Assembly: GCA_964626635.1 (NCBI GenBank)
Contig: CAZVFY010000001.1
Span: forward strand, 112,498-176,497
Length of the DNA stretch: 64,000 nucleotides
Origin: an uncultured Candidatus Saccharibacteria bacterium
GTDB lineage: Bacteria > Patescibacteriota > Minisyncoccia > Phycocordibacterales > UBA918
Reading direction: 5' to 3'
Shown here: positions 1-64,000 of the stretch, piece by piece
Layout: each line of letters opens with the position of its first letter
Position numbering within the stretch: the first letter of the stretch is position 1
The notes under the pieces: model-generated
What the model saw: the letters and a program-made list of their open reading frames with translations, nothing else
Told to the model about the DNA's origin: nothing
The model's database searches: none
Made by a program: the position numbers and the translations under genes

Positions 1-78
1 TCCAGTCACCGCTGCCAAGATCGAAACCTTGCCGGCAGTGCGGGCGTAGTGTGGAAGCTCTTTTTCGTTGTACTTCAT
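1..78 (-). CDS. hypothetical protein, N-terminal fragment only (gene continues beyond window start)
   Basis: ATG at 76-78 on the minus strand opens the frame MKYNEKELPHYARTAGKVSILAAVTG, which runs off the window edge. No recognisable family. Confidence 0.2.
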   Translation of the reverse strand, partial: MKYNEKELPHYARTAGKVSILAAVTG

Positions 79-172
79 AAATGACTATATTGCTTATTGC
101 TACTACATTGTACCGATCGGGTGCACGTGTTGCGTGCGGTTATACACACGAAAATCGTACAGTTGTTGATAA

Positions 173-1417
173 CTATTCGTAACGAATTGCATCCAGTGGG
201 TTCAAAGTCGACGCGCGTCGCGCTGGGAAAATTCCTGTCAAATACCCCACTCCGGCTGAAAATATTGCGATAAACAATAAGAAATCAAGCGGAAAGGCAA
301 ATAACGACACCGCCTGCCCCCCGTACCGACTAGCCACAAAGTTCAAAAATATATTGACTGCCCCACCCAGTATCACCCCCATCAAAATTCCAGTAATCCC
401 TCCCAAAAATCCTACTACTACTGATTCCGATACAAATAGGTACTTCACATCGTTAGGTGAGGCGCCAATGGTGCGCATAATACCAATCTCTTTAGTCCGC
501 TCCAGTAGGGTCACGGTCATGGTGTTAAACATGCCGATGGCAGACACAATTAATGCAATACCACCGAACACCGCCAATACCACCTGAATCCCTTGAAAAA
601 TTTGTGAGGCTTGCTCAACCGTTTTGGACAGAGCCGTCACACGGTAACCCTCTTCAACCAAGCGTTCTTCGACAAGGGGCAAGTTTTCGTTATCAATTAC
701 ATTCACCTGGATACGCTCAAATTCCTCAATACCAACGTACTGGCGCAGTTCAGGTAACATCATCAGCGCGTTGAGCACCCCCTCTTCTTTTGTAATACCT
801 CGCACCACGAACTCTTTGTCGATGGGGATCTCAGTCACATTGTCCGACCCATCTCCCGCTGGCACTAACAGGCGGAATGAGATCCGTTCCCCAATAAATG
901 ACTTAGCGTCTTCGTCCGCCACGCCAAATAGCTTGAGTACAGCCGGTGAAATCATCACGCTATTGGTGTCAGAAATGTCTTCTTCGAGGAACGTCTCACC
1001 GATACTAGGGGTGATACCAGCGTATCGTAGATACGCTGGTTCAGCCCCCTGCAAGAACAAATTACCAGTCAGCCCTTTGTACGTGACGAGCGCCGCGAAT
1101 CGCGCTAGCGGCGCCGCATCAACCACCGCTTCGTCGTCTTCGAATCGTTGCACGGTCTCTTGCGTCAGCGCGAGACCCTGCGCCCCAGTTGACGACACGC
1201 CGAGTGACAAAAGCGAGTCACCAAACACAATTTGTTCGAGAATAATCTGCTGTAACCCGAACCCTAATCCCACCAGAATCACTACTGCCCCAGTCCCGAC
1301 CCCCATACCCAAAATTGTCAGCCAAGTTCGCAACGGGTTGGTTTTAAACATTCTGGTGGATAACTGTGCTAAATCTTGAACTCTCATAAATAATATATTA
1401 GCCCTTATAGCTGACAT
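173..1417 (-). CDS. ABC transporter permease, FtsX/MacB family (4 TM, large extracytoplasmic domain between TM1 and TM2)
   Basis: Six-frame ORF of 414 aa. N-terminal FKTNPLRTWLTILGMGVGTGAVV motif typical of FtsX-like permeases, a ~200-aa extracytoplasmic domain, and three C-terminal TM helices. Overlaps the upstream ATPase gene by 20 nt; an alternative ATG at 1387 (MRVQDL) is possible. Confidence 0.8.
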   Translation of the reverse strand: MSAIRANILFMRVQDLAQLSTRMFKTNPLRTWLTILGMGVGTGAVVILVGLGFGLQQIILEQIVFGDSLLSLGVSSTGAQGLALTQETVQRFEDDEAVVDAAPLARFAALVTYKGLTGNLFLQGAEPAYLRYAGITPSIGETFLEEDISDTNSVMISPAVLKLFGVADEDAKSFIGERISFRLLVPAGDGSDNVTEIPIDKEFVVRGITKEEGVLNALMMLPELRQYVGIEEFERIQVNVIDNENLPLVEERLVEEGYRVTALSKTVEQASQIFQGIQVVLAVFGGIALIVSAIGMFNTMTVTLLERTKEIGIMRTIGASPNDVKYLFVSESVVVGFLGGITGILMGVILGGAVNIFLNFVASRYGGQAVSLFAFPLDFLLFIAIFSAGVGYLTGIFPARRASTLNPLDAIRYE

Positions 1418-2720
1418 CTACACCTTGAGCAATGATCTTCTCGAAATGTCTGGTCATATCGTCAGCCTCGCGCTCGCTAAGCCCCAAACCACCCGTGCGA
1501 ATTCCGCGCATGAGGCGGTTATTAAGCTCGAGCTCGTCACTCACACCGGTAACACGATCAGCAATTAAATCAGTCATATTGCTTTCCTGCTGTTTTGATA
1601 GCTTGATCCGGTGACCGTTAGCTAAGTGGTCACGCATACGCTCGGCCAGTTTGTCTTGGCTAAAGAAAATGTTGTCATTGTCTTTACGGGCTCTAAATCG
1701 ACGCACATCGTCGGCATCCTTGATCATCTTAGTCGCAATGCTGGCCATGCGACGCGCTTCGCGCTCGTCGACCTCGACCCCACCACGCTCTAACGGTTTG
1801 ACCAAGCTTTTGATAAATGCCTCACGTTCAATTCGGCCGGTGATGAACAAACCAATCGCGTGTTCAAGACGGCCGAGTTGTGTAAAGGTGTAGTCTTGCG
1901 TTAAATAGTTGACCATACTCTTGATTCGCCAAGTTTCAACTGAGTCGTACGGAAATAAACGAGCGAGCTGTTCTAACTCGGTGACAATCGTCTCGCCTTC
2001 ACGAACAGGCTTGATTTGTTTACGTTGCGGATTGACAACCTCGCGCAACACTTTACCGTCTTTGAGGTAATAGACGCGGTGCGCGTAGCTGAGGTGCGCC
2101 GCATTGTGAGACACCATAATGATCGTGCGGCGGTCAAACGTATTGATCTCATCGATCTTATCCATCACCTGCTGAGTGGATACTGAGTCGAGGTTGCCGG
2201 TCGGCTCATCGGCCAAGAGAATTTTGGGGTCGTTCACCATACTGCGCGACACCGAGACACGCTGCTGTTGCCCACCCGAGAGCATGGCTGGGATCTTGTG
2301 CGAGACGTGCCCTACCCCAAACCGATCCAATAGTGCTTGCGCGCGGCGATCGCGCTTTTGTTTGTCCGCATCACAAAAGATCATTGGCAGTGCCACATTA
2401 TCGAGCACAGACAGCGACATGATCAAGTTAAACTGCTGGAAAATAATTCCCATCATGTAGCGCTGAAAGTACACGCGCTCGGCCGGGGGATAGGCGTACA
2501 CATCGTCCCCTTTGACCAACAACGTCCCCTCGCCAGGCGGCAGACTACCCTGGATGGAATACATGAGGGTTGATTTACCGCAGCCAGACGGACCAAAGAG
2601 AATGATGTACTCACCCTCAAAAATATCCGTATTGACGCCAGACAATGCCTTGAATTCGTTGCTTTTGCCTTGGTTATAGATGATCGACAGATCACGCGCG
2701 ACGATGAGAGGTTTAGCCAT
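1398..2720 (-). CDS. ABC transporter ATP-binding protein (MacB/LolD-like) with an unusual ~200-aa helical C-terminal extension
   Basis: Walker A (GPSGCGKST), ABC signature ([13 protein letters not shown]) and Walker B ([12 protein letters not shown]). The ATG is confirmed at 2718-2720. The C-terminal ~210 aa beyond the ATPase fold has no match I recognise and carries two similar [15 protein letters not shown] / [16 protein letters not shown] segments. Confidence 0.85.
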
Positions 2721-2723
2721 ACG

Positions 2724-4241
2724 TTAGCCGCCAATATTATTAACCCAGCCAAACGTCGACTCGAAGTTCTCAATGATAAGGTCAATAATGTTTTTTTCCT
2801 GAATTGGCGTAAACAATACGAACTTTTCAGATTCGACAATATTACCAGCTTCATCGGTACAATTAAGCCAAAACGTGTACACTGTCGCCGGAGCAAATTC
2901 AACGATCACTTCGACATGCGCGGTGTTAAATTCTAACACCTCTTTCTCTATTTCAATTTGCTCGCCCGCACCGCTGGCCCCCTCTTCATAAGTCATGACA
3001 CAGCTGGCAGGCTCATCAGTGATCCATTCAACAATTGTTTGGATGCGCGACTCGCTGCCAGGGAAGAGCGTTGATTCGTTGGTGACGTTTGAGATTACCG
3101 GTGGAGCGGTGTCGCGCACTGTAATAAACTGGATAGGTTGCGAGCGGACCCGGTCTCCCCCACTGTTTTCAGCTGTCACGAACGCGACGTAGCGCGTTCC
3201 CAGGGTCAGGTCGGCTAGGCGCATTTGGTGAGTGGTGGCAAGGGTCGGTCGGCCGACTGAGTTTTGCCCACCAGTGGTTTGGTCTTGGTACTCGACCAAC
3301 GCCTTGGTTGGGACATTAGTGTCCCACGCCAGGGTGGCGGCATTTTCTTCGACCTTAACGACACGGAGATTGCGGATTTCGGGGGCGGTAGCCTTGGTGG
3401 TGAACTCGAATACTCGTGATTCACCGGTAATATTAAATTCGTCTGTTGAGAGCACGCGGAACGAATAGTCAGTAAACGCCGATAGGCCGATCAACCGTAC
3501 CGAGTGTTCGGTCGTGTTGGGGCCAGTCGAACGTTGTGAGAACTCAAAATTGGTTCCATCAAAAGCACTGGATTCAGAAAATACTACCTCACTACTGGCC
3601 GCACGATCAGTCGTCCAGCTAATCACTGCAGCATTAGTTTCTGGTTCGACCGTTGGCGGTCCGACAATGGTCAGGTCTTCGGTGATACCTTCGACTGCCT
3701 TGGCAGTCTCGTTTATAATCTCTTGTAATTGCTGGACGTCTTGGATTTCTTTGATGTCTTCGATCAATTCTTGTACGTCTACCACCTCGTCCACTTGTCC
3801 TGGTCCGACATCGACACCTTCCCCGTCACCGGCCGCTTGACCAGCACCCTCTCCATCGCCTGTCTGCGGCGTGCCGCCAGTGGTGACACGGTAGTCCGCC
3901 GAGATCCCCTGGTTGCCGTCTTCGTCAGACGAGACGACCCGAAAATAATACGTGCGTCCAGGTTCGAGATTATCCAGCGTCACGGAATGTTCCGTGCGGT
4001 CAGCTGTCGGAATACGAGCGATCCCGAGATCGGGTTGCAGACTATAGTTAACTGCCGAATCGGCGTCTTCGTCCGTGGTCCAGGTCACCGTGACCGAGTC
4101 TTCAGAGACATCAACGATCTGTAAATCAGTGATTTCGGGAGCCTCGCGATCACTTGACTGCGCCGTCAGCGTTGATGGATACGACCAAAGCACGAGCGCG
4201 CACATGCACAAAAATGAACTAAGCGAGAACACCCCCTTCAT
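2724..4241 (-). CDS. secreted protein with multiple fibronectin type III-like domains and an acidic linker
   Basis: The six-frame ORF is 2724..4535, but the signal peptide begins at the internal ATG 4239-4241 (MKGVFSLSSFLCMCALVLWSYPSTLTAQS). This start leaves a 46-nt gap after the giant gene stop. Repeated TVTWTT...YYFRV and AVISWTT...YSFRV FN3-like motifs. Confidence 0.6.
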   Translation of the reverse strand: MKGVFSLSSFLCMCALVLWSYPSTLTAQSSDREAPEITDLQIVDVSEDSVTVTWTTDEDADSAVNYSLQPDLGIARIPTADRTEHSVTLDNLEPGRTYYFRVVSSDEDGNQGISADYRVTTGGTPQTGDGEGAGQAAGDGEGVDVGPGQVDEVVDVQELIEDIKEIQDVQQLQEIINETAKAVEGITEDLTIVGPPTVEPETNAAVISWTTDRAASSEVVFSESSAFDGTNFEFSQRSTGPNTTEHSVRLIGLSAFTDYSFRVLSTDEFNITGESRVFEFTTKATAPEIRNLRVVKVEENAATLAWDTNVPTKALVEYQDQTTGGQNSVGRPTLATTHQMRLADLTLGTRYVAFVTAENSGGDRVRSQPIQFITVRDTAPPVISNVTNESTLFPGSESRIQTIVEWITDEPASCVMTYEEGASGAGEQIEIEKEVLEFNTAHVEVIVEFAPATVYTFWLNCTDEAGNIVESEKFVLFTPIQEKNIIDLIIENFESTFGWVNNIGG

Positions 4242-4287
4242 ATGTATTATGCTAGCACGCGCCACCCTTCCGAACGGCGCTAGTCCA

Positions 4288-7200
4288 CTAATCCGGGACC
4301 GCGGTAAAGGTATTGACGCCCGTGTGTGGGTTCGAGGCAGTACCAAATGGTACTTCGATACCCCAGAAGATTTGATCGGTGGTCGGCGGGTCAGTTGCCA
4401 CTGGTTTAGGCAGATCAACCTCGACATTAGTCCCAAGCACCGATAGCGTCGCACACCCCAGACACGCAGCATAATTGAACGAGCTGGTCGCAAATCGTTG
4501 CTGCCCGGCCGGGATGACTGAGGCAATACCGTCACTCATGTCTGTTCCAGCGACCTGCACGTCAATGTTCTCGTTTCCAACATTGATCAGATCGACATTG
4601 GGGTTATTGGTGCCCGTATCCTGAGCCACGTCGACCGTACCGTAGGCGATAGCATTCTGTACGTCGAGCGCGCGTAGTGTCAGCAGTTCGACCCCCATTG
4701 AAGAGCGCAGATCTGCCGCGCCGCTCTGGTCACTGACTTCGATGAATGCAAACCACTCTTCCCCGGCATCAAAGTCAGTTGGGTCGGCATGGTACACCAT
4801 CGGTATTGTACACTGCAAACTACATGAATTACCCGTACACGCGGTAAAGCTACACGTACTGGTTGCAATGTAACAATCATTATCATTCGGCGTACAGTTA
4901 CTGTTGGCGGTGGTTTTGTAGAACGTAGTCGTAGCGCTCGCCAGATCAGCCACCCCGTTAAAGTCAGTGACCGTAGTCGACGCAGTGATCAGGGTAGTAG
5001 TACCAGCCGTCAACTGGATATCTAGTCCGTCATTGAGCGAGACTTCTGAGATCACCGGATCAAACGCGAGCGTTAGTTCAGGCAGGTTATTGTACGCGTC
5101 CAGTTCGTCCCCGCTGTCTGTCACGCGGAAACAATACGCGTCATTCGCAGCGCTGGTTGTCAGGGTGAGCGCGTATTCCAGTTCGGTGTAACGATTTTGT
5201 CCCAAATTGAGATTGTTAGAGCGATTGCCTGTATTCGACACAATTTCTCCGGCCGAGAAGTCACCCGCATCAGTGACCAAATGATCAGAGGTAGCGTCCC
5301 CATTAGATACCTCAGTAGAATTAGCCATACAAATAGCACTGGTGCCACAAGAAGCGACCGTTGGCACCGGTGCGTAATTAGTCGCTGGAACGGCTTCACA
5401 GGTGGCAGCAGTGAGTTTCGGTGCAAACTCGATCTCGAAATTCTGGTTCTCGATTGGCAATCCGGTGTTTTCGATCCCCACTCGGAGTCGCGCCACCGAC
5501 CCAAAGCTAAAGCCGCCAGTTGGAGTATTTTGATCGCCGGCCCAGGTAGCGCCACCGTCTAGTTGCTCGTCACCTAGATATACCGTTGGGAGCGCGCCGA
5601 TACGCGGGTACGCTACGTACGAATCCCACCCGCCGTGTTGGAACCAGTAGGTAAAGCCGATGCCGCCGCTACTGTACGTTGTATCTATTGCTGATAGATC
5701 TGCTATTAATGTGCCATTAATGTCATACATCGCTACCTGCATCGCCCCATCGACACGCCAATCAATTACAAACTCATACCAACCTGTAGTAAAGATGGCC
5801 GAAGATGATTCTAAGATTGTACCGCTCGCCTCAGTATCGACCACGTCACGGACGAGTGATATGCGATCAACACCTGGCTGCTGTACACAAAGACCATAAT
5901 TATTATTATCTTGCATTTGTGATTGTACCGCAAATAACGTACAGACTTCATCGTTTGCTCCAGCCGAAGTATCAATGTACTGCATGTAGCGAATCGTCTG
6001 CCCTGCGCTGACGGTCACACCGTCCCGCGCAATACCGTCAGTCGCCCGCTGCTGTTCATTACCGTCCGTATCCAATCCCAGCGCGCCTCCAAACGCGAAG
6101 CTGTTACCAATATTGAACAAACTAATATCACCATCGTACGGCGTTAAGCCACTGCTCTCAAAATCTTCGACCGTATCAAACACCTGATCCGCATCGCTAC
6201 TGCTGTTGGCAGCGAGATTACCGTAGTACAAGTAAAATTCAGTCACGTCATCATTAAGGGCTGGCGCCTGGAACCAGACCGTTGCGTCCACCCCACTTTG
6301 GAAGCGTTCAATCCAGTGTGGGGTGATACTGACTCCGTCTGCTAACGTCACGCGAACATCATCAAAGTCAGTCTGCATATCAGCATCGTAAATCACTGGC
6401 AACTTAACCGCAGTAGTCGCGACGGCAGTCGGATTATTGTTGACAACACGGATACGCTGCCGCTGCCCCCAATCATCGTCGTACCAGGTACCAGTAGGGG
6501 CACCCTCACCCCCATCGTCGTTACGCCAGCGGTAGTTAGATTGCTCGATCAAGAGACATTCACTATCATCCCAGCGCACAGAACTACAAAGATCAGTACC
6601 GTCAATATCAAATGCTTCACCCCACAGATCGCCGATCGCGCCGGTAAAATTCCATGAATTTGTGGTAGTTGCGCTGAGATTGACGTTTACTCCGCCACTG
6701 AATCCACCCGCGTTAAACGCGGTGTCAGTCACGACCAAGTTCGGGTTAGAGTTAATCGTGATCGGTGTCAGGGTGATCAATGACGCACCATCACTCGTCT
6801 GCGTGAACGATCCGTTACTGAGTGATGTCACTCCGACTCCTAACAGCAGCTGTAGTCCGTCGCTGTCGATGTTTGTGATGTCATAGAATTCGGCGTTGAG
6901 GGTACCGGCTTGGGCAATCAAGGCGTACTGCCCAGTCCCCTGATTTGTGATCGTGGTAGTCGCGCCAGTCACCCCGAGAATATTGAGTACGCCACCATCC
7001 AGTATCACACTACTACTGCTCGCGATGCGAACCGTCACCGGTCGGTCAGAGATGTTGGCGCCGTCAAAGTCAGTGGCCGCACTCCAATGCTCGGTCGTGG
7101 TCGCGATGGTGTAGGAACCATAGATATTGAGTGCGCCATCGCTTCCGGCATGATCTTGAGAATACAGAGATGATGAGAGTGGGACGCTTGTGGTTGCAGC

Positions 7201-10200
7201 ACTACTGTTCCAGAAGGAAATATTACTGTTTGCACCGATCTGCAATGTGCCATACGTTTCTGTCGCAGTTGTTTTGACGCCGACTTCGTATCTATTGGCG
7301 CCGTCGAGAACTAAAGTGGTATCGGTCCAGGTAGTGGCAGCGCCGCCGACCGTATTACTGAACACTCCGCCAACGTAAACGCTACTATCCGGCGCCACCG
7401 TAAAACCGCCTGCGGTTTGCAAACTGAAATTGTTGGTCGTGGTGGCAGACCCGACTAATGTCCACGCTCCCGAACCAGCAACTACGAGGTTATTGAAGTC
7501 ATTGTCATTTCCTGTGTCAATAAACAGGCCGCTCGTTGCACCATTGAGGAGAATCGTTCCGCCATTATTATTGAACGTACCGCCAGACACATCGAATGAC
7601 TGTCCCACTGCTAGCGTGCCTGAGCCAGAGGTAAATACACCATTAGTAAGGGTCAGGCTACCTAGCAGTGTCGCGTCCGAGTCGGTTAACGTATAATCAC
7701 CGCCCGCCGCGCTGATCTGCACAGTACCGGCATCATCACCGCCAAGGGTTAGCTCGTTCCCACCAGCAGTATCAGTCAACAAGAGCGTACCGCCATTGTG
7801 GGCAATCGTGCTGCTGGCAATAAAGTTACCCGCCACCTCGAGCGTACCACTTGGGAGAGTGACTAATCCGCTGCTGATAATAATGTCATCAGTGGTGGTG
7901 GAATTTGTATCAAGAAACGCCCAGCTCCCCGATCCTGTAAACTCCACGCGATTAGCTGCAGAACCTCCAAACTGTATGTGTTGATTGGCCTCAATACTAT
8001 CGAGCACAAGCGCTCCAGCATTTGCATTAAAGCTTCCACCAGTGTTGACAAATGATCCCGATACCGTTGTGGTAGCCGCTGGTAAAGTTAATGTCCCACG
8101 GTTAATTATCAGATCCTGATTGATGTCACCCTCGGAATCAATTATGGTCCAACTACCAAGCCCATCGAGTACGAGCGAATGGAAACCAGAGTCATTAGTA
8201 TCAATCGTCCGTCCAGTCGCGCTACTGGTGAACGTAGTGGTCGATGTTTCAGCATCGAAGGTTGCTGCACTGTCAGACAGCAAGCTGCCGCCGATACTGT
8301 ATGCGTGCGTTCCACCGTCGAACGTGGCGCCAGCAAATAGTTCGAGTGATCCGCTGTGGGTTGCGATGCTGCCGCCCGGCAGTATCACATCGCCACCCGG
8401 AGCAAAAATCTTGTCATTCCAAATAATTAGACCCGTATCAGCCGCCAGTGTCAGGGTGTCAACCGCACCCGTTGTTGCGGTAAACGGAATATCCGAGTCA
8501 TTGCTACTATCGTAGACACTCATGGCTTCAATAGTCATTGGATCACTGCTCTCGTGACGGACGATCACGTGTGATTCGTATAGGTCTAGATTGCCGATCA
8601 GTGAAATTGGGTCTTTGGTCACGGTTGCTGCCTCGGTTCCGGCATCATTGATATAGACGGTTAGCGTATCACTCGGCCCGAATCCAATCCCCGGGAACGT
8701 GTACTCACCAGTCGTAGCATTACACGTAGTAGACGCAAACGTCAGACCTTGGATGCTTAAGCGAATGTTCGGTGTACTACCATTACATACGTTTGACACG
8801 GTAGTGCGATCTGCTTCGTACACTCGCCCAGTCACATCAATAATTGCAGCTGAATCTTCCCACACGATCGAGCCTGGGTCCCCACCAGCATCTGGGTCGG
8901 CGTCGAACGCTTCTCCCACCAAGTTTCCGAAGGCATTCACGAATCGCCACGAACTGACCGGTGTCCCCGTTGCCTTAACATTGACTGCGGCCCCTCCAGA
9001 AGCATTTGAGAATCCATTACCGGTAAAGTTACGCGCCTGGTTCGCATTGATGACACTGGCGCCGACTGTGATTCCTGATGCGCCAATCGTCGGACTGACA
9101 AAATCCCCGTGTGACAGCTCAATGATAGTTGGAGTACCAGCCAGCACCAATCCGTCGCTCGTCACGTCGCGCACCACGTAATGGTGCAAGTCAACTGTCG
9201 TCGTACCACCCAGCGTGAGATCAAAGGTGCCAGTGCCACCCAGCACCCCAATAGTTGTGCTCGCGGTCGAAGTGCCCGCCGCTGTCAGCGCACCGCCGGT
9301 ATACAAGACTGATCCACCGTTTTCGACCAACACATTGGCAATACGCTCGGTCGCTAGCGATGCACCATCCCAGTCCCGGGCATAGCTCCAGTGATCGTTG
9401 AAACTATCACTCCGCAAATCACCATAAATATGCAAATCACCGATCACTTGATCATGATCCATTGAGTACAACGAGCTGCCGGGCTCGGTCGTAATGGCCG
9501 CGTAATCAGAATTCCAGAAGCGCGGCTGCGTCGAAGACGAGACGCGAACTGTCGCGTAGTCGTCTGCGTCCAGCTTGTCGTTCACTACATACGCGCCACC
9601 ACCGAACAAATGGAGGGTTGATCCGGTCCAGGTGGTTAGTGCATTATCAAGCTGATTCCTGAACTCACCGCCGACAGCTAGTTGCTCCGCACTGTTAACC
9701 GTCACACTACCGCTCAGTAGCCGAGTGTCGTTAGTGGACGTCGCTGATTCGCTAAAGACAAAGTCACCTGCCCCAGCAATATCCAGGTCATAAAAGGCTG
9801 AGTCACCAGCATTGATCGCCACGGTACCCGTCGCATTTAGTAATTCGACCAATCCACCGTTCGCGATAAACTGCCCGTCATTAGTCCAACCGCCAAAGAC
9901 GTTAATTGGAGTGACGGCACTGGCGACCAGCGTTCCATTGGTGCCGATTACCAGGTCTTGGTTGACACCAAGAGTTGGATTGTTGGTATCGAGTCGCAGT
10001 GTCGAAGAACCAGTCTGTCCAATCTGCAGATCACCGAGCACTTGCAAACCAGTCGCCGGCGCGGTCGCGAGTGTGGTGCTACCGACGCCAGCGTCGATCT
10101 GCAGGTCATAGTAGGCCGTTTGGGTTACGTTTGGTGTGACTCCGCTATAACGGATGGTAGCCGTGTCTTCAAGGAAGGTGCCTTGCTCATCAAATACAGT

Positions 10201-13200
10201 ACCACTGCCAGTTAGATTCCAGCTGGTCGACCCCGCATCCAAGAAGTGGCCGCTGGCAATACGCAACTGATTGTTAATCGTCGTGACGACGCTCCCAGTC
10301 GCGGGGGTGGTGACTCCCGCTACTGCGCCACTACCAAATGTTAGGTTATAGAATGACCATGGGGTTGCGCTGCCGAAAGTATTGTCACTCCCAAGCGTCA
10401 CCGTGCCGTCAATCATATCTACCACCCCGGCCCCACTAAGGTCGCCATTTTCAACCGTTAGATCACTGACCCCAGTCAGTGTGCCGCTATTGACGGCGAC
10501 ATCGGTGTCCACTATTAGTGGGGTTTGCAGTGCATACATGCCGCTGCCAGCAAAGATTACGTCATGTATCGCAATCGTCGAGCTGCCAACCGCGCTAATA
10601 GAAACGGGATTGCTGGCACCAAATGTGACCGTACTAGAAGCACCACTGTACACCCCACCCGCATCTACATAAAACGAGCCGCCAACCGCTAGCCCATCAG
10701 TCGTGGTCGATAGATACGTAGCACTTTGGCCAATCCGGAATGACCCATCAGCAATGGTGCTACCTGCACCAGACAGCGTGACCGGTCCACCCGGGGTGAA
10801 TGTCTTGCCGTCAAACACCGCCAATCCATTGCCTGCTAACACCGTCAAACTATCAGGACTGGTGCCGATTACAAATGGTACGTCACTGTCATCAGTGTTA
10901 TCGAACAGATTCATATCGCTAATGGTTAGCGGGTCGCTGTCTTCATGACGTACGACTACGTGATCCTGGTACAGGTTCATATTGCGGATGGCGTTGGCAA
11001 CCGAGATCCGTTCTGGACGCAACGCTATTTGGATGGTGTGGGTTTCGTCGCCGCCACCTATACTAGAAATCATAACGTCACCGGTCGACCCAACAACGGC
11101 TTGTTGGCGATTGAGTACTGTGAGGTTACGCTGCGTTGTGCCGACTTGCAAATTTCGCACACGAATTTGCCAAGGGAGCGATGGTACATCGACGCTCAAT
11201 TCTGGCAACACGAACCAGGCAGCAATAATTTCGGCACCACCTGAAACAGTGGTCACACTTGGAGCCGCCGGAGTCGAATCATCGACTCGCTTGACCCAAG
11301 CGGCCGGCGCATCAACGACGACGTCTGTATCGACATTGTCATATGAGCCGATCCAGTAGGAGTGTTCCTGGGTGTTAACACCATTACTAATGAAGTCATA
11401 TGCAGCCGGTTCACTGGCAGCATTCGTCACGATGCGGTACCACGCACCCGTAAAGATATCGTTCTGCGTCGTATCAGCCAGGGTCGAGATCGCTGTCCAA
11501 CCAGCTGGCGGAGTAATTTCCGGATCATCCTCTTTCCCGATGATTGCAATCAGCACATCACCGTCTTGGGTGGCCGGACGAGTCAACGCGAGCGTACCGC
11601 CGGCGACCACGTTTTCTGCTCCAGACGCTTCGCCAGTCAAGGTAATAGTTTCAAAGGTGTCACCAGTTGCGCCGATTGGCGTCTTGGTGATGGCGGCTGC
11701 AGTGGCCGTGCCGCTGGCAGTTGCACCGGTGGCCGCGCGCATAGCAAACGTGATCACGTGCGGGTCACGACCACCATTGACACCAACTGCTTCGAGCGGA
11801 TCGGTGGCTCCAGCGACCGCTAACCGTTGCGATACTACATTAAAGTTGTTATTATCAGCGTTAGGTACATACTCTGTGTGCGTCACGAAATCTGGACTAG
11901 TTGGATAATCGACAGCGGCATCGTTATCAACAAACCAAGACGACAATACTAAACCTCCCGCCGCAGTCGTCGTGACGCTCGGCACGGCCGGTGTTTGATC
12001 ATCAACTAATTGTGTTACCCCACTACTGACATCGAGTGGGTTGGTAGTATCGACGTTAACAAGTGCACCAATCCAATACTGATACCGCTCATTGTTATCA
12101 ACCGTAGTAAATGTGTAGTTGGCCGGCTCGGCACTAGCGTCGCTGACAACACGATACCAAACACCAGTATAAATATCGTCGTCTGCCCCAGTACCAGCCC
12201 CAGCGATTTGGGTCCAACCGGCCGGCGGCGTGATCGCCGGGTCGTCGTCTTTGCTGATGATAGCTACAAGCACTGAACCGTCAATTGCTTCCGGTCGCGT
12301 AACGGTAAAGTCGGGTTGCGATACGCCAATACCGGTTACCTCCGACATGATTTCTGCCTGCACAAAACTGTTGTTCGGCGCTGTACTCTCGAGATACGTG
12401 GCCAGTTTTGGCTCACCGGTGTAACTGATGCCCGTGACAGTATACGACCCATCTAGCGGGCTACATGGAGCCCGGTACGTAGTGATGCCATCGACTACCA
12501 CTGTGACAACCTCGGTGACACCGTTACATACTGGGGCACTCATCGGCGTAACGGTATCAGCCTGGAATATCGTACCAGAGACAGCAATATTAAATGAACT
12601 ATCAGACCACTGAATGGCACCTGGATCACCATCATCATTATCAAATGACTCACCGTAGCGGTTGCCAGTACCAGTTTTGAATATCCAGAAGGCTGCGGGG
12701 ATGTCGTCAAGTGTGACATTGTGTGGTGCACCGGTGACAGTCGAGAACGCAATGTGGTTCAATTCACGCGATGGATCGGCTTCGATGGTCGCAGCATCAA
12801 TGGTCAAGGCAGTGCCCGTTGCAATCGCAAACTCGATGTCGGTAAAAGTGCCGAGCGTCGCACCGTCACGCAACTGCACCCCAGCCACATCGGTATTGGT
12901 CACTTCGAGATAGCGAGCATCGATAGTGCTGCCGCTCAGGACGGTGCTGTAGTTACCCGCCAAGGCGTCGACGGTGGAGCTCGCCGTCGCCGAACCAAGC
13001 GCAGACAGAGCCGATGTACTGGCGATGCGCACGACACCGCCGTTCGCCACCCTTACTTGCGCGGCTCTCTCACTTCCACCAGTTAGATCAGTACCGTCGA
13101 AATCTGTCGCGTAGCTCCAGTGTTCTGTACCACTAGTACGGTCGTACTGGCCATAGATGCGCAGTAGGCCATCGGTGCCACCGTAGTCAGGCATGTAAAT

Positions 13201-16200
13201 CGATGAGCTGTCAGCGATCGTTGAAGTCGCGATCGTTGAATTCCAAATGACAACATCGCTATCTTCCGACACACTAACATTGGCATAATCATCACCCGAG
13301 TCTAGTCGGTCAGTTACCACGTAGTCTCCGCCTGTCAGCACCAGTGTGCTGTCGGTCCAGGTCGTGGCCGCCGCCGCGAATCGGTTTTCAAATACGCCAG
13401 CCACGGTCAACGTCGTGTTCGGTTGTTGGGTAAAGCTCGCGCCAGTTTGTAATACTGCGCGATTCTCTACAGTGTTCGTCGCCACTGTCCAACCGCCGCC
13501 GACGCCATCAAACACTAGGTTGTAGAATGGCGCTGCACCAAACGCGACCACTTCGCCAGTGTCGGTACTGTTGAAAGTGGTAGTCGCGTTGTTCGCGTTA
13601 TACGAACCGCCAGTGTTTAGCGCTGACCCGCCAATGTTGAAGTTGTTGGTTGGTGCAACTAACTGCACGCCGTTGATCGTCACATCACCCAATGCGTTGG
13701 TGTTGACTTCATTAAGTCGGAACACCTGACTATCAGCGCTGAGACTCTGTGAGTCAGCAGTGTAGAACGTACTTGGGCTGTTTTGGTTGGCGTACTCAGC
13801 GGCGTACCAGTCGGCGCTGCGACTGACGCTCGAGAAGCGCACCTCGTCGAGTAATCCGTCGAAATAGTTACCAGTTCGCCAACGCCCAATTAATACCCCG
13901 TAGCCGCTGACATCTTGGGTGTTGAGCGATCGCCCAATAGTATCTTCGTTGATGGTATTTACGTAGGTTCGTACGTCACTGCCGTCATAATCAAGCGCCA
14001 CATGTTGCCACTCGCCAAAAGGCCTGGCAGCGAACGTATTGTCGCCATCCCAATGCTGCGCGCGCCATTGATTCGTATCGTTTACTCGTACTGTGTAGTC
14101 TTGCAGAGTCTGCGAGCCACCAAGATTCCACAGTCCACCTGCGTCCGACCAAGACTCGACGTTAGACCAGGCGCTGACTGACTTGGTATTGGCGCCTTCC
14201 AGTCCTGTGATCATGGCGGTGTTCAAATCAATAAAGTCACCGTTGTCACTATTCTCAAAATCTTGTGCGCTACCGAGCAGACCATTCGTACGCGTTGGCA
14301 CATCGACGGCTGCACCGGCGCCACCCTGCCCGTCGTAGCCATTGCCCGTACTATCAATAAATTCACCGGCCGTACCGTCACCAGTTTCCTCGAGGTGGAA
14401 GACTGCTTCGTAGCCGTTACTCCACACATTATTGCGACCGTACATGCTGCTCGGCGCCGGAGCGCTCGCGGCGCCGTTATTATGGTACAGATAAAACACT
14501 GTATCTGTAGTCGCCAAAAGCGTATCGGCACGGAAATGCAGCTCGCCAGTTTCGGCGTCGGTATCAATAGACACCAACTCGACTGGCATTTGCACATTAT
14601 CACTGTTCGTAACGCGGACATCAGCTCCGTCGCTAGCGACGTTACTCCAGAAGTCAGCCCCCAGATCACTGAGGTCGACGTAGACTGGGAAACTAGTCAA
14701 GGTTGCGTTTAGATTACTGGCGCTAATAGTAAGCTGCTGACGGCGCGTCCACGCAGCGTCAAACCAGTCGAATGATCCGCCAGCCCCAAACGTCACATCG
14801 TTAAATGCAGAGCCACCGGTAATGATATTAATGCTTTCGTCGCTGTAGAATCGCACCGAGCCATCGTTGTGAGCAAATGATCCGCCTGTGACATTCATCG
14901 TGTCGCCAATCGCCAGCGTACCAGTTGGCATCGTGACTGCGCCATTTTGGATCGCGAATTGCCCACTAGTCGTGGCGTTCGCATCAGTAACGCTCCACGC
15001 GCCGCTACCCGCGAATGTCACATCATTCAAAATGTTAGTAAACGGAGTCCCGCCGAGCGTGATGGTTTCGGTGCCAGCTCCATTAAACAGTACGGTACCG
15101 TTGTTATGCATGAACGAGGCATTGTTAGTAAAGCTACCACCAACAGTCAGCGTTCCCGTCGGGAGTGCAACCGTCCCGGTCGCCACGATAAAATCATCGG
15201 CGACTACGAGCGACGGTTCGGTAAAGACCGGTGTGGTACTCGCATCGTTGAGGCGTAGCGTATAGAACGCCGAACCACCTCCGGCAATATTATGGGTCGC
15301 TTCGTCAACCACAACATCTGGCTGGAAGCTCTCGGCGACTCCTGCAGAGTAAAAGATACTCGGTGTGTTTTGGTTGGTGTATTCCGCTTCGATCCAGGCA
15401 GTGTTGCGAGTGGTGGTGGCAATACGCAATTCATCAATGAGCGCATCAAAGTACGTTGTGCCGCCACCAAGGCGACCGACCTCGAAGCCATCGTTATTTG
15501 AGGGGCTGTTAACCGTTTGGTTCGCAACATCTCGCAAAATAGCGTTTTGGTAATAGCGATTTGAGCTGCCGCTGACTGTCGTACCGACAAAAAAGAATTG
15601 ATTCCAGCTGGTAGTGTTACGCGGGTTGATATTGAATCCGTCAGCATCACCAAAGTCAAAGTCACCATCGCCGCCACCAGTACCGCCACCGCTCCACGGT
15701 CGGAGATTGATGGTATTTGGATTGCCACCAGTGCCAAACTGGTAGTACGCGCCGCCATCAGCGTTATCCATCAAATACCACCCAGAAGTCACCAAAGCAT
15801 CGCCGGCGGTCCAGTCAAAGTCAGGGTTATTGAGGTACCCGTTCAGGCTTTCTAAATTAAGACCAACACCGAGTTGTCCGCTAGTTGTCGCCAGCGCGTT
15901 GTCGGTCACAACCAGATCACGGGCATTGCTCGTTGCGTCAGCTACCACATTACCTGTCGCACTGACATCATCGTTAAAGTGATAGACCGCTTCGTACTGG
16001 GCCCAAACCGCCTGGCTACCAAATTGCGCAGTAGGCGCGTAGGCGGTCGCGGCGGCATTAGCAAAGTACACGTAGAACGACGTGTCAGTCGTTGCGCTCA
16101 CGCTGTCAGCGAGGAAGTGTAATTCGCCAGTATCGTCTGCTCCGTCAAACTCGACTAGGTCATGTGGTAATTCTGTCTGCCCATCACCGCTGGTGATGCG

Positions 16201-19200
16201 GATATCGCGACCATCGCTCGCCACGTCAGTCCAGAACGCAGCCCCTAACGTACTGAGGTCGAGATAGATCGGAAAATTAGTTAGGGTGCTGTCGATCTCG
16301 TCGGCATCAATCACGACTGGGACCCTACGACCAAAATCCTCGTCCGAGTACCAGTCGCTCGAGCCTGGGATGATTGGTGGGTACACTCGGTCGTCTTCGA
16401 CAATCTCGACGATAGACGTACCAGCGTTAAACGACCCGTTATTAATCCAATCCCCACCAACCGAGATGGTGTTACCAGTCCCGCCCACCAAGGTATCGTT
16501 GTTGCCGATCACCACATCGTACGCAGCCACATCAGTCACCGCTGTCACTGTTAAATTGGCGCCGTCGATAGTGACGTTACCGATGTTTTGGGTGCTAGGA
16601 CTGTTGTCAGTCCAGGTGTGCGAACCGGTTCCGTTAAACGTGGTGGTGCCGGTACCCTGCCAGTTACCAGTCGCTCCGGTGAGCACTGACCCAGCGACCG
16701 CAATGTCACTCTCACCCCGATCAAACACCCCGGAATTGACAGACAAGTCACCCGAGAGATCAAGCGCTACATCAACCGTGATGGTAGCCGTAGCGCCAGT
16801 ACTGATGTTGAGGGTGTGGAAATCTAGCGGGATTTCGGTACTAGTGATCGTCTCGGCTGTGCTGGCTGCCGTAAAGGTAATGGTCGATGTGTCGGTTGAA
16901 CTAGTCGCGTTGTTGTCGTACGAACCGCTGAGAGTAAAACTATTGTTGTCGAGCTCGATGGTTCCGTCATTAATAAAGTCATGCGTGCTCACACTCACCG
17001 CGGTCGACGTCGCCGGCACGTAGCGCTGGCCCGGACCAACGTACAGATTGGCGTCGGTACATGTACCGCTACCGCAGACAGCCAAGTTATTGAGGCCATC
17101 AACCGCGAACAAGATATCTTCGTCGTCAGTGTTGTCGTACAGACCTAGTAGTTGGTTGGTAATGGTGCCTTGTTCGTCAGCTACGAATGATACGTGCTGC
17201 TCGTACAGCGCCACACCGGTGATATCACCCAGTCCGTCATAGACGAAACTGGTTACAGCTTCGTCCTGTTCGTCTGCCCCATCTACCCACACAGTCACAA
17301 TCTGCCCGTTAAATGCGGTTACGTTTGGCAATGTCCAGGTGCCGTTACTGACCACCCCGACACCACTGACCGGCACGCCATTTACCGCCGCGCGGACTGT
17401 CCCAGTAGTCACATTGGTAGTGCGGTCGTACTCCTGCAAGCTACCAGACATATTGACTCCCTCACTCCACTCTAGCTGCCAGTCATCTAAAGTTGGGCAG
17501 CTACTGCCAACGCACTCGAGAGTTGCGAGCGCGCGGATCGTGTCGTAGGTGTTAATGTCAACGCCACTAAGATCAATCGGACTAGTGGTAAAGCCCGTTG
17601 CATTGCCAGGGATTTGACTATCTGGGACGAGTGCATAGACACCCTCGCTCACGCGATATTGTAACTGAATGCGCACCACACTGGATGCTGGGGTGGAGGC
17701 GTTCCAGGCAAAATTCGCAAACTTTGGTCCAGCCCCATCCGAAAAGATAATGTCTTCGCCGGCAAACGTCCCGCTGAGTCCCCCACTATCCTGTCGCCGT
17801 AAGATTCCCGTGTCACTCTCGAACGCAAGTAAACTGACAGTCTCATCACCACCGTGCGCATCAGCACGGCTACCGACCTCAATCACACTAGCAAAGAGGT
17901 TGGTGTTGGACTGGGTACCCGATAGATCCTTGAGCGCAAAGCTACCATCCCCACCACCCTCAGAGTTTTGTTGCAGGAGCGTAAAGCCTGGCATTGTCGT
18001 AAAACCACTGAGATTGAAATTATGACCGCCATTACTAAATGAGTCTTCAACATCATTGAAGGCTCGACCGGTATCGAAGCGGGTGCCATTATTCGTACCA
18101 CTCCCTTGATCCATCAAAACAAAATCAACATCTTCTCCGCTCGAGTGCGGCAAGTCGGACATACTCTTGGCTAAGGACAGGCGAATCGAGCCCCCGGTCC
18201 ATTCATTACTGCGATTACCTGCGTCTAGGTGGGCTGATACCCACGTACTATCATTGACAGTCACGATGGTCGCAAACGCTAAGGGGTTGGTGCCGAAACT
18301 CGTACTGATCGGCACGGTTAATCCGGTACCATTATCGTATGGTTGTCGGATCAAGTCAGTCGATGCCAGACTTTCTGTTCCAGCCAGCAATGTAATGCCG
18401 CCAGCACCGTCATCAAGCTCCCACTCACCGGCTTCTAGCACCAAGTAATCTACAACAGTCGTACCACTGAAGCCGTCGTGATCGTCAACCTTGATTTCAA
18501 AGCCGGTGGCAGTTTTATTGCGAATGCGAGGCGTGCGGCCGTCACCTTGACCCGTCACGTTGTATTCCGGTGATGCCACGACAACCATATTGTCATAAGT
18601 GCGACTGGTCGTGATTGTTTCCCAAGCATTATTGATCAAGGTCACGGTGCCGTATTCACCAATCTCGTTTGTCAGGCTGACAGCTCCACTGGTGGTGGCA
18701 ACGGTGCCATTGAAGAAGCCCTGACTAAACTGATCCTGCGTAGTCTGGAACCAGGTCGACTCGGTGGTGGCTGTGTCAATAGTGAACGAATCAGGCTCGG
18801 ACCATGGCGACCACGCATTACCCCCGGCTGGATCCTTGGCGCGAGTGCGCCACCAGTACGTAACACCATTAGCGAATGGCGTACCGCTCGGTGTGTCAAA
18901 GGTGACACGTTCGCTCGAGATAAATGGTGACAGATCACTGCCGTTTGACTCATTGACAAACTGTGTGCTCACACCTGAGTTATACGTGGTAGTCGCACCG
19001 GCAAAATCAAAGTCCGTACTAAAAGAGATTTCGTATTCTAGGTCGTCGCCTTGCGGATCGGTAGACACAAAATCAAACGTTGGTAGCGTGTCTGCAGTCT
19101 TCTGATTATCGAACGGATCACCCTGTATCGGCACTTCAACCCGTTGCCCCCAACGCACTTGCCAGTTATTGAGGGTGACACTACTGCCGCTGAGATTGGC

Positions 19201-22200
19201 AACTAACCGGATTTCGTTGTACTCCCGAGTATCTAAATCGATCAAGTTAACTGGGCTGGTTGTAAAGCCAGTAGCATTACCCGTCAGTGACGCATCAGGC
19301 ACTAATTGCCAGGTACCATTATTGTTGTATTCGATCTGCACCGAGAACGAGCCAGTCGTCACTGTCGCATCCCAAGCTAATTCGCCCCACGCGTTGCCGA
19401 TCGTCGCATCGTCAAAATCGATGGCGGTGCTGGTGATGACGCCTGGACTACTGACCAAATCAGCGCCGCCGGTGGTGGTGGCGACACCAGTAAGCGCATT
19501 AGTAGCAAACTGACCACCAGTTGTCTGCAGCCATTCGCTGGTCGTCAATGTGGTGTCTGTAGTAAAGCTAAACGGCGCTGACCAATCACTGAATGCACCC
19601 GAACCATTTGGATCACTCGCGCGTACTCGCCACCAATAGGTGGTGCTGGAAGCGAGAATACTACTGCTGTCAAACCGTACAGTTGCACCCGAACTAAATG
19701 GGGCCTTATCTGCGGTTGCGCTTAAATTAGTAAATGATAGTGGACTGGTGAGCGAATTTGCCGACAACACGACTGAACTGAAAGTGCGGTTATCATCAAT
19801 CTCAAGTTCGTAGTGGATATCATCACCCGCAATGTCGTTGGCGACAAAGCTGAGCGACGGTGTTATTTGAGTAGTGTGTTCGTTGTCAAAGAATGACTGT
19901 AAGAGCGGCACGTTAGGTGGTCCGACCGTTTCTAATTCTGGGTATGAATCGTACGAGTCAAAAGTCTCTCCATTGGCGCGAATCATCCGGAAACAGTAGG
20001 TTTGGTTGACATCAATGTTATTAGTGAGCAGCACCCAATCCCATTCCATCACAGTACTTGGGCTAAACTCAACGGGATTGAAATTAGACAAGTTGCGCTC
20101 TTCGTAGGTGCCGGCGTCAGTTGAACTCGCTAGCAGCGTGCCTGGCAAAGTATTGCCGTCACTCACACTAGGATTATTAAACCCGGCAAACGCAGCGGTC
20201 GTACTCCCAACGCCACCCACCAGTTTCCAGTCGGTCGCGAGTCCACACTGACCGACAGTGGCAGGTGCGTACTGCAGTGCAAAGGCCTCGGTACCCGCCG
20301 TCGAAGTGGCGTTCCCGCCAGCCACGTTCATGCGCAGACGCAAAACATCGCCGGTGTTCACGGCTCCAGCGCCGGTTATTGAGTCGCCCTCGCTCACGAA
20401 TTCTGTCGAATTAATTGCCCAAGTAGTTGTTAGGTTCAGTGCAGCAGTATTCTGATACCAGCCGAAGGACAACTGCGTGTATTCAGGGCCATTCGCCTCT
20501 TGTTGCGCCAATGCACGGAAATTCGCGGCGCCGGCACCAAACTTACGCGCCTGACGTGGACCAAGGACGTTCTTTTCATCTTGATCAATCGACACGTCCT
20601 CCATAATCATATAGAACGGTCGATCGTTGGTCGCGCGTACTAATGTGCCTGCCGCAAAGTTTGCCCCATCACCGCTACCAGTGCCATTAGTGAAGTACGC
20701 TTTGCCGGGCGTGTTCGCCCCAGGACTACAGGTGCCGGTTTCGATAGTCACACCCAATGCCGTAGTGACTTCAAGTGACACGGCGCCGTACTCGGGTGCA
20801 CACACTACCGCGATGTAGGCGGTAGCGCCCGTGAGCGCGTATTGCGTGCTGAATTCGCTCGTTGGCCAGAACATTGTGGCTTCGTTACCGTCACTGTCGG
20901 CCTGCTGTGCAAAGCTAACGCCCGAACTAGCTCCCGTGATACGCACCGCTGACCCAGCTCCTTCGCTACCATTAGTACAGGTTTCACCATTTACTTCAAT
21001 ATCACCTTCAGTCAAACCAGAGTACGTACCAGTATTGCCGTCAGAACAATAGTACGTTGGATTGGCTGCGTCAGCCAATCCAATCCCCACTATATTGTCA
21101 GAGTCAACTCCATACAGATCATCGGTTGTGGGTTCAAGCAGCGTCAAACCATCACCCGGGTTGGTACTGCGGTGAGTGGCTAGAATAGGTACGTTTGATT
21201 CTATACGCATTCCCTCCCCATCTTGTACAGCAGAATCAGTCCCTTGGGGATTGGTGTTTGATACTGCCACCGCACCACTACTGAGTACGATGGTGTCGTC
21301 AGCCGTGGCGCTGTCCCCCAAGAAAAAGTCAACCGTCGCGGTGCCAAATGGCGCGTACACATATGTGCGATTTTCATTGCGCGCTGTTGGCAACACATAA
21401 CTGGTGGTGGCAAACGAAATTGGAACTAATACATCGCTACTATCGCCGCTATCTGTAATTACCGCCGCTGACACAGGCCCGAATGTACTGAGGGCTGAAG
21501 TGCCGTCGTACGTTGTAAAAGTAGCCTGCTCACCACGATTCAGGCTGACGGCTGTACCACCATCTAGCTGTACTTGGTTATTATCTACGAGACTTACGAC
21601 AGATACTGTACCAGCACCATTATTGTCTACGACATAATAAGACTCAGTGAGTGCGTCGTACGAAAAGGTGTCTAGCTCGTTACTTGCGCTCTCGGCGCCA
21701 CTATTACCATAGTACGCATAAATCAGCGATCCAGCGGCCTCTATGTTCGCTACTTGTACCCAAACTACCGCTTCGTCAGCTGTACTGTCCCAGGACTCAA
21801 TCCAGAAATCTAGTTCAGTGAACTCAGTAATTGCGAGAGTCTCTGCCGTTGAAGTGGAAAAGAATCGAGCATTATCAGCCATGTTTTCGTACTCGGTTTC
21901 CGCCCAACCAGCACTGCGCACCACCTCGGCTATACGCAGCTCATCGAGCTGTCCAATCAAACGCTGCTGATCGTCATACGCGCCATTAACCGCATCCTGC
22001 TCTTGTCCAATGACTAATCCACCGTTTGGAATATCAAAGGTATCAGTCATTGATTGTGTATCGGGATTTTCATTATCCCCTTGACCATCGACGTATAAAT
22101 TAACTTCGTCAGTCGCTGTGTTTCCCGTCACGACATAGTGCTGCCACTCGCCGGTATTGAACGTACCTACTGTATCATCGAGATTAAACAACTCGTTGCC

Positions 22201-25200
22201 CGTATTGTAGTATGCGCGGAAGACGTTTGGATCCGAGAAGAACATCGAGAACTCATTGTTATTATCAAAGTTCGCCCCACTCAAAATAGAGAGGTCAATT
22301 GATTGGGTTGTATTGTGCCACCAACTCACAGTGTGATTGCCGATTCCATCAATGATGTCGTTCGGTGGTTCGATCGCATCGTTGACACCGGCTCCAAACA
22401 CGGCGCCCCGCCCAAACAGACCACTCGTATCAGTGTCAGTATTATTATCGTCAGCGTGGTACCGGTTACTGGTGGAATCTAGGTACACATCTGGATTGTT
22501 GATCCCAGCCGCGAATTCTTCAAAGTGATATACTGCCCGAAAATTATTGGTCCAGACATTCTCACTTCCAAAAGTCGCATTACGTTCATACGCAATTGCA
22601 TCTTCATTATCATAATAGATGTAAAACTCGTTATTATCACCCCGCCCAAGATCAGCCTTGAAGTACAACTCGCCAGTATTATCAGTTGTATTGATATTGA
22701 CAAGTTCAATCGGCAGCTCGGTGACTCCGTCACCAGTCGTAATACGGATATCACTACCGTCGTTCGCGACACCGTTGAAGAAGTCATTACCAAGAATTGA
22801 CAAATCAAGGTAAACCGGGAAATCGGTTTGCGTACCGCTAACCCGACTGTCTGACGCAGTAAAGCGCTGACGACTTTCCCAACTAGTGCTGTACCAGTTG
22901 CGAGTAGCCGCGTTGTCTGGCGTCTGCACACCGCTGGTGACATAAAAGTCGCTGGCGCTGCTAAGGTTCGCGGACTCGGCGCGGACGAACGCGACCGACC
23001 GCGGCGCAATCCGAATACGCAATTCGTCTAGCTGCCCGTCCCAGTAGCGCCCTCCACCCTCACGACCGACATTAAAACCGTTACTATTAGTGTTAGATGG
23101 ATTGGCGGTGACTTGCACGGCCGTGTCTTGGAGAAAACCATTTTCGTACCAGTAATTTGTCCCACCCAATGTTGATGTACCAATTGTACCAAACCCCCGC
23201 CAAATACTAGTATCACGAGGTATAACCCGACTCTGTGCCGTATTATTATCAGTACCAAAGTAATGCAAGCCATTTGCAGCGTTGTACCACGGTCGAAATT
23301 CAATGTCATTAGGTTGATCACCGTTTCCCCACTGCCAAATCGCACCGTTATCAAAGCTCGACATAAAGTATGAACCACTGGTCGTCAGCGAGTCCCCGCC
23401 ATTAAATAGCCAGGTGGTCGACGCCGCCCGAGCGTTCGCACCTCGCAAGTCAAGCGCAGTGCCAAAGAACCCGCTGCTAGTGGCCATATCAGCGTTTTGA
23501 ATAACCAAGTCGTTACCGTTACCCGTCGCATCAGCCAGGAATGCACCCTGCGACACATCTGTATCATTGAAGTGATACACGGCGTCGTACTCGATCCACA
23601 CCGCCTGGGCGCCGAGCGGGTCAGTCGCCGCATATGGCATCAGCGTACTATTACCAAAGTACACGTAGAACGTCGTCGCGGCCGATGTCGGAATAATTGG
23701 AGCCAGGAAATGTAGTTCACCTGTTTCGGCTACAGTGTCGATAGACGCGAGGTCAATTGCTAGCTCAGTGCCGGCGCTCGTGTAAACCCGGATATCACCC
23801 CCATCGCTGCGTACGTTATTCCAGAAATCACTACCAAAGTCCGCCAGACTGACGCTAATTGGGAAATTGGCCAGATCAGCGTCGGCCGCGCCAGCCGGTA
23901 TCTCAAGCGGGATACGGTGCGTAAAGTCAAAGTCAAGCCAGTTATTGATGGCGGTGGCCTCGTTGCTAAAGTTACCAGCCATAGTTTCTTGTACGAACCG
24001 CAAGTCATCTCCGTCGGCGTCGACGTTCGTCCAGAAATCGTTAATCGCAGAATCGAGAGTGAGGCGGACCTGGAACTCTGTCTGGTCAGTACCAGTTGGG
24101 TTATCAACTTGTAGCGGCATTCGGTACTGCCAGTCTGATGACCAGAACGGGTCAAGGAGCCCGTACTCGCGATTACCAATGGCTTCCACCCAGTACTCGC
24201 CAGTACTAAACGGCGGGAAGCTAATATCCATCTTGAAATAGCGGGTTTCGCCCGGTGCAATACTGAACTGGTCTGGTGTGTACACCCGTCCTTCGAAATT
24301 GTCGGGTACGTCTTTGCGAGCCGGGCGCAACCCAAAGAACGCAGCTGTCCGCGCGAGCACCCCCTGCTCGGTACCCATCCCAGCGTTAGTAGTGACCGGA
24401 TCCCAACCACGGGCGTACTGCGTGACGGTGTGGTCTTGAACTTTTTGGGTGACGATACAAGCGGTTCCCTCACCCTCGATCACTTCACAAGTTCGCGCCA
24501 GATTAGTGCCCGGGCATGAATAAGTAGTTTCCGTGTCCGTTTCATTAACTGTAGTAGTGATGGTGCCGACGGCAGTATTCGCTGCTGCGGTAGTCATCGA
24601 CAACGCCAATTCGGTGGTAGTAGTTGGGCTGAGCTGACTACTTGTCGCACGTTCAGTAGTCAGGCTGTTAAGTGAATCAACTGGCTCGTCCACTGCCCAG
24701 CCGGCTTCACAGTGATACACGTACGGCCGATATTCTGGAATGACCGCCTGTCGGGGTTTGTTGAGACTGAAGACTTCTAGATTAGTGACTTCACCCACAT
24801 TGTTGGGGAAATACGTTTGGACACTAAATTCGTCAGCATTGTCACTGGTATTCGTGACGCTAAAGTAGGTCGTGACTTGGGACAGCCCTTCGTACGTTTT
24901 TTGATCTGACTTGATGATGAGTGTTTCGTCGTCGTTGTTATCGGTAAACGTAAACTGTACTTGCTCGCCGTCTGGTAGTGTCAAGGTGTCACCAGAGAGA
25001 TTGCTGTCGATAAAACCAGTGTTCTCGATCAGCTGGTCAAATGGCGTTGGTTCGGTATTCTCTGGTGGAGTCAGTACAAATAATTCTAGCCATGCGCTCT
25101 CGACGAACAGTTCACGGACAGTTGCGTCATCATGATCAAATCGTAATTCGACCACTACGTCGCGCAGCATAGCTGGATCGGTAATATCTGGTAGCGCGTA

Positions 25201-26610
25201 CAGGTAGTACCCACCGTTGACACTGTTGGATACCTCATCATCAATGATGACCGAGCCGCCAGTACTCCATGATGCACCCTGATCGAGGGAGTAGTTGACC
25301 GTCAAGGACGGCACCTCGTCTTGGGCATTGTTGCGCAATGCTGCGAGTGATAATCGTAGTTGCGCACCAGACAGAGTTGACCCCTCATCGAGCGGGTAGC
25401 CAAAGTTTGACAGGCGCATGGTATACTGACCACAGTCATCGCAGGTTAAAGTCGTCTCGTCATTTACGTCTGCACTAAAGTCAGTGATTGATCCGGCTGC
25501 CTCGCTTTCAGTGTCCGTATTGTCGACATTGCCAGATCTGGCTGCAGACGTGGTGGCAGTAGTGCCCGCATCATCAGCAGTGGTAGTGCCTGCAGCCGTA
25601 GCTGGTTGCGCCGGTACATTCGGTAGCGAAGTGCTGGTAGTAGCACTAGCAATGGCATTAGGATTGCCAGCCTCAACCGCATCTGGAGCCACTGGCTCTG
25701 TGACGGCGCCCGTCACTGTACTGGTGGCATCTGTTGCCGCTGCAATGTCCACAAGTTCTGGTGAGTCTAAGGCTGCAGTGTCAGCACTCTGCGTCGCCTG
25801 AGGTGCGTCAGCCACATCTATTTCAACAGCATCCGGGACAATCATAGCTTCAGCGTCGGTGCTCACCGCTGTCGTTGTCGCATCAAGCAGCAATCGACCG
25901 AGTGATGGTAAGAACACTGAAATGGTGCTAGTGCCAGCGTCAGGAGCAGTGTCTGTCGTAGCGTTTATCTCGATTGAATCGGTTGAATTATCAATACTCT
26001 CCTCTTCAATAGGAGTGGCAGGCGTGAGCGCGTCATTTGAGCCCGTTTGAGCGTTGTCAGACGGAACAGCATCGGCAACGGTGTCCGAATTGGTAGGCTC
26101 AGTATCCGCTGCTGCTGCTGATGCGTCGTTCGTCTCAACAGCAGACGCGACGTCAGACGTACTCGTGCTCGTACTAACAGCACTTTCAGTTTGACCGGAC
26201 GCAGTGGTAGTTCCGTTTTCTGGCAGGTCTACGAGCTCTGATGATCCCTGATTTGTTATTGACTCAGTACCCTCACCAGACTCTTGTGGCGGCTGGCCAG
26301 CTTGATCGAGAACATCGTTTGGGCCTGCATTGCCATCTACAGCTGGTTCATAATCTGGATCTAGCGTGGCTGAGTTGATGGTATTGAAATCTTGCAATAA
26401 TCCATACTCGTCAACGTTTTGGAACGTAACCGTTTTTGCATTTAGAAAACCTTCTGAGACAACCGCGGCAGGAAACACGTGTACGGTTTTTACAGTGTAT
26501 GCGCTCTGCATCAAATTTGCATACGACGAAAACGCTCCTCCCAATATGAGAGCAGCCAGCAACGCGTAGACAACATACTTTCTGGTACGTTTTGCGTTGT
26601 TCCGAATCAT
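4288..26610 (-). CDS. giant modular cell-surface protein (7,440 aa): signal anchor, acidic low-complexity stalk, DUF2341-like/LamG-like modules, FN3 domains, beta-helix-like modules
   Basis: Single uninterrupted 22,323-nt ORF. The ATG is confirmed at 26608-26610, preceded by SD AGGTGAGGT. The N-terminal hydrophobic helix is YVVYALLAALILGGAFSSYA. G(Q/L)LDE(L/V)R(I/F) LamG-like motifs recur. FWNNVRSDGGDIRV-type DUF2341-like motifs occur six times. YWWR(V/T)RA FN3 motifs occur twice. Every opposite-strand ORF inside it is short and composition-driven. Confidence 0.85.
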   Translation of the reverse strand: MIRNNAKRTRKYVVYALLAALILGGAFSSYANLMQSAYTVKTVHVFPAAVVSEGFLNAKTVTFQNVDEYGLLQDFNTINSATLDPDYEPAVDGNAGPNDVLDQAGQPPQESGEGTESITNQGSSELVDLPENGTTTASGQTESAVSTSTSTSDVASAVETNDASAAAADTEPTNSDTVADAVPSDNAQTGSNDALTPATPIEEESIDNSTDSIEINATTDTAPDAGTSTISVFLPSLGRLLLDATTTAVSTDAEAMIVPDAVEIDVADAPQATQSADTAALDSPELVDIAAATDATSTVTGAVTEPVAPDAVEAGNPNAIASATTSTSLPNVPAQPATAAGTTTADDAGTTATTSAARSGNVDNTDTESEAAGSITDFSADVNDETTLTCDDCGQYTMRLSNFGYPLDEGSTLSGAQLRLSLAALRNNAQDEVPSLTVNYSLDQGASWSTGGSVIIDDEVSNSVNGGYYLYALPDITDPAMLRDVVVELRFDHDDATVRELFVESAWLELFVLTPPENTEPTPFDQLIENTGFIDSNLSGDTLTLPDGEQVQFTFTDNNDDETLIIKSDQKTYEGLSQVTTYFSVTNTSDNADEFSVQTYFPNNVGEVTNLEVFSLNKPRQAVIPEYRPYVYHCEAGWAVDEPVDSLNSLTTERATSSQLSPTTTTELALSMTTAAANTAVGTITTTVNETDTETTYSCPGTNLARTCEVIEGEGTACIVTQKVQDHTVTQYARGWDPVTTNAGMGTEQGVLARTAAFFGLRPARKDVPDNFEGRVYTPDQFSIAPGETRYFKMDISFPPFSTGEYWVEAIGNREYGLLDPFWSSDWQYRMPLQVDNPTGTDQTEFQVRLTLDSAINDFWTNVDADGDDLRFVQETMAGNFSNEATAINNWLDFDFTHRIPLEIPAGAADADLANFPISVSLADFGSDFWNNVRSDGGDIRVYTSAGTELAIDLASIDTVAETGELHFLAPIIPTSAATTFYVYFGNSTLMPYAATDPLGAQAVWIEYDAVYHFNDTDVSQGAFLADATGNGNDLVIQNADMATSSGFFGTALDLRGANARAASTTWLFNGGDSLTTSGSYFMSSFDNGAIWQWGNGDQPNDIEFRPWYNAANGLHYFGTDNNTAQSRVIPRDTSIWRGFGTIGTSTLGGTNYWYENGFLQDTAVQVTANPSNTNSNGFNVGREGGGRYWDGQLDELRIRIAPRSVAFVRAESANLSSASDFYVTSGVQTPDNAATRNWYSTSWESRQRFTASDSRVSGTQTDFPVYLDLSILGNDFFNGVANDGSDIRITTGDGVTELPIELVNINTTDNTGELYFKADLGRGDNNEFYIYYDNEDAIAYERNATFGSENVWTNNFRAVYHFEEFAAGINNPDVYLDSTSNRYHADDNNTDTDTSGLFGRGAVFGAGVNDAIEPPNDIIDGIGNHTVSWWHNTTQSIDLSILSGANFDNNNEFSMFFSDPNVFRAYYNTGNELFNLDDTVGTFNTGEWQHYVVTGNTATDEVNLYVDGQGDNENPDTQSMTDTFDIPNGGLVIGQEQDAVNGAYDDQQRLIGQLDELRIAEVVRSAGWAETEYENMADNARFFSTSTAETLAITEFTELDFWIESWDSTADEAVVWVQVANIEAAGSLIYAYYGNSGAESASNELDTFSYDALTESYYVVDNNGAGTVSVVSLVDNNQVQLDGGTAVSLNRGEQATFTTYDGTSALSTFGPVSAAVITDSGDSSDVLVPISFATTSYVLPTARNENRTYVYAPFGTATVDFFLGDSATADDTIVLSSGAVAVSNTNPQGTDSAVQDGEGMRIESNVPILATHRSTNPGDGLTLLEPTTDDLYGVDSDNIVGIGLADAANPTYYCSDGNTGTYSGLTEGDIEVNGETCTNGSEGAGSAVRITGASSGVSFAQQADSDGNEATMFWPTSEFSTQYALTGATAYIAVVCAPEYGAVSLEVTTALGVTIETGTCSPGANTPGKAYFTNGTGSGDGANFAAGTLVRATNDRPFYMIMEDVSIDQDEKNVLGPRQARKFGAGAANFRALAQQEANGPEYTQLSFGWYQNTAALNLTTTWAINSTEFVSEGDSITGAGAVNTGDVLRLRMNVAGGNATSTAGTEAFALQYAPATVGQCGLATDWKLVGGVGSTTAAFAGFNNPSVSDGNTLPGTLLASSTDAGTYEERNLSNFNPVEFSPSTVMEWDWVLLTNNIDVNQTYCFRMIRANGETFDSYDSYPELETVGPPNVPLLQSFFDNEHTTQITPSLSFVANDIAGDDIHYELEIDDNRTFSSVVLSANSLTSPLSFTNLSATADKAPFSSGATVRFDSSSILASSTTYWWRVRASDPNGSGAFSDWSAPFSFTTDTTLTTSEWLQTTGGQFATNALTGVATTTGGADLVSSPGVITSTAIDFDDATIGNAWGELAWDATVTTGSFSVQIEYNNNGTWQLVPDASLTGNATGFTTSPVNLIDLDTREYNEIRLVANLSGSSVTLNNWQVRWGQRVEVPIQGDPFDNQKTADTLPTFDFVSTDPQGDDLEYEISFSTDFDFAGATTTYNSGVSTQFVNESNGSDLSPFISSERVTFDTPSGTPFANGVTYWWRTRAKDPAGGNAWSPWSEPDSFTIDTATTESTWFQTTQDQFSQGFFNGTVATTSGAVSLTNEIGEYGTVTLINNAWETITTSRTYDNMVVVASPEYNVTGQGDGRTPRIRNKTATGFEIKVDDHDGFSGTTVVDYLVLEAGEWELDDGAGGITLLAGTESLASTDLIRQPYDNGTGLTVPISTSFGTNPLAFATIVTVNDSTWVSAHLDAGNRSNEWTGGSIRLSLAKSMSDLPHSSGEDVDFVLMDQGSGTNNGTRFDTGRAFNDVEDSFSNGGHNFNLSGFTTMPGFTLLQQNSEGGGDGSFALKDLSGTQSNTNLFASVIEVGSRADAHGGDETVSLLAFESDTGILRRQDSGGLSGTFAGEDIIFSDGAGPKFANFAWNASTPASSVVRIQLQYRVSEGVYALVPDSQIPGNATGFTTSPIDLSGVDINTYDTIRALATLECVGSSCPTLDDWQLEWSEGVNMSGSLQEYDRTTNVTTGTVRAAVNGVPVSGVGVVSNGTWTLPNVTAFNGQIVTVWVDGADEQDEAVTSFVYDGLGDITGVALYEQHVSFVADEQGTITNQLLGLYDNTDDEDILFAVDGLNNLAVCGSGTCTDANLYVGPGQRYVPATSTAVSVSTHDFINDGTIELDNNSFTLSGSYDNNATSSTDTSTITFTAASTAETITSTEIPLDFHTLNISTGATATITVDVALDLSGDLSVNSGVFDRGESDIAVAGSVLTGATGNWQGTGTTTFNGTGSHTWTDNSPSTQNIGNVTIDGANLTVTAVTDVAAYDVVIGNNDTLVGGTGNTISVGGDWINNGSFNAGTSIVEIVEDDRVYPPIIPGSSDWYSDEDFGRRVPVVIDADEIDSTLTNFPIYLDLSTLGAAFWTDVASDGRDIRITSGDGQTELPHDLVEFDGADDTGELHFLADSVSATTDTSFYVYFANAAATAYAPTAQFGSQAVWAQYEAVYHFNDDVSATGNVVADATSNARDLVVTDNALATTSGQLGVGLNLESLNGYLNNPDFDWTAGDALVTSGWYLMDNADGGAYYQFGTGGNPNTINLRPWSGGGTGGGDGDFDFGDADGFNINPRNTTSWNQFFFVGTTVSGSSNRYYQNAILRDVANQTVNSPSNNDGFEVGRLGGGTTYFDALIDELRIATTTRNTAWIEAEYTNQNTPSIFYSAGVAESFQPDVVVDEATHNIAGGGSAFYTLRLNDASTTPVFTEPSLVVADDFIVATGTVALPTGTLTVGGSFTNNASFMHNNGTVLFNGAGTETITLGGTPFTNILNDVTFAGSGAWSVTDANATTSGQFAIQNGAVTMPTGTLAIGDTMNVTGGSFAHNDGSVRFYSDESINIITGGSAFNDVTFGAGGSFDWFDAAWTRRQQLTISASNLNATLTSFPVYVDLSDLGADFWSNVASDGADVRVTNSDNVQMPVELVSIDTDAETGELHFRADTLLATTDTVFYLYHNNGAASAPAPSSMYGRNNVWSNGYEAVFHLEETGDGTAGEFIDSTGNGYDGQGGAGAAVDVPTRTNGLLGSAQDFENSDNGDFIDLNTAMITGLEGANTKSVSAWSNVESWSDAGGLWNLGGSQTLQDYTVRVNDTNQWRAQHWDGDNTFAARPFGEWQHVALDYDGSDVRTYVNTINEDTIGRSLNTQDVSGYGVLIGRWRTGNYFDGLLDEVRFSSVSRSADWYAAEYANQNSPSTFYTADSQSLSADSQVFRLNEVNTNALGDVTINGVQLVAPTNNFNIGGSALNTGGSYNANNATTTFNSTDTGEVVAFGAAPFYNLVFDGVGGGWTVATNTVENRAVLQTGASFTQQPNTTLTVAGVFENRFAAAATTWTDSTLVLTGGDYVVTDRLDSGDDYANVSVSEDSDVVIWNSTIATSTIADSSSIYMPDYGGTDGLLRIYGQYDRTSGTEHWSYATDFDGTDLTGGSERAAQVRVANGGVVRIASTSALSALGSATASSTVDALAGNYSTVLSGSTIDARYLEVTNTDVAGVQLRDGATLGTFTDIEFAIATGTALTIDAATIEADPSRELNHIAFSTVTGAPHNVTLDDIPAAFWIFKTGTGNRYGESFDNDDGDPGAIQWSDSSFNIAVSGTIFQADTVTPMSAPVCNGVTEVVTVVVDGITTYRAPCSPLDGSYTVTGISYTGEPKLATYLESTAPNNSFVQAEIMSEVTGIGVSQPDFTVTRPEAIDGSVLVAIISKDDDPAITPPAGWTQIAGAGTGADDDIYTGVWYRVVSDASAEPANYTFTTVDNNERYQYWIGALVNVDTTNPLDVSSGVTQLVDDQTPAVPSVTTTAAGGLVLSSWFVDNDAAVDYPTSPDFVTHTEYVPNADNNNFNVVSQRLAVAGATDPLEAVGVNGGRDPHVITFAMRAATGATASGTATAAAITKTPIGATGDTFETITLTGEASGAENVVAGGTLALTRPATQDGDVLIAIIGKEDDPEITPPAGWTAISTLADTTQNDIFTGAWYRIVTNAASEPAAYDFISNGVNTQEHSYWIGSYDNVDTDVVVDAPAAWVKRVDDSTPAAPSVTTVSGGAEIIAAWFVLPELSVDVPSLPWQIRVRNLQVGTTQRNLTVLNRQQAVVGSTGDVMISSIGGGDETHTIQIALRPERISVANAIRNMNLYQDHVVVRHEDSDPLTISDMNLFDNTDDSDVPFVIGTSPDSLTVLAGNGLAVFDGKTFTPGGPVTLSGAGSTIADGSFRIGQSATYLSTTTDGLAVGGSFYVDAGGVYSGASSTVTFGASNPVSISAVGSSTIAIHDVIFAGSGMYALQTPLIVDTDVAVNSGTLTGVSDLTVENGDLSGAGVVDMIDGTVTLGSDNTFGSATPWSFYNLTFGSGAVAGVTTPATGSVVTTINNQLRIASGHFLDAGSTSWNLTGSGTVFDEQGTFLEDTATIRYSGVTPNVTQTAYYDLQIDAGVGSTTLATAPATGLQVLGDLQIGQTGSSTLRLDTNNPTLGVNQDLVIGTNGTLVASAVTPINVFGGWTNDGQFIANGGLVELLNATGTVAINAGDSAFYDLDIAGAGDFVFSESATSTNDTRLLSGSVTVNSAEQLAVGGEFRNQLDNALTTWTGSTLHLFGGGAYVVNDKLDADDYATVRVSSSTQPRFWNSDYAAITTEPGSSLYSMDHDQVIGDLHIYGDLRSDSFNDHWSYARDWDGASLATERIANVLVENGGSVLYTGGALTAAGTSTASTTIGVLGGTGTFDLTLGGTTTVDLHHYVVRDVTSDGLVLAGTPTIIELSHGDFVSPTIGASGITVGASVINANQARNFTGNGFSNASGGAAVNVKATGTPVSSWRFVNAFGNLVGEAFDADPDAGGDPGSIVWEDSAAIIDVTGRVYEADRTTVSNVCNGSTPNIRLSIQGLTFASTTCNATTGEYTFPGIGFGPSDTLTVYINDAGTEAATVTKDPISLIGNLDLYESHVIVRHESSDPMTIEAMSVYDSSNDSDIPFTATTGAVDTLTLAADTGLIIWNDKIFAPGGDVILPGGSIATHSGSLELFAGATFDGGTHAYSIGGSLLSDSAATFDAETSTTTFTSSATGRTIDTNDSGFHSLVLDGLGSWTIIDSEGDINQDLIINRGTLTLPAATTTVSGSFVNTGGSFNANAGALVLDSIEANQHIQFGGSAANRVEFTGSGSWAFLDTNSTTTDDIIISSGLVTLPSGTLEVAGNFIASSTIAHNGGTLLLTDTAGGNELTLGGDDAGTVQISAAGGDYTLTDSDATLLGSLTLTNGVFTSGSGTLAVGQSFDVSGGTFNNNGGTILLNGATSGLFIDTGNDNDFNNLVVAGSGAWTLVGSATTTNNFSLQTAGGFTVAPDSSVYVGGVFSNTVGGAATTWTDTTLVLDGANRYEVGVKTTATETYGTLQIGANSNISFWNSSAATTSVPLSSSLYSQDHAGSDGALNIYGSYTIATTTEHWSAATDFDGANISDRPVTVRIASSSSVILDGGVLNILGVTGATTTITNQGTGQYALIAQAGTLNAEFYDITNIDSDGLQLLLGVGVTSLSNGSFTQTSDGASLITLTPITINSNPNLVVTDTAFNAGGFSGGVNVNLSATTTNSWNFTGAIGDLWGEAFDIDGTDLCSSVRWDDSECLLIEQSNYRWRNDDGGEGAPTGTWYDDDWGQRQRIRVVNNNPTAVATTAVKLPVIYDADMQTDFDDVRVTLADGVSITPHWIERFQSGVDATVWFQAPALNDDVTEFYLYYGNLAANSSSDADQVFDTVEDFESSGLTPYDGDISLFNIGNSFAFGGALGLDTDGNEQQRATDGIARDGVTVSAGQTIRYMQYIDTSAGANDEVCTLFAVQSQMQDNNNYGLCVQQPGVDRISLVRDVVDTEASGTILESSSAIFTTGWYEFVIDWRVDGAMQVAMYDINGTLIADLSAIDTTYSSGGIGFTYWFQHGGWDSYVAYPRIGALPTVYLGDEQLDGGATWAGDQNTPTGGFSFGSVARLRVGIENTGLPIENQNFEIEFAPKLTAATCEAVPATNYAPVPTVASCGTSAICMANSTEVSNGDATSDHLVTDAGDFSAGEIVSNTGNRSNNLNLGQNRYTELEYALTLTTSAANDAYCFRVTDSGDELDAYNNLPELTLAFDPVISEVSLNDGLDIQLTAGTTTLITASTTVTDFNGVADLASATTTFYKTTANSNCTPNDNDCYIATSTCSFTACTGNSCSLQCTIPMVYHADPTDFDAGEEWFAFIEVSDQSGAADLRSSMGVELLTLRALDVQNAIAYGTVDVAQDTGTNNPNVDLINVGNENIDVQVAGTDMSDGIASVIPAGQQRFATSSFNYAACLGCATLSVLGTNVEVDLPKPVATDPPTTDQIFWGIEVPFGTASNPHTGVNTFTAVPD
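10990..12340 (-). repeat. tandem pair of ~200-aa homologous domains inside the giant ORF (approximate coordinates)
   Basis: Protein segments DGSVLVAIISKDDDPAITPPAGWTQI...VWYRVV...EPANYTF and DGDVLIAIIGKEDDPEITPPAGWTAI...AWYRIV...EPAAYDF. The PPAGWT codons were located at ~12215 and ~11505, about 710 nt apart. Confidence 0.6.
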
Positions 26611-26651
26611 CTATACTTACCTCACCTGTAGAGCTAGGATCGGTTTATGCA

Positions 26652-26688
26652 GTATACCGCGCAATCCCCTCAGGATTCCGCGGTATAC
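26652..26688. promoter_or_regulatory. long palindrome in the giant-gene upstream region; candidate operator overlapping a putative -10 (TATACT)
   Basis: GTATACCGCG c AATCC cctca GGATT c CGCGGTATAC: perfect 10-bp outer arms (26652-61 / 26679-88) plus a 5-bp inner stem. It lies 42-78 nt upstream of the ATG at 26610. The minus-strand TATACT (plus 26651-26656) overlaps the left arm. No U-tract follows in either orientation. Confidence 0.4.
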
Positions 26689-26725
26689 GCTCAATATGTT
26701 GATAAACAAACGTTATTTTGATGGT

Positions 26726-28258
26726 TTACTTTAGTATTGCCTTCACATCAGTAATCTCTTTTTCAATCAGTGTTTCAGATACTTCAAGTGCCTGAGTCAA
26801 ACCTTCTACAGCTTCTTTCTCGTTCTGTGATAATCGCTTGCGTTTAGTAATGTGGTTGATCTGATCATAAATTTCGTCGCGCAGCGCTGAGAATATTTTT
26901 TCCATCTGATCCTGTATCTCGCGTGTTTCGCGGCGCAGCTTGTCCTCTTTAATTTTAAGCGTTTTCTTCTCGTACCAGACATAGACACTCATAAGTCCTA
27001 GTGCAACAATAAGGAAGCAGATCAATAAATTTACAAATGTGAGATAGTCCAGCAAACTTCGTGACTCTTCGGCCTCGAATGGCTTGACCCAGCCAGCAGT
27101 AACCAAGGCAGCGGATGCAGCCTCGCGAGTGTTGCCAGCGAGATCGTGGGCTACTACGGTGACTGAATATGTTCCATCTTCAAGGTCACGTAGTAAATAG
27201 CCTAACTGAGCCTGCTCCGGAGTGATGGTCTCAGGTTCGTTCGTGCCAACGGTAACATCGTAGCGATCAATACCCGAAGTAGTATCTTCGGCCGAAAACA
27301 GTAGCGTTGGGAACGCGCTGCGGTCATTACCTGGCCTTACCTCAATTGAAAATGGTTCGGGTGGAGTAGTATCAATTCTAAGTAAACGATTAGTAACAGC
27401 TCCCCATCCAACTTGATTTTGGAAGCTGATACTGACGTACTGCTCACCCTCTAATGCATTATCTGCATTAACAGTAAAATCTTCGATGGGTGGGTCGATG
27501 ATCGCACCTTCGTTCTCATGAGGCACGTTGTTAGGATCATCGCTGATCTCTACCGCAATCGCAGTCACATCAAATGGTAATGACCAGCGAAACTGTCCTA
27601 CTACACTGCTGTACCACTCTGCAGCCTCAAGAAAGACCGGTGAACCAATTTCTGGCGCCCTGGGTGGATCACCAAAAATAATTGCGTCTCCGCTCGTCGG
27701 GTCACTTGTTTCAGTTGGGGCTGATTCTTCATTTAGCGCGCTCGGTGTCGGGGCCGTAGCCTGAGCGAGGGTGTACTGACCACCGCTGCCTCCAGCGTAT
27801 ACATCCGTCCCTAGCCCATCAGCAGCTAAGACAGAAGCTTCAGCAAACGACACCCCGGCATCGCCCTCTCCAATCACTCGAAAAGTTACATTGACTACCG
27901 TAGAGCTAGTCGTGAACGGTTGTGGGCTACCACCGCCAAAGGTGATAGTCCCAGCGGTATTAGAAAATGTCGGCTCAGTCGTCCACAGTGAAAATACCGA
28001 ACCATTTTTATCTACGCTTACCACCGATAACTGGGACGGATCGAACCCTAACGTTGCTTCAACTGCGTTCACACTGTCGCCACCAGGTACTGCTCGCACG
28101 GTGGTGGTGAAAGTTTGGCCACTATTATAAGTACCGGTACTGGGCGAAAGATTGAGGGTAGCTGCACTCGCAGACCACCCAAGACCCAGCAGTACTATAA
28201 TAAATACAAACCTGCTCACTATCCGTAAAATATCATTTTGTAAAATTAGCTTATGCAT
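26726..28258 (-). CDS. membrane-anchored surface protein with N-terminal cohesin-like domain, FN3-like region, one TM helix and cytoplasmic coiled-coil tail
   Basis: Signal peptide, then ATLNLSPSTG...VNAVEATLGFDPSQLSVVSVD...GTITFGGG...VVNVTFRV, which matches the cohesin beta-sandwich pattern. TM LICFLIVALGLMSVYVWY precedes a K/E-rich helical C-terminus. Confidence 0.55.
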   Translation of the reverse strand: MHKLILQNDILRIVSRFVFIIVLLGLGWSASAATLNLSPSTGTYNSGQTFTTTVRAVPGGDSVNAVEATLGFDPSQLSVVSVDKNGSVFSLWTTEPTFSNTAGTITFGGGSPQPFTTSSTVVNVTFRVIGEGDAGVSFAEASVLAADGLGTDVYAGGSGGQYTLAQATAPTPSALNEESAPTETSDPTSGDAIIFGDPPRAPEIGSPVFLEAAEWYSSVVGQFRWSLPFDVTAIAVEISDDPNNVPHENEGAIIDPPIEDFTVNADNALEGEQYVSISFQNQVGWGAVTNRLLRIDTTPPEPFSIEVRPGNDRSAFPTLLFSAEDTTSGIDRYDVTVGTNEPETITPEQAQLGYLLRDLEDGTYSVTVVAHDLAGNTREAASAALVTAGWVKPFEAEESRSLLDYLTFVNLLICFLIVALGLMSVYVWYEKKTLKIKEDKLRRETREIQDQMEKIFSALRDEIYDQINHITKRKRLSQNEKEAVEGLTQALEVSETLIEKEITDVKAILK

Positions 28259-28755
28259 GAATATACTTGATTACTTTTGTTTGAACGCATTCGGGAAGCT
28301 GTCTTTGGTTTGCTACTACCGACCTTGAGGGTGACCTTTGATTTCTCACTCGCTTTAAGGAGAGGCAGTGTGAGCACTAACACACCGTACTTAATCTTGG
28401 CATCCGCTTCATCGATGTTGACTGACTCAGGTAAAATGATACGGCGATAAAATTCGCCCCACTCGCACTCTTCAGCCACAAACGCACCAGAAACTTTTTT
28501 ACGCGGGAAAGCTATGTGTTCTGGGCGGGTGCGACGACCCTCAATTAGCACGATGTCGGCGTCACCCTCAATGGATACATGCACGTCTTCCATATCAGCA
28601 CCAGCACACTGTGCGTACACGACGATCATCCGTTCTGTTTGGTAGACATCAACGTGTAGTTGAGCAATCTTGTCCGCAGCGGTTTCTTCTGAGTCGGATA
28701 GAAGACCATCATTTTCACGCACCCCCTTACCTTTTAATCGCTGCAGAAAGGACAT
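28246..28755 (-). CDS. Hsp20/alpha-crystallin family small heat shock protein
   Basis: Alpha-crystallin domain pattern DVYQTERMIVVYAQCAGADMEDVHVSIEGD...GAFVAEECEWGEFYRRIILPESVNIDEADAKIKYGVLVLTLP, ending with the typical GVL.LTLP motif. Confidence 0.8.
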   Translation of the reverse strand: MSFLQRLKGKGVRENDGLLSDSEETAADKIAQLHVDVYQTERMIVVYAQCAGADMEDVHVSIEGDADIVLIEGRRTRPEHIAFPRKKVSGAFVAEECEWGEFYRRIILPESVNIDEADAKIKYGVLVLTLPLLKASEKSKVTLKVGSSKPKTASRMRSNKSNQVYSCIS

Positions 28756-28812
28756 ATATCAATAGTATACAAAGTTTAGTTCTGTCAATGCGTGGTTTAC
28801 CCACACAAGCGA

Positions 28813-30681
28813 CTAGCCCGTCCAATTAAACAACAAGATCGAGAAGTCAGTCAGGCTCACATTCCCGTCGCCGTTTATATCAGCCGGTGGGTCAGACGCG
28901 CCACCGTCAGTCTGCCACCAAAACAACAAGATCGAGAAGTCAGTCAGATTAACTGACCCATCTCGATTGAGGTCAGCGGCCATACCGGCAGCTAAGGCTT
29001 GACCAACACCGAAAAACTCGTGCTGAGACCAATTCGTATTAGCGCCGCCGACTTGCTCGGCTTTGGCTCGTACCTGGTACGTATCTCGCGCGTAGGTGCT
29101 TGTATCGAGCGTGATGCGATAGGCACCAGTTTGGTCAGTCAGGGCGGTCGAGGTCTTTTGTACCCCACTCCCGCGCCGACCTGACTCAATGGTGACGGTG
29201 GCGTTTGGTAACCCATAACCACTTACAATAAGGGTCTCACCTGGCTCGACTGGATCAGGTGTGATGGTTATTGTGGGTGTGATATTAATATTTGATAATT
29301 CTGAAGCGCGGGCGCCACTAACTGTAAAGGTGGTGCTAAATACCCCAGATTGCTCGTCATTTTCATCGGTGGCGAACACCGCAAAGGTGTACGCACCCCG
29401 AGCAATATCATCCACCGTTACTTCATATGAGCCATCTGCGTCGGCGCGGACTCGGTCTGACTGAAACCCATCTACCAGCACCGATACCTCTGACCGCGGC
29501 GGTGCAAAGCCGCTGATGATCACTCGACCTTCACCTGACTCGTACGGTCCGTCATTTTCAAATCCGCCACCTGTACCATCACCATCGCGGCGTCCACCAC
29601 CACCGCCGCCGCCCGAGCCGCCCGAGCCGCCCGCACCTGATGTTTGTCCCTCGGTATTTGCACCTCCATCTGATGAGCCACTAGTACCACCACCTCCATC
29701 ACCAGACCCGGTACCATCATTGCCAGAGCCAGTACCATCACCACTCGTACTACCAGTGGTGTTAGATTGACCCGTCGGTTGCGCCAAGACAGTAAAGGAA
29801 ATTAAATAATCGTCAATATTTTCGTTAGTCTCATCGTCAACGCACCGAACATAAAATTCTTGCACTGAGTTTGGTGTGACGGTCACGACCGAAGTGTGTA
29901 CCACTAATCCAGTGTTATCAAACGTAAAAGGCTGTAAGGCAAACGCGATATCTGGCGTCCGGGCATACTTACAAACTGCAAACTCGTTCGTTTCAACGGA
30001 AATTTCTACACTCAGGTTTGTTCCCGCAATCGTACTAGTCGGTGAACCACCGAATCGCTCGGGCGGAATTTCTTCGGTCGTGTCACCGGTGACCGTGACT
30101 TTTTCATTTAGAAATACGGTGAAATCCGCTCCAGCAATTTTCCCGCCGTTTTGCACCGAAAACGGAATGCGATGCAATCCTAGATCCGTGCTATTGCGAA
30201 TCGGTTCAATATCAGCCGGGATAGTAGTCGTGCCCGTGGTCGTGCTAAAGACGTCACGCACGCCGAGGGCACCCAATGTCTGGTTACCAATATATAGCTC
30301 GAGCTCAGCACCAGATGGAATGGACAGGTCAGATCCCAGAGTATATGTAATTAACCCACCCGAGCCACCGGCGATACTGACCCCGTCGACACCAACTCCA
30401 GCGCTCGACGCCGTGTCACGCGCAATCCCATCAACGTGCAGCTGGACGTTACGCACTCCAAAGGTGGTGGTGGCTGGCGTCAGGTAAAAGTCACCAGGTA
30501 ATTGATACGTGAACACTGAACCAGGACCAAATGGTACCAAGGTGGTAAAAGAAAGCGTGTGATTTGAAAATTCCGCCGGCCCAGAATCCGACACCGTGTT
30601 CTTGAAATTTGAAATATTTGTTGCGTCAGTACTACTTGGCCACAGCCCAATCAACACAAACAGAAAGAGTACTCGCCACAT
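28813..30681 (-). CDS. secreted protein with Gly/Ser-rich linker, two Ig-like/carboxypeptidase-regulatory-like domains and a C-terminal dockerin (two Ca-binding repeats)
   Basis: Signal peptide MWRVLFLFVLIGLWPSSTDA. The C-terminus DLNRDGSVNLTDFSILLFWW...DINGDGNVSLTDFSILLFNW is a type-I dockerin duplicated segment (DxNxDGxVNxxD). Confidence 0.7.
   Translation of the reverse strand: MWRVLFLFVLIGLWPSSTDATNISNFKNTVSDSGPAEFSNHTLSFTTLVPFGPGSVFTYQLPGDFYLTPATTTFGVRNVQLHVDGIARDTASSAGVGVDGVSIAGGSGGLITYTLGSDLSIPSGAELELYIGNQTLGALGVRDVFSTTTGTTTIPADIEPIRNSTDLGLHRIPFSVQNGGKIAGADFTVFLNEKVTVTGDTTEEIPPERFGGSPTSTIAGTNLSVEISVETNEFAVCKYARTPDIAFALQPFTFDNTGLVVHTSVVTVTPNSVQEFYVRCVDDETNENIDDYLISFTVLAQPTGQSNTTGSTSGDGTGSGNDGTGSGDGGGGTSGSSDGGANTEGQTSGAGGSGGSGGGGGGGRRDGDGTGGGFENDGPYESGEGRVIISGFAPPRSEVSVLVDGFQSDRVRADADGSYEVTVDDIARGAYTFAVFATDENDEQSGVFSTTFTVSGARASELSNINITPTITITPDPVEPGETLIVSGYGLPNATVTIESGRRGSGVQKTSTALTDQTGAYRITLDTSTYARDTYQVRAKAEQVGGANTNWSQHEFFGVGQALAAGMAADLNRDGSVNLTDFSILLFWWQTDGGASDPPADINGDGNVSLTDFSILLFNWTG
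28828..28947. repeat. perfect 27-bp direct repeat (AAACAACAAGATCGAGAAGTCAGTCAG) 93 nt apart, encoding the two dockerin segments
   Basis: Copies at 28828-28854 and 28921-28947. The reverse complement encodes LTDFSILLF in both dockerin repeats. Confidence 0.9.
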
Positions 30682-30695
30682 ATGTACACCTTACC

Positions 30696-31124
30696 TTACA
30701 TCACCGGGCGCATTGAAGGCTTTTCCCTAACCGCTGGTCGCTGGCGCACAAAATCCAGCACATAATTGAGTACAATCAGCACCAACATGATAAATAATAT
30801 TGAGGCGAGAACGTACGTAGAACGATCCATTGGTTCGCCAGACTCGCGGAGCGAGACTGCTATTTCCCGCTCTTCTAACATCGCTTCACGCGTCGCGAGC
30901 GCCGTCCGCTGTGCGGTCAGCTCAGCAGTGATGCTGTTGAACTCGTTTGGGGCGACAGAGGCCGACATACCGACACTAGCGCCGAGATACTCGATCGCGC
31001 CATCAAACATATCTGCAGTACTGGGGTGGAGCAAGCCAGTGGCATACACCAACGTGATCGCTGTCACCAGGGATCCGATTCGCAGTAGTTTGTGGTACAG
31101 CGTATCACGCATACTGTTAGGCAA
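30696..31124 (-). CDS. small bitopic/double-TM membrane protein with central coiled coil (hypothetical)
   Basis: 142-aa ORF with hydrophobic segments IGSLVTAITLVYATGLL and YVLASILFIMLVLIVLNYVL and a helical A/E/R-rich middle. An 8-nt overlap with the upstream gene and a 14-nt gap before the dockerin gene suggest co-transcription. Confidence 0.4.
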   Translation of the reverse strand: MPNSMRDTLYHKLLRIGSLVTAITLVYATGLLHPSTADMFDGAIEYLGASVGMSASVAPNEFNSITAELTAQRTALATREAMLEEREIAVSLRESGEPMDRSTYVLASILFIMLVLIVLNYVLDFVRQRPAVREKPSMRPVM

Positions 31125-32196
31125 ATAATAGCAACATTACGAGTAAGAATATCGCCAGCACCACCAGCACCGCCAGCAGCGTCACTAGCAACAGTGACTG
31201 GCCGCCCGCTTGCTTGCGGCGGACCACGCGCCGTCCGACGCTGAGCTGCGCCACTTTACGTTTGATGTAGATACGCACCCCGATGACAGTGACTAGCAGT
31301 ACCACCGCTAGCACGCCCAGCACTGGGCCGATAATACTGAACGGCAAAATCCAGAATGTCACCGTGCTACTCATGGTCTTTCGTGCACCATCGAGTCCAT
31401 ACACTGGACTGAGGATCGCTTCGTACCGCCCAAAGCCAATCTCGTCTCCTTCCCATGTCAGTGCAAATTCTCGAGTGTCATTGGGGAAGACACCGGCTTG
31501 CGTGTCATTAAACGCCACCTCTCCTACCCTCGCTCCGAGTGCATTGTAAATCTCCAACGGTCCAGTCGGGCGGACTAGTACATTTCCCTGATTTTCAATC
31601 CGGACTTGGAAATCGACATTTTGTGATCCATACAAGAATTTACCTGTCGAGAACTGTCGGATATTCGCGGTCTCTACTGCGTCACCGCTGACCCTGATAC
31701 TGACGATGTTGGCTACCTGGTAGCCTACCGCTGCGCCACTTTGGCTGATGTCCGGGGCCTCGACCGACACAAAAATCCCCCCAAAATTACTACCTGGCGG
31801 CGCGTCCTCAGGCACATCCATCTGGAACGTAAACGCTCGAGTTGTCCCGGCTGGTACCGTGATCGTGGTGGTCGATAGCGTGATCCAGTCGACCAATTCA
31901 AAGCCGGTTGCATCCAAGTTCGAATTAGCAAACACCGGCACTCCACCATCGTCTACTGATTCAATGTTGCGTGTAAACAAAAAATACGTCTGCTCTTCAT
32001 CGGTTAGGTTACCGACCTCGACAGTACGGTTGACGGTGATTCCGGGATCGAGCGTTTCCTCGATTACTGCCGGCGAGATACTGACGCCGGCACCTGACTG
32101 TGCGTGCAATGCCTGTGTTCCGAAAAGCCACACTGAAACAGCGAGTGTCAGCAGCGTGATGATTCGTAATATCAGTGGGTGAGATAAGGCTTGCAT
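31117..32196 (-). CDS. cell-surface protein resembling the DUF916 (CscA-like) family with C-terminal double TM anchor (DUF3324-like)
   Basis: Signal peptide, then VSISPAVIEETLDPGITVNRTVEVGNLTDEEQTYFLF...VPEDAPPGSNFGGIFV, as in DUF916. The C-terminus has two hydrophobic helices separated by basic residues. Confidence 0.45.
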   Translation of the reverse strand: MQALSHPLILRIITLLTLAVSVWLFGTQALHAQSGAGVSISPAVIEETLDPGITVNRTVEVGNLTDEEQTYFLFTRNIESVDDGGVPVFANSNLDATGFELVDWITLSTTTITVPAGTTRAFTFQMDVPEDAPPGSNFGGIFVSVEAPDISQSGAAVGYQVANIVSIRVSGDAVETANIRQFSTGKFLYGSQNVDFQVRIENQGNVLVRPTGPLEIYNALGARVGEVAFNDTQAGVFPNDTREFALTWEGDEIGFGRYEAILSPVYGLDGARKTMSSTVTFWILPFSIIGPVLGVLAVVLLVTVIGVRIYIKRKVAQLSVGRRVVRRKQAGGQSLLLVTLLAVLVVLAIFLLVMLLLFA

Positions 32197-32244
32197 ATTG
32201 CACTAGTGTAGCAGCCGCAGAGGATTAAATATTTCTGTATACAC

Positions 32245-32278
32245 AAAACCACCCAGGCCGGATGGTCTGGGTGGTTTT
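32245..32278 (-). terminator. bidirectional Rho-independent terminator after the WxL-like gene
   Basis: AAAA CCACCCAG gccggatggt CTGGGTGG TTTT: perfect 8-bp GC-rich stem with a 10-nt loop, flanked by an A-tract and a T-tract, immediately 3' of the minus-strand CDS ending at 32328. Confidence 0.75.
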
Positions 32279-32327
32279 GATGCTCTCAGTGACTAATAGA
32301 TTCAGCCAGTGTAGCGGGTGCGAGCAA

Positions 32328-33461
32328 CTAGAAGGTTGGTGTCGCGATGTAGGTCAGAGTTGTGTTGTAGTCGTCACCAGCTTCCTGGAGTGGAGTGATT
32401 TCGAGCTTGTACGCAACTTGTGTTACACCTTCGTTGGCAACTGTACCGTTGGTTACTCCGTCGTGTGAGAAGATTTCTCGTGGCGTAGTACTCGCTGATA
32501 CGAATAATGATGTACCAAATTCATCAGTGTTCAGGTCATCTTCTGAAGTCAGACCCCAGTGACCGTAGGTGTTTTCACTATTGACTGTGTTAGTCGGTGA
32601 AGCCCAAACCGTTGGTGTATCGGTGTAAGTACCGTCAACGAATCCGTCGATGTCAGCTCCGGTTGATGAGATCAGATTAGAGTCCTGCTCGACTGTCACC
32701 ACAAAACCATTGATGGCGTTAGTAGTAACATTGAGCTGCTGTCCAATGATCTTGGCGTTAGCAGATCCTGGTGCTACTTCACCAAATGGGATGGTAGTAG
32801 TTGAACTGTCATCAGTGGTAGTCTCGCCATTGACGTCAGTACCAGCTGCTAATGGGCTAATTACAAAGTCAAAGATAGATGCCACTTCGGCAGTGACTTC
32901 AACTGTGTCGATGATAGCTACTCGAGTACGACCACTGTCCGGTGTACCGTTGGTTGCATCCGCAACTTCGACGAGAACCTCGTACGAGTCGCCGATGCCG
33001 GCCGCTGCTACTTTAGCTGGATTGACGATTTTACCGTCTGCGACCACGACTTGAATAGTATCTCCCGCGCCGGCAGCCAGACCGTCAAAGGTAATGCTGT
33101 CAGCTGTTGCTGTAAATGTACCTAGCGTGAATGCCCCATCGCCAGTTACCGTGAGGTCAGCTCCGACAACTGTTTCGATGTCGTCAAACGGTTCTGAGAC
33201 TGCACCCTGATCACGAGCATCCCAAGTGATGGTGATGTCGTCAGCCGTGGTTATAGTCGAACCGGTTGGTACGGTGAACTCAATGGTGTGAGAAGACGTC
33301 ACGCTCGGATTTGAACTCGAGAGTGTGTTACTCACGCTAGTAAGGTTAGCTGCTTGTGCAGAATGGAAATACCCTGCTGAGGCAAATACCACTGCACCAG
33401 CAACAAGTGTCGCGACCACTCGTTGCGAAATGCCAACTGAATTGGTTGGAATTACGAACAT
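32328..33461 (-). CDS. secreted surface protein, candidate WxL-domain (CscB/CscC-like) protein
   Basis: Signal peptide (AGAVVFASAGYFHSAQA), a T/S/D-rich beta-rich body, and a C-terminal region with YGHWGLTSED (W-x-L) that ends ...TLTYIATPTF. Sits next to the DUF916-like gene. The second WxL motif is degenerate, so the call is tentative. Confidence 0.4.
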   Translation of the reverse strand: MFVIPTNSVGISQRVVATLVAGAVVFASAGYFHSAQAANLTSVSNTLSSSNPSVTSSHTIEFTVPTGSTITTADDITITWDARDQGAVSEPFDDIETVVGADLTVTGDGAFTLGTFTATADSITFDGLAAGAGDTIQVVVADGKIVNPAKVAAAGIGDSYEVLVEVADATNGTPDSGRTRVAIIDTVEVTAEVASIFDFVISPLAAGTDVNGETTTDDSSTTTIPFGEVAPGSANAKIIGQQLNVTTNAINGFVVTVEQDSNLISSTGADIDGFVDGTYTDTPTVWASPTNTVNSENTYGHWGLTSEDDLNTDEFGTSLFVSASTTPREIFSHDGVTNGTVANEGVTQVAYKLEITPLQEAGDDYNTTLTYIATPTF

Positions 33462-33788
33462 GTATTATTTTATTTAATTGTAAATAACGTGGCGCTCACT
33501 TCCTTATATTATGTAAAGAGTGAACTAACCCGGCACAACACTTGTATGGAGAGATGTCTGGCATTCGTATGTGAGAAAGTCTCAGCCTGTGAATGCGACA
33601 TCAATGTTGTACCGATCTACGATTATTTTACGCTACTACCCGAGTGCTTGTCCGATTACTGCTGTTGATAACTACTATTGGACGTCCCTGTATCGCTTAT
33701 TCCAGCCTTATTCGCCTAGTCGCAATAGCTTGCTTTCGGCCATGTCCCATGGATCCCGTCATGTACAAACGTCTTTTTATGGTCGATG

Positions 33789-35063
33789 TTAGGCGGCTTT
33801 GACCGTAGGCAAGTCACTCCAGCGCGTCGTATAGGCTGGACTGCGAGACGCTGATTTGGGTTGCCACTGCCGGGTGCGCAATCGCGACCCGATCACCACT
33901 AGCTCTCGATCTGCCTTGGCATTGATTGCGTCTAGGGCACTCAGCAGTGTCTCGTTAGTATCGGCCAGTTTGGCAAAAAAGCTACTGGTCGCCACGCCAG
34001 CGAGTGTAATACCGCTGACTGCCACCAGGACTTTTTGGTACGGTACGCCGGGTTCATGAAGTGCGAGTAACTGTGTTTGTACCATGCTGACTAACGCAAA
34101 TGTGTCATTGGTTGGGTTCGCCAAAGCGATCTCGCGAGACCCGCCACGCAACACAAAATCCCCGTGACGACTGGTGTGTAGCGATACGCGGACCGCCCCT
34201 GCGACCGCCTGCATAGCGCGCAGTTCCTCGGCGATATGCCGGGCGTGGTAGCTGGCGGCGTCTTGAATAATGGATAGATTATTTGTAGTACGGCTAAAAG
34301 ACCGTGAGTTCATCAAGCTCTTTTGTAAGGCTCGGACTGGCGTGACCGGGTACGCCACTGACCCGCGCAGTTCGGCCTGTAACCGTACCGCTCCGACTCC
34401 ACCACACGACCGAATCAGGGTACTATCGGCCTGCAATAATTCACCTACCGTACTGATACCAGCGGCGCAGTAGCGCTCGAGCATCCCTCGCCCCACACCC
34501 CAGACTTCGCCAACGCCAAGTGACCGTACGTCAGAGTGCCACCAATCCTCGGTCTCAACAAAAATACCAGTGTCGCGCTTGGCGGCACTCACGGCACATT
34601 TAGACAGAGTTTTAGTGCGTGCCACCCCGATCGAGACCGGAACACCGGTTTGTTGCCAGATCGCAGCCCGCATAGCAGCGATATTGTCCTTGACGTTCTC
34701 ATCAGCTGCGATCGTAAAAAAGCATTCGTCGATCGAGTACTGTTCCACACAGGAAAAATAAGTGCGGATGACATCAGAGACCCGTCGAGACAGATCACGA
34801 TACAGCGTAATGTTACCTGAAAACAATGTGACATCATTGTCTTTGAGACTATCTTTTACCTTAAAATAGGGTGTACCCATAGGGACACCTATGTCCTTTA
34901 TCTCTTGCGAGCGCGCGATAATGCAGCCATCGTTTGATGATAAGACAGCCACTGGTTTGGTCGCCAAATCCGGCCTAAATAGTCGTTCGCACGACACGAA
35001 GAAATTATTGCAGTCGACCAAACCAATCAGCTGGCCTTGGTTGCTATGACTCATTTGATTCAT
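33789..35063 (-). CDS. umuC: Y-family DNA polymerase, UmuC-like (Pol V catalytic subunit)
   Basis: N-terminal LIGLVDCNNFFVSCERLFRPDL matches the Y-family start (palm domain with DxNxF). A 4-nt overlap with the upstream S24 peptidase gene matches umuDC organisation. Confidence 0.85.
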   Translation of the reverse strand: MNQMSHSNQGQLIGLVDCNNFFVSCERLFRPDLATKPVAVLSSNDGCIIARSQEIKDIGVPMGTPYFKVKDSLKDNDVTLFSGNITLYRDLSRRVSDVIRTYFSCVEQYSIDECFFTIAADENVKDNIAAMRAAIWQQTGVPVSIGVARTKTLSKCAVSAAKRDTGIFVETEDWWHSDVRSLGVGEVWGVGRGMLERYCAAGISTVGELLQADSTLIRSCGGVGAVRLQAELRGSVAYPVTPVRALQKSLMNSRSFSRTTNNLSIIQDAASYHARHIAEELRAMQAVAGAVRVSLHTSRHGDFVLRGGSREIALANPTNDTFALVSMVQTQLLALHEPGVPYQKVLVAVSGITLAGVATSSFFAKLADTNETLLSALDAINAKADRELVVIGSRLRTRQWQPKSASRSPAYTTRWSDLPTVKAA

Positions 35064-35506
35064 ACACGCGCAAATTGCCGAACCGTACCAGTGACGACAC
35101 CCCAGACGTACACATCATCGGCCCCCTCAATCACGATTGGTTCGTAGCCAGTTTGCGCCGAACGCAGTTCAGTCGCGGTAGCGGTTTTGTAGAGTTGCTT
35201 AACGACCAGTTCACCAAACACCGCCGCAACGACGATACTGCCGTGCGTTGCGGTCACTGACCGATCGACCACCAGCACGTCGCCATCAAATATGCGCAAT
35301 CCCTCCATCGAGTCACCCGACACTCTGACAAAGAAGGTTGCAGTGGGATTGTCGACCAGTAAATCATTAATATTAAGTGGTGCCTCGACCAGATCATCAC
35401 CGGGCGCGGGGAATCCAGCCGCGGGGCGCGATACATACAATGGCCACTGCCGTGAATCGACATTGAGTGCAGTGGGTTTGATGTGGGTGACGCGCGTGGT
35501 TGGCAT
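35060..35506 (-). CDS. umuD: S24 LexA-like autopeptidase, UmuD-like (Pol V accessory subunit)
   Basis: 148 aa with no DNA-binding domain. Has the FFVRVSGDSMEG Ser nucleophile motif and a downstream KQLY lysine region. Translationally coupled to umuC. Confidence 0.8.
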   Translation of the reverse strand: MPTTRVTHIKPTALNVDSRQWPLYVSRPAAGFPAPGDDLVEAPLNINDLLVDNPTATFFVRVSGDSMEGLRIFDGDVLVVDRSVTATHGSIVVAAVFGELVVKQLYKTATATELRSAQTGYEPIVIEGADDVYVWGVVTGTVRQFARV

Positions 35507-35515
35507 AGCAAAATA

Positions 35516-35541
35516 CTAGCACGTCCCCTACTTTGTGCTAG
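35516..35541. promoter_or_regulatory. inverted repeat CTAGCAC-N12-GTGCTAG 10 nt upstream of the umuD start; candidate SOS-type operator or weak terminator of the upstream gene
   Basis: 7-bp perfect arms at 35516-22 and 35535-41. The right arm overlaps the stop codon of the CAP gene. On the minus strand it is followed by TATTTTGCT and then the ATG. Confidence 0.3.
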
Positions 35542-36695
35542 GCAATCGTAACGGTGCCGACGAGCGCGAACTGCACCCACCATAAACCTCCGACCAGCAG
35601 CAATAGTGCGACAGCATAAGACACTTGTCTAAAATGTAATCGCCTCGTCTCACCTAGTAGCGCAATGATGCTACAAATGATTGCCACCCCAACGAGCAAT
35701 GAATACACCGTGTCGAGGATCAGTTGCGGTCTGGTCAGCAGGCCGCTGAGGCCAGTATGCCCGCTATGCACACCATTTGACACTACTACTGGCGGTAAGC
35801 TGGCCACTGGCTCGGCGTCGACCTCGGGCACAAAGTCTGACGCAACCACGCGGTCAGATGGCACCAGAGGCGGTGCGAGAGTAGGTAGGCCCACCGGAAT
35901 GGGCGGCATAGTTGGACTGGTTTGGCCACGTGGCGAACTTTCATTTACTGGTGCAGGTGCGGAGTCTGATACCGGTGCCGGAGTCGCGAGTCCAGCTATT
36001 GCAGCGTCTTCGGTGGCGGCCGCAAGTAATTCGACTGGCTCTGGTGTCGCCGGCGTTGGTTCTGACACTGACAATGGCTCACTGAGGGTGGTTGGCGCAC
36101 TAACAGTGTCGGGTGCGGCACGCGTGGCCAAGGCCGGCGCTATCGGCGTGTCAGTTGGTGTGCCGAATAATTGCACTACGAAGATAGTTTCGTACCCTTC
36201 GTATTGACCACGAGCTGTCCCGACGCCAATCTCGGTGAATTTGCTGTCGACGATGTTTTCTTTATGGGTTGGTGAATTCATCCAGGCGCGCACTACGGCG
36301 TCCGCATCATTAAAATGTACGGCGAGATTCTCGCCCGCGTGTACATAGTCATAATTGACGTCAGCAAAAAACTCCCAGGGTGTCGTACCGTCTGGTGCAA
36401 AGTGTGCAAAATAGCCGTTTGCAGCCATGTGTTCGGCTTTGGCGGTCGCCGCTGCATCCAGCAGCGGCGACCGAGCGAGCGATGTAGCTGCGTACCCGGC
36501 TCGCTCGACGTTTGTTTCTTCGACCACCACCGCCGGCAACACCGCGCCGACTAGCCAATCTGACGATCGCCACAATAGCGCTTGGGCACTGGTACCGACG
36601 AACGTCAGTACGATCAGCCCGCCAACACACGCGAGCGCTACTTTCTCAAATTTATTGGGGGCGTACGTATCGTCTGGCGCAAACCACTGTCTCAT
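35538..36695 (-). CDS. CAP/SCP/PR-1-like (YkwD-type) extracellular domain protein with N-terminal signal anchor, Pro/Thr-rich linker and C-terminal TM segments
   Basis: CAP motifs GYFAHFAPDG...HAGENLA...AWMNSPTHKENIVDSKFTEIGVG. The start is placed at the internal ATG 36693-95 (MRQWF), 40 nt after the sortase stop. The six-frame ORF extends to 36770. Confidence 0.7.
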   Translation of the reverse strand: MRQWFAPDDTYAPNKFEKVALACVGGLIVLTFVGTSAQALLWRSSDWLVGAVLPAVVVEETNVERAGYAATSLARSPLLDAAATAKAEHMAANGYFAHFAPDGTTPWEFFADVNYDYVHAGENLAVHFNDADAVVRAWMNSPTHKENIVDSKFTEIGVGTARGQYEGYETIFVVQLFGTPTDTPIAPALATRAAPDTVSAPTTLSEPLSVSEPTPATPEPVELLAAATEDAAIAGLATPAPVSDSAPAPVNESSPRGQTSPTMPPIPVGLPTLAPPLVPSDRVVASDFVPEVDAEPVASLPPVVVSNGVHSGHTGLSGLLTRPQLILDTVYSLLVGVAIICSIIALLGETRRLHFRQVSYAVALLLLVGGLWWVQFALVGTVTIA

Positions 36696-36735
36696 ACATT
36701 GTATCGTACCATTTTCGAAGTACGTGCCGGTGCCA

Positions 36736-37419
36736 CTATGTAGATTCGCGAGTACCAACGAGCTCGGCAAATACTACGCGGTTATGCGAGTACCGCTGTG
36801 TCCCCTGGTCAAATATTCCGGAACAAGTAATTAGTCGTAACCCAGCGTGGTCGATGTCTTGGTATACCAAGTCAGTCGGGAAATCGTTCTGATCGTAGCG
36901 CTCGTTACGCGTGACCGCATATACGAGTGACACCCCATCATCGCGTTCAACAATCACTTCGTCGCCGGTTTGCAGTTGTCCGAGCGAGAAAAACACCGCC
37001 GGACCACCCACCGAGTCAACGTGCCCGAGGATCACCGAGGGCCCTAGATTGCCCGGCACTGGACTGTAGCGATACCACCCGACCTGATCGTACGTGGCTG
37101 GCACAGCCACTTCTCCAGAATCGAGCAAGCCGAGCGGATCCACAAACGTACTGTCTACTTGCGCGCGAGGGACAATCAGACGAGTCGGCCTCGTATCACT
37201 GGTGGCAGATACAACGAGAGTATCGGTTGCAACTGTAGATGTAACTGGCTCAGTCACTGCGGGCTGTACGCTCCTCGGACCTGTCACCGGATCGCCGCCT
37301 GTTTGCTGGCCGAGCACCACCAATATAACTAGCGCACACAAAAGTACGCCGACAGGCGAACCTGCGGCGTACTGCATGTGGTTTTTTAGTTGTGAGAGGA
37401 TTTCTCTAGCCTTGTCCAT
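36736..37419 (-). CDS. sortase family transpeptidase (class E/F-like)
   Basis: Signal anchor, catalytic His in ILGHVDS, Cys in the LRLITCSG (TLxTC) motif, and a downstream Arg (YSHNRVVFAEL). The start is placed at ATG 37417-19 (MDKARE), 13 nt after the upstream stop. Confidence 0.7.
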   Translation of the reverse strand: MDKAREILSQLKNHMQYAAGSPVGVLLCALVILVVLGQQTGGDPVTGPRSVQPAVTEPVTSTVATDTLVVSATSDTRPTRLIVPRAQVDSTFVDPLGLLDSGEVAVPATYDQVGWYRYSPVPGNLGPSVILGHVDSVGGPAVFFSLGQLQTGDEVIVERDDGVSLVYAVTRNERYDQNDFPTDLVYQDIDHAGLRLITCSGIFDQGTQRYSHNRVVFAELVGTREST

Positions 37420-40327
37420 GTGACTGCATTCGAACAAATCGAAGTGCAAATGTCAAGAGAGCAAGGATGGCAAGAGCTCCGGCCGCGTTCGTGCCAGTGG
37501 CTGTTCCACCGGCTCCGGTATTAGCACCACCGCTTGGTACTACGGTGACCTGCTCGCCTGCAACTAGTGGAGTTGGTGCGGCGGTTGTGCTGATACCAGC
37601 CACAGTGCCGGCCACCTCGTCACCAGACTCGATGTCAGCGACCACTAGAGCGCCGCCAGCTCCACCGTTGTTGCTTCGATTAACGCGCGTTGCTAACGGA
37701 TTTGACGAGTCGTTTTCATCTGGATTCAAGCTTCCTTGATTACCGGTCGCTCCGCCGCCAGTACCACCGGTACTGCCACCGTTACCTGATCCTGTAGCAA
37801 CGTACGGAGTACAACTACTGTCCAAGATTACAATCGCGTCGACATCATACCCATCACCGCCCACGGTTGTTTGGTCAACTAATCGGACGTGGGTGACCTC
37901 CGTCAAACCGGCTACAGCGATGTCAACACTGCCGTCGCCAGTGATTGTACCAGCTGAAGCAAAGTTAACTCCGTCATCCGATAGTAAGACTTCTACAGCC
38001 TCTTTCGTGTCGCGGTTGCTACCGGTCACTTCGTAGATTGCAATATCGTCGCCAGCTGTATCAACTGCTTTTTGACCAGTAAATTCATAGTCTAGTTCAC
38101 CGTTGATACCGAGTGAGAAGAAATCACTTGGGTTAAACGTTGCTTCGCCGCCGGTAACGTTTTGGTAGCTAGCGATTGTATCAAGCGCCGTGAGAGTTCG
38201 TCGCTCAGTCGCTACTGGATTGCCGTCACTATCTACTGCATTGTCAGTCGATCGAACGATCGCGCCCTCAAGCGAACAAACGTTTGGTGTCGTGTCTGGA
38301 GCTACACACCCTGCAACGGTGACCGTAAGCGTTCCGCGATTATCTCTGTACCACTTATTTTTCTCTTCAAAAATGGCAAAGTTCATCGGGCTGTCTGTTC
38401 CGCTTACCAATGTTTGGTACGTATGAGCTGCGTTGTACGCACCCCACTCAACGTCTACCCCATCAATATAGAGATCGTGGGTTTCTTTCCCGGCTGCTTT
38501 CTTTGTCTGACCAGTTGGATCCCAGAACGCTGGTGATGATGGCTGGCTAGATCCAAATCCATTAAATGAGCTATATTCTGCATCTGATACATTGTCTTTT
38601 GATGTGCTGTTGCCGCCTAATCGATCAGACTCTTTACCGGTCCCGGGACCCCACGTAAAGGTACCGGATACAGTAATCAAGTAGTCTTCAGTGCTGAGCA
38701 AGTCAATGTCAGTCGTGGCTCCGGCTGGATTACGCGAATCAACGCTGAGGGTGGCAATTGTCTCGACTGTATGATCGGCTGGGCACTGGAGGACTGGGGT
38801 CGGTTCTGATGCTGGACACAAAGTAAACGTGTACGTAGCATTGTTTCCATCCACGTCATAGACAACCATGGTGTTTTGACCCGCAACCGCACCAAACACA
38901 CCGGGCTTAATAAAGTTCACATCACTCCATTCATTGTCTGACAAATCTTTCACAACGCCGTTGATTTCGACCCGATCAATCTCGCCGCCCTTATCGCGTA
39001 ACTTGTAGCTAATCATCGAATAGCCAAGTTCACAGGTAGTGGTGAATTTTTCTTCTGGTTTGATAGTCGCGGTTGGTGCGCTCGACTCTTTGTCTCGACC
39101 GGCACACAGCGTCACTATAATTTCTGTCATGTTGCCAGCAGTATCAAACAACTGAATTGTGTTCATGCCTTCAACCGCACCGTCACGTCCGGCCCGCACG
39201 CCATTAAGATCACTGAATTTGTCATCCTTCAAGTCTTTCTTTTCGCCGTTGATAAGTACGTAGTCAATTGCAACATTGTCTTTCAATTTGTAACTGACAT
39301 TTGAGAATCCTTGACCTGATTCGCACCGGTTAGCGCCATCTTTTTGGTCAATTTGTGGTTTTTTAGTGTCAATAGGAGTTGGTTCAGGACATACTGCGCC
39401 AAGACTTCCAGCCGTGGCAGTACGACTCTTGCCTTCAGCTGGGTTACCAAGTGTCCATTCAATTGCTTCAGTCGCTAGGTCAAATTCAACCGAAAACGCT
39501 GCATTTTCTGGCCGAAAGACTCCAGTATCATTAACAAATGGTGTGCGGCCAGGTAGAAATTCTGTTGGCTGTCCACGGTCTGGTCCATCCTGTACCTTGT
39601 TAAAGTCACCAAAATCAATGGTTACTGTTTCGGTGTTGCTATTTGTGTATCCAAAGTAGCCGGTCGCAGTCACACCGTCTTCATTTGGCAGGTAACACTC
39701 AAAGATTGGCTTAATTTCCCATGTTGGGTTGGTGTCAGGCTGATTTGTGTCTTCTGACTCATTTTCACCTCCCTGGTCATCTTCACCCATAGAAACAACG
39801 GCTTTAACTGTTGCAGTTTGAGCAATTAGAATAGTATTGTCACCAGTCGTTACTTCGGTGAAAATATCATACTCACCTTCGGCATCATTTTGATAGCAAA
39901 CACTCTTGCTTTGTGAATTTGTTCTAATAGTCACTTGCGTAATTGGTCCATTGTCGACATTACACACACCCTCATGAGTTCCGCCAAAGAATGTACCTCC
40001 AGCACCGCCGTCAGACAATTTCACAGTAGTTGTCTCAGTAGCCTTTTGATCAAGACTTAACTTGAAATTAATTGGCTGTCCAACCACGCCCGCAATGTTT
40101 CCCAGCTCTTCAATTTTAGTTGGTGGTGTTGGTGTATCTGGCGTGTCTAAGGCCTGAACGTCAGACAAGTCCTCTAATGTCAGATCTTCGCCTGTCTCGG
40201 TTTCAATCTCCGCATTTAATTCAGCATCCTCTTGCGCTGTCGCCACCGGCACGCTACCGATTGCAATTGCCACCAGCGCGAACGCAGTGAAGCACTTTGT
40301 AATAAAACTTTCTTGCATACGTATCAA
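37406..40327 (-). CDS. large secreted surface protein (973 aa) with tandem ~85-aa repeats and C-terminal hydrophobic anchor plus basic tail; putative sortase substrate
   Basis: Signal peptide MIRMQESFITKCFTAFALVAIAIGSVPVATAQ. Repeated ...C..G...SYKL(K/R)D...ID.V.ING..KDL...LC modules. The C-terminus is ...AGALAILALLTFALRFVRMQSHGQG, a sorting-signal-like topology but without a canonical LPXTG. Confidence 0.55.
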   Translation of the reverse strand: MIRMQESFITKCFTAFALVAIAIGSVPVATAQEDAELNAEIETETGEDLTLEDLSDVQALDTPDTPTPPTKIEELGNIAGVVGQPINFKLSLDQKATETTTVKLSDGGAGGTFFGGTHEGVCNVDNGPITQVTIRTNSQSKSVCYQNDAEGEYDIFTEVTTGDNTILIAQTATVKAVVSMGEDDQGGENESEDTNQPDTNPTWEIKPIFECYLPNEDGVTATGYFGYTNSNTETVTIDFGDFNKVQDGPDRGQPTEFLPGRTPFVNDTGVFRPENAAFSVEFDLATEAIEWTLGNPAEGKSRTATAGSLGAVCPEPTPIDTKKPQIDQKDGANRCESGQGFSNVSYKLKDNVAIDYVLINGEKKDLKDDKFSDLNGVRAGRDGAVEGMNTIQLFDTAGNMTEIIVTLCAGRDKESSAPTATIKPEEKFTTTCELGYSMISYKLRDKGGEIDRVEINGVVKDLSDNEWSDVNFIKPGVFGAVAGQNTMVVYDVDGNNATYTFTLCPASEPTPVLQCPADHTVETIATLSVDSRNPAGATTDIDLLSTEDYLITVSGTFTWGPGTGKESDRLGGNSTSKDNVSDAEYSSFNGFGSSQPSSPAFWDPTGQTKKAAGKETHDLYIDGVDVEWGAYNAAHTYQTLVSGTDSPMNFAIFEEKNKWYRDNRGTLTVTVAGCVAPDTTPNVCSLEGAIVRSTDNAVDSDGNPVATERRTLTALDTIASYQNVTGGEATFNPSDFFSLGINGELDYEFTGQKAVDTAGDDIAIYEVTGSNRDTKEAVEVLLSDDGVNFASAGTITGDGSVDIAVAGLTEVTHVRLVDQTTVGGDGYDVDAIVILDSSCTPYVATGSGNGGSTGGTGGGATGNQGSLNPDENDSSNPLATRVNRSNNGGAGGALVVADIESGDEVAGTVAGISTTAAPTPLVAGEQVTVVPSGGANTGAGGTATGTNAAGALAILALLTFALRFVRMQSHGQG

Positions 40328-40392
40328 TAGTTATAGTTCAGTAATCGCCTACCCACCAGACTCGTTTGAGTGCGGCTAGAATGGTTTACTCC

Positions 40393-40420
40393 ACAGTACG
40401 CAATGTGGACTTTTTGTCAA
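40393..40420 (-). promoter_or_regulatory. candidate sigma70-type promoter for the 973-aa surface protein gene
   Basis: On the minus strand: TTGACA (plus 40415-40420), 16-nt spacer, TACTGT (plus 40393-40398), about 60 nt upstream of the ATG at 40327. Confidence 0.35.
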
Positions 40421-40436
40421 GTTGTACAAACAAATA

Positions 40437-41291
40437 TTATTGTGGTCGGACGCGCATATTCATCACAGCGTGACACGGATGCGCTTGATTGGTAGCGATT
40501 TTTTGCTCCATTTTGTCAACGTATGCTATCAAAGCAGCGCGTTCTTTTACCAGTGTGGCTCGGGTAGGCTTGCTGCTTTTGAGGGTCATAGGCATCACGC
40601 CACAGGCGGTGAACCGCCCAACAGTGGTGGTCGGTGCGCCAAATAGTCGCACCATTTGGTTGTCCTGGTGTCCGACAAATTGCTGCACTAATTCTGGTTC
40701 TGCAAATACTATCCAAGACTGATTGTCTGCATCTAGTAATACCACTGTCGAAGTTGAGCGCCGATCCTGCACGACCCCCATTAACCTGCCTTGTTGGGGT
40801 GCTTGCCATAACCTGGCTTCACGTTCGGCTTGGGAGGTATACATTGGCGCTACATCACCGAGCCAAGAGTCAAAATACCAGCCAAAATTATTGATATACA
40901 GTGCAGCACCCAGTAGCACGCTACTGCATACACTAGTACCGGCCAAGAATGCCACCGACGAGCGATACCCTCGCCCCACGCGGCGTAATTGCCTAATCGC
41001 AACGAGCAACATTAAGGCAAACACGCCTAGCCATACAAATGGCAGTGTATCAATCAAAAACGTCACGAAGTTACTGTGCGTCGCCTCATAAAAATCATAA
41101 TACCGATACATCCCCGCAAACGACAATACTGCTAGTGCCACGCCGCCGAGCGCGATGGACCCTACCCACAAGACCCAAGTCGCGCCACGCCGACACAAAA
41201 ACCAATACCGCGCGCGCGGCGCAATGCCTTGCTGATCTATGCAATTATAGACGCGATCTTTAAGTGGTTCTCTGGTGGGTGGAGTGGTCAT
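40437..41291 (-). CDS. membrane protein of unknown function; candidate anti-sigma factor by position
   Basis: Sits 10 nt downstream of the ECF sigma gene and is co-oriented with it. Cytoplasmic N-terminus, 3-4 TM helices and an extracytoplasmic C-terminal domain. No zinc-finger anti-sigma motif was seen. Confidence 0.3.
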   Translation of the reverse strand: MTTPPTREPLKDRVYNCIDQQGIAPRARYWFLCRRGATWVLWVGSIALGGVALAVLSFAGMYRYYDFYEATHSNFVTFLIDTLPFVWLGVFALMLLVAIRQLRRVGRGYRSSVAFLAGTSVCSSVLLGAALYINNFGWYFDSWLGDVAPMYTSQAEREARLWQAPQQGRLMGVVQDRRSTSTVVLLDADNQSWIVFAEPELVQQFVGHQDNQMVRLFGAPTTTVGRFTACGVMPMTLKSSKPTRATLVKERAALIAYVDKMEQKIATNQAHPCHAVMNMRVRPQ

Positions 41292-41301
41292 AGACTTTTC
41301 T

Positions 41302-41934
41302 TTACATACGGATAGTGTCGGTTTTTATGACAGTAGAGAGCTGTTTTTTGCCGCGGTGGATCAGCGTCCCAACTGAGCCAATCGGAATTTTGAGGATGTC
41401 GCTAATTTCTTCGTACTCTTTGTGTTCAAAAAATCGCAACAGCAACACTTGACGATACTTGTCGTCGATTTGTAATAAAGCCTGGTTGATGACCTCTGCA
41501 TTGATACCTTGGTCGAACTGCACATCAGCGTCAGTCACGTCACCGGCTGACATAAACCCGATCAGTTCGTCACTATCGCCGACCATATGCCCCTCGGGTC
41601 GAACGTTTCGTTTGCGGTACCAGCTGATGGCTTCGTTGTGCGCGATCCGGTACACCCAGGATGAAAACTTTAATTTTGGATCAAAGCCGTTGATGTTGCG
41701 GTAGGTTTTAAGGAAAATATCTTGCAGTACATCCAGTTGATCGTCCGGGTTACGCACCCCGAGCCTCGTGATGTATCGTCGTAGCGGCGCCTCGTAACGT
41801 TCGATCAATACACCGAACAATTCTTTGTTGTCGGACACGCGGGTGGCGATGGCTTCGTCACTCTCAGGAGTTGCTGGTTGTTGTTGCGAGTCATCCACCG
41901 TACAATAGTGACATGAATACCCCCGACAAGCCAA
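41302..41934 (-). CDS. RNA polymerase sigma-70 factor, ECF subfamily
   Basis: Region 2 (LFGVLIERYEAPLRRYI...DVLQDIFLKTYRNINGFD...FSSWVYRIAHNEAISWYRKR) and region 4 (VLLLRFFEHKEYEEISDILKIPIGSVGTLIHRGKKQL). The true start may lie downstream of the six-frame start. Confidence 0.8.
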   Translation of the reverse strand: MACRGYSCHYCTVDDSQQQPATPESDEAIATRVSDNKELFGVLIERYEAPLRRYITRLGVRNPDDQLDVLQDIFLKTYRNINGFDPKLKFSSWVYRIAHNEAISWYRKRNVRPEGHMVGDSDELIGFMSAGDVTDADVQFDQGINAEVINQALLQIDDKYRQVLLLRFFEHKEYEEISDILKIPIGSVGTLIHRGKKQLSTVIKTDTIRM

Positions 41935-41945
41935 TGACTTTTCCG

Positions 41946-42647
41946 ATGCGCCTCAACAAATATTTGGCCCATACTGGAGTCTCGTCCCGGCGCGAGGCAG
42001 ATACACTGATCGAGAAAGGCCAAGTCCTCATCAACGGCAACGTGGCTGCCCTCGGCACCCAAGTTCAAGACGGTGACGACGTGATAATCAAAGGCAAAAC
42101 CCCCAAGAAACAATACCTCGCCTATTACAAAGGGCGCGGGATTATCTCGCACTCACCGGAGGCGGGCGAACAAGACATCGCGACGCAACTCGAAAAGACC
42201 TACGGGCTCAGAGGTATTCACCCCGTCGGACGCCTCGACAAGGACTCGGAAGGTTTAATGATATTGACTAATGATGGTCGCCTAACCGGACCACTACTCG
42301 ATCCAGCCAGCTCCAACGAGAAAGAGTACGACGTCCTCGTCGACAAGCCGCTGACTGGTATGGCCGCGCGCATTATGGCCGGTGGTGTCGATATCGAGGG
42401 CTACCAGACTAAGCCAGCCGAGGTCACCCGTAATCCCAAGAATGACAAGCGATTCAAAATCGTCCTTACCGAAGGTAAAAAACACCAAATCCGCCGCATG
42501 TGCGCGGCGGTCGGGTACCAAGTCCAGTCACTTAAGCGAGTGCGAGTAATGAATGTAGAGCTGGGTGAGCTGAAACCAAATCAATTCCGCAAGATCAGCG
42601 GTGACGAGTTGGGCGAACTAGCTCAGCAGCTAGGTATTACATTATAA
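41946..42647 (+). CDS. pseudouridine synthase, RsuA/RluB family (S4 domain + catalytic GRLDKDSEGL)
   Basis: MRLNKYLAHTGVSSRREADTLIEKGQVLING is an S4 RNA-binding domain. The catalytic Asp motif is GRLDKDSEGLMILTNDG. The six-frame ORF starts at 41871; ATG 41946 is preferred because it matches the family N-terminus. Confidence 0.8.
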   Translation: MRLNKYLAHTGVSSRREADTLIEKGQVLINGNVAALGTQVQDGDDVIIKGKTPKKQYLAYYKGRGIISHSPEAGEQDIATQLEKTYGLRGIHPVGRLDKDSEGLMILTNDGRLTGPLLDPASSNEKEYDVLVDKPLTGMAARIMAGGVDIEGYQTKPAEVTRNPKNDKRFKIVLTEGKKHQIRRMCAAVGYQVQSLKRVRVMNVELGELKPNQFRKISGDELGELAQQLGITL

Positions 42648-42659
42648 CCGTAATTCGGG

Positions 42660-43025
42660 TTATCCAGCCACAAACACCTCCTCATCATTCACACACGACA
42701 CCATTTGCCACATATTGGCGGCGTCGTACGCCACCTCATGACATTGCTCTAGCGCAGCTTCTTTCGAAAGTGATGCGGCAGACTGGTTTAGCATGACTTC
42801 ACCATCAACACTGATCACAAAGGTGGCCGCTGGAGTGGTGCTGACACTAGCTAGTAACAGGGCTTGGACGCGGTTTATTTGGGCAGCAATCCATTGCAGC
42901 TGTACCATTATTTCAGATTCACTGCGAACCGATGGTGTAAAGTCTTCATTCGCAATTGTGCTAACTGGGTATACAAAAAGAATCCCACTCATGATTGCCA
43001 ATACTACTATGTATTTCATATACAT
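42660..43025 (-). CDS. small secreted protein, hypothetical
   Basis: 121 aa with signal peptide MKYIVVLAIMSGILFVYPVSTIA. No recognisable domain. Confidence 0.35.
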   Translation of the reverse strand: MYMKYIVVLAIMSGILFVYPVSTIANEDFTPSVRSESEIMVQLQWIAAQINRVQALLLASVSTTPAATFVISVDGEVMLNQSAASLSKEAALEQCHEVAYDAANMWQMVSCVNDEEVFVAG

Positions 43026-43052
43026 TGACTATAGTTATGGTAGTACTACTTG

Positions 43053-43655
43053 TCAAGTATTTTTTAGGTCCAGCAGTTGCTCTAAGAGCATAACGATTTT
43101 TTGTAAGAGTTCTATTTGCTCGAGTAGCTGTTTGGTCTGGTATTGTGCCGGAGTGTCAATAGTGACGTTTAGTGTGCCGCCGGTAGAATCCCCGTTTGTC
43201 GCAGCAATGAGGTCTTTCGCTAGGTCAGAATCATCTGCAAATACGTTTGATACGAGGTATTCGTCCGGGGTATCACCACTGCGCAAGACGTACACTTGGG
43301 TTGTGTCATCGGCTGGTGGCGCACCGGCGCACAAATAACCCCACGTTGGATCAACTGTAAAACTCACCGTCAGCTGCTCTGGTGCTGCACCCTGATGTAC
43401 CGCGCTAATTGCGACCGTTTGTGTCACAGCACCAGCCACGAACTGTTCATTCGGATCATCTGAACCAGTTGCTGTCAGCTCACCGTCAGTATTCAATACT
43501 TCGGCCGTCACGATAATTGCTTGGCTGTCGGCCGCCGTATAAAATTCAATCGAGCTAACAGGGTCAAGGCAAGAAAGCGCCTGGGCGGGTTGTGGTTGCG
43601 CAAAATAACCAGCTGATAGAATTGCAGCAAACAAAAATGGTGTAAAGAATTTCAT
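43053..43655 (-). CDS. secreted protein with C-terminal coiled coil, hypothetical
   Basis: The six-frame ORF runs to 43754, but the classic signal peptide MKFFTPFLFAAILSAGYFAQPQPAQA starts at ATG 43653-55. The C-terminus has the heptad segment QLLEQIELLQKIVMLLEQLLDL. Confidence 0.4.
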   Translation of the reverse strand: MKFFTPFLFAAILSAGYFAQPQPAQALSCLDPVSSIEFYTAADSQAIIVTAEVLNTDGELTATGSDDPNEQFVAGAVTQTVAISAVHQGAAPEQLTVSFTVDPTWGYLCAGAPPADDTTQVYVLRSGDTPDEYLVSNVFADDSDLAKDLIAATNGDSTGGTLNVTIDTPAQYQTKQLLEQIELLQKIVMLLEQLLDLKNT

Positions 43656-43683
43656 ATTTATAAAGTATACCAATGTAAATGCC

Positions 43684-43710
43684 CCTGTCGATCGTCTCGA
43701 CAGGGGCAGG
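43684..43710. promoter_or_regulatory. perfect 11-bp GC-rich palindrome overlapping a putative -35 (TCGACA) of a promoter for the 43655 gene; alternatively a hairpin ending typA transcription
   Basis: GCCCCTGTCGA tcgtc TCGACAGGGGC. Minus-strand TCGACA, 16-nt spacer, then TATACT about 9 nt before the ATG, which implies a near-leaderless mRNA. Confidence 0.35.
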
Positions 43711-43925
43711 GTGAGGATGAGGCGTACCAGACGCATGTTCGCAGCAATCAGCACCGCGGCATCTCCAGAGCTTCGGTTGCGCGTGCCATTAGCTACTAAC
43801 GCATTGATTTGACCTTAGCTACAGGTTAGGGTATTGCAAGGCTGCCTCCCTTTAAGTAACAAAAGCTGTTTCTTGCTACCGTTCGGCCTCAATGAGAATG
43901 TATCATCTAGGAACGCAAATTGCAA

Positions 43926-45704
43926 CTACCTCTTTCGCTCACTTTCCTTTAACTTTTGCTTTCGCAGACGGATGCTCTCGGGACAGACTTCGAGGTATTC
44001 GTCTGGCTGCATGATCTCGAGGCCGAGTTCAATCGTCAGTGGCCGATGTGGCACCAGGTTGATCGCATCATCAGACCCACTGGCGCGGACGTTCGTTAAC
44101 TGCTTACCTTTGGTTGGGTTCGCGGCCATTTCTTCACCCTTGTTGGTGTTTCCAATAACCATTCCTTCGTACACCTCGGTACCGGCGCCAATGTACAGCT
44201 CGCCGCGATCCTGGAGGTTATATAGTGAGAAGCCTAGTGCTTTGCCGGTCGCCATCGAGGTCATTGAGCCAACCTGACGTTTTTTAATCTCGCCGGCGTA
44301 GGCGCGGAATTCAATGAACCGCGACGCGAGGATCCCTTCGCCTTTCGTATCAATAATAAACTGATTCTTAAAGCCTAACAATCCGCGGGTCGGCCCCTCA
44401 AACAGCAATCGCACCTGGTTCTCGTGCGGGATCATATTCTGCATGATAGAGCCGCGGTTCGAAAGACGTTCGATCACGGTACCTTGGAACTCGCTCGGGA
44501 TATCGATAGTCACTTCTTCGTACGGTTCACTTTTGACGCCGTCGATGTCCTTGACGATGACTTGTGGTTGCGACACTGACAGCTCGTACCCTTCGCGACG
44601 CATATTTTCGAGGAGCACCGCGATGTGCATCTCGCCACGCCCTTTGACGTCGTAGGCGTCACCGCCGGCTGACTCAACCTGTAACCCGACGTTAATCTCT
44701 AGTTCTTTCTCGAGGCGTTCACCGATCTGGCGACTAGTGACGTACTTGCCTTCGCGGCCGGCAAATGGGCTCGAGTTTACTAAAAATTGCATCGCAACAG
44801 TTGGCTCGTCCACGGCAATAGCTGGAAGTAATTCGGCGTCTTCGCTGTCCGTAATAGTGGTGCCGATATCGGCATTTTCTAGACCCGCGATTAGTACGAT
44901 GTCACCCGCGAACGCTTCATCTAGTTCGACTTGTTTGACACCCTGATAACCAGACAGTTTGACGATTTTGCCCTTTTTAGTTTCCTCGCCTTCGGCCTTG
45001 AGTAGCACTTGCTGACCTTTCTTGATCGAGCCGTCATAAATACGCGCGACCGCTAATCGTCCAAGGAAGTTGTCGTACCCCAAGTTAAACACCTGCGCGC
45101 GCAGCGCCTCGCCTTCGGTATAGGTTTTGGCAACGGGGACGTGTTCCAGGATCGTATCGAGGACTGGCGCGAGGTCCACTAGTTCGTCGTCTAGGTTGCG
45201 TTTGGCGACACCGTCGCGCCCGATCGCGTAGACGACTGGAAAATTCGACTGCTCGTCGTCTGCGCCGAGTTCGAGGAATAGCTCGAGGACTTGTTCTTCG
45301 GCGCGGTCAGGATCAGCTGCAGGCTTGTCGATCTTGTTAATAACGACGATCGGTTTAAGGCCAAGTTCGAGGGATTTCTTGAGGACGAACCGGGTCTGTG
45401 GCATCGGACCTTCCTGCGCGTCGACTACCAGCAATACCGAGTCAATCGACCGCAGAACGCGCTCGACCTCTGACCCAAAGTCGGCGTGACCTGGCGTATC
45501 AACGATGTTGATCTTGGTGTCTTTGTATTCGACACTGGTGTTTTTCGCATAAATAGTGATACCGCGCTCTTGTTCGAGGGCGTTGTTGTCCATTGAGGCG
45601 TCGCCTTCGCGCGCACCAGTGAATTCCATCAGACCATCGGTCAGGGTCGTCTTGCCGTGGTCAACGTGGGCGATAATAGCGATATTGCGGATGTCAGTGC
45701 TCAT
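43926..45704 (-). CDS. typA: translational GTPase TypA/BipA
   Basis: [27 protein letters not shown]1 motif, DTPGHADF G3, NKIDKP G4, and an EF-G-like domain arrangement with a BipA-specific C-terminal domain. 592 aa. Confidence 0.9.
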
Positions 45705-45887
45705 AGAATATAAAAGTGAGTGTGTAGCATACGTATAAATGCAGCTTTTGTCTACTATTGGATGGGTGTGAGCGCTCGACTACAACACCTCGCTACAACT
45801 GGAACCATTCTCCCGAGAACGCATACCACCCAAACCAAAATATCCCACACCCAAATGCGATAATTATGAGAATTTTAAGTAAACCGA

Positions 45888-46544
45888 TCATTGCAATTGA
45901 TCGTCTGTGGTAGTACGCCGCCGCAGGTACCACGTGCCAGCTATGGCCACTACCAGTAAGATGATACCAAGCGGATAATACAGTAAATTCGAACCTAGCA
46001 TCCGGACACCACTGTAGCCGAACTCATTCTGGATTGTCCGGGTACGTGCGAGCGCACTCCCATACCCAATCGCTACATCACCGCCCACTGACAACAAATA
46101 CGGCCCGACATTGTCCGGCGTACTGACTTCGATGCGATACTGCCCCGCTGGCAGCGTCTCATTTGAGAGCATGGCTAGGCGGACGTTTATTCCCAATTCG
46201 CTATTGCGCCCAGCTGGCAGTGTCAAAGGATCAACAATCACCCGAGAAATTTCCTCTACCCCTCCACCGCGGGCGTCGCGGCGCACTAATAACGCCATAT
46301 ACACATCGTCGAGGTGCGCCGGGACGGTCAGCTGCAGCGCGATGTCTCGGTCTTGTTCGATTATTAGTTCGTACGTGTGTGGGTAGCCCGCCAGCGTCCC
46401 GACGTACTCGTTGGGCAGGGCGCTAGATTCAATCGGAATAAGTTCAAACGGCGCTGCATCATTCACAGTGACCGGAGCAGCTAGCACTAAGGCCCCAGGT
46501 AGCAGCAGCACCAATAAGAGACCCAAACGCAGCGGAATATTCAT
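45888..46544 (-). CDS. secreted protein with C-terminal TM anchor, hypothetical
   Basis: Signal peptide MNIPLRLGLLLVLLLPGALVLAAP and a C-terminal helix LGIILLVVAIAGTWYLRRR. Relatively GC-rich. Confidence 0.35.
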   Translation of the reverse strand: MNIPLRLGLLLVLLLPGALVLAAPVTVNDAAPFELIPIESSALPNEYVGTLAGYPHTYELIIEQDRDIALQLTVPAHLDDVYMALLVRRDARGGGVEEISRVIVDPLTLPAGRNSELGINVRLAMLSNETLPAGQYRIEVSTPDNVGPYLLSVGGDVAIGYGSALARTRTIQNEFGYSGVRMLGSNLLYYPLGIILLVVAIAGTWYLRRRTTTDDQLQ

Positions 46545-46625
46545 GGTTCTATCATAGCAGACTACTGCCGGCAGTGGCTATGCGCCAGACCCACTATCAG
46601 TTGTGCTGCGCCGCCGATATACCCT

Positions 46626-47045
46626 TTACCAACTAGATGCTGACCGGCCACGCGGCTCGAGCCCGGCTTCTTCTAGAATGGCCCTGAACGTCTCGCGATC
46701 ATTGCTCATTCGAGCGACGTGTAATGCTTCGGCCTGGTCATCAGTTAGATGCTCCCTGATCTGCAGTAGTTGGGTACGGTGGCGCTGCTGCTGTCTAGCG
46801 TGGCGGAGGTTCGCGATGACCTTTTCATCAATCCCGCCAGCAATCAACGCGTCGCGGGCGGCTGCGATGTCCCCCTGCTCGCGCAGCTCTCGGGCCACTT
46901 GGATCGCGATAACTTGATCGTCAGACAATCCAGCGCGGGTGAGGAACTCCTGGTTTCCAAAGGCTTGGACACTGGTAATCGTGACAGCGAATGCCCCTAC
47001 CGCAAATGCGAGTGAAGTTGAAGTTTGTTTCAGTGCTTTTTTCAT
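46626..47045 (-). CDS. small secreted helical protein with an internal duplicated motif, hypothetical
   Basis: Signal peptide, then two similar segments: SDDQVIAIQVARELRE and TDDQAEALHVARMSND. Confidence 0.35.
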   Translation of the reverse strand: MKKALKQTSTSLAFAVGAFAVTITSVQAFGNQEFLTRAGLSDDQVIAIQVARELREQGDIAAARDALIAGGIDEKVIANLRHARQQQRHRTQLLQIREHLTDDQAEALHVARMSNDRETFRAILEEAGLEPRGRSASSW

Positions 47046-47143
47046 ACAAATGAAGTGATGTGTGACTTACGAGTACATAGTTTAGTACCCCGTTAGCTGG
47101 CGACTATTTCACATCACGATACATCGAGGCAATATGGCAATAC

Positions 47144-47659
47144 CTAGTTGGTGATTTGCTCGAAATAGAGCCACATTCCCGATAGCGCGAGCCACAATTC
47201 GCTGGCCGGATCGACCGTCGTCCCGCACGAATCGAGCGTGTACTCGGCGTCATTCAAAGTAATTTCATACCGGACATCAATCCCCTCGGTGTATGAATTA
47301 CAAAGCGCCGGAGTGGTCGGCTGGCTTTGGGCGCGCAACGCGCTAACACGTAACACCTCTTCTAGCTCGCCCACTACCCTGCGACTAGCCTCGCCCGAGC
47401 GTAGCACTCGGCCACTGCCACCAGGGTAAAAGAAATAGCGATACTCACCGGTGTCGTCGATGCGAAATTGCGGACACGTGCCAGTCGCGTCACAACTACC
47501 GTAAGCGTTGCTGATGATGGTAAAGGTATCTTGTCGTTCTTCGACGGCAGTGGTGACTGTACGCTCGACCGGCGCAAAGCCAGTGAAATAGGTGTACACA
47601 CCAATCATCACCCCCGTAAAGAAGGTGAGGAACATGAGGAGTAGGTCACGGCGTTCCAT
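47144..47659 (-). CDS. membrane-anchored extracytoplasmic protein with four Cys, hypothetical
   Basis: N-terminal TM LLLMFLTFFTGVMIGVYTYF, then a soluble domain with CDATGTC and CNSY...DSCG cysteines. Confidence 0.35.
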   Translation of the reverse strand: MERRDLLLMFLTFFTGVMIGVYTYFTGFAPVERTVTTAVEERQDTFTIISNAYGSCDATGTCPQFRIDDTGEYRYFFYPGGSGRVLRSGEASRRVVGELEEVLRVSALRAQSQPTTPALCNSYTEGIDVRYEITLNDAEYTLDSCGTTVDPASELWLALSGMWLYFEQITN

Positions 47660-47716
47660 TCTGTATATCCTACCGCATTAGCAGATTGTTGGTATACTGT
47701 TGTGCCAAAGCGCATT

Positions 47717-47801
47717 GGAAGAGTGGCTGAGTGGTCGAAAGCGCACGCTTGGAAAGCGTGTGGGGCGAAAGCCCTCGCAGGTTCGAATCCTGTCTCTTCC
47801 G
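47717..47801 (+). tRNA. tRNA-Ser (anticodon GGA), class II with long variable arm
   Basis: Acceptor stem GGAAGAG/CTCTTCC. 3-bp D stem GCT/AGC. Anticodon stem CACGC/GCGTG with loop TTGGAAA, giving anticodon GGA. Variable arm GGGGCGAAAGCCCTC. T arm GCAGG TTCGAAT CCTGT. Discriminator G; CCA is not encoded. Confidence 0.85.
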
Positions 47802-47874
47802 CATATTGACGTATCACTTTTTATGTTATACTATTTAGACTGATCTTCGCCCTTTTCACTACTGGAGGAAGCCC

Positions 47875-48582
47875 ATGGCAAAGTTCGCCATCAAGTCAGT
47901 CAGCGAACCGACAATCAGCCGCACTCGTCCCGTTTACGTCATGTTCGACGAAGGCGTGGAAGAGTTGGAGGCACAAGCAGTATTCGACGGCCTCTCGCAG
48001 GTCATGATCGCTGCTGGTACCCCCGCGCACATGAAGGTTACAAACTTCAGCGTGTGGCGGAACGCCAACTGGCTCGATGGCGATGGATACCTCACTGAGT
48101 GGAACTCGGTGGATTGGTACATTGCCTACACCAAGGAGCAAAGCCGTGAAGGTCAGCTCCATGGTGGCACCCTGCTGCGCTTACTTTACAGCGAACCGTG
48201 GCAGGAAGCTGACCCACACTACGACATCGTGGTCACGAGCCGTGACCTCTACGATGACGACTGCCACTTCTGCATCGGACTGGCCATTCGTGGATTCGGT
48301 ACGATCATCTCAACCAACCGCTTCCGTGGCCTGTCCATGCAGGACGCCTACAACTGTATCGTCACCGAGACGATGCATGAGGTCGGTCATGTGTTTGGTC
48401 TTGTCGCTGAGACGAGAAAGAGCAATGTCGAACGTTCGCTGGGGCTACATTGCACCAATCGGTGCATCATGCGGCAAGGGCTTCGAGTTCCTTATGACTG
48501 GCAGGCCATCACGGCTGACCGTCTTGAGGGACACGAGTTCTGCGGCGAATGTGCCCACGACCTCAAGCGATACTTTCACTAG
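47875..48582 (+). CDS. archaemetzincin-like zinc metalloprotease (peptidase M54-like)
   Basis: HEVGHVFG (HExxHxxG), then GLHC...CIM and a C-terminal CGEC, matching the archaemetzincin signature HExxHxxGxxHC...CxM...CxxC with a ~12-aa insertion. SD GGAGGA lies 5 nt before the ATG. GC content is clearly above that of neighbouring genes. Confidence 0.55.
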   Translation: MAKFAIKSVSEPTISRTRPVYVMFDEGVEELEAQAVFDGLSQVMIAAGTPAHMKVTNFSVWRNANWLDGDGYLTEWNSVDWYIAYTKEQSREGQLHGGTLLRLLYSEPWQEADPHYDIVVTSRDLYDDDCHFCIGLAIRGFGTIISTNRFRGLSMQDAYNCIVTETMHEVGHVFGLVAETRKSNVERSLGLHCTNRCIMRQGLRVPYDWQAITADRLEGHEFCGECAHDLKRYFH

Positions 48583-48583
48583 A

Positions 48584-48636
48584 CCGCTCAACCGAGAAAG
48601 GCTTAGCCTGACTTCGGTTGGGCGGCTTTTCTTTTG
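48584..48636 (+). terminator. Rho-independent terminator after the metalloprotease gene
   Basis: Stem CCGCTCAACCG / CGGTTGGGCGG: 11 bp with one G-U pair, a loop holding an inner AGGCT/AGCCT helix, followed by CTTTTCTTTTG. Confidence 0.7.
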
Positions 48637-48729
48637 TCTAGACGACCACCTCCTCTAACAAAGAGGTTCTGATGTTATCTAGTTCCCTCCGGAGATTAAA
48701 ACTTTTTGCTCTAAAAGGACTAATTGAAC

Positions 48730-49638
48730 CTATAAATTCATCCCGCGCAATCTTGCAATCCGCTCGGGTGCGGGAGGATGGGTCTGAAATAGGCTGCCGA
48801 GGCGCTGCCACAAGTTCTGCTTTTGGCCACCGTATGGATCACTGATGAATAAATGCGCCGTGGCGTGTGACGCCTTGCGCATCGGGACGCGTCGGCCCGC
48901 TGTCGAGATCTTGTCGAGTGCTGACGCGAGGCCCTCGGGGTAGCGCGTTAGCATGGCGCCAGTCGCGTCGGCCAGGTATTCGCGTTTGCGCGAGATAGCC
49001 AGCTGCATCAGCTGCGCGGCAATCGGTAGCAGGATGATCCCCGCCAGACCGAGGATGAGGAAAATCGGGCTGCGGTCACGCCCACCACCGAACATAAGCG
49101 ACCGAGACAAGAAGTCTGCCAAGATCGCCACAAACCCCGCCAGCACGACAGCCACCGTCATCACTAACATATCGCGGTTCCCTACGTGCGCGAGTTCGTG
49201 CGCCATCACGCCCTCTAGCTCATTTTTATCGAGAATCTCTAGTAGTCCAGATGTCGCTGCCACAACGGCATGTTCAGGATTGCGACCGGTCGCAAATGCG
49301 TTCGGTGAGGGGTCGTCGACGATATAGACGCGCGGCATCGGCAGGCCAGCGGTGATCGATAAGTTTTCGACCATCCGGATCAGCTCGAGTTCCTGAAACA
49401 CTTCGCGTCTCGCCTCGCGGGCATTGGTCATGCGCAACACCAATTTGTCTGAGCGCCAGTACGAAAAAATGTTCATACCCACCGCAAACGCTACGGCCAC
49501 ATACAAGATCCATGGACTACCGATATACCACGCCGCGGCGTAGCCGATGGCAATAATCATGACCAGGAACACCGCCATTAACATGATCGTTTTAAATATA
49601 TTCCTGGACTGGTGGGTGTAGATGTTTTGGTTACTCAT
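48730..49638 (-). CDS. htpX: zinc metalloprotease HtpX (peptidase M48)
   Basis: Two N-terminal TM helices, the HELAHVGNRD HExxH motif, two further TM helices, and the C-terminal EYLADATGA and HPPAPERIARL motifs typical of HtpX. Confidence 0.85.
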   Translation of the reverse strand: MSNQNIYTHQSRNIFKTIMLMAVFLVMIIAIGYAAAWYIGSPWILYVAVAFAVGMNIFSYWRSDKLVLRMTNAREARREVFQELELIRMVENLSITAGLPMPRVYIVDDPSPNAFATGRNPEHAVVAATSGLLEILDKNELEGVMAHELAHVGNRDMLVMTVAVVLAGFVAILADFLSRSLMFGGGRDRSPIFLILGLAGIILLPIAAQLMQLAISRKREYLADATGAMLTRYPEGLASALDKISTAGRRVPMRKASHATAHLFISDPYGGQKQNLWQRLGSLFQTHPPAPERIARLRGMNL

Positions 49639-49979
49639 GACTGTGTATACGTGGATGATAGCAGAAAATTGCGCTTTTTATAGAGGCCTTTTTGCTCGAC
49701 ATTAGACTGCATCGCCAGCGCGAATTCAGCCTCGCTGATCTCGTGGTGTTTGGTCAGTGTGTCAAGCGCCACCATCAAGTCGCAATACTCGCGGATAAAT
49801 GCTTCACGGTCGCTGGTTGCAACAAGTTCGGCTGCTTCTTCGAGCACTTTGTTACCCAATAATGCGACATACTCCTCATCATCTGTCACTTGGCGCACCT
49901 CGCAGGTATCGCCAGCCTGCGCGATGTTGTAGGGCACCAGATCACGCACCAATTTGTTGTAGGTAACAGTATGACTCAT
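49635..49979 (-). CDS. small all-alpha NTP pyrophosphohydrolase, MazG/HisE-like
   Basis: 114 aa starting YNKLVRDLVP with EEAAELV...E...EY.DLMVAL acidic helix motifs characteristic of the MazG-like fold. Overlaps htpX by 4 nt. Confidence 0.45.
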   Translation of the reverse strand: MSHTVTYNKLVRDLVPYNIAQAGDTCEVRQVTDDEEYVALLGNKVLEEAAELVATSDREAFIREYCDLMVALDTLTKHHEISEAEFALAMQSNVEQKGLYKKRNFLLSSTYTQS

Positions 49980-49999
49980 AACAAGGACGAACTACCAGT

Positions 50000-50614
50000 T
50001 TAGGCAGTAGCACTTGATCCAAAGTCGACCTTGACTGGCTGACGAGCTGCTTGTTCGGTCGGATCAAGTTCAAAGTATTCGAACGGTCGGAAATTGAAGG
50101 CGTTACCGATGATGTTACTCGGGAATGATTGCAGGGCGATCAACAAGTCGCGTACATTAGTGTTGTAGAATCGTCGTGAGGCTTGAATTTTGTTTTCGGT
50201 GTCGGTCAGCTCGGCCTGTAATTCCGAAAAGTTCTGTGATGCTTTTAGGTCCGGGTACGCCTCGGCGATCGCCAAGAGGTTACCGATTGCGCCACCGAGC
50301 GCTGCCTCAGCGCCGGCCATGGCCTTAATCTGTTCTGGTGTGACGTTTGACGGATCAACGTGCGTGGCGGTCGCATTGGCGCGTGCTGCTGTCACGGCGT
50401 CGAGGGTTTCGCGTTCATGGGCCGCATAGCCTTTGACGGTCTCGATCAAGTTCGGGATAAGGTCGTAACGTCGTTTTAGTTGGACGTCAATGTCTGACCA
50501 GGCCTCTTTGGTGCGCTGGGTGAGTTTAATAAATTTGTTGTACGCGTAAATCACGTATCCAATTAGCAATACGGCGATAACGATTAAAATGATGAGTCCA
50601 ATTCCAAGTTCCAT
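50000..50614 (-). CDS. lemA: LemA family membrane protein
   Basis: N-terminal TM, then YNKFIKLTQRTKEAWSDIDVQLKRRYDLIPNLIETVKGYAAHERETL, the LemA signature. Confidence 0.8.
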   Translation of the reverse strand: MELGIGLIILIVIAVLLIGYVIYAYNKFIKLTQRTKEAWSDIDVQLKRRYDLIPNLIETVKGYAAHERETLDAVTAARANATATHVDPSNVTPEQIKAMAGAEAALGGAIGNLLAIAEAYPDLKASQNFSELQAELTDTENKIQASRRFYNTNVRDLLIALQSFPSNIIGNAFNFRPFEYFELDPTEQAARQPVKVDFGSSATA

Positions 50615-50696
50615 AGATATTAATTAGTTTGTACTTTTATTATACAACAAAACACTGGCGTAAACCAGCGTTTTATACGCACATTTAGTAGTTAAC

Positions 50697-52358
<1,662 letters not shown>

Positions 52359-52365
52359 TTACTGA

Positions 52366-52686
52366 TTATTGTTTGTTAAAAACTCCCAAAATGCTTGATT
52401 CAGATACAATAAAGTACTCCTTTTCTTCGATTTTTACTTCGTCGTAGCCGTACTTACTAAATACCACTCGGTCACCTACGCTCACATCCATTTTCAGTCG
52501 CTCGTCGCCATCATCGTTCCACTTACCAGCACCGACCGCCACTACAATCCCTTGTTCTGGCTTTTCTTTCTTGGCTGTTTCAGGAATAATAATGCCGCTT
52601 TTCGAGACACTGCCTGATTCTTCTTCTGTTAATGGACGTACCACTACGCGGTCATGAAGTGGTTTGATTGGACTTTTTTCTGACAT
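52366..52686 (-). CDS. groS: co-chaperonin GroES (Cpn10)
   Basis: IKPLHDRVVVRP, a mobile loop, and VGDRVVFSKYG. Lies 16 nt upstream of groEL. Carries a ~12-aa insertion (KWNDDGDERLKM) relative to canonical GroES. Confidence 0.9.
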   Translation of the reverse strand: MSEKSPIKPLHDRVVVRPLTEEESGSVSKSGIIIPETAKKEKPEQGIVVAVGAGKWNDDGDERLKMDVSVGDRVVFSKYGYDEVKIEEKEYFIVSESSILGVFNKQ

Positions 52687-52805
52687 ACAATTCTATAGTT
52701 GGATTATTTGAAATAACAGTGTAGCGGACGAAAGTCACCACAACTTCCATAACGCTTCCGTCGCACTGCCATTATAACGCAGGTCGTAAAGGTTGCAATT
52801 TTAGG

Positions 52806-52833
52806 TTGACACATATGATTTTTCATGTATAAT
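52806..52833 (+). promoter_or_regulatory. near-consensus sigma70 promoter (TTGACA-N16-TATAAT) for the downstream GC-rich gene
   Basis: TTGACA at 52806-11 and TATAAT at 52828-33. SD AAGGAGA at 52856-62 and ATG at 52869. Confidence 0.55.
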
Positions 52834-52868
52834 GTACTTCTACATCACAAAATTCAAGGAGACTCGTG

Positions 52869-53372
52869 ATGATACGTACTCTGTTCTTTCTGCTCGCCCT
52901 GTTTGCACCCGCGGGCGCCTCGGCCATGACCCAGCAGCGGCTCGAGTCCTGCTGGGGTAACATCCAGCCCTACCAGGTTGGCTTCACCGAGGTCTACAAC
53001 GATGGATCTCGCGCCCGCGGCACGTTCGTCGTCGAGAGTCCCTCGACCGTTCGACTGCGGTACCACTCGGGCGCCGAGACCTGGTTCACTCGACAGAAGT
53101 TTCACGTCCGTGACCATGTGTCCGGGCGTGTGGAAGAGTATCCGGGCGGCACGTTCACCTACCTGATGCGTCGCAAGCCCCAGCTCGGTCGCGTGGCGAC
53201 GCAGATCATGCCTGGTGACCGAGAAACCGGTGTCCGTCTGCACGATCCCAGTGGTCGAGTTGGCGGACATGTCGACGTCTATTTCGACAACAACTGCCGG
53301 ATGGTGCGATGGGAAACCCGCACCATCGTCGACGGGAGGCAGAACCATGTTGACACCCACTTCGGTGGGTGA
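52869..53372 (+). CDS. secreted protein of unknown function, compositionally atypical (GC-rich)
   Basis: Signal peptide MIRTLFFLLALFAPAGASA. GC content is far higher than in the flanking groES and secG. The six-frame ORF starts at GTG 52866; the ATG at 52869 is preferred. Confidence 0.5.
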   Translation: MIRTLFFLLALFAPAGASAMTQQRLESCWGNIQPYQVGFTEVYNDGSRARGTFVVESPSTVRLRYHSGAETWFTRQKFHVRDHVSGRVEEYPGGTFTYLMRRKPQLGRVATQIMPGDRETGVRLHDPSGRVGGHVDVYFDNNCRMVRWETRTIVDGRQNHVDTHFGG

Positions 53373-53378
53373 GACCCC

Positions 53379-53408
53379 AGCCCCGCGCTTCTTGAGCGCG
53401 GGGCTTTA
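53379..53408 (+). terminator. GC-rich hairpin terminator candidate (weak U-tract)
   Basis: AGCCCCGCGC ttcttga GCGCGGGGCT: perfect 10-bp stem starting 7 nt after the stop, followed by TTACC. Confidence 0.45.
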
Positions 53409-53411
53409 CCA

Positions 53412-53439
53412 TTGAAGTTTTACGCCAATCTGCTATAGT
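53412..53439 (+). promoter_or_regulatory. candidate promoter TTGAAG-N16-TATAGT for secG, implying a leaderless or near-leaderless transcript
   Basis: The -10 ends at 53439 and the ATG is at 53448. No SD lies upstream. Confidence 0.35.
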
Positions 53440-53447
53440 TTTCCTTA

Positions 53448-53687
53448 ATGAATGTAATTGCAACTATTCTGGCAGTATTGCCATACATCCAAATTGTGCT
53501 CGCAATAGTACTGGTGACAGTTATTTTGTTACAACAACGCGGGTCGAGCCTCGGGGGTGCTTTTGGTGGCGACAACTTTAGCTCAGCCTTCAATAAGCGC
53601 CGTGGCGCAGAAGAATTCTTATTCCGATTTACGGTCGTTACCGCACTGTTATTTGTCGTCTCGACGTTCCTCAACATTCTGTTGTAA
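53448..53687 (+). CDS. secG: preprotein translocase subunit SecG
   Basis: 79 aa, two TM helices, and the LLQQRGSSLGGAFGGDN glycine-rich loop typical of SecG. Confidence 0.75.
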   Translation: MNVIATILAVLPYIQIVLAIVLVTVILLQQRGSSLGGAFGGDNFSSAFNKRRGAEEFLFRFTVVTALLFVVSTFLNILL

Positions 53688-53823
53688 ACAGTTATTGTGC
53701 GTGCCTTGCGTGCACTAGTTCCCGGCTGATAGCAGATGCAGCAGTGTGCTGACACACATCAGCTGGCGCCCCATTGGATCTTTTGCATTCGATATCATAC
53801 ACAATCCATCTCTCTTGTAGTAC

Positions 53824-55548
53824 ATGAAAAGATTATTTTCACCCGTTCGTCTCATATCGTTTATTGAATCCGCTAAAGCGAGCGATCGATGGTTGTTGCG
53901 TATATTGTTATTTGCCATGATTGGAGCGCTGATCTGGTCTATCATCGCCGTCAGTAGCATGTTTACAGAAGCCACTGCTGGGGCTGGTGGACACTGGCAC
54001 GAAGGGATCCTCGGTACACCGAGATTCGTAAACCCGGTCCTAGCCCAAAGCCAAGCTGACCGCGATATGGTGGCTCTGGTGTATTCCGGTCTACTTAAGA
54101 TTGATGCCAATGGTGAATTGACTACAGACCTAGCTAGCGACTGGACCGTTACTGACGACGGACTGACGTACGTCGTGTCCTTGCGTCGCGACGCCACATT
54201 TCATGACGGCGTACCGGTCACGAGCGAAGATGTCGCTTTTACCATTGACCTAATCCAGAATGACGCTCTCAACAGCCCGCGCAGTGGCGAGTGGGTTGAT
54301 GTGTCGCTCGCTGTCATCGACGCGTACACCATCGAATTTACCCTGACCGAACCGTATGCACCATTTTTGTATAACCTCACGCTCGGCGTACTACCAGCCC
54401 ACGAGTGGCGCGGATTACCAGTTGAGCAGCTGCCGTTTAGTAATTTGAATCTGGTACCAGTCGGGTCTGGGCCGTACGAGATTGCTGACACTCGTTTTGC
54501 GGACACTGGCGCGATCAATCGCTACCGATTAAACCGCGCGGACAACCATTATGCCCAACCCCTAATTAAACAAATCACGGTGTCATTTTATGATTCGGTT
54601 GAACTACTCGAACAAGCGCTAGCTAGCGGCGATGTAGACGCCACGGCGTACGCCAGTCCAACATTTGTGACCGACCTCGCAGCAGAAGGGCTAGGGGCTG
54701 AGGCGGTACCCCAGACCAGGGTATTTGGGTTGTTTTTTAATCAAAACCGCTCGGCTGCATTGCGAGATGCGGCGGTCCGCGAGGCGTTAGATATTGTGAT
54801 TGATCGTGATCAGATTATTGCCGAAGCTAACCTCGCCGCACGTCCCCGATTATTTGCTGGGCAATTAGATGATAATGCGCTAGAATCAAACGATCAGCAG
54901 GAAGCGTCCGCAACTCGACCTGACTCCCCCATTGCCGTAGCCAATGACGTATTAGAAGCGGCTGGCTGGTCGCAAAACGCAGACGGACTATGGCAAACGG
55001 AAGTTGATGAAAGTGAAGTGGAGCTAACTGTCGTGATCAAAACCAGTAACGCCCCGGTCTTTAATGACATCGCAAAAGCGGTGCAAACTGCTTGGGAGTC
55101 ACTCGGCGTGAGCGTAGCGATCGAACAGTACGAGCGTAATGATTTAGCTCGCTCAGTGATTGGTCCACGTGATTTTGAGGTATTGTTGTTTGGGGTTGAT
55201 CCCGGGTATAGCCAAAACTTGTATCCCCTCTGGCACTCGTCGCAGCGAGATGATCCAGGTTCGAATATATCACAGTACACCAATCTGACGGTGGACGATG
55301 CACTTGAGGTATTGCAGGTCAGTGCAGATCCAGTTGAGCGGACCGACGCCATCAACACCATCAATACCGTCATTTACGAAGAAAAACCAGCCCTGTTGCT
55401 ATTTACCCCGACTGTCCAGTACGTGTACCCGAACAATCTCACCGAGAGTCTCCCGCCATTGCTAACGGAACCAGCTGATCGATTTTCGACAGTGAGCGAC
55501 TGGTACATCGAAACCGATTCCATTTGGCCAATTTTTAATACTGATTAA
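53824..55548 (+). CDS. ABC transporter substrate-binding protein, family 5 (oligopeptide/dipeptide/nickel type)
   Basis: N-terminal TM/signal anchor, then WTVTDDGLTYVVSLRRDATFHDGVPVTSEDVAFTID, the SBP_bac_5 core. 574 aa. Confidence 0.8.
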   Translation: MKRLFSPVRLISFIESAKASDRWLLRILLFAMIGALIWSIIAVSSMFTEATAGAGGHWHEGILGTPRFVNPVLAQSQADRDMVALVYSGLLKIDANGELTTDLASDWTVTDDGLTYVVSLRRDATFHDGVPVTSEDVAFTIDLIQNDALNSPRSGEWVDVSLAVIDAYTIEFTLTEPYAPFLYNLTLGVLPAHEWRGLPVEQLPFSNLNLVPVGSGPYEIADTRFADTGAINRYRLNRADNHYAQPLIKQITVSFYDSVELLEQALASGDVDATAYASPTFVTDLAAEGLGAEAVPQTRVFGLFFNQNRSAALRDAAVREALDIVIDRDQIIAEANLAARPRLFAGQLDDNALESNDQQEASATRPDSPIAVANDVLEAAGWSQNADGLWQTEVDESEVELTVVIKTSNAPVFNDIAKAVQTAWESLGVSVAIEQYERNDLARSVIGPRDFEVLLFGVDPGYSQNLYPLWHSSQRDDPGSNISQYTNLTVDDALEVLQVSADPVERTDAINTINTVIYEEKPALLLFTPTVQYVYPNNLTESLPPLLTEPADRFSTVSDWYIETDSIWPIFNTD

Positions 55549-55565
55549 GCAGTAACTAACCATTT

Positions 55566-57614
55566 ATGAACGAACAAAACAATCAATCTAATAACAATCG
55601 CTCGCGGCGCACGTTTTCGCCTCGTCGCGGATTTGGTAACCGTACCAATAACAACGACAATCGCTCGGGGGGCAGTGGCCAAAACCGCGGTGGTGGACCG
55701 CGTGGCGGCGGTGGCCAACACCGCCCCGGCGGCGTACAACGATCTAGTGGCGGTAACCGCGGTGGTGGACGCAATGTCCAAGATCGTGGTGGCAATGGTA
55801 AGGGCGGTAATCGTGGTGCCGGTGGCGGACAGCGTCGCGGTGGCAACAATCACCGCCGTCGCTCCGACAAAGCTCCTGCCCTCACGCACCGCCTCAGCGA
55901 AACCACCGACAAAATGCCAGTCATTCCTGAAATCACTGACGAAGACACTGTACGCATCATCACCGTATCAGGGGTCGAAGAAATCGGCCGCAACATGAAC
56001 ATCATCGAAACCAAAGACGATATCCTCGTGATCGACGCTGGGTTCCAGTTTGTATCAGAAGAAAGCAATGCGCCCGGTATTAACTACATTCTACCGAACA
56101 CGCAGTACCTCGAGGAACGCAAGCACAAAATTCGCGGACTCTTGGTGACGCACGGTCACCTCGACCACATCGGCGGTATTCCCTTCGTGCTCGAACGAAT
56201 TGGCAATCCACCAATTTACACGCAGTACCTGACTTCACTGATGATCCTCAAGCGCCAAGAGGAATTCCCGCAGATGGAACCAGTCAACATGAACGTCGTC
56301 AAAGAAGGCGAAACGTTCACTGTCGGCAACACCAAGGTCAAGTCATTCCCAGTGACCCACTCGATTCCAGATGCGATGGGTATTGGCATCGAAACCAAGC
56401 ACGGTGATATCGTCATCACGGGCGACATCAAGCTAGTCCACGAAAACGGTGAGGTCGTCGTCGAAGAACGGTCCAGCTGGGAAAAGGTGGGAAAGAACAA
56501 CAACCTGGCTCTCTTATGTGACTCGACCAACTCTGACCGCGCAGGTTTCTCGGCGACCGAAGCCCGTGTATACGAAACTCTCGAAAATATTATCCGTGCT
56601 GCCACTGGCCGCCTGATCATCGGGACATTTGCGTCGCAGTTTGATCGTTTGATCAACGTGATCAAAACGTGTGAAGAACTCGGCAAAAAGGTCGTCCTCG
56701 AAGGCCGCTCCATGAAAACCAACGTCGAGATCGCCCTGCACGCAGAACTGCTACAAGTCGACCCCGGCGTGTTTATTCCAGCTGGTGATATTGGTGAATA
56801 TCCAACCGACAAAATCGTCGTATTATCAACTGGTGCCCAGGGCGAAGAGTTCGCCGCCCTGATGCGCATGGCCACTGACAAGCACAAGTTTATTACTTTG
56901 ACAGAACGTGACACCATTGTGTTGTCATCATCTGTCATCCCAGGAAATGAAATTGCTGTCCAGAAATTAAAAGACAACATCTACCGCAAGAACGTCAAAG
57001 TCATTAACTACCAAGGCTCACACGTGCACTCTAGCGGGCACGGCAACGCTGGTGAGTTGATCTGGGTACAACAAACCGTTAAGCCCAAGTTCCTCGTCCC
57101 GGTGCACGGTCACCACTACCACCTCAAGAGCCACATGTACGCCTCAGTGGAGAATGGCTTCCCTCGTGAGAATATTGTAGTACCGGATAACGGTACCATC
57201 ATCGATATTCACAACGGCGAGACTATTAGCGTCCAGCCAATGAAAGTTCCCAATGAACTATTGATGGTCGACGGTTTTACAGTTGGCACTAAACAAGAAG
57301 TCGTCTTGCGCGATCGCCAAACGCTGGCCGAAGACGGCATGTTCGTGATTATTGCAACCGTCAACACCAAGACCGGTAAACTGCGCAAGTCGCCAGACAT
57401 CATCTCTCGTGGGTTTGTGTATCTGCGTGAGAATCAGCAATTACTCTCGGAAGCGCGCGTTCTCGTCAAGCGCACCATTGAAAAGCACACTGAACACATG
57501 CAGCCGCTCGACCTCGAATACGTTAAGGAGCAAGTATCAGACACACTATCTGGTTTCCTCATGCAGCGCACCCAAAAGACACCGATGGTGATCCCGGTAC
57601 TAATCGGCATCTAA
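55566..57614 (+). CDS. rnj: ribonuclease J (metallo-beta-lactamase/beta-CASP) with ~110-aa N-terminal Arg/Gly/Asn-rich low-complexity extension
   Basis: LLVTHGHLDHIGG (HxHxDH), beta-CASP motifs and a C-terminal domain. The N-terminus is RGGGPRGGGGQHRPGGVQRSSGGNRGGGRN...GGQRRGGNNHRRR. Confidence 0.9.
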   Translation: MNEQNNQSNNNRSRRTFSPRRGFGNRTNNNDNRSGGSGQNRGGGPRGGGGQHRPGGVQRSSGGNRGGGRNVQDRGGNGKGGNRGAGGGQRRGGNNHRRRSDKAPALTHRLSETTDKMPVIPEITDEDTVRIITVSGVEEIGRNMNIIETKDDILVIDAGFQFVSEESNAPGINYILPNTQYLEERKHKIRGLLVTHGHLDHIGGIPFVLERIGNPPIYTQYLTSLMILKRQEEFPQMEPVNMNVVKEGETFTVGNTKVKSFPVTHSIPDAMGIGIETKHGDIVITGDIKLVHENGEVVVEERSSWEKVGKNNNLALLCDSTNSDRAGFSATEARVYETLENIIRAATGRLIIGTFASQFDRLINVIKTCEELGKKVVLEGRSMKTNVEIALHAELLQVDPGVFIPAGDIGEYPTDKIVVLSTGAQGEEFAALMRMATDKHKFITLTERDTIVLSSSVIPGNEIAVQKLKDNIYRKNVKVINYQGSHVHSSGHGNAGELIWVQQTVKPKFLVPVHGHHYHLKSHMYASVENGFPRENIVVPDNGTIIDIHNGETISVQPMKVPNELLMVDGFTVGTKQEVVLRDRQTLAEDGMFVIIATVNTKTGKLRKSPDIISRGFVYLRENQQLLSEARVLVKRTIEKHTEHMQPLDLEYVKEQVSDTLSGFLMQRTQKTPMVIPVLIGI

Positions 57615-57643
57615 ACAAAACTACTACGTAGTACACAAGTACA

Positions 57644-57676
57644 CCCCTCAGCACAGTTGTGCCGCGGGGTTTCTTG
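57644..57676 (+). terminator. Rho-independent terminator candidate after rnj
   Basis: CCCCTCAGCAC agtt GTGCCGCGGGG (9 of 11 pairs) followed by TTTCTTG. Confidence 0.5.
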
Positions 57677-57691
57677 TATACTAGTCTCAGT

Positions 57692-58897
57692 ATGCCGATC
57701 CCGACACACGTTTCGCCTGTTCATTTCTTGCGTACCACTCCACGTAAACGACAGTTATGGCCAACTTATGCCATGACGCTGCTGCTGATTTTCCACGGTC
57801 TTACAGTCCTGTTCTACAACTCTACCTACCTTGGACAGTTCTTTAGCACTGAACACATTGGGCTGATTTTTATGTCTGGTTCGTTACTGGGAGTTATGTG
57901 CTTCCTAGGAATCGCAAAACTCCTGCGAATATTTGGCAATTTTTACCTGACAATACTTTTATTAGCAGCAGATTTCGTGGCTATAATCACCATGGCAGTT
58001 ACGACCAACGCTGTGATTGCAGTGACCTCTCTACTAGTACACTTGTTGACAGTACCGCTCATTATATTTTCGCTCGATGTATTTTTAGAAGCTCGAATTG
58101 GTAATGATGAATCCAGCACAGGTTCCAGCCGCGGCCTTCTGCTCACGCTCAGTAGTCTGGTGGCTGCGCTGTCACCGCTAATAGCTGGACTAGTGATCAG
58201 CGAAGACAATCTTTCAATGGCATATATATTGAGCGCGTGTAGCATTGTGCCAATAATCATCCTACTATTTATACATGAGCGCCAATTCAAAGATCCAAAG
58301 TACCCATCTGTACCGGTCTGGGGTGCGGTACGTCTATTTTTGCATAATCATAACTTGCGCGGTGTGAGTGTGGCACATTTAGTGCTACAAACCTTTTTTT
58401 CAGTAATGGTTATTTATATGCCAATTTATCTAACCCAAGAGATCGGCTTAACTCTGCGCGAATTTGGTGTCATTATGTTTATCGCAATTATGGCCTTTGT
58501 TTTACTCGAGTACCCCGTAGGCAAATTAGCTGATAGTACAATTGGAGAAAAAGAACTGATGGCAGTGGGGTTTACAATTATGATTCTGGCTCTGGGTTGG
58601 ATATCATTTACCACCACTACGCACGTTGCGGCATGGGCTGGAATATTATTCTTTTCGCGCATTGGGGCGGCCTTGGCCGAGGTAACCACTGAGAGTTACT
58701 TTTTTAAACAAACCAAATCAGTAGACGCGCAAATTATTAGCTTTTTTCGACTGACCAGACCGCTCGCGGGTTTCTTAGGCGCAGCATTCGGTAGTCTTGC
58801 ATTACTTTTCATACCTTTAAATCTAGTATTTGTAGCGTTTGCAGTGCTTGTGCTACCGGCTCTGATTGCTACTATGACCATCACTGACTCGCGATAG
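57692..58897 (+). CDS. multi-pass membrane transporter, MFS-like
   Basis: About 12 hydrophobic helices and a G(K)LAD..IGEK loop resembling MFS motif A in the second half. AT-rich relative to its neighbours. The six-frame start (GTG 57659) lies inside the rnj terminator, so ATG 57692 is used; ATG 57773 is also possible. Confidence 0.5.
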   Translation: MPIPTHVSPVHFLRTTPRKRQLWPTYAMTLLLIFHGLTVLFYNSTYLGQFFSTEHIGLIFMSGSLLGVMCFLGIAKLLRIFGNFYLTILLLAADFVAIITMAVTTNAVIAVTSLLVHLLTVPLIIFSLDVFLEARIGNDESSTGSSRGLLLTLSSLVAALSPLIAGLVISEDNLSMAYILSACSIVPIIILLFIHERQFKDPKYPSVPVWGAVRLFLHNHNLRGVSVAHLVLQTFFSVMVIYMPIYLTQEIGLTLREFGVIMFIAIMAFVLLEYPVGKLADSTIGEKELMAVGFTIMILALGWISFTTTTHVAAWAGILFFSRIGAALAEVTTESYFFKQTKSVDAQIISFFRLTRPLAGFLGAAFGSLALLFIPLNLVFVAFAVLVLPALIATMTITDSR

Positions 58898-58907
58898 TAC
58901 ATAATTG

Positions 58908-59762
58908 TCAGGTACCCAACCGGTACGCACGACCGTTGCGCGTAATCAATCCTTCGGCTTCTAATGTAACTAGAACAGCCCCGACTCGCTCGTCGTGAAT
59001 GGATTGCTGTAATGCATTCGCCGTCTGCGGCCCCGCCGAGAGATGGCGCAATACTGCTCCTCGGACAGCCCTCCGAGAGCCTAAAAAGATTGGTTGACTG
59101 CGATACTGCGATAGTACGCGGGTGTTATTACCATGCACAGTTTTGAGGTGCGCACCATAGTCCATTAAGGCCGCGTACCAGTCACGTGGATTTGTTGTAT
59201 CAACAGTGTCCGAAACGAGTGCGACAAGATCTGATTCCTTTACTTCTGTGCAGCCCGAAAAATAATGGTGAATGTAGACCTGGCGCACATTAGTTTCGAT
59301 CAGTGTGACAGGCTGGTTGTAAGCAAAGACTTGAATGGCACTGGCGGTATAGGTTCCAACACCCGGTAGTTTCAGTAGATCAGATCGCTCGCGAGGCAAC
59401 ACTCCACCTGGCTGCCCAACCACTGTCTGAGCACACTGCCATAAAAACTTCGCCCGGCGATTGTACCCCAAACCTTGCCAATGTCGTAACACGTCTGATA
59501 AATCTGCTGTGGCTAAGGCTGATAGCGTCGGGAACGTTGCCAAGAAAGCAGTAAATTTTGGAATTACTCGCGCCACTTGGGTTTGCTGGAGCATAAGTTC
59601 TGACACTAATACCTGGTATGGCTCAAAGGTTTCTCGCCATGGCAAATCGTGCCGACCGTGTGCAGCGTAATAGTCCCACACTGTTTTCTTTAAAGCGGTG
59701 TGGCGGTCCGATTTAGCTAGTTTTTTGACCATAGGTGGCGCACAATTGCACCAGCCAACCAC
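58908..59762 (-). CDS. HhH-GPD base-excision DNA glycosylase, MutY-like, lacking the [4Fe-4S] cysteine cluster
   Basis: VSELMLQQTQVARVIPKF...LGYNRRAKFL...LPGVGTYTASAI is close to the MutY core (SEVMLQQTQV, LPGVGRSTAGAI). It has no Cx6Cx2Cx5C cluster. LIETNV sits where MutY has LDGNV. The C-terminal ~90 aa is not NUDIX-like. A probable alternative start is 59732 (MVKKLAK). Confidence 0.7.
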   Translation of the reverse strand: MVGWCNCAPPMVKKLAKSDRHTALKKTVWDYYAAHGRHDLPWRETFEPYQVLVSELMLQQTQVARVIPKFTAFLATFPTLSALATADLSDVLRHWQGLGYNRRAKFLWQCAQTVVGQPGGVLPRERSDLLKLPGVGTYTASAIQVFAYNQPVTLIETNVRQVYIHHYFSGCTEVKESDLVALVSDTVDTTNPRDWYAALMDYGAHLKTVHGNNTRVLSQYRSQPIFLGSRRAVRGAVLRHLSAGPQTANALQQSIHDERVGAVLVTLEAEGLITRNGRAYRLGT

Positions 59763-60814
59763 ATCACACTAAGGCCATACACGAACGCCAATACTTGAGG
59801 AACAAACCCCAAGATGCCAATCACTAACCCACCGAACAGCACTGACATCAATCCGATATCGCTTCGTTTTGCAAACCAGCGTTGCAACGTATGGCCAAGT
59901 AGAATTGGCACACACGCTCCCGCTACCAAAAACAGCAGTAAGTACAACAGCAAAAGAATGGTGGCTACATATAACCCTACCGTGGTAAGCGAAAGTACGC
60001 CAATTAGTATTGGTAGTAGTATTAAAAGGGTCAACCCAACCAGGCCAGATATGATTGCCCGGTATGGCGCGCCTTTAATCAGATCGGTCACTGACGCGCG
60101 GGCGATGAATAGCAGTGTACACGATGCAAACAATAAGGTTGCTAGCGCGACGTATTGAAAACTGAGCAGTGGATTGCTATCAGCCTGGACCGGATCGTTA
60201 CGCAGCAACTCACCTTGTAGCACTGCCGATGGGGCTACCGCTGCTACGTTACTACTAATATAACGAATTGATTCGGTCACAGATGCAGTAGCACCGATAT
60301 TAAAAGCATTCACTCGTACGTCTACCCGCTCTCGCACTACACTATCGAGCGACAAATCACCATAGGTACCCAGCACACTACCAGCAATATCTCCTGCAAC
60401 AGTCGCTCGGTTAACGTAAAGAATTACGTCTCCACCAATCACTGCAGTTGAAAGAATGGATACTTCGTTCGCGAGGACGAGAACGTCGCCATTGATCGTA
60501 CCTGATAACTCGACACTACCACCAACAATACGCACATCACCTGCGACCTCGCCAGTGCTAGTTACAAACAATCCGGCCGCAGTCAGGTCATCTGTAATGA
60601 CGCCATTGTGAGATACTCGATTACCTACTAATGTACCGTCACCATTAACCACGCCGGAGAGAACGACTGGCGTACCAATTGCTACCAAATTACCGTCAAC
60701 TGCTTCCTGACCGCTTAATTCGAAATTTTGCGCGGTCCGGATGACCGTATCTGCAGATACCCACGCTGGGGCGAGAAACGTTATACAACACAGAATTAGG
60801 TACAAATACTTCAT
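59717..60814 (-). CDS. membrane protein with secreted beta-helix-like (bactofilin/DUF583-like) repeat domain and C-terminal multi-TM region
   Basis: Signal peptide MKYLYLILCCITFLAPAWVSA. Repeated ...G(D/N)(V/L)...VxGDV... units (VAGDVRIVGGSVELSGTINGDVLVLANEV...IGGDVILYV...VAGDIAGSV) are followed by 4-5 TM helices. Confidence 0.35.
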   Translation of the reverse strand: MKYLYLILCCITFLAPAWVSADTVIRTAQNFELSGQEAVDGNLVAIGTPVVLSGVVNGDGTLVGNRVSHNGVITDDLTAAGLFVTSTGEVAGDVRIVGGSVELSGTINGDVLVLANEVSILSTAVIGGDVILYVNRATVAGDIAGSVLGTYGDLSLDSVVRERVDVRVNAFNIGATASVTESIRYISSNVAAVAPSAVLQGELLRNDPVQADSNPLLSFQYVALATLLFASCTLLFIARASVTDLIKGAPYRAIISGLVGLTLLILLPILIGVLSLTTVGLYVATILLLLYLLLFLVAGACVPILLGHTLQRWFAKRSDIGLMSVLFGGLVIGILGFVPQVLAFVYGLSVMWLAGAIVRHLWSKN

Positions 60815-61602
60815 GTTTGTATATCTTCTCTTATTACAGTTCGCTTGACAGCTATTCTCTCCTCCACTTCCTGAATAATCTTACTTTCCTCTATTCGCTT
60901 TAGTTCCTCCTTCTTTATAGTAGAAGTGGCAATATTTTCTTTCTCACCCAAATTCATAACGAGAAACAAAAAGGTTGCAATACCGATAATGCCAATTAGG
61001 TTGAGTATCAGGATTAGGAACGCGCCACGCGCGACTTCAATGTCGAGGGCAGCCATCCCAATGCCAATGGTTGCAAGCGGCGGAATTAAAGCTACTGCGA
61101 TCGCTACGCCAGGCAGTGCCTCGCTCCACTCTGGTCGAGCAAGCATGTACGCCACCGCCGCTCCAGCTACAATGGCAACAAACAGATGGAGTAGGTGCGG
61201 CTCGGTGCGTAGGAGGACCTGCTCGGTCAAATACGAATTGCCGCTGCCAAACAAAAGCGCTGCTACGGTCGCCAACACGACACCGCTAGACAGTGATATA
61301 AAAAGTGTACGCACAGCCCGCTGGAGAATAGATATTCTCTCGCCCATCATCACAAGTCCCAAAGCCACACCTAAAACCGGATACATGAGTGGCGCAATAA
61401 GCATGCTACCAATCACAATAGAACTACTGTCCAATAACAGTCCGAATGTTGCCATTAGGGTAGACAAGCCGATCAGATAAAAATAATCAAAATCAGCTGT
61501 ACTGCTTGACACTAATTTGCGAACCAAAGCAGCCTTATCTTGTTCGGGAACAGCCCGAAAACGGGCAATAATACTCATGGAGCAAATATACCATACTGTC
61601 AC
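60811..61602 (-). CDS. DUF389/TIGR00341-like multi-pass membrane protein
   Basis: Hydrophobic helices with the LIAPLMYPVLGVALGL...IALIPPLATIGIGMA pattern recalled from the DUF389 family. The C-terminal tail is charged and helical. Confidence 0.5.
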   Translation of the reverse strand: MTVWYICSMSIIARFRAVPEQDKAALVRKLVSSSTADFDYFYLIGLSTLMATFGLLLDSSSIVIGSMLIAPLMYPVLGVALGLVMMGERISILQRAVRTLFISLSSGVVLATVAALLFGSGNSYLTEQVLLRTEPHLLHLFVAIVAGAAVAYMLARPEWSEALPGVAIAVALIPPLATIGIGMAALDIEVARGAFLILILNLIGIIGIATFLFLVMNLGEKENIATSTIKKEELKRIEESKIIQEVEERIAVKRTVIREDIQT

Positions 61603-61804
61603 TAGATTATTAGCCGGTTATCAGTGGACTAACTGCACTGACACGGGAGCCTGCAATACCCCGATCAACAATAATGCTACCAATACCAAAATGACGCAGA
61701 TGATGAACAAACGCAACCTTGAACGGGATAGTTCTCGCTGACCGGTATGCCAGTTGCGCTCGTATAAGAAATGAAACGCAAACTGTAAGAAATTACGCAT
61801 TACT

Positions 61805-63043
61805 TTATTGTACTGACTGGGGTGCTCGATCTAGGGTGACATCCACAGTTTCTTCAGTGCCATCAATTAGCAAAGTCAAGGACACTGTGTCTCCTGGTTG
61901 ATATTCACGCAACACCGCAGCAAGCGTACGCCCCTCTAATTTGGTATCGTCAATAGACAAAATTATGTCTCCTGCTTGCAGACCGATAGAATCAGCCGGT
62001 GAACCGGGCATGACTGCCCGCAGTCCAGTGGCGGCATCGCCCACAATCAGGGCGCCATACTCGACCGTCAGATTATCCCGCTCGGCAATTTGTGACGTAA
62101 TATTGGCGTATCGTACACCGATGTACGGTCGCACAATCTCGCCAAACTCTTCAACTGACTGTACGACCGTCTCGACTACGTGCGCTGGCAGCGCAAAGCT
62201 AATGTTATCAGCGCCTCTTGAGGTGGCAACATTAACCCCAATAACTTCCCCACGCAAATTTACGAGCGGACCTCCTGAATTACCCGGGTTGATAGCTGCG
62301 TCTGTTTGAATCACAGAATCTAGCGTTTCACTTCGACCCATACCATCACTAGCAACGATCGATCGCCCCAACCCAGAGACAACCCCAACCGATACTGAGT
62401 TTCGAAATTCTGCTAGGGCATTACCGATAGCGACCACTGATTCACCTAATTGAAGGTTTTCGGAGTCTCCAAACTGTAAAAACGGTAAATCAGTTACAGA
62501 TTGATCTGCTACTTGCAGTAAGGCAATATCTAATTGTGGATCACGAGCCACCACCTCGGCTTCATAGATATTGCCGTCAGTGAGTACGACTGAGTAGTCT
62601 GCTTCTCGATCATCTACTACGTGACGATTCGTCACAATTAATCCATCACTTGAAACCAGAAACCCGGACCCTCCACCCACTTCACGTTGTTCAGTTCCAT
62701 TGCTGCGCACCCGTGGTACTGACCACCCGAACCAACTATCTTCGTAAAACCGCTCAAACACCGGCACGTCTCTAGTCACGATCACTGACACTACCGCTGG
62801 GTTCACCGCGGCAATGGTGTCAACTACGGACCCATTCGCAATAAAAGGAGCTGTTGTGCCAGTGCTCATGATCGGATTGTCACTGGGTCCTGAGGTGGCA
62901 TTTGGAGTAACGTCAAGCTGCTGTGCGAGCGATGTGACGAGTTGATCTTTCGCGAGTAGAGCTACCACCCCAATGATAGCAAGCGTGGTGGTGACACTAA
63001 TCACAATAGTAACGAATGTATTATTCTGGTTTGAATGTTGCAT
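61805..63043 (-). CDS. htrA: HtrA/DegP-family serine protease with PDZ domain
   Basis: N-terminal TM, catalytic His (TNRHVV), Asp, and Ser in GNSGGPLVN. A C-terminal PDZ domain (GSPADSIGLQAGDIILSID). Confidence 0.85.
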   Translation of the reverse strand: MQHSNQNNTFVTIVISVTTTLAIIGVVALLAKDQLVTSLAQQLDVTPNATSGPSDNPIMSTGTTAPFIANGSVVDTIAAVNPAVVSVIVTRDVPVFERFYEDSWFGWSVPRVRSNGTEQREVGGGSGFLVSSDGLIVTNRHVVDDREADYSVVLTDGNIYEAEVVARDPQLDIALLQVADQSVTDLPFLQFGDSENLQLGESVVAIGNALAEFRNSVSVGVVSGLGRSIVASDGMGRSETLDSVIQTDAAINPGNSGGPLVNLRGEVIGVNVATSRGADNISFALPAHVVETVVQSVEEFGEIVRPYIGVRYANITSQIAERDNLTVEYGALIVGDAATGLRAVMPGSPADSIGLQAGDIILSIDDTKLEGRTLAAVLREYQPGDTVSLTLLIDGTEETVDVTLDRAPQSVQ

Positions 63044-63074
63044 AAGCTGTGGTTTCTAATACGCCGCTAATTTA

Positions 63075-63932
63075 TTAGTCTTTCGCTGCCTTATCAAATT
63101 GGTAGTAATTACTTTCGGGAAACAATTGTAAGCCTCGCTCCCACATTTCGGGGCGATCTTGTAATTTTAACCAATACCACCATTCGGCTCCCCACAGGTA
63201 TTGCTGTTCATATCGGGTTGAAGCGGCGTAGGTCAAGATATCTTCAAATTTCTGCAAATTCATCCGGGTAAATTGCACTGGTATGGGTACGTCGACAATC
63301 GGCTCGAGCAGCCACGGCTCGGCCGAGAGTTCTATAAGGACTGTTTCCTTCTGGCCATAGCGCCACTCCATCAACGTTTCCTTGGCGCGGTAGAACCACG
63401 GTGGTAGCCATGTGCGAAACTGTCCTAGCTCAGGATTCCAAAAGTGAACGTACACGCTGGTCCCGAACACATCCCCGCGCGAATACGCGCCAGCCCACAG
63501 ACCAAGATTACCTGAATCAGTGATGATGATCGGTCTATTGGGATCCATTTCGCGCACCAATTCGATTGACTGGTCGAGAAAGGCTTTGTCTAGTTCACCG
63601 CAGTGTTCGAACGCAAATGCCGCCAAAAATGGCTCGTTCTCAACCTGCCACCACATCACGGCCGGGCTGTCGCGATAGCGTTCGACGACGGCTTGCATGT
63701 ATTCTAGCTGCGCTGCATTACGCTCCGCCAGCGTAAACTCCTGATCCTGCAACCAGTTCGGGTCATGGCACTCTGGCCAGCGTGGCAAACGGCGCCCGAC
63801 AGCTAGTACAACCGTTGCCCCCACCTCCTCCGCTCTCGTTATTTGGTAATCTAGCTCGGCCCAGTTATATGCGTCTAGCTGTGGCTCGATCATTGGCCAG
63901 TGGGCCGTCAGGCGCAAGTGACGCACCCCCAT
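63075..63932 (-). CDS. glycoside hydrolase, GH-A clan TIM-barrel (GH5/GH42-like); N-terminus may extend past window end
   Basis: WPMIEPQLDAYNWAELD...VVLAVG...WWQVENEPF (NEP acid/base motif). The ATG is at 63930-32 and the frame may continue toward 64000. Confidence 0.45.
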   Translation of the reverse strand: MGVRHLRLTAHWPMIEPQLDAYNWAELDYQITRAEEVGATVVLAVGRRLPRWPECHDPNWLQDQEFTLAERNAAQLEYMQAVVERYRDSPAVMWWQVENEPFLAAFAFEHCGELDKAFLDQSIELVREMDPNRPIIITDSGNLGLWAGAYSRGDVFGTSVYVHFWNPELGQFRTWLPPWFYRAKETLMEWRYGQKETVLIELSAEPWLLEPIVDVPIPVQFTRMNLQKFEDILTYAASTRYEQQYLWGAEWWYWLKLQDRPEMWERGLQLFPESNYYQFDKAAKD

Positions 63933-64000
63933 GTCGTCGAGAATGGCATCATATGCTTCCTGCCAATTTAGTCCCAGTTCACGGGCATACGGCGTATTGA

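What the first reader, a model, noticed from the sequence alone, without database searches (positions are those of the whole stretch)
173..4241. MacB/FtsX-type ABC exporter and an FN3 secreted protein packed directly downstream of the giant gene
Four co-oriented genes run consecutively: giant gene, FN3 protein, ABC ATPase and FtsX-like permease, with gaps of 46 nt, 3 nt and a 20-nt overlap. This suggests one transcription unit. MacB/FtsEX-type transporters act by mechanotransmission on extracytoplasmic partners, as FtsEX does with wall hydrolases and MacB with exported substrates. A dedicated pair next to a giant surface fibre could process, release or anchor it, or handle a peptide made with it. 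The FN3 protein has no membrane anchor and may be a secreted partner.
Basis: inference. Interest (0 to 1): 0.5.

Follow-up and report, generated by a model that had tools for sequence, protein, structure and literature searches.

The report
FN3 protein plus MacB-type ABC triad
Next to a 7,440-residue surface-protein gene of an ultrasmall (Patescibacteria/CPR) bacterium lies a conserved three-gene set (a secreted FN3-repeat protein, an ABC ATPase with an unusual extra domain, and a MacB/FtsX-type permease); this trio recurs in distant relatives without the giant gene, so the FN3 protein, not the giant one, looks like the transporter's partner.

Summary
Four co-oriented minus-strand genes run giant (4288-26610), FN3 protein (2724-4241), ABC ATPase (1398-2720) and MacB_PCD/FtsX permease (173-1387/1417). 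The gaps are 46 nt, 3 nt, and either a 20-nt overlap or, more likely, a 10-nt gap.

The four-gene order holds in every close relative with enough flank: 51/51 giant, 54/54 ATPase, 44/44 permease. Close relatives are Kaiserbacteria-like Patescibacteria. In more distant members of the ATPase family the giant gene is absent.

What recurs is a triad. In 5 of 8 sampled distant loci, an FN3-repeat secreted protein lies upstream of the ATPase-permease pair (661 to 2,405 aa; one copy is cut by its contig end). All these proteins end in the same last FN3 domain plus a C-terminal helix (TP..IIDLIIENFE..FGW). Two loci carry the pair alone and one carries the ATPase alone.

The ATPase has a rare 215-aa C-terminal domain, a tandem pair of helical repeats with no solved structural relative.

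Best reading: a new subfamily of type VII (MacB/FtsEX/LolCDE-like) mechanotransducing ABC systems, with the FN3 protein as its extracytoplasmic partner. The link to the giant gene is specific to this clade. The work it performs is unknown. New variant of a known kind; moderate interest.

The parts
4288..26610 (-). Giant surface-protein gene (7440 aa). It has one N-terminal hydrophobic anchor or signal segment, and DUF2341, Laminin_G_3 and Pentaxin domains. It is a clade-specific upstream neighbour of the triad, not part of the conserved unit.
   Evidence: ORF. Precomputed Pfam. Single hydrophobic segment at residues 13-31. Its C-terminus lies directly upstream of the FN3 gene in 51/51 close relatives. 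It is absent from all 8 distant loci.
4242..4287 (-). 46-nt spacer between the giant gene and the FN3 gene.
   Evidence: No promoter- or terminator-like site. Fold z-score -0.15. The equivalent spacer in 65 relatives has median 20 nt, range -35 to 64.
2724..4241 (-). Secreted FN3-repeat protein (505 aa). Layout: signal peptide, FN3, acidic and helical linker (about residues 126-195), three FN3 domains, C-terminal helix.
   Evidence: Pfam fn3 and Pur_ac_phosph_N. Only an N-terminal hydrophobic segment. 62-77% identical in close relatives. Homologous FN3 proteins lie upstream of the ATPase in L093, L096, L097, L098 and L180.
2727..3116 (-). Conserved C-terminal module of the FN3 protein: the last FN3 domain plus the terminal helix (residues 376-505). 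The tail, residues 476-505 (2727-2816), reads LFTPIQEKNIIDLIIENFESTFGWVNNIGG.
   Evidence: Alignment A5 across 7 loci has invariant P6, I8, V11, Q26, W31, T33, H67, V79, Y80, D88, G91, N92, S96, T103, F118 and F122 (A5 first-sequence numbering). The tail is the most conserved 25-residue block in the clade, at 0.98. The motif sits at the very C-terminus in all 6 lineages. Moderately amphipathic: hydrophobic moment 0.43.
2046..2720 (-). ABC ATPase, nucleotide-binding domain (residues 1-225), of the MacB/LolD/FtsE type.
   Evidence: Pfam ABC_tran E 4e-31. Best NCBIfam hits are DarD, FtsE, LolD and MacB, all below their cut-offs. Signature, Walker B, D-loop and H-loop residues are invariant in alignment A1. 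83-96% identical among close relatives.
1401..2045 (-). C-terminal extension of the ATPase (residues 226-440): two tandem helical repeats of about 85 aa, each ending in a GG(V/L)G(L/F)...A motif.
173..1387 (-). MacB-type permease (404 aa from ATG 1387; the longest ORF starts at 1417). Four transmembrane helices with an extracytoplasmic domain of about 220 aa between TM1 and TM2.
   Evidence: Pfam MacB_PCD plus FtsX. Hydropathy segments at 23-50, 269-295, 317-341 and 362-380. The closest solved sequence is B. subtilis YtrF (E 2e-33, membrane part), then MacB and LolF/C/E. N-terminus conserved with L095.
1..78 (-). Start of the next co-oriented gene (631 aa on the source contig). It has an N-terminal transmembrane segment, and its C-terminal region of about 300 aa is homologous to about 250 aa at the giant protein's C-terminus.
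   Evidence: Gene on L001-L005. 31% identity over 302 aligned columns to giant residues 7190-7435. Present after the permease in 37/37 close relatives. The 94-nt spacer is typical for the clade (median 96).

Best explanation
Window 173-4241 encodes a self-contained three-gene system of the type VII ABC class, the MacB/FtsEX/LolCDE fold.

Shown or directly implied:
- Two copies of the 440-aa ATPase would power two copies of the four-helix permease, as in other systems of this class.
- The permease carries a large MacB-type extracytoplasmic domain.

Inferred:
- The secreted FN3-repeat protein encoded just upstream is the system's extracytoplasmic partner. It is exported by Sec through its N-terminal signal peptide.
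- It is then held at, or acted on by, the permease through its conserved C-terminal part: helical linker, three FN3 domains and a terminal amphipathic helix.
- ATP binding and hydrolysis in the cytoplasm would be passed through the permease as movement, as in FtsEX-EnvC, MacAB, LolCDE-LolA and YbbAP-TesA. Nothing would be carried across the membrane.
- The ATPase's extra cytoplasmic domain, a tandem helical repeat giving four copies per dimer, is most likely a regulatory or docking platform that couples the motor to a cytoplasmic signal or partner.

In the window's clade the triad sits inside a large island of surface-protein genes. The FN3 gene is tightly packed behind the giant gene, so in this lineage the FN3 stalk may also work with the giant protein. 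That link is not part of the conserved system.

Which mechanical job is done (holding, releasing or reshaping the FN3 protein or something bound to it) is not shown.
For: (1) Families and topology. ABC_tran, MacB_PCD plus FtsX, four transmembrane helices and a large loop. NBD catalytic motifs are invariant.

(2) The ATPase-permease pair is a conserved module. The permease follows the ATPase in 7 of 8 distant loci and in 44/44 close relatives.

(3) An FN3-repeat protein with a signal peptide lies upstream of the ATPase in the window clade and in L093, L096, L097, L098 and L180. The ATPases of the distant subfamilies are only 32-39% identical to the window's (alignment A1). The contexts are unrelated: a type IV pilus/T2SS-like operon, tRNA synthetases, GlmS, RNase Y/HU. 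The gene overlaps the ATPase start by 4 nt in L093 and L098.

(4) All these FN3 proteins share the last FN3 domain and a terminal helix motif, although they range from 505 to 2405 aa. The tail is the most conserved block of the protein.

(5) The reverse search, starting from the FN3 C-terminal module, found 250 metagenomic relatives. In the best 80, every locus with enough flank has the ATPase with its extension (54/54) and the permease (44/44) downstream.

(6) Conservation gradient. ATPase 84%, permease 80% and FN3 68%, against giant 43-52% and other neighbours 46-66%.

(7) Established knowledge: every characterised type VII ABC system works with a dedicated extracytoplasmic partner, often encoded nearby. 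A recent example is YbbAP-TesA (abstract of PMC12646458, listed).
Against: - No physical interaction was tested. A complex prediction could not be run, and the single-sequence model of the FN3 protein was unusable (pLDDT 43).
- Two lineages have the pair without any FN3-tail protein within 20 kb (L094, L095). One has the ATPase alone (L179). The FN3 protein is therefore not obligatory, or it can be encoded elsewhere.
- In close relatives the FN3-to-ATPase spacer can reach 1.2 kb, and the two longest spacers examined hold unrelated ORFs. L180 has a 223-aa ORF in between.
- The 8 distant loci were picked for long contigs, not at random, and their taxonomy was not established. L093 carries a secretin gene.
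- The FN3 protein has no enzymatic domain, so no output activity can be named.
Confidence: 0.55

Rival explanations
1. First reader's reading. The ABC pair is dedicated to the giant surface protein: it processes, releases or anchors the fibre, or exports a peptide made with it. The FN3 protein is an accessory.
For: - Giant, FN3, ATPase and permease keep the same order in all close relatives with enough flank: 51/51, 54/54, 44/44.
- The giant-to-FN3 spacer is short and stable: median 20 nt, range -35 to 64.
- The gene after the permease shares a C-terminal domain with the giant protein. Two proteins with that domain therefore flank the triad.
Against: - None of 8 distant loci of the same ATPase family has a DUF2341 giant gene.
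- The triad or pair occurs among housekeeping genes.
- There is no detectable similarity between the giant protein and the large FN3 proteins of other lineages.
- All close relatives belong to one clade (ATPase at least 81% identical), so their shared order may simply be inherited.
- MacB-type systems do not move proteins across the membrane (established knowledge).
Confidence: 0.15
2. The pair is a general envelope housekeeping machine or efflux pump. It could extract lipids, lipoproteins or toxic peptides from the membrane, as LolCDE, MacB, YbbAP or YtrEF may do. The FN3 gene is then only a frequent neighbour.
For: - The pair stands alone among translation and repair genes in L094 and L095.
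- Very high conservation of the ATPase (83-96% in the NBD) fits a core function.
- The closest solved permease is YtrF, followed by MacB and Lol proteins.
Against: - An FN3 protein with one specific C-terminal module recurs next to the pair in six lineages with otherwise unrelated contexts. This is hard to explain without a functional tie.
- No NCBIfam equivalog cut-off is reached for LolC/D/E, MacB or DarD.
- No membrane-fusion adaptor gene is nearby.
Confidence: 0.2
3. The pair is this lineage's FtsEX equivalent. It would control a cell-wall hydrolase during division, with the FN3 protein's helical linker playing the part of the EnvC/PcsB coiled coil.
For: - FtsE is among the best NCBIfam hits for the ATPase (E 7e-49).
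- The FN3 protein has a conserved helical linker, also present in L096 and L097.
- It follows the FtsEX paradigm of a secreted partner with a helical docking element.
Against: - FtsE scores 166 against a cut-off of 265. The FtsX models score 33-43 against cut-offs of 225-255.
- The permease has a 220-aa MacB_PCD domain rather than the small FtsX loop.
- No hydrolase, LytM, CHAP or NlpC/P60 domain occurs in the FN3 protein or its neighbours.
- Patescibacteria genomes are reported to carry genes annotated ftsE/ftsX (PMC11809585). Whether those differ from this family was not tested.
Confidence: 0.1

Closest known systems
Type VII ABC systems with a dedicated extracytoplasmic partner (FtsEX-EnvC/PcsB/CwlO/RipC, YbbAP-TesA)
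   Same: - A separate ATPase and a four-helix FtsX-fold permease.
- A secreted partner protein encoded next to the transporter genes here.
- The expected mode of action is mechanotransmission rather than transport across the membrane.
   Different: - The partner is an FN3-repeat protein with no hydrolase or activator domain.
- The permease loop is a full MacB_PCD domain, unlike FtsX.
- The ATPase carries a 215-aa tandem-repeat helical domain not found in FtsE or YbbA.
- NCBIfam FtsE and FtsX cut-offs are not reached.
MacB of the MacAB-TolC pump
   Same: MacB_PCD plus FtsX domain pair. MacB chains are among the best solved-structure matches (E 1e-18 to 8e-20).
   Different: - The ATPase is a separate gene rather than fused.
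- There is no MacA-like adaptor and no TolC.
- The host is expected to be a single-membrane Patescibacterium (inferred from source names).
- The PRK10535 score is far below its cut-off.
LolCDE / LolDF lipoprotein extractor
   Same: Permease size (about 400 aa) and full-length alignment to LolF, LolC and LolE. LolD-like ATPase.
   Different: - Scores are far below the equivalog cut-offs: 91 against 362, and 166 against 308.
- There is one permease gene.
- No LolA/B context was seen.
- The FN3 protein has no lipobox (sequence).
Bacillus subtilis YtrEF (ytrGABCDEF operon)
   Same: Closest solved permease sequence (9o9x_C, E 2e-33 over the membrane domain). Monoderm setting. A suspected cell-envelope role with no known transported substrate (PMC8060467 and PMC12772383 abstracts).
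   Different: - The match covers only residues 233-404.
- There are no ytrA/B/C/D/G-like neighbours.
- YtrE has no C-terminal extension, and no FN3 partner is described for it (own knowledge).

Membership tests
Type VII ABC transporter class (MacB/FtsX fold) | Permease with the FtsX-like C-terminal domain and four transmembrane helices | tested here: met
   PF02687 E 9e-18. Four hydropathy segments.
Type VII ABC transporter class (MacB/FtsX fold) | Large extracytoplasmic domain between TM1 and TM2 | tested here: met
   PF12704 MacB_PCD, residues 31-254, E 1e-16.
Type VII ABC transporter class (MacB/FtsX fold) | Cognate ABC ATPase with intact catalytic motifs, encoded adjacent | tested here: met
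   PF00005 E 4e-31. Signature, Walker B, D-loop and H-loop are invariant. The pair is adjacent in 7 of 8 distant loci and 44/44 close ones.
Type VII ABC transporter class (MacB/FtsX fold) | Mechanotransmission: work done outside the membrane without transmembrane transport | not testable with these tools
   Needs biochemistry or structures of nucleotide states.
MacAB-TolC efflux pump | ATPase fused to the permease, plus a MacA (HlyD-type) adaptor and a TolC duct | tested here: not met
   The genes are separate. No adaptor or outer-membrane factor domain appears in the window or in 8.6 kb downstream. NF007826 scores 164 and 84 against a cut-off of 966.
FtsEX | FtsE and FtsX equivalog scores | tested here: not met
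   TIGR02673 scores 166 against 264.85. FtsX models score 33-43 against 225-255.
FtsEX | Partner with a coiled coil plus a hydrolase or LytM-type activator domain | tested here: not met
   The FN3 protein has only FN3 domains and a helical linker. No such domain appears in neighbours.
LolCDE | LolC/E and LolD equivalog scores | tested here: not met
   TIGR02212 scores 91 against 362. TIGR02211 scores 166 against 308.
New triad family proposed here | ATPase with the C-terminal tandem helical repeat domain | tested here: met
New triad family proposed here | Upstream secreted FN3 protein ending in the conserved FN3 plus helix module (NF[EQ]..FGW) | tested here: met
   Window residues 376-505. The same module is found in L093, L096, L097, L098 and L180.
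New triad family proposed here | Physical contact between the FN3 module and the permease's outer domain | not testable with these tools
   No multimer prediction is available.

The most novel reading that the evidence does not exclude
The triad could be an inside-out mechanical device that is widespread in Patescibacteria.
- The novel four-copy helical platform under the ATPase dimer would sense a cytoplasmic cue.
- The permease would then move or release an FN3 stalk docked by its C-terminal helix.
- In the window's clade this stalk would in turn hold or deploy the 7,440-residue adhesin-like protein and its shorter paralogue.

That would make it an ATP-powered switch for attachment to the host cell. 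The placement of the triad between pilB- and pilC-like genes in one lineage (L093) would fit a link to surface-fibre machines.
Probability: 0.12. Interest if true: 0.8.

Novelty: new variant of a known kind. Interest (0 to 1): 0.5.

Why it matters
Patescibacteria make up a large share of bacterial diversity and are thought to live attached to host cells. How they build and control their surface is almost unknown.
- This triad is one of the most conserved gene sets in the locus: the ATPase NBD is 83-96% identical across the clade.
- It recurs in distant lineages.
- It combines a well-understood motor class with two undescribed parts: an FN3 partner with a signature C-terminal helix, and a new cytoplasmic domain.

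If the FN3 protein is the partner, the known range of type VII ABC outputs would extend beyond hydrolase activation, efflux and lipoprotein extraction. It would also give a concrete, testable handle on surface-protein handling in these organisms. I found no paper describing it.

Tried and rejected
- **Genome scan.** The scan of genome contigs with the full-length family alignment picked NBD motifs and returned only generic MacB-type ATPases (L013-L092).
- **Profile search.** A search with the C-terminal extension alone found only 2 proteins, because of the word index.
- **Second metagenome scan.** It worked, but its best 80 loci are all from the window's clade. The reverse test in distant lineages rests on only 5 loci.
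- **Split-gene idea.** I tested whether the giant gene is a split-off N-terminal part of the large FN3 proteins seen elsewhere. BLASTP found nothing at E 1e-3.
- **FN3 structure.** The single-sequence model had pLDDT 43 and was not used.
- **Other readings excluded.** PADLOC shows only generic ATPase or LolE-TM similarity. No Rfam family matches in 1-5000.
- **C-terminal sorting signal.** I considered a signal handled by a sortase-like enzyme. The tail is not hydrophobic enough for a membrane helix, and no such enzyme gene was seen nearby.
- **Prepilin or TadE-like nature of the 631-aa neighbour.** The only support is one sub-threshold Pfam hit (E 0.005), and there is no G/xxxxE cleavage motif.


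Full report
**What is in the window.** On the minus strand there are four consecutive genes:
- a 7,440-aa ORF (4288-26610)
- a 505-aa ORF from ATG 4241 (stop at 2724)
- a 440-aa ORF (2720-1398)
- a 414-aa ORF (1417-173)

Pfam assigns fn3/Pur_ac_phosph_N to the 505-aa protein. It assigns ABC_tran to residues 26-174 of the 440-aa protein, and MacB_PCD plus FtsX to the last protein.

NCBIfam places the ATPase nearest DarD, FtsE, LolD and MacB, and the permease nearest LolC/E and MacB. Every score is far below the curated cut-off, so none of these named families can be claimed.

Hydropathy gives the following:
- the permease has four membrane helices and a loop of about 220 aa after the first
- the ATPase has none
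- the FN3 protein has only an N-terminal signal-like segment (residues 1-21, then LTA/QS, no lipobox)

The permease N-terminus MRVQDLAQLSTRMFKT... is conserved in relatives, including the distant L095 (MRISDLAKLSTRMFKT...). ATG 1387 is therefore the likelier start, and the overlap becomes a 10-nt gap.

No promoter-like or terminator-like site falls in the short spacers. The 46-nt spacer folds no better than shuffles. Rfam finds nothing.

**Source and close relatives.** The exact ATPase occurs on JGI and Logan metagenome contigs of up to 210 kb. Its 120 best homologues are all 439-441 aa and 81-89% identical. The few that carry names are labelled Candidatus Kaiserbacteria, Nomurabacteria or Pacebacteria, which are Patescibacteria (CPR).

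In three such genomes the order is the same:
- giant gene (6,200-8,100 aa)
- FN3 protein (about 500 aa)
- ATPase (440 aa)
- permease (about 404 aa)
- then co-oriented genes of about 631, 316, 367, 375, 357 and 586 aa

A metagenome scan seeded with the FN3 C-terminal module gave 80 further loci of this clade. Wherever the flank was long enough, the neighbours were present:
- giant C-terminus directly upstream: 51/51
- ATPase with its extension: 54/54
- permease: 44/44
- 631-aa gene: 37/37

Spacers behave differently:

| Spacer | Median (nt) | Range (nt) |
|---|---|---|
| giant to FN3 | 20 | -35 to 64 |
| FN3 to ATPase | 166 | 1 to about 1,200 |
| ATPase to permease | 32 | -2 to 536 |
| permease to next gene | 96 | 56 to 835 |

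The two longest FN3-to-ATPase spacers I examined hold unrelated ORFs. The window's very tight packing is therefore at the compact end of the range. Obligatory co-translation of the FN3 and ABC genes is not conserved.

Per-gene identity to three relatives is as follows:
- ATPase 84%
- permease 80%
- FN3 68%
- giant C-terminal part 43-52%
- the other neighbours 46-66%

**The ATPase's extra domain.** Residues 226-440 have no Pfam match. A search of 1.84 billion cluster representatives with this part alone found only 91 clusters at E<=0.001. The full-length members are ABC ATPases of 420-470 aa with the match at about 226-436. The domain is rare and, at full length, appears only fused to this kind of NBD.

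Alignment shows two repeats of about 85 aa, each ending in a GG(V/L)G(L/F)...A motif. HHalign of the two halves gives 99.5% probability, E 6e-23.

An AlphaFold model built on 22 sequences is confident (pLDDT 83.5, pTM 0.76) and all-helical, with nine helices. It has no convincing solved relative:
- Foldseek finds nothing at E<=0.001.
- A profile search of PDB sequences finds nothing below E 0.3.

**Distant relatives decide the question.** A profile of distant family members returned many 420-496-aa ATPases. Representatives of their subfamilies are 32-39% identical to the window's ATPase. I fetched eight loci with long contigs.

| Locus | Arrangement |
|---|---|
| L093 | T2SSE, 122 aa, FN3 protein of 2,405 aa overlapping the ATPase start, ATPase, permease, T2SSF, pseudopilins, PilMNO, secretin |
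| L098 | GlmS, FN3 protein of 2,207 aa (4-nt overlap), ATPase, permease |
| L096 | FN3 protein of 661 aa, ATPase, permease, then tRNA synthetases |
| L097 | FN3 protein of at least 1,809 aa, 430-nt gap, ATPase, permease |
| L180 | RNase Y, HU, FN3 protein of 2,265 aa, 223-aa ORF, ATPase, permease |
| L094 | EF-P, then ATPase and a 642-aa permease, then CCA enzyme |
| L095 | UvrC, then ATPase, 95-aa ORF, permease, SecDF |
| L179 | ATPase alone beside conjugation-like genes, followed by 1.2 kb of stop-rich DNA |

None has a DUF2341 giant gene.

The upstream proteins are all FN3/Pur_ac_phosph_N repeat proteins. All complete copies have N-terminal signal peptides. All share with the window's protein the last FN3 domain and a terminal helix. 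Tail examples:
- window: LFTPIQEKNIIDLIIENFESTFGWVNNIGG
- L093: LTQKKKEGIIQIIINNFEQAFGWLKKI
- L096: LTPRPRESILDLMIKNFEEIFSFLKRV
- L097: LTPQQRKTIIQIMTSQFEQIFGWIKRL
- L098: LTPKKKKGVVQIIIENFEDAFGWFKNL
- L180: LTPKNEKTVFQTMIENFEQIFGWTQGF

These are shown. Within the clade this tail is the most conserved block of the protein (0.98). L096 and L097 also share the acidic and helical linker that precedes the last three FN3 domains. L094 and L095 have no such motif in 20 kb.

**Interpretation.** The conserved unit is a triad: a secreted FN3 protein with a signature C-terminal module, an ATPase with a new cytoplasmic domain, and a MacB-type permease.

All characterised systems with this permease fold (FtsEX, MacB, LolCDE, YbbAP) use ATP to do mechanical work on something outside the membrane, through a dedicated partner. 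This is established knowledge (see the abstracts listed, for example PMC12646458, PMC7668044 and PMC5985334).

The simplest reading is that the FN3 protein is that partner here. It would be docked or handled through its conserved C-terminal part. This step is inferred from gene neighbourhood and sequence conservation only.

The giant gene is a neighbour in one clade. Its stable, short spacer to the FN3 gene allows a lineage-specific functional tie. So does the presence of a giant-like C-terminal domain in the gene after the permease. Neither shows it. The large FN3 proteins elsewhere are not related to the giant protein.

**The wider locus.** The triad sits in an island with two paralogous sets of surface-protein genes on either side:
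- 377 aa and 374 aa, 42% identical
- WxLIP-like proteins with a C-terminal anchor, 27%
- Big_6 plus dockerin proteins, 39%
- cohesin plus Big_13 proteins, 35%

**Known or new.** The closest solved permease is B. subtilis YtrF (E 2e-33, membrane part only), followed by MacB and LolF/C/E. YtrEF's own role is unsettled. Literature searches for DUF2341, giant proteins, FtsX, MacB and FN3 in Patescibacteria found no description of this triad. One paper notes DUF2341 giants in Patescibacteria and cites an annotation linking DUF2341 to type IV pili-like systems (PMC11809585). I class the triad as a new variant of a known kind.

**Limits.**
- The eight distant loci were chosen for contig length, and their taxonomy is unverified. 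L093 has a secretin, which is unexpected for a single-membrane organism.
- No interaction, expression or phenotype data exist.
- The FN3 protein could not be modelled.

Noticed in passing
window 26726-33461 (-) and L002 12643-21107 (+): Two paralogous sets of surface-protein genes flank the triad: 377/374 aa (42% identical), WxLIP-like 359/316 aa with a C-terminal membrane anchor (27%), Big_6 plus dockerin 622/365 aa (39%), and cohesin plus Big_13 510/588 aa (35%). This looks like a duplicated cohesin-dockerin style surface cassette in a CPR genome.
   Followed up: partly
window 4291-5040 (-) and L002 13603-14535 (+): About 250 residues at the C-terminus of the giant protein (7190-7435) are homologous (31% identity over 302 aligned columns) to residues 321-621 of the 631-aa protein encoded right after the permease. 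No Pfam family matches. Two proteins sharing this end domain therefore bracket the triad.
   Followed up: partly
L002 16960-18084 and window 32328-33461 (-): The 374- and 377-aa paralogues end in ...TLTY(V/I)ATP(V/T)F, which resembles the C-terminal motif of WxL cell-wall-binding domains. They lie near WxLIP-like genes. No Pfam hit supports this, so it is only a lead.
   Followed up: no
window 33789-35506 (-): A UmuD-like (Peptidase_S24, 148 aa) and UmuC-like (IMS, 424 aa) translesion polymerase pair. A CAP-domain secreted protein lies next to it at 35538-36770.
   Followed up: no
L093 219-21311: In one distant lineage the triad is inserted between T2SSE (PilB-like) and T2SSF (PilC-like) genes of a pilus/T2SS-like operon. 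That operon continues with pseudopilins and PilMNO and ends with a secretin. A secretin is unexpected if the organism is a single-membrane Patescibacterium.
   Followed up: no
L118 10985-11404; L153 10637-11194: In some close relatives the FN3-to-ATPase spacer has grown to about 1.1-1.2 kb. It then holds an extra ORF: 139 aa and helix-turn-helix-like in L118, or 185 aa with a lipobox-like LTGC in L153.
   Followed up: partly
L179 3175-5754: A family ATPase (466 aa) stands alone next to TraC/TraG-like conjugation genes. It is followed by 1.2 kb of stop-rich DNA about the size of a permease gene, which may be a decayed permease.
   Followed up: partly
L094 11387-13315: In this lineage, which lacks the FN3 partner, the permease is 642 aa. 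It has an extra N-terminal region of about 240 aa with several hydrophobic segments.
   Followed up: no

Follow-up and report, generated by a model that had tools for sequence, protein, structure and literature searches.

The window, a stretch of DNA of 64,000 nucleotides, contains a gene of exceptional length on its minus strand. It encodes a single protein of 7,440 amino acids. In a genome of ~1 Mb, a size assumed from a relative with a 0.99-Mb chromosome (CP060229.1), the gene would take up ~2% of the DNA. The protein is already known as a database entry, but the system to which it belongs has scarcely been studied. It bears on how partners are recognised and held by Paceibacteria, one of the most abundant groups of uncultured bacteria.

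Integrity of the giant gene

The gene and the elements near its start are as follows.

4288..26610 (-): giant gene, 7,440 codons and a stop codon, ATG start, without internal stop codons
26619..26627 (-): Shine-Dalgarno sequence AGGTGAGGT, 8 nt 5' of the ATG, read directly
26652..26688 (no strand): GC-rich hairpin with 16-nt arms, between the cohesin gene and the giant gene

A preliminary description had reported one uninterrupted minus-strand ORF with an ATG and a strong Shine-Dalgarno sequence. This was borne out (ORF 26610..4288, 7,440 aa), and the start codon is backed by the homologues P0055 and P0054 and by full-length relatives with the same N-terminus. The hairpin may serve to terminate the gene upstream or act as an element of the 5'-UTR; in L086 a similar hairpin lies in the same position, 5' of the giant gene.

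The source of the sequence is of the metagenome type, and some relatives (L001, L014 and others) are interrupted by many frameshifts. One could therefore suspect a chimeric assembly, a collapse of repeats or a pseudogene in decay that mimics a single ORF. We regard the probability of such an artefact as practically negligible. A run of 7,440 stop-free codons at 52% GC is not explicable by chance. Neither tandem repeats nor direct DNA repeats of at least 30 nt above ~82% identity were found in the gene, so there is nothing that could collapse in assembly; the internal repeats of the protein have a mere 25-47% identity. The same DNA, identical over 36.6 kb including the whole gene (22,323 nt), is present in two other assemblies (L088 and L089: Logan SRR7428105 and JGI 3300040789). 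P0214 is a protein identical to the giant, and a 2-aa variant is present in a further metagenome. The UBA3466 orthologue is collinear with aa 3052-7440 almost without gaps (53% identity), and three more orthologues are collinear from ~aa 3170-3210; one of the collinear orthologues comes from a complete chromosome. In addition, 27 full-length relatives of 5.3-7.7 kaa exist. Repeat collapse and chimeric joining, raised as concerns when the gene was first noticed, are thus excluded by the lack of long DNA repeats, the identical assemblies and the collinear orthologues. We conclude that the gene is genuine and under selection.

Module organization of the protein

The modules of the protein, from the N- to the C-terminus, are listed below.

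26512..26610 (-), aa 1-33: basic N-terminus and sole hydrophobic segment (aa 12-32); A-F-S-S-Y-A, then N
26356..26505 (-), aa 36-85: motif after the signal, conserved in the family, YTVKTVHVFP...GF.N...FQN.DE..LLQDFN.INSA
25444..26355 (-), aa 86-389: acidic low-complexity linker (A 18%, T 16%, D 11%, S 11%), its length differing among relatives
24136..25443 (-), aa 390-825: conserved Cys-containing region with 13 homologues; no Pfam, NCBIfam or PDB match
21664..24135 (-), aa 826-1649: DUF2341 N-half, two complete DUF2341-LamG cassettes, DUF2341 C-half
20389..21663 (-), aa 1650-2074: region with no Pfam, NCBIfam or PDB match
19909..20388 (-), aa 2075-2234: Ig-like beta-sandwich, paralogue of aa 7025-7187, fold assigned via the model of the paralogue
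18766..19911 (-), aa 2234-2615: FN3-like unit, ~120-aa unit, FN3-like unit; WSxWS-like motifs
17458..18765 (-), aa 2616-3051: variable cassette (2650-2943), then the ~120-aa unit again (2944-3054)
16339..17457 (-), aa 3052-3424: scaffold repeat 1, i.e. 'car' (~85 aa), 'neck' (~165 aa) and short solenoid repeats
15328..16338 (-), aa 3425-3761: DUF2341-LamG cassette 3, LamG part 42-46% identical to orthologues
14755..15327 (-), aa 3762-3952: short solenoid repeats
13741..14754 (-), aa 3953-4290: DUF2341-LamG cassette 4 (Laminin_G_3, 54.4 bits)
12565..13740 (-), aa 4291-4682: ~395-aa beta-helix module A (EHWSYATDFDG), fold inferred from module C
11041..12309 (-), aa 4768-5190: two 'PPAGWT' jelly-roll domains
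10018..10989 (-), aa 5208-5531: 'neck' 2 and short solenoid repeats
8818..10017 (-), aa 5532-5931: beta-helix module B (DHWSYARDWDG)
7717..8817 (-), aa 5932-6298: 'car' 3, 'neck' 3 and short solenoid repeats
6535..7716 (-), aa 6299-6692: beta-helix module C (EHWSAATDFDG), where the family-wide C-terminal core begins
6178..6474 (-), aa 6713-6811: C-terminal DUF2341 (Pfam, 49 bits), the sole DUF2341 common to all family members
5560..6174 (-), aa 6813-7017: ConA-like lectin domain (CBM66 / legume-lectin-like)
5050..5538 (-), aa 7025-7187: Ig-like beta-sandwich, modelled, among the best-conserved modules
4291..5043 (-), aa 7190-7440: Cys-rich C-terminal segment with invariant cysteines; low-confidence model for the last ~120 aa

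At least six DUF2341-like units, each followed by a LamG domain with an LDE[LV]R motif, had been proposed. Five units are complete (starting at aa 895, 1243, 3425, 3953 and 6713), while the rest are an N-terminal half (aa 826-891) and a C-terminal half (aa 1589-1649). Only three matches pass the gathering threshold of Pfam DUF2341 (PF10102, 23.4 bits), with 47.9 bits at aa 1598-1650, 49.0 bits at aa 6748-6820 and 23.5 bits at aa 936-1016; two other units score 18.5 and 17.0 bits. Region 826-1649 is an apparent insertion of domains into a domain, and the arrangement of an N-half with a full unit is found in P0053 as well. A search of the DUF2341 profile against the PDB gave no match. Four units are followed by LamG copies with the motif (aa 1004-1230, 1352-1591, 3535-3761 and 4062-4290), whereas the last one precedes a different, ConA/CBM66-like lectin domain, which was assigned by fold only. 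An HMM built within the protein detects the four LamG copies as homologous; against Pfam Laminin_G_3 (PF13385, gathering threshold 27.6 bits) two of the units pass at 53.6 and 54.4 bits and a third has 18.1 bits. Pentraxin/LamG matches are also the only ones obtained in a PDB sequence search with the whole protein.

The two proposed FN3 domains do not match Pfam fn3 (PF00041) at E<=0.1, and only weak Ig_Rha78A_N and Pur_ac_phosph_N matches were obtained, but a profile built from both units finds, in the PDB, FN3 domains of a cytokine receptor, the leptin receptor (E=4.5e-5, 32 residues). They may be called FN3-like by resemblance, not by Pfam membership. Three ~395-aa modules correspond to the suggested beta-helices, although the signature EHWSYATDFDG occurs exactly once and in two variants. 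Module C, the modelled copy, is predicted to adopt the proposed right-handed beta-helix fold. Both modelled parts of the protein are all-beta. The nearest folds to the PPAGWT jelly-roll are phage receptor-binding heads and TNF/C1q. NCBIfam gave no meaningful match in any of the 19 segments of the protein. Since aa 390-825, 1650-2074, 2616-3051 and the last ~120 aa have no assigned fold, an enzymatic or toxin module could hide in about a third of the protein.

Export and anchoring

Residues 1-33, matched by the N-termini of P0055, P0054 and full-length relatives, would be either a Sec signal peptide or a signal anchor. A signal anchor followed by an acidic stalk had been described. The single hydrophobic segment and the A/T/D/S-rich linker agree with this, but the anchor may instead be a cleaved signal peptide, as the residues Y-A directly before Q/N are conserved in close relatives. 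If it is cleaved, the retention of the protein on the cell is left without an explanation. No further transmembrane segment was found in the protein, and no recognised wall-anchoring device: LPXTG, cohesin, dockerin, SLH and LysM have no match in it. The motif search gave only NPHTG, 14 residues before the end and without a hydrophobic tail. Cohesin and dockerin modules are limited to the neighbouring genes.

Signs of other export routes were also sought. The RTX motif GGXGXD is absent from the protein by motif search, and the neighbouring ABC system is of the MacB/FtsX type, with no MFP detected. The TPS (haemagglutination activity) domain has no Pfam match in aa 1-830. The N-terminus MIRNNAKRTRKYVVYALLAALILGGAF has no prepilin (class III) signal and no G/A-F-T-L-x-E motif. 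The protein is acidic in composition, with 0.5% K and 36 Cys; the cysteines are paired, and a cluster of them lies at the C-terminus, where a Cys-rich segment had been noticed before. A secreted modular surface protein of a small-genome organism, as first envisaged, agrees with this single gene, its all-beta modules and the 0.99-Mb chromosome among its Paceibacteria relatives.

Family of the giant protein

Homologues were sought with three shorter pieces of the protein; the protein database returned pieces of at most 2,015 aa, and the representative library was searched with a single sequence. Relatives are present in at least 163 species genomes of Patescibacteria (Paceibacteria). They come from MAGs, including the chromosome CP060229.1. 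The domain combination had been called unrecognised and giant genes of this sort rare; within this setting neither statement was supported. NCBI, JGI and Logan each have an identical entry, named "hypothetical protein", PMC11809585 presents giants with DUF2341 from Patescibacteria, and adhesin-like proteins of OD1 have been described (PMC4508563). With the protein and a family of similar giants already in public databases, it is uncharacterised and not a new kind. The maintenance of an intact ORF of 5-8 kaa across at least 163 species means that it must matter to the biology of Paceibacteria.

The 27 full-length representatives have 5,310-7,696 aa and bear the core at the C-terminus. With the 1,151-aa core as a query, more than 30 proteins match at 40-64% identity over ~100% of its length. 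The order within the core is beta-helix, DUF2341, CBM66-like lectin, Ig-like and Cys-rich segment. The scaffold of the family comprises the N-terminal signal and conserved motif (VHVFP...GW.N...QN.DE.AL.QDFN.INSA in its family form), three repeats each closing with a ~395-aa right-handed beta-helix, and the core; the giant has the motif and the three beta-helix modules. Three beta-helix modules were found in 26 of the 27 full-length relatives, and three 'car' and three 'neck' units in most. Other units vary in number: DUF2341 from one to six, LamG from zero to five and PPAGWT from zero to two, where the LamG and PPAGWT counts come from HMMs built from the giant's own copies and may thus miss divergent copies. 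One additional DUF2341-LamG cassette is present in L005, L007 and L012.

Identity to orthologues is lowest in the LamG and PPAGWT domains (32-57%), with the protein-wide minimum in the LamG part of cassette 4 (32-40%), and reaches 50-69% in the scaffold and the C-terminus. Scaffold repeat 1 is 64-78% identical to the UBA3466 orthologue, and relatives have other sequence in place of aa 2650-2943. Judged by these identities and counts, the DUF2341-LamG cassettes are a variable accessory part and not the conserved core, and together with the PPAGWT domain they are the fastest-evolving parts of the protein. Relaxed constraint, and not adaptive specificity, may be the reason why the LamG cassettes are less conserved.

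Shorter family members (1,335, 997, 1,282, 908, 3,213, 3,747 and 4,202 aa) were considered as true short forms and rejected, as they have no signal peptides and the upstream DNA still matches the giant in every case tested. This upstream match is collinear through many frameshifts in L001 and L014; L024 and L043 have N gaps.

Conserved locus

The neighbours of the giant gene in the window are as follows.

28813..30681 (-): Big_6 and dockerin protein, 622 aa, conserved neighbour
28246..28755 (-): Hsp20, 169 aa, conserved neighbour
26726..28258 (-): cohesin-domain protein, 510 aa, upstream; it also adjoins the giant in L086 and L088/L089
2724..4241 (-): secreted 505-aa protein with FN3 / Pur_ac_phosph_N-type domains, downstream
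1398..2720 (-): ABC ATPase, 440 aa, with a MacB/LolD/FtsE-like NBD and a ~200-aa extension
173..1417 (-): MacB_PCD and FtsX permease, 414 aa, of the MacB/LolCE/FtsX superfamily, syntenic in 70 loci

The locus is conserved on either side of the giant gene in dozens of genomes. Its order is dockerin protein, Hsp20, cohesin protein, giant gene, FN3 protein, ABC ATPase, permease and further secreted proteins. The FN3 protein, whose true start is the ATG at 4241 and not the GTG at 4535, follows the giant on its 3' side in 79 of 84 related loci. The ATPase is syntenic in 75 loci with 46-87% identity (70-87% in closer relatives). The permease matches Pfam PF12704 and PF02687, and the ATPase PF00005. 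In NCBIfam the permease comes closest to lolCE, MacB and FtsX, while the ATPase matches DarD best and also FtsE, LolD and MacB, all below the equivalog cut-offs. Three further downstream genes and the ATPase extension have no significant Pfam match. Pilin, PilB/C/M/N/O and Tad genes were not found in the conserved locus.

Possible functions

We consider it probable (roughly 0.6) that the protein represents, in Paceibacteria (Patescibacteria/CPR), a conserved giant fibre of the cell surface that binds glycans and serves for attachment to a partner. The lectin-type, beta-helix, Ig/FN3-like and jelly-roll folds fit this role, as does the faster divergence of the lectin cassettes. The protein would be exported through Sec, with its N-terminus (the anchor or the membrane-proximal motif) remaining at the cell. 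The ~300-aa acidic linker would cross the wall, and the rigid scaffold of beta-helices and beta-sandwiches would reach out by ~100-250 nm, which is our own estimate from typical domain sizes. The four LamG domains, the ConA-like domain, the beta-helices and the jelly-rolls could then bind glycans of the partner or host envelope in a multivalent manner, and the rapidly evolving LamG and PPAGWT cassettes would set the specificity. The ABC system and the FN3 protein, which are conserved along with the giant, would probably help to install, hold or act on the fibre; synteny is the evidence for a coupling between the ABC system and the giant.

A point against the attachment fibre is that beta-helix modules are also common in polysaccharide lyases and depolymerases. 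The protein might be a scaffold that harvests or depolymerises glycans. Its beta-helices would then be active polysaccharide lyases or hydrolases, like those of phage tailspikes and pectate lyases, its lectins would act as CBMs, and the cohesin and dockerin proteins would build a cellulosome-like complex to degrade the host capsule or wall or an environmental polysaccharide, for feeding or entry. The conserved cohesin and dockerin neighbours speak for it, and giant proteins of predatory bacteria have been tied to cell-wall degradation (bioRxiv 10.1101/2023.11.21.568195). Yet we regard this function as unlikely, since no lyase, hydrolase or CAZyme family of Pfam or NCBIfam matches anywhere in the giant, which itself lacks cohesin and dockerin modules; the fold matches of the beta-helix (pectate-lyase-like enzymes and others) have 8-13% sequence identity, and beta-helices can be purely structural or adhesive, as in tapirin. 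A structural part of the envelope, such as an S-layer-like coat, a sheath or a division/shape scaffold that an FtsEX/Lol-like ABC system installs or remodels, with partner binding secondary, would account for the single match per species genome in a fixed locus in 163 species genomes, for the highly conserved ABC and FtsX neighbours (70-87% identity in closer relatives), for the invariant scaffold architecture and for the neighbouring Hsp20. We find it improbable: known S-layer proteins are unlike a single-chain fibre of 5-7.7 kaa with variable lectin cassettes, searches of the giant gave neither an SLH nor another wall-binding module, and varying cassette numbers with fast-evolving lectin modules suit outward-facing recognition better. 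Several MAGs also have frameshifted copies, which may be sequencing errors but, if real, argue against essentiality.

By analogy with archaeal DUF2341 proteins and PilY1, the giant could also be a tip adhesin on a type IV pilus-like filament. DUF2341 proteins occur in archaeal T4P loci (PMC4858521; PMC10133366), and the PPAGWT domain is also found on proteins with prepilin-type N-termini. This is very improbable, because neither the N-terminus of the giant nor the gene content of its locus is of the pilus type and its constant partners are the ABC system and the FN3, cohesin and dockerin proteins. A more far-reaching proposal is that the whole cluster is a dedicated, undescribed surface machine of ultra-small monoderm bacteria, in which the ABC system acts on a lectin-studded fibre; we hold it to be speculative and quite unlikely. 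The machine would consist of the giant fibre together with the cohesin, dockerin and FN3 proteins, the ABC system of the MacB/Lol/FtsX type and another three secreted proteins, and the mechanotransmitting ABC system would spend ATP to extract, install, tension or remodel a fibre of 5-8 kaa. If true, this would be an energised device for attachment or for breaching the host envelope, with swappable DUF2341-LamG and jelly-roll specificity cassettes. Testable handles are offered by the scaffold that stays constant, by the lectin cassettes that vary and by the close linkage to a MacB-type ABC system.

Comparison with known systems

RTX adhesins such as LapA, MpIBP and SiiE and Gram-positive adhesins of the Ebh/SraP type are surface fibres of several thousand residues, rich in beta-sandwiches and with lectin-like ligand-binding modules. 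Unlike them, the giant has no RTX repeats, T1SS signal or partners, LPXTG or long arrays of near-identical repeats; its modules are heterogeneous and diverged (25-47% identity). It shares a right-handed parallel beta-helix with phage tailspikes/depolymerases, pectate lyases, AlgG and tapirins, at 8-13% identity and with no shared Pfam family.

The neighbouring ABC genes share MacB_PCD and FtsX domains and a LolD/FtsE/MacB-like NBD with the MacB/LolCDE/FtsEX systems ("type VII", mechanotransmission), whose members work on extracytoplasmic substrates. They differ in scoring far below the equivalog cut-offs and in an ATPase that is ~200 aa longer. To our knowledge, no characterised member of this superfamily is coupled to a giant surface protein.

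Like the giant, the archaeal DUF2341 proteins of T4P loci (arCOG03508; M. maripaludis MMJJ_08210) match PF10102, are large and secreted, and are proposed adhesins. They have been suggested as tip adhesins of the pili (PMC4858521), and one of them is required for transformation in M. maripaludis (PMC10133366). Their genes belong to pilus operons that also encode pilins and assembly ATPases, whereas the giant is accompanied by a MacB-type ABC system, has no prepilin signal and is several times larger.

Further close counterparts are giant proteins of CPR bacteria, which have been interpreted as attachment proteins (PMC8080830; PMC11809585; PMC4508563); large beta-rich repeat proteins of OD1 were termed adhesin-like in 2015 (PMC4508563). 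The giants annotated with DUF2341 or FhaB in PMC11809585 belong to the same phylum and size class as ours, contain DUF2341 and were read as adhesion or host-interaction proteins. Among them is OGG71089, a Kaiserbacteria protein of 6,999 aa, which we liken to the giant by description and not by alignment. They probably come from the same lineage (GTDB Paceibacteria/UBA9973/UBA918/OLB19), and the OLB19 genome has a homologue (L033). These giants were counted and displayed in that work, while the family-wide scaffold, the C-terminal core, the variability of the cassettes and the ABC/FN3/cohesin locus are described here.

Start and integrity of the giant gene

The giant gene occupies 26610..4288 on the minus strand and comprises 7,440 codons, with an ATG start and no internal stop in the window. 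The motif AGGTGAGGT lies 8 nt 5' of this ATG. The start codon is backed by conservation: a homologous database protein, P0055, has the same N-terminus (MYKVGIKRIKIRTFYVATTALIIGGAFSTYAQL...), and the giant shares with its full-length relatives the motif located after the hydrophobic stretch. The uninterrupted frame, the ATG and the Shine-Dalgarno sequence reported in the preliminary description are upheld.

That description also called for exclusion of repeat collapse and chimeric assembly. The gene is free of tandem repeats and of direct DNA repeats of at least 30 nt above ~82% identity, and the internal repeats of the protein share only 25-47% identity. A Logan assembly (SRR7428105) and a 210-kb JGI contig (3300040789), the contigs L088 and L089, match the window base for base over 36.6 kb, a stretch that contains the entire gene (22,323 nt), and a further contig encodes a variant differing by 2 aa. 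Therefore the worry about collapse or chimerism can be set aside, and we regard an assembly artefact as having a negligible probability.

The spacer separating the cohesin gene from the giant gene contains a GC-rich hairpin (window 26652-26688; 16-nt arms, 94% complementary, 5-nt loop) with no T-run; a related contig has a similar hairpin in the same spacer (L086, 2901-2929). The hairpin in the window may be either a 5'-UTR element or a variant terminator.

Module anatomy

The modules were delineated using Pfam, HMMs iterated inside the protein, two AlphaFold models and fold searches.

Modules of the giant protein (gene on the minus strand; residue numbers, N- to C-terminus)
aa 1-33: basic and hydrophobic signal, the only hydrophobic segment of the protein
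aa 36-85: family-conserved motif
aa 86-389: acidic A/T/D/S-rich linker
aa 390-825: conserved Cys-containing region without a database match
aa 826-1649 (window 21664-24135): N-terminal half of a DUF2341, two complete DUF2341-LamG cassettes, C-terminal half of a DUF2341
aa 1650-2074: region without a module assignment
aa 2075-2615: Ig-like domain and two FN3-like units
aa 2616-3051: variable cassette (about aa 2650-2943), followed by copy 2 of a ~120-aa unit
aa 3052-6692: scaffold repeats 1-3, each built from a 'car' unit (~85 aa), a 'neck' unit (~165 aa), a set of short solenoid repeats and a module of ~395 aa; two further DUF2341-LamG cassettes lie inside the first repeat, and two 'PPAGWT' jelly-roll domains between the first and the second
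aa 6713-7440: DUF2341, ConA-like lectin domain, Ig-like domain and Cys-rich tail

The giant is a secretory-type, cysteine-paired modular protein, all-beta in the two modelled parts. The module list drawn up from the sequence alone was broadly right, although several counts and types had to be corrected. In place of at least six DUF2341 units, in-protein HMMs find five full units and two halves. Four LamG domains with the LDE[LV]R motif do follow DUF2341 units as described; the fifth lectin domain belongs to a different type. The two proposed FN3 domains have no match to Pfam fn3, but a profile of the pair resembles the leptin receptor FN3 domains (E=4.5e-5). The three beta-helix modules of ~400 aa are supported by fold, though not by Pfam.

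The halves of the split DUF2341 end with ...DGDDLRFVQE and begin with TELDFWIESWD...YAYYGN, respectively, and flank two complete cassettes. When the halves are spliced together, the Pfam match widens to profile positions 1-66 and scores 56.6 bits, against 52.3 for the C-terminal half alone. An N-terminal half combined with a full unit is also seen in the homologue P0053. These data fit, but do not prove, a domain-in-domain insertion, which aa 826-1649 may represent.

Relatives and module variability

The C-terminal core (the last 1,151 aa) aligns over its whole length with more than 30 database proteins at 40-64% identity, and when each GTDB species was represented by one genome, relatives were encoded in at least 163 genomes. 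The 80 loci retrieved are named as Patescibacteria (Nomura-, Kaiser-, Adler- and Lloydbacteria, Paceibacterota or a generic "Saccharibacteria"), alongside a few odd bin labels. Where the full 10 kb of upstream flank was available, at about 55 loci, the ORF extends past the fetched DNA, so the giant exceeds 4,400 aa in those genomes. Among 1.84 billion representative proteins there are 288 matches at E<=1e-30, 27 of which are full-length (5,310-7,696 aa) with the core at the C-terminus. The orthologue from UBA3466 is collinear with aa 3052-7440, almost gapless, at 53% identity.

We rejected apparent short family members as true short forms; they are interrupted or truncated copies. In the related loci L001 (1-6900) and L014 (1-12100), at least a dozen frameshifts interrupt the gene, while the DNA upstream remains collinear with the window protein in other frames. 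Such frameshifts in metagenome contigs could reflect error-prone long-read assembly or genuine decay.

Modules were counted in the 27 full-length relatives with HMMs built from the giant's own copies, by which divergent copies may be missed. Three beta-helix modules are present in 26 of the 27. Nearly constant are also the 'car' (three), 'neck' (three, occasionally two or four), Ig-like (1-2) and FN3-like (2-5) units, whereas DUF2341 (1-6), LamG (0-5) and PPAGWT (0-2) vary. With 5, 4 and 2 of these, respectively, the window protein is at the cassette-rich end of the range; three close orthologues have an extra DUF2341-LamG cassette after the first beta-helix module (A). Compared with four orthologues, LamG (32-46%) and PPAGWT (38-57%) are the least conserved modules, and the Ig-like and Cys-rich C-terminal modules (61-69%) the most conserved. 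The giant combines a conserved scaffold with variable lectin-type cassettes.

The PPAGWT jelly-roll has no Pfam family and may merit one. It recurs, sometimes in tandem, on the C-terminal side of proteins with a prepilin-type N-terminus from other uncultured bacteria (P0066, P0069).

The conserved locus

Downstream (3') of the giant gene, related loci encode an FN3-domain protein (79 of 84), an ABC ATPase (75) and a MacB_PCD/FtsX permease (70), in this order wherever enough downstream DNA is available. The mechanical ORF of the FN3 protein (window 2724-4535), read from GTG 4535, would share 248 nt with the giant gene. Its true start is placed at ATG 4241 (505 aa) by the signal peptide, homologue lengths and gene calls in L088, and this removes the overlap. 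The ATPase has 440 aa, about twice the usual NBD length, and keeps this length in most related loci; its C-terminal extension of ~200 aa (window 1398-2120) has no Pfam match. The ABC genes are 70-87% identical in closer relatives, above the giant's own conservation. The pair belongs to the MacB/LolCDE/FtsEX superfamily and falls below every equivalog cut-off. The permease is followed by three or four more proteins that have hardly any family annotation or none; one of them contains a dockerin. Upstream, the order of a dockerin/Big_6 protein, Hsp20 and a cohesin protein is conserved. The giant gene keeps a constant genomic setting that includes a type VII-like ABC system.

On the upstream side of the giant gene, secreted or unannotated proteins appear to be abundant. 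This region includes ORFs of 973 and 377 aa without a Pfam match (window 37406-40327 and 32328-33461) and a CAP (cysteine-rich secretory protein) domain protein (35538-36770). A Y-family DNA polymerase (IMS) is encoded at 33789-35063, within 31117-35063. In the identical contigs L088 (1105-2822) and L089 a Peptidase_S24 (LexA/UmuD-like) gene adjoins it, so that this reduced genome has a UmuDC-like pair.

Proposed role

We favour, with a probability of roughly 0.6, a Sec-exported, N-terminally retained fibre that binds glycans of partner cells. The N-terminal end would keep the giant on the cell, the acidic linker would traverse the wall, and the fibre would be roughly 100-250 nm long by our own estimate from domain sizes. 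Envelope glycans would be bound multivalently, with the LamG and PPAGWT cassettes as putative specificity modules. The adhesin-fibre reading proposed initially is plausible and partly supported.

The giant itself has no LPXTG, RTX, TPS, prepilin, cohesin or dockerin features. Cohesin and dockerin proteins are its neighbours, and a depolymerase or a cellulosome-like feeding scaffold is a minor contender. The ABC system could install, hold or mechanically act on the fibre; that it energises the fibre as a machine seems unlikely. We consider a structural component of the envelope, to be set against the cassette variability, quite improbable, and a tip adhesin presented by a pilus highly improbable.

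Comparison with known systems

The observation of the giant gene is confirmed. Its domain combination had been described as unrecognised. This finds no support, since an identical protein (P0214, a cluster member, "hypothetical protein" in NCBI, JGI and Logan) and many relatives are already deposited in public databases, and earlier work noted the class. The papers searched contain no account of the scaffold, C-terminal core, cassette variability or MacB-type ABC/FN3/cohesin locus of this family. Among 2.1 million NCBI Patescibacteria proteins 149 exceed 4,000 aa, 82 of them with FhaB and/or DUF2341; a 6,999-aa Kaiserbacteria protein (GTDB genus OLB19) was displayed, and such giants were read as adhesion or host-interaction factors (PMC11809585). 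Large beta-rich repeat proteins of OD1 were called adhesin-like (PMC4508563), and the same was inferred for Vampirococcus (PMC8080830). DUF2341 also decorates ExbB/TolQ-like proteins, and DUF2341 proteins are carried by archaeal pilus loci, one of them being required for transformation.

Follow-up and report, generated by a model that had tools for sequence, protein, structure and literature searches.

We propose that the 37-nt palindrome at 26652-26688, located between a cohesin-domain gene and the giant gene, supplies the hairpin of a composite terminator–promoter module that would insulate the giant-gene promoter, and we give this reading a probability of about 0.5. Positions are those of the window, the whole 64,000-nt (64-kb) stretch of DNA that was analysed. 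To our knowledge, almost nothing is known of gene control in the uncultivated, host-dependent Patescibacteria. The element described here is a lineage-conserved cis-element and precedes two likely host-contact gene sets, namely those for a 7440-aa surface protein and for a type IV pilus motor.

Hairpin-forming palindrome at the cohesin-to-giant-gene junction

All genes near the palindrome lie on the minus strand. Read in the sense direction, the stop codon of the cohesin-domain gene is followed by ATCAACA, the hairpin, the T that completes TATACT, a 40-nt stretch containing AGGTGAGG, and the ATG of the giant gene. The features of the region are as follows.

28246..28755, minus strand: Hsp20-like gene, overlapped by the cohesin gene
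26726..28258, minus strand: gene for a cohesin-domain membrane protein of 510 aa, stop codon at 26728-26726
26697..26703, minus strand: upstream element ATCAACA, the window variant of ATCC[A/C]CA, 40 nt upstream of the -10 TATA
26652..26688, minus strand: hairpin P1, with 5' arm 26688 to 26673, loop 26672 to 26668 and 3' arm 26667 to 26652 (from the repeat search, folds and orthologues)
26651..26656, minus strand: TATACT, putative -10 hexamer, its first five bases being the last five of the P1 3' arm
26619..26644, minus strand: predicted 5' leader with the weak hairpin P2 and the Shine-Dalgarno sequence AGGTGAGG at 26627 to 26620 (from the intergenic fold)
4288..26610, minus strand: giant gene, 7440 aa, with LamG, DUF2341 and pentaxin-type domains, ATG at 26610

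The overlap of the cohesin gene with the Hsp20-like gene suggests that the two form an operon. The cohesin-domain protein is 55-69% identical across Paceibacteria, and its named homologues come from Candidatus Kaiserbacteria, Paceibacteria and Nomurabacteria, all of them Patescibacteria. An identical locus is present in Logan run SRR7428105. The window also encodes GroEL, BipA, RNase J and UmuC, which mark its source as a bacterium, and it belongs to a Patescibacterium of the Paceibacteria/Kaiserbacteria type.

On the plus strand, positions 26652-26688 read directly as GTATACCGCG-C-AATCC-CCTCA-GGATT-C-CGCGGTATAC, the whole being GTATACCGCGCAATCCCCTCAGGATTCCGCGGTATAC. The repeat search finds here a palindrome with a 5-nt loop and 16-nt arms containing one mismatch, hence a stem of 16 pairs, 15 of them Watson-Crick. 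The hairpin of the sense (minus) strand, P1, is GTATACCGCGGAATCC-TGAGG-GGATTGCGCGGTATAC (26688-26652). Its predicted folding energies are -28.4 kcal/mol (z = -6.5) for the RNA and -18.9 kcal/mol (z = -8.9) for the DNA. The real window contains two palindromes of such quality, compared with none in 40 shuffled windows, and the palindrome is far above the chance level. It lies 42-78 nt 5' of the giant-gene ATG and 38 nt 3' of the stop codon of the cohesin gene. The 37-nt palindrome before the giant-gene start is thus present in all the details given in the earlier note, as judged from both the sequence and the repeat search. The overlap that the note saw between one arm and the -10 candidate TATACT is likewise correct, the 3' arm of the sense strand entering the hexamer at 26656 to 26651, and the lack of a U-tract agrees with our terminator scan, which leaves the site unflagged.

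Further copies of the element are scarce. In the 64-kb window, GTATACCGCG with at most one mismatch has three matches, compared with 4.7 expected, and two of these are the palindrome itself. The half-site has no copies in 739 kb of related loci besides the orthologous site, and a scan of the same 739 kb for a hairpin combined with TATAMT found the orthologous site alone. A search for other copies of the half-site, which the earlier note had proposed as a way to uncover a regulon, therefore gave a divided result: exact GTATACCGCG has no further copy in the window, and related copies do occur before pilB in related genomes. With Rfam 15 at gathering thresholds, tRNA alone was matched in the window, and permissive Rfam scans of the window region and one related locus (L041) yielded nothing close to its gathering score. 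A dispersed repeat of the REP or MITE kind was considered and rejected, as the window holds a single copy and the element is confined to the cohesin-to-giant-gene junction among 80 related loci.

Covariation and the folded strand

A scan of species-representative genomes provided these 80 orthologous loci. A homologue of the giant protein is encoded downstream in 74 of them, with colinear positions. The earlier note asked whether the site is conserved upstream of giant-gene orthologues; of the 74 loci with a giant-gene homologue, 72 have a strong hairpin of 13-20 bp downstream of the cohesin stop codon and ahead of the giant gene. In an alignment of 75 intergenic regions (A2), the stem base TATA-n-CGCG ... 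CGCG-n-TATA is conserved, while the upper 6-7 pairs are variable between species yet complementary. The helix is also predicted by RNAalifold, with both partners changed in 9 of its 11 pairs; at pair 71-86, for example, 22 sequences have AU, 22 CG, 20 GC and 7 UA. Over a helix of 15 pairs, 93.3% of 1103 cells are standard pairs, compared with 29-49% in controls whose partner column was displaced by 1-3 positions. Covariation scores 0.59 in the helix and at most 0.12 in these controls, and none of 500 shuffles reaches the observed value. Taken together, the covariation clearly indicates that the hairpin is selected as a structure across about 75 related species-level genomes.

The persistence of complementarity in the variable upper stem points to a folded single strand rather than to a palindrome read by a protein. 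This bears on the operator that the earlier note had favoured, in which a dimeric transcription factor would bind the half-sites TATAnCGCG and CGCGnTATA and repress or activate the giant gene. The outer 9 nt of each arm are indeed conserved in sequence, and similar half-sites occur at the pilB hairpins of three loci (L160, L202 and L205). A protein-read site, however, needs no complementarity in its variable centre, and here only the stem base is conserved in sequence, whereas the inner 6-7 pairs vary but remain complementary; on this ground we reject the operator. Further points weigh against it: its 3' half is explained by the -10 together with the GC-rich stem base, and its 5' half is less conserved than the 3' half; the half-site centres are about 26 bp apart, or ~2.5 helical turns, which would place them on opposite faces of the helix; the palindrome is absent from several pilB promoters and from L057 and L078, all of which keep the -10; and the window holds no other copy of the half-site. 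We regard such an operator as very improbable.

Mismatches within the stem give an indication of which nucleic acid is folded. The arms were aligned with Watson-Crick scoring alone for this count, and among 91 distinct hairpins the internal non-Watson-Crick positions comprise 30 G-T cells (28 contexts) and 9 A-C cells (9 contexts). A G-T position is a wobble pair in the sense RNA and becomes A-C on the other strand, so that a two-strand cruciform should avoid both equally. The G-T bias favours a fold of the sense strand, most simply as RNA, although the sequences counted are phylogenetically related. The G-T positions are also oriented: in 24 cases T is on the 5' side of the stem and G on the 3' side, and in 6 the reverse; this one-sided orientation is not explained by an RNA hairpin alone. 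The alternative suggestion of the earlier note, an RNA structure in the 5' leader, holds with respect to the folded-strand signature. It does not hold with respect to position, as the hairpin would occupy about -13 to -48 if TATACT is the -10, which is outside the leader of the giant gene.

Putative promoter around the hairpin

The hexamer TATACT is located 40 nt before the giant-gene ATG. Its TATA, within the 3' arm, is invariant in 75 of 75 sequences, and its final T is invariant in a 55-sequence alignment, which gives the consensus TATA[A/C]T. By these alignments, nothing in the intergenic region is better conserved than TATA[A/C]T. In the outermost pair, by comparison, the base on the 5' side is paired in only 46 of 71 sequences. 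As TATA is invariant and its 5' partners are less conserved, the 3' arm appears to be under a constraint beyond pairing. In its base pattern (T at -12, A at -11, T at -7), TATA[A/C]T agrees with the -10 hexamer of sigma-70 promoters, and would thus be a candidate -10; it is preceded by CGn. The promoter scan found no TTGACA-like -35 hexamer 16-18 bp before the -10, where the window has GGAATC, part of the variable upper stem on the 5' side. TTGACA does occur at other promoters of the window.

A second conserved element, ATCC[A/C]CA, is near-invariant in the 75-sequence alignment and stands at one of two distances from TATA:

Long class: motif-to-TATA spacing of 41.0 ± 0.7 nt, 55 loci, including the window
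Short class: motif-to-TATA spacing of 31.5 ± 0.7 nt, 20 loci

The classes differ by about one helical turn, and the ~10-nt step between them may be a single ancestral deletion. In two loci with a decayed hairpin, L057 and L078, the distance from motif to TATA is still 31 and 32 nt. Since the spacing is kept after the hairpin has decayed, motif and -10 would form a unit independent of the hairpin, as expected for a promoter at the DNA level. These comparisons give firm grounds to regard TATAMT and the motif spacing as conserved independently of the hairpin. Neither ATCCACA nor TGTGGGTAA is enriched in the window.

Two other promoter arrangements were examined and discarded. If ATCCACA were a -35 brought near the -10 by cruciform extrusion, the residual distance would suit the long class (about 14-18 bp) and would fail in the short class (6-8 bp). 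A promoter above the motif, with the TAAAAT of the cohesin stop as its -10, has an unconserved last hexamer position and no counterpart at pilB.

From the position of the hexamer, we infer that transcription of the giant gene starts at about 26644, the 7th nt after the -10. The second hairpin, P2, begins 6-8 nt after the -10 hexamer, and in 67 of 75 sequences its foot is within 0-2 nt of the predicted start. The consensus of P2 reads AGCCCC..TTCTA..loop..GGGGTGGGCT, with a 3' arm bearing the Shine-Dalgarno-like GGGGTG or GGTGA. P2 reaches a mean z of -2.6 in the orthologues and is weak in the window itself (z = -0.3). With its start at the foot of P2, a transcript would have a hairpin at its very 5' end, which is known to stabilise mRNAs.

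The Hsp20-like gene is preceded by a conserved arrangement of TGTGGGTAA, about 27 nt, TATAAT, 8 nt and the ATG. The TGTGGGT found there is the reverse complement of ACCCACA and may be an inverted copy of the upstream motif. A small RNA with the seed AUCCACA that would pair with this UGUGGGU was rejected, given that the site lies upstream of the hsp20 -10 and shows no covariation.

A second locus upstream of pilB

A metagenome scan for the pattern TATAMCGCG-N8-24-CGCGKTATAMT returned 120 loci. About 22 of these are the same cohesin-to-giant junction, and most others are either chance palindromes of unrelated organisms (GC 26-71%) or an unrelated recurrent marine element. The only true second locus is L160, in which TCCACG-N42-TATACT and a 16-bp hairpin lie between clpP and pilB. 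By its named homologues, the PilB of this locus, a type IV pilus ATPase, belongs to Kaiserbacteria/Paceibacteria. Twelve further pilB loci were added to L160, and the 13 upstream regions were examined.

TATACT lies 9-18 nt before the pilB ATG in 13 of 13 loci, whatever the upstream neighbour and with no Shine-Dalgarno sequence. So close to an ATG of this kind, the mRNA would be leaderless or nearly so, and TATACT can only be a -10. In most of the pilB loci, T[CT]C[AC]C[AG] is found 33 or 39-42 nt further upstream; in L208 the motif is inverted and about 29-30 nt upstream. GC-rich hairpins of 13-17 bp with unrelated stem sequences are present in L160, L202, L203, L204, L205 and L208. In L160, L202 and L205, half-sites like TATAnCGCG flank the hairpin, and GCGAAGC, a sequence whose DNA mini-hairpin is exceptionally stable, forms the loop in several of the pilB hairpins. 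A covariance model (R1) built from the giant-gene modules alone finds the pilB modules of L202 (41 bits, E = 2e-4, a rough value), L160 (35 bits) and L208 (30 bits). This match indicates a promoter type common to at least two operons, and, as far as sequence comparison can establish it, the promoter type of the giant gene also drives the pilB operon.

The pilB loci also bear on an intercistronic RNA processing or stability element, which we consider possible though unlikely. The hsp20, cohesin and giant genes would then be co-transcribed, and P1, the A/U-rich linker UAUACUUAUAAU and P2 would make up a cleavage module. A single-strand-specific RNase would cut between the hairpins, or RNase III would cut in the P1 stem of 14-20 bp, so that the upstream mRNA keeps a 3' hairpin and the 22-kb mRNA a 5' hairpin, the two products differing in stability; alternatively, P1 would simply be part of a long structured 5' leader. 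Such processing is consistent with the conservation of both hairpins on either side of a conserved A/U-rich single-stranded stretch, with the read-through that is likely where P1 has no U-tract, with the sense-strand G-U bias that points to RNA, and with the RNase J gene in the window. However, TATA[A/C]T also stands 9-10 nt before pilB starts that have no Shine-Dalgarno sequence, including loci with a divergent neighbour, where it can have no role but that of a promoter. The -10 box and the motif spacing furthermore persist where the hairpin is missing, no conserved promoter was seen above the motif, and for an RNA element, there is no evident sense in a 10-nt step between the spacing classes.

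Hairpin presence and upstream context

Not every promoter of this type has the hairpin, and its occurrence varies with what lies upstream. The giant gene always has a close, co-directional neighbour upstream, and the hairpin is missing from L057 and L078 only. In these two loci, which keep the giant gene, a canonical terminator with a U-tract has been acquired just behind the cohesin stop codon. L005 and L076, which have no giant gene, carry canonical terminators, and the module is absent. Among 12 pilB loci, 8 follow a co-directional gene, and 5 of these have the hairpin; of the 4 with a divergent neighbour upstream, only L204 has it. The difference is not significant. As for the co-directional pilB loci with no hairpin, L209 and L210 have a canonical terminator upstream, and in L211 the promoter lies inside the upstream ORF; in L214 and L215, which follow an HTH gene across a 209-nt intergenic gap, there is neither a canonical terminator nor a promoter inside an ORF. 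In L160 and L202, a canonical terminator and the hairpin occur together, and in L204 the hairpin is present despite a divergent upstream gene. By these three cases, termination cannot be the whole story.

Canonical terminators with clear U runs do exist in the window, at 32244-32279, 50649-50674 and 53379-53405. Two of them stand directly before -10-like boxes: that at 50649-50674, which is followed by TGTATAAT, and that at 32244-32279. In related genomes, long and perfect GC-rich hairpins serve as terminators. At the junction itself, the 8 nt after the GC core contain 3-5 T across the 75 loci, with 4 in 53 of them; in the window, by our own count, there are 3 after the GC core (TATACTGC) and 2 after the full stem (TGCATAAA). 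With no canonical U-tract, an efficient intrinsic terminator is not predicted.

The loci that depart from the general pattern also concern a switch at the DNA level, which we judge improbable. Under negative supercoiling, the palindrome would extrude as a cruciform or single-strand hairpin, bury the first bases of the -10 and alter the geometry of motif and -10. Control of the giant gene and the pilus operon would thereby be exerted by supercoiling or by a protein that recognises the structure, with no classical repressor. The palindrome does overlap the -10, with five bases of the hexamer in its 3' arm, and fills the promoter, and the 24-27 nt between the CGCG blocks are fixed. The strong DNA fold (-18.9 kcal/mol, z = -8.9), the hairpin of L204, which has no co-directional upstream gene, and the GCGAAGC loops of several pilB hairpins would also fit. 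Set against this are the 30 G-T and 9 A-C positions, though a cruciform should make both equally rare, and the total linear distance from motif to -10, which is conserved as if read in B-form DNA. The hairpin is moreover dispensable in several pilB promoters, and in L057 and L078, which have a canonical terminator. GC-rich palindromes with short loops also extrude slowly. As a precedent, in E. coli, an engineered promoter of Horwitz and Loeb (1988) is reportedly regulated by cruciform extrusion.

Proposed mechanism of the terminator–promoter module

Within the composite terminator–promoter module that we favour, the promoter would be a DNA-level element, with ATCC[A/C]CA 41 or 31-32 bp upstream of TATA[A/C]T. 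The GC-rich palindrome would occupy about -13 to -48, between the upstream motif and the -10. The giant-gene transcript would start about 7 nt past the -10, at the foot of the leader hairpin that bears the Shine-Dalgarno sequence. As P1 lies upstream of this predicted start, RNA of P1 would arise only when polymerases read through from the cohesin-like gene. When a polymerase arrives from the co-directional hsp20–cohesin operon, the sense RNA would fold into P1, and the polymerase would then sit on the weak A/U-rich hybrid UAUACU (UAUAAU). We postulate that P1 ends or strongly pauses read-through, and that a protective 3'-terminal hairpin stays on the upstream mRNA. The promoter of the 22-kb gene would be insulated as an outcome, and the polymerase would possibly be handed over to that promoter. 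Termination and insulation at P1 are the predicted part of this scheme, and are suggested by the hairpin and its genomic context. The earlier note had named, as an outcome that would undo its proposal, that the palindrome is simply the terminator of the upstream gene. That is near to the explanation which we find best; the element, however, is also built into a conserved promoter.

A wider interpretation can be drawn from the same loci. A dedicated promoter class of the Paceibacteria would be defined by WTCC[A/C]C[A/G] and CGnTATA[A/C]T, the two being separated by about 31-33 or 39-42 bp, or by about 29 bp where the motif is inverted; its small regulon would comprise the giant LamG/DUF2341 protein, pilB-pilC and possibly hsp20–cohesin, a surface and host-contact apparatus; and the hairpin would be an active switch, not a passive terminator, acting either as a DNA that senses supercoiling or structure or through release of the read-through polymerase onto the next promoter. 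That class, regulon and switch all hold together is doubtful. If this were true, the element would be among the first cis-regulatory codes for the candidate phyla radiation.

For practical use, the analysis yields a testable promoter, with motif, -10 and predicted start, and a covariance model for finding more members. In annotation, the giant gene should be given its own putative promoter, and the palindrome should not be labelled an operator. The element is a natural case of a terminator-like hairpin and a putative promoter on the same bases, which bears on work on terminator–promoter coupling and on the design of compact synthetic insulators.

Comparison with known systems

Our search of the literature on Patescibacteria promoters and giant genes returned nothing specific. 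An architecture in Patescibacteria that is common to a giant surface-protein gene and a pilus operon appears to be undescribed in the literature searched.

The element resembles intrinsic (Rho-independent) terminators in its GC-rich stem-loop of 13-20 bp right after a co-directional gene. The covariation of P1, its tolerance of G-U pairs and its GNRA-like loops are further points of likeness, as is the replacement of P1 by a canonical terminator where it has been lost. It differs in its tail, which is an alternating UAUACU (UAUAAU) with no U run, and in the stem base, which is itself A/U.

The element also resembles sigma-70 promoters that have no -35 and need an upstream element or activator, such as class I-type sites and UP elements, all of which share the invariant TAnnnT of the -10. 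Class I-type sites are spaced by whole helical turns, and the conserved upstream motif occurs here at two spacings ~10 bp apart, with centres near -57 and -47; an A/T-rich linker is present at -42 to -53 in the long class. Unlike in activator-dependent sigma-70 promoters, the motif is a short asymmetric 7-mer, sometimes possibly inverted (at the Hsp20-like gene and in L208), and the spacer is a palindrome that forms a hairpin.

The hairpins of phage N4 promoters have 5-7 bp and are read by the phage polymerase, whereas the element here has a standard -10 box. An extrudable palindrome that overlaps or adjoins promoter elements is common to the element, the phage N4 virion RNA polymerase promoters and the cruciform promoter of Horwitz and Loeb (1988). 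Unlike in a cruciform-regulated promoter, the mismatch asymmetry seen here opposes a two-strand cruciform.

Coupling of promoters and terminators is widespread in bacteria, according to the abstract of a 2026 preprint ('Widespread coupling of promoters and terminators of transcription in bacteria', bioRxiv 10.64898/2026.08.19.745784). As in such coupled terminator–promoter elements, both signals lie here within the same few tens of bp. The element here is marked by a hairpin that lies inside the promoter and shares bases with the -10, by its occurrence in ~75 species-level genomes of an uncultivated class, and by its recurrence at a second operon. As a whole, the element is best likened to an intrinsic terminator that has no U-tract, fused to a putative -10-only promoter that has no -35 and would depend on an upstream element.

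Conserved cluster and the putative promoter region of the Hsp20-like gene

The cohesin-domain gene lies in a conserved cluster with the genes for a dockerin/Big_6 protein and an Hsp20-like protein. The features of this region are as follows.

26726-28258, minus strand: cohesin-domain protein
28246-28755: Hsp20-like protein
28813-30681: dockerin/Big_6 protein
28805->28797, minus strand: TGTGGGT-type element cTGTGGGTAA upstream of the Hsp20-like gene, conserved in orthologues
28769->28764, minus strand: -10-like TATACT or TATAAT of the Hsp20-like gene, conserved in orthologues

The C-terminal region of the cohesin-domain protein, past a predicted membrane segment, is exceptionally conserved, and most of residues 440-505 are invariant among the 24 species compared; this conservation suggests an essential interaction in the cytoplasm. 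Upstream of the Hsp20-like gene, the promoter-like arrangement (window 28764-28805) consists of cTGTGGGTAA, a spacer of about 27 nt and TATACT or TATAAT, followed after 8 nt by the ATG (28755). It is kept in about 65 of 74 orthologous loci, at positions of approximately 3350-3500 in L002-L081. The arrangement implies that the hsp20 mRNA is leaderless. The sequence TGTGGGTAA upstream of this gene often falls within an inverted repeat that is small and variable. Reverse-complemented, TGTGGGT reads ACCCACA, a sequence similar to the giant-gene promoter motif ATCC[A/C]CA.

The pilB promoter region in relatives

In Kaiserbacteria/Paceibacteria genomes, pilB, the type IV pilus ATPase gene, is followed by pilC. 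An invariant TATACT is positioned 9-18 nt upstream of the pilB ATG, without a Shine-Dalgarno sequence (L160, 2220-2280; L202-L215, approximately 1400-1500). The giant-gene-type upstream motif and a GC-rich hairpin are often present in these regions, and three of the pilB hairpins share the loop GCGAAGC.

The two ends of the giant gene

In many orthologues, the giant-gene start codon is preceded or overlapped by a two-codon start-stop (ATG-TAA-TG, GTG-TAG-TGA) resembling a minimal upstream ORF. The window's own copy has no such start-stop.

Examples of start-stops at orthologous giant-gene starts
L013, L021, L041: GGGTTGTTATGTAATG
L009, L014, L067: TGTGTAGTGAA

At the 3' end, the giant ORF (4288-26610) is overlapped by a mechanically called ORF.

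2724-4535, minus strand: fibronectin-III / purple-acid-phosphatase-like ORF, start GTG

The called GTG lies 248 nt inside the giant ORF, and the real start is probably further downstream.

Recurrent elements in metagenome loci

Among the metagenome loci found by pattern scan, low-GC contigs carry a recurrent element composed of TATAACGCG, about 18-26 nt, CGCGTTATAAT and then GGAGTYGCAGTGTA. Many of its loci are marine; the element does not fold into a hairpin and has no relation to the cohesin locus.

Loci of the recurrent elements
TATAACGCG/CGCGTTATAAT element: L088, L093, L114, L133, L141, L147, L155, L156, L158, L168, L182, L185, L187, L195, L198, L199, L201
Second variant, ending TATACTGAAATGAGGCTG: L100, L111, L146, L161, L184, L194

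Terminators and sigma factor

The window contains canonical hairpin-plus-U-run terminators.

50649-50674, 32244-32279 and 53379-53405: terminators

The terminator after groEL is followed directly by TGTATAAT, and that at 32244-32279 by TGTATACA. Close packing of terminators against -10 boxes is thus a general feature of this genome. Related Kaiserbacteria-like contigs bear very long perfect palindromes after genes, with stems of 20-28 bp (L202, 520-590; L160, 1420-1480); some lie between an A-run and a T-run, and they appear to be the local style of bidirectional terminator.

Approximately 14 kb from the palindrome upstream of the giant gene, a sigma factor gene is followed by that of a 284-aa protein without a Pfam match, possibly an anti-sigma factor.

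41302-41934, minus strand: ECF-type sigma factor (Sigma70_r2 + r4_2)
40437-41934, minus strand: the pair
42650-42700: TTGACA - 17 nt - TATAGT - CA - ATG, upstream of the ORF at 42660..43025 (minus strand)

No link was found between this pair and the motif-hairpin-TATACT module, the putative giant-gene promoter. The sequence at 42650-42700 reads as a textbook sigma-70 promoter that would yield a leaderless mRNA; it shows that this organism does have canonical -35 elements.
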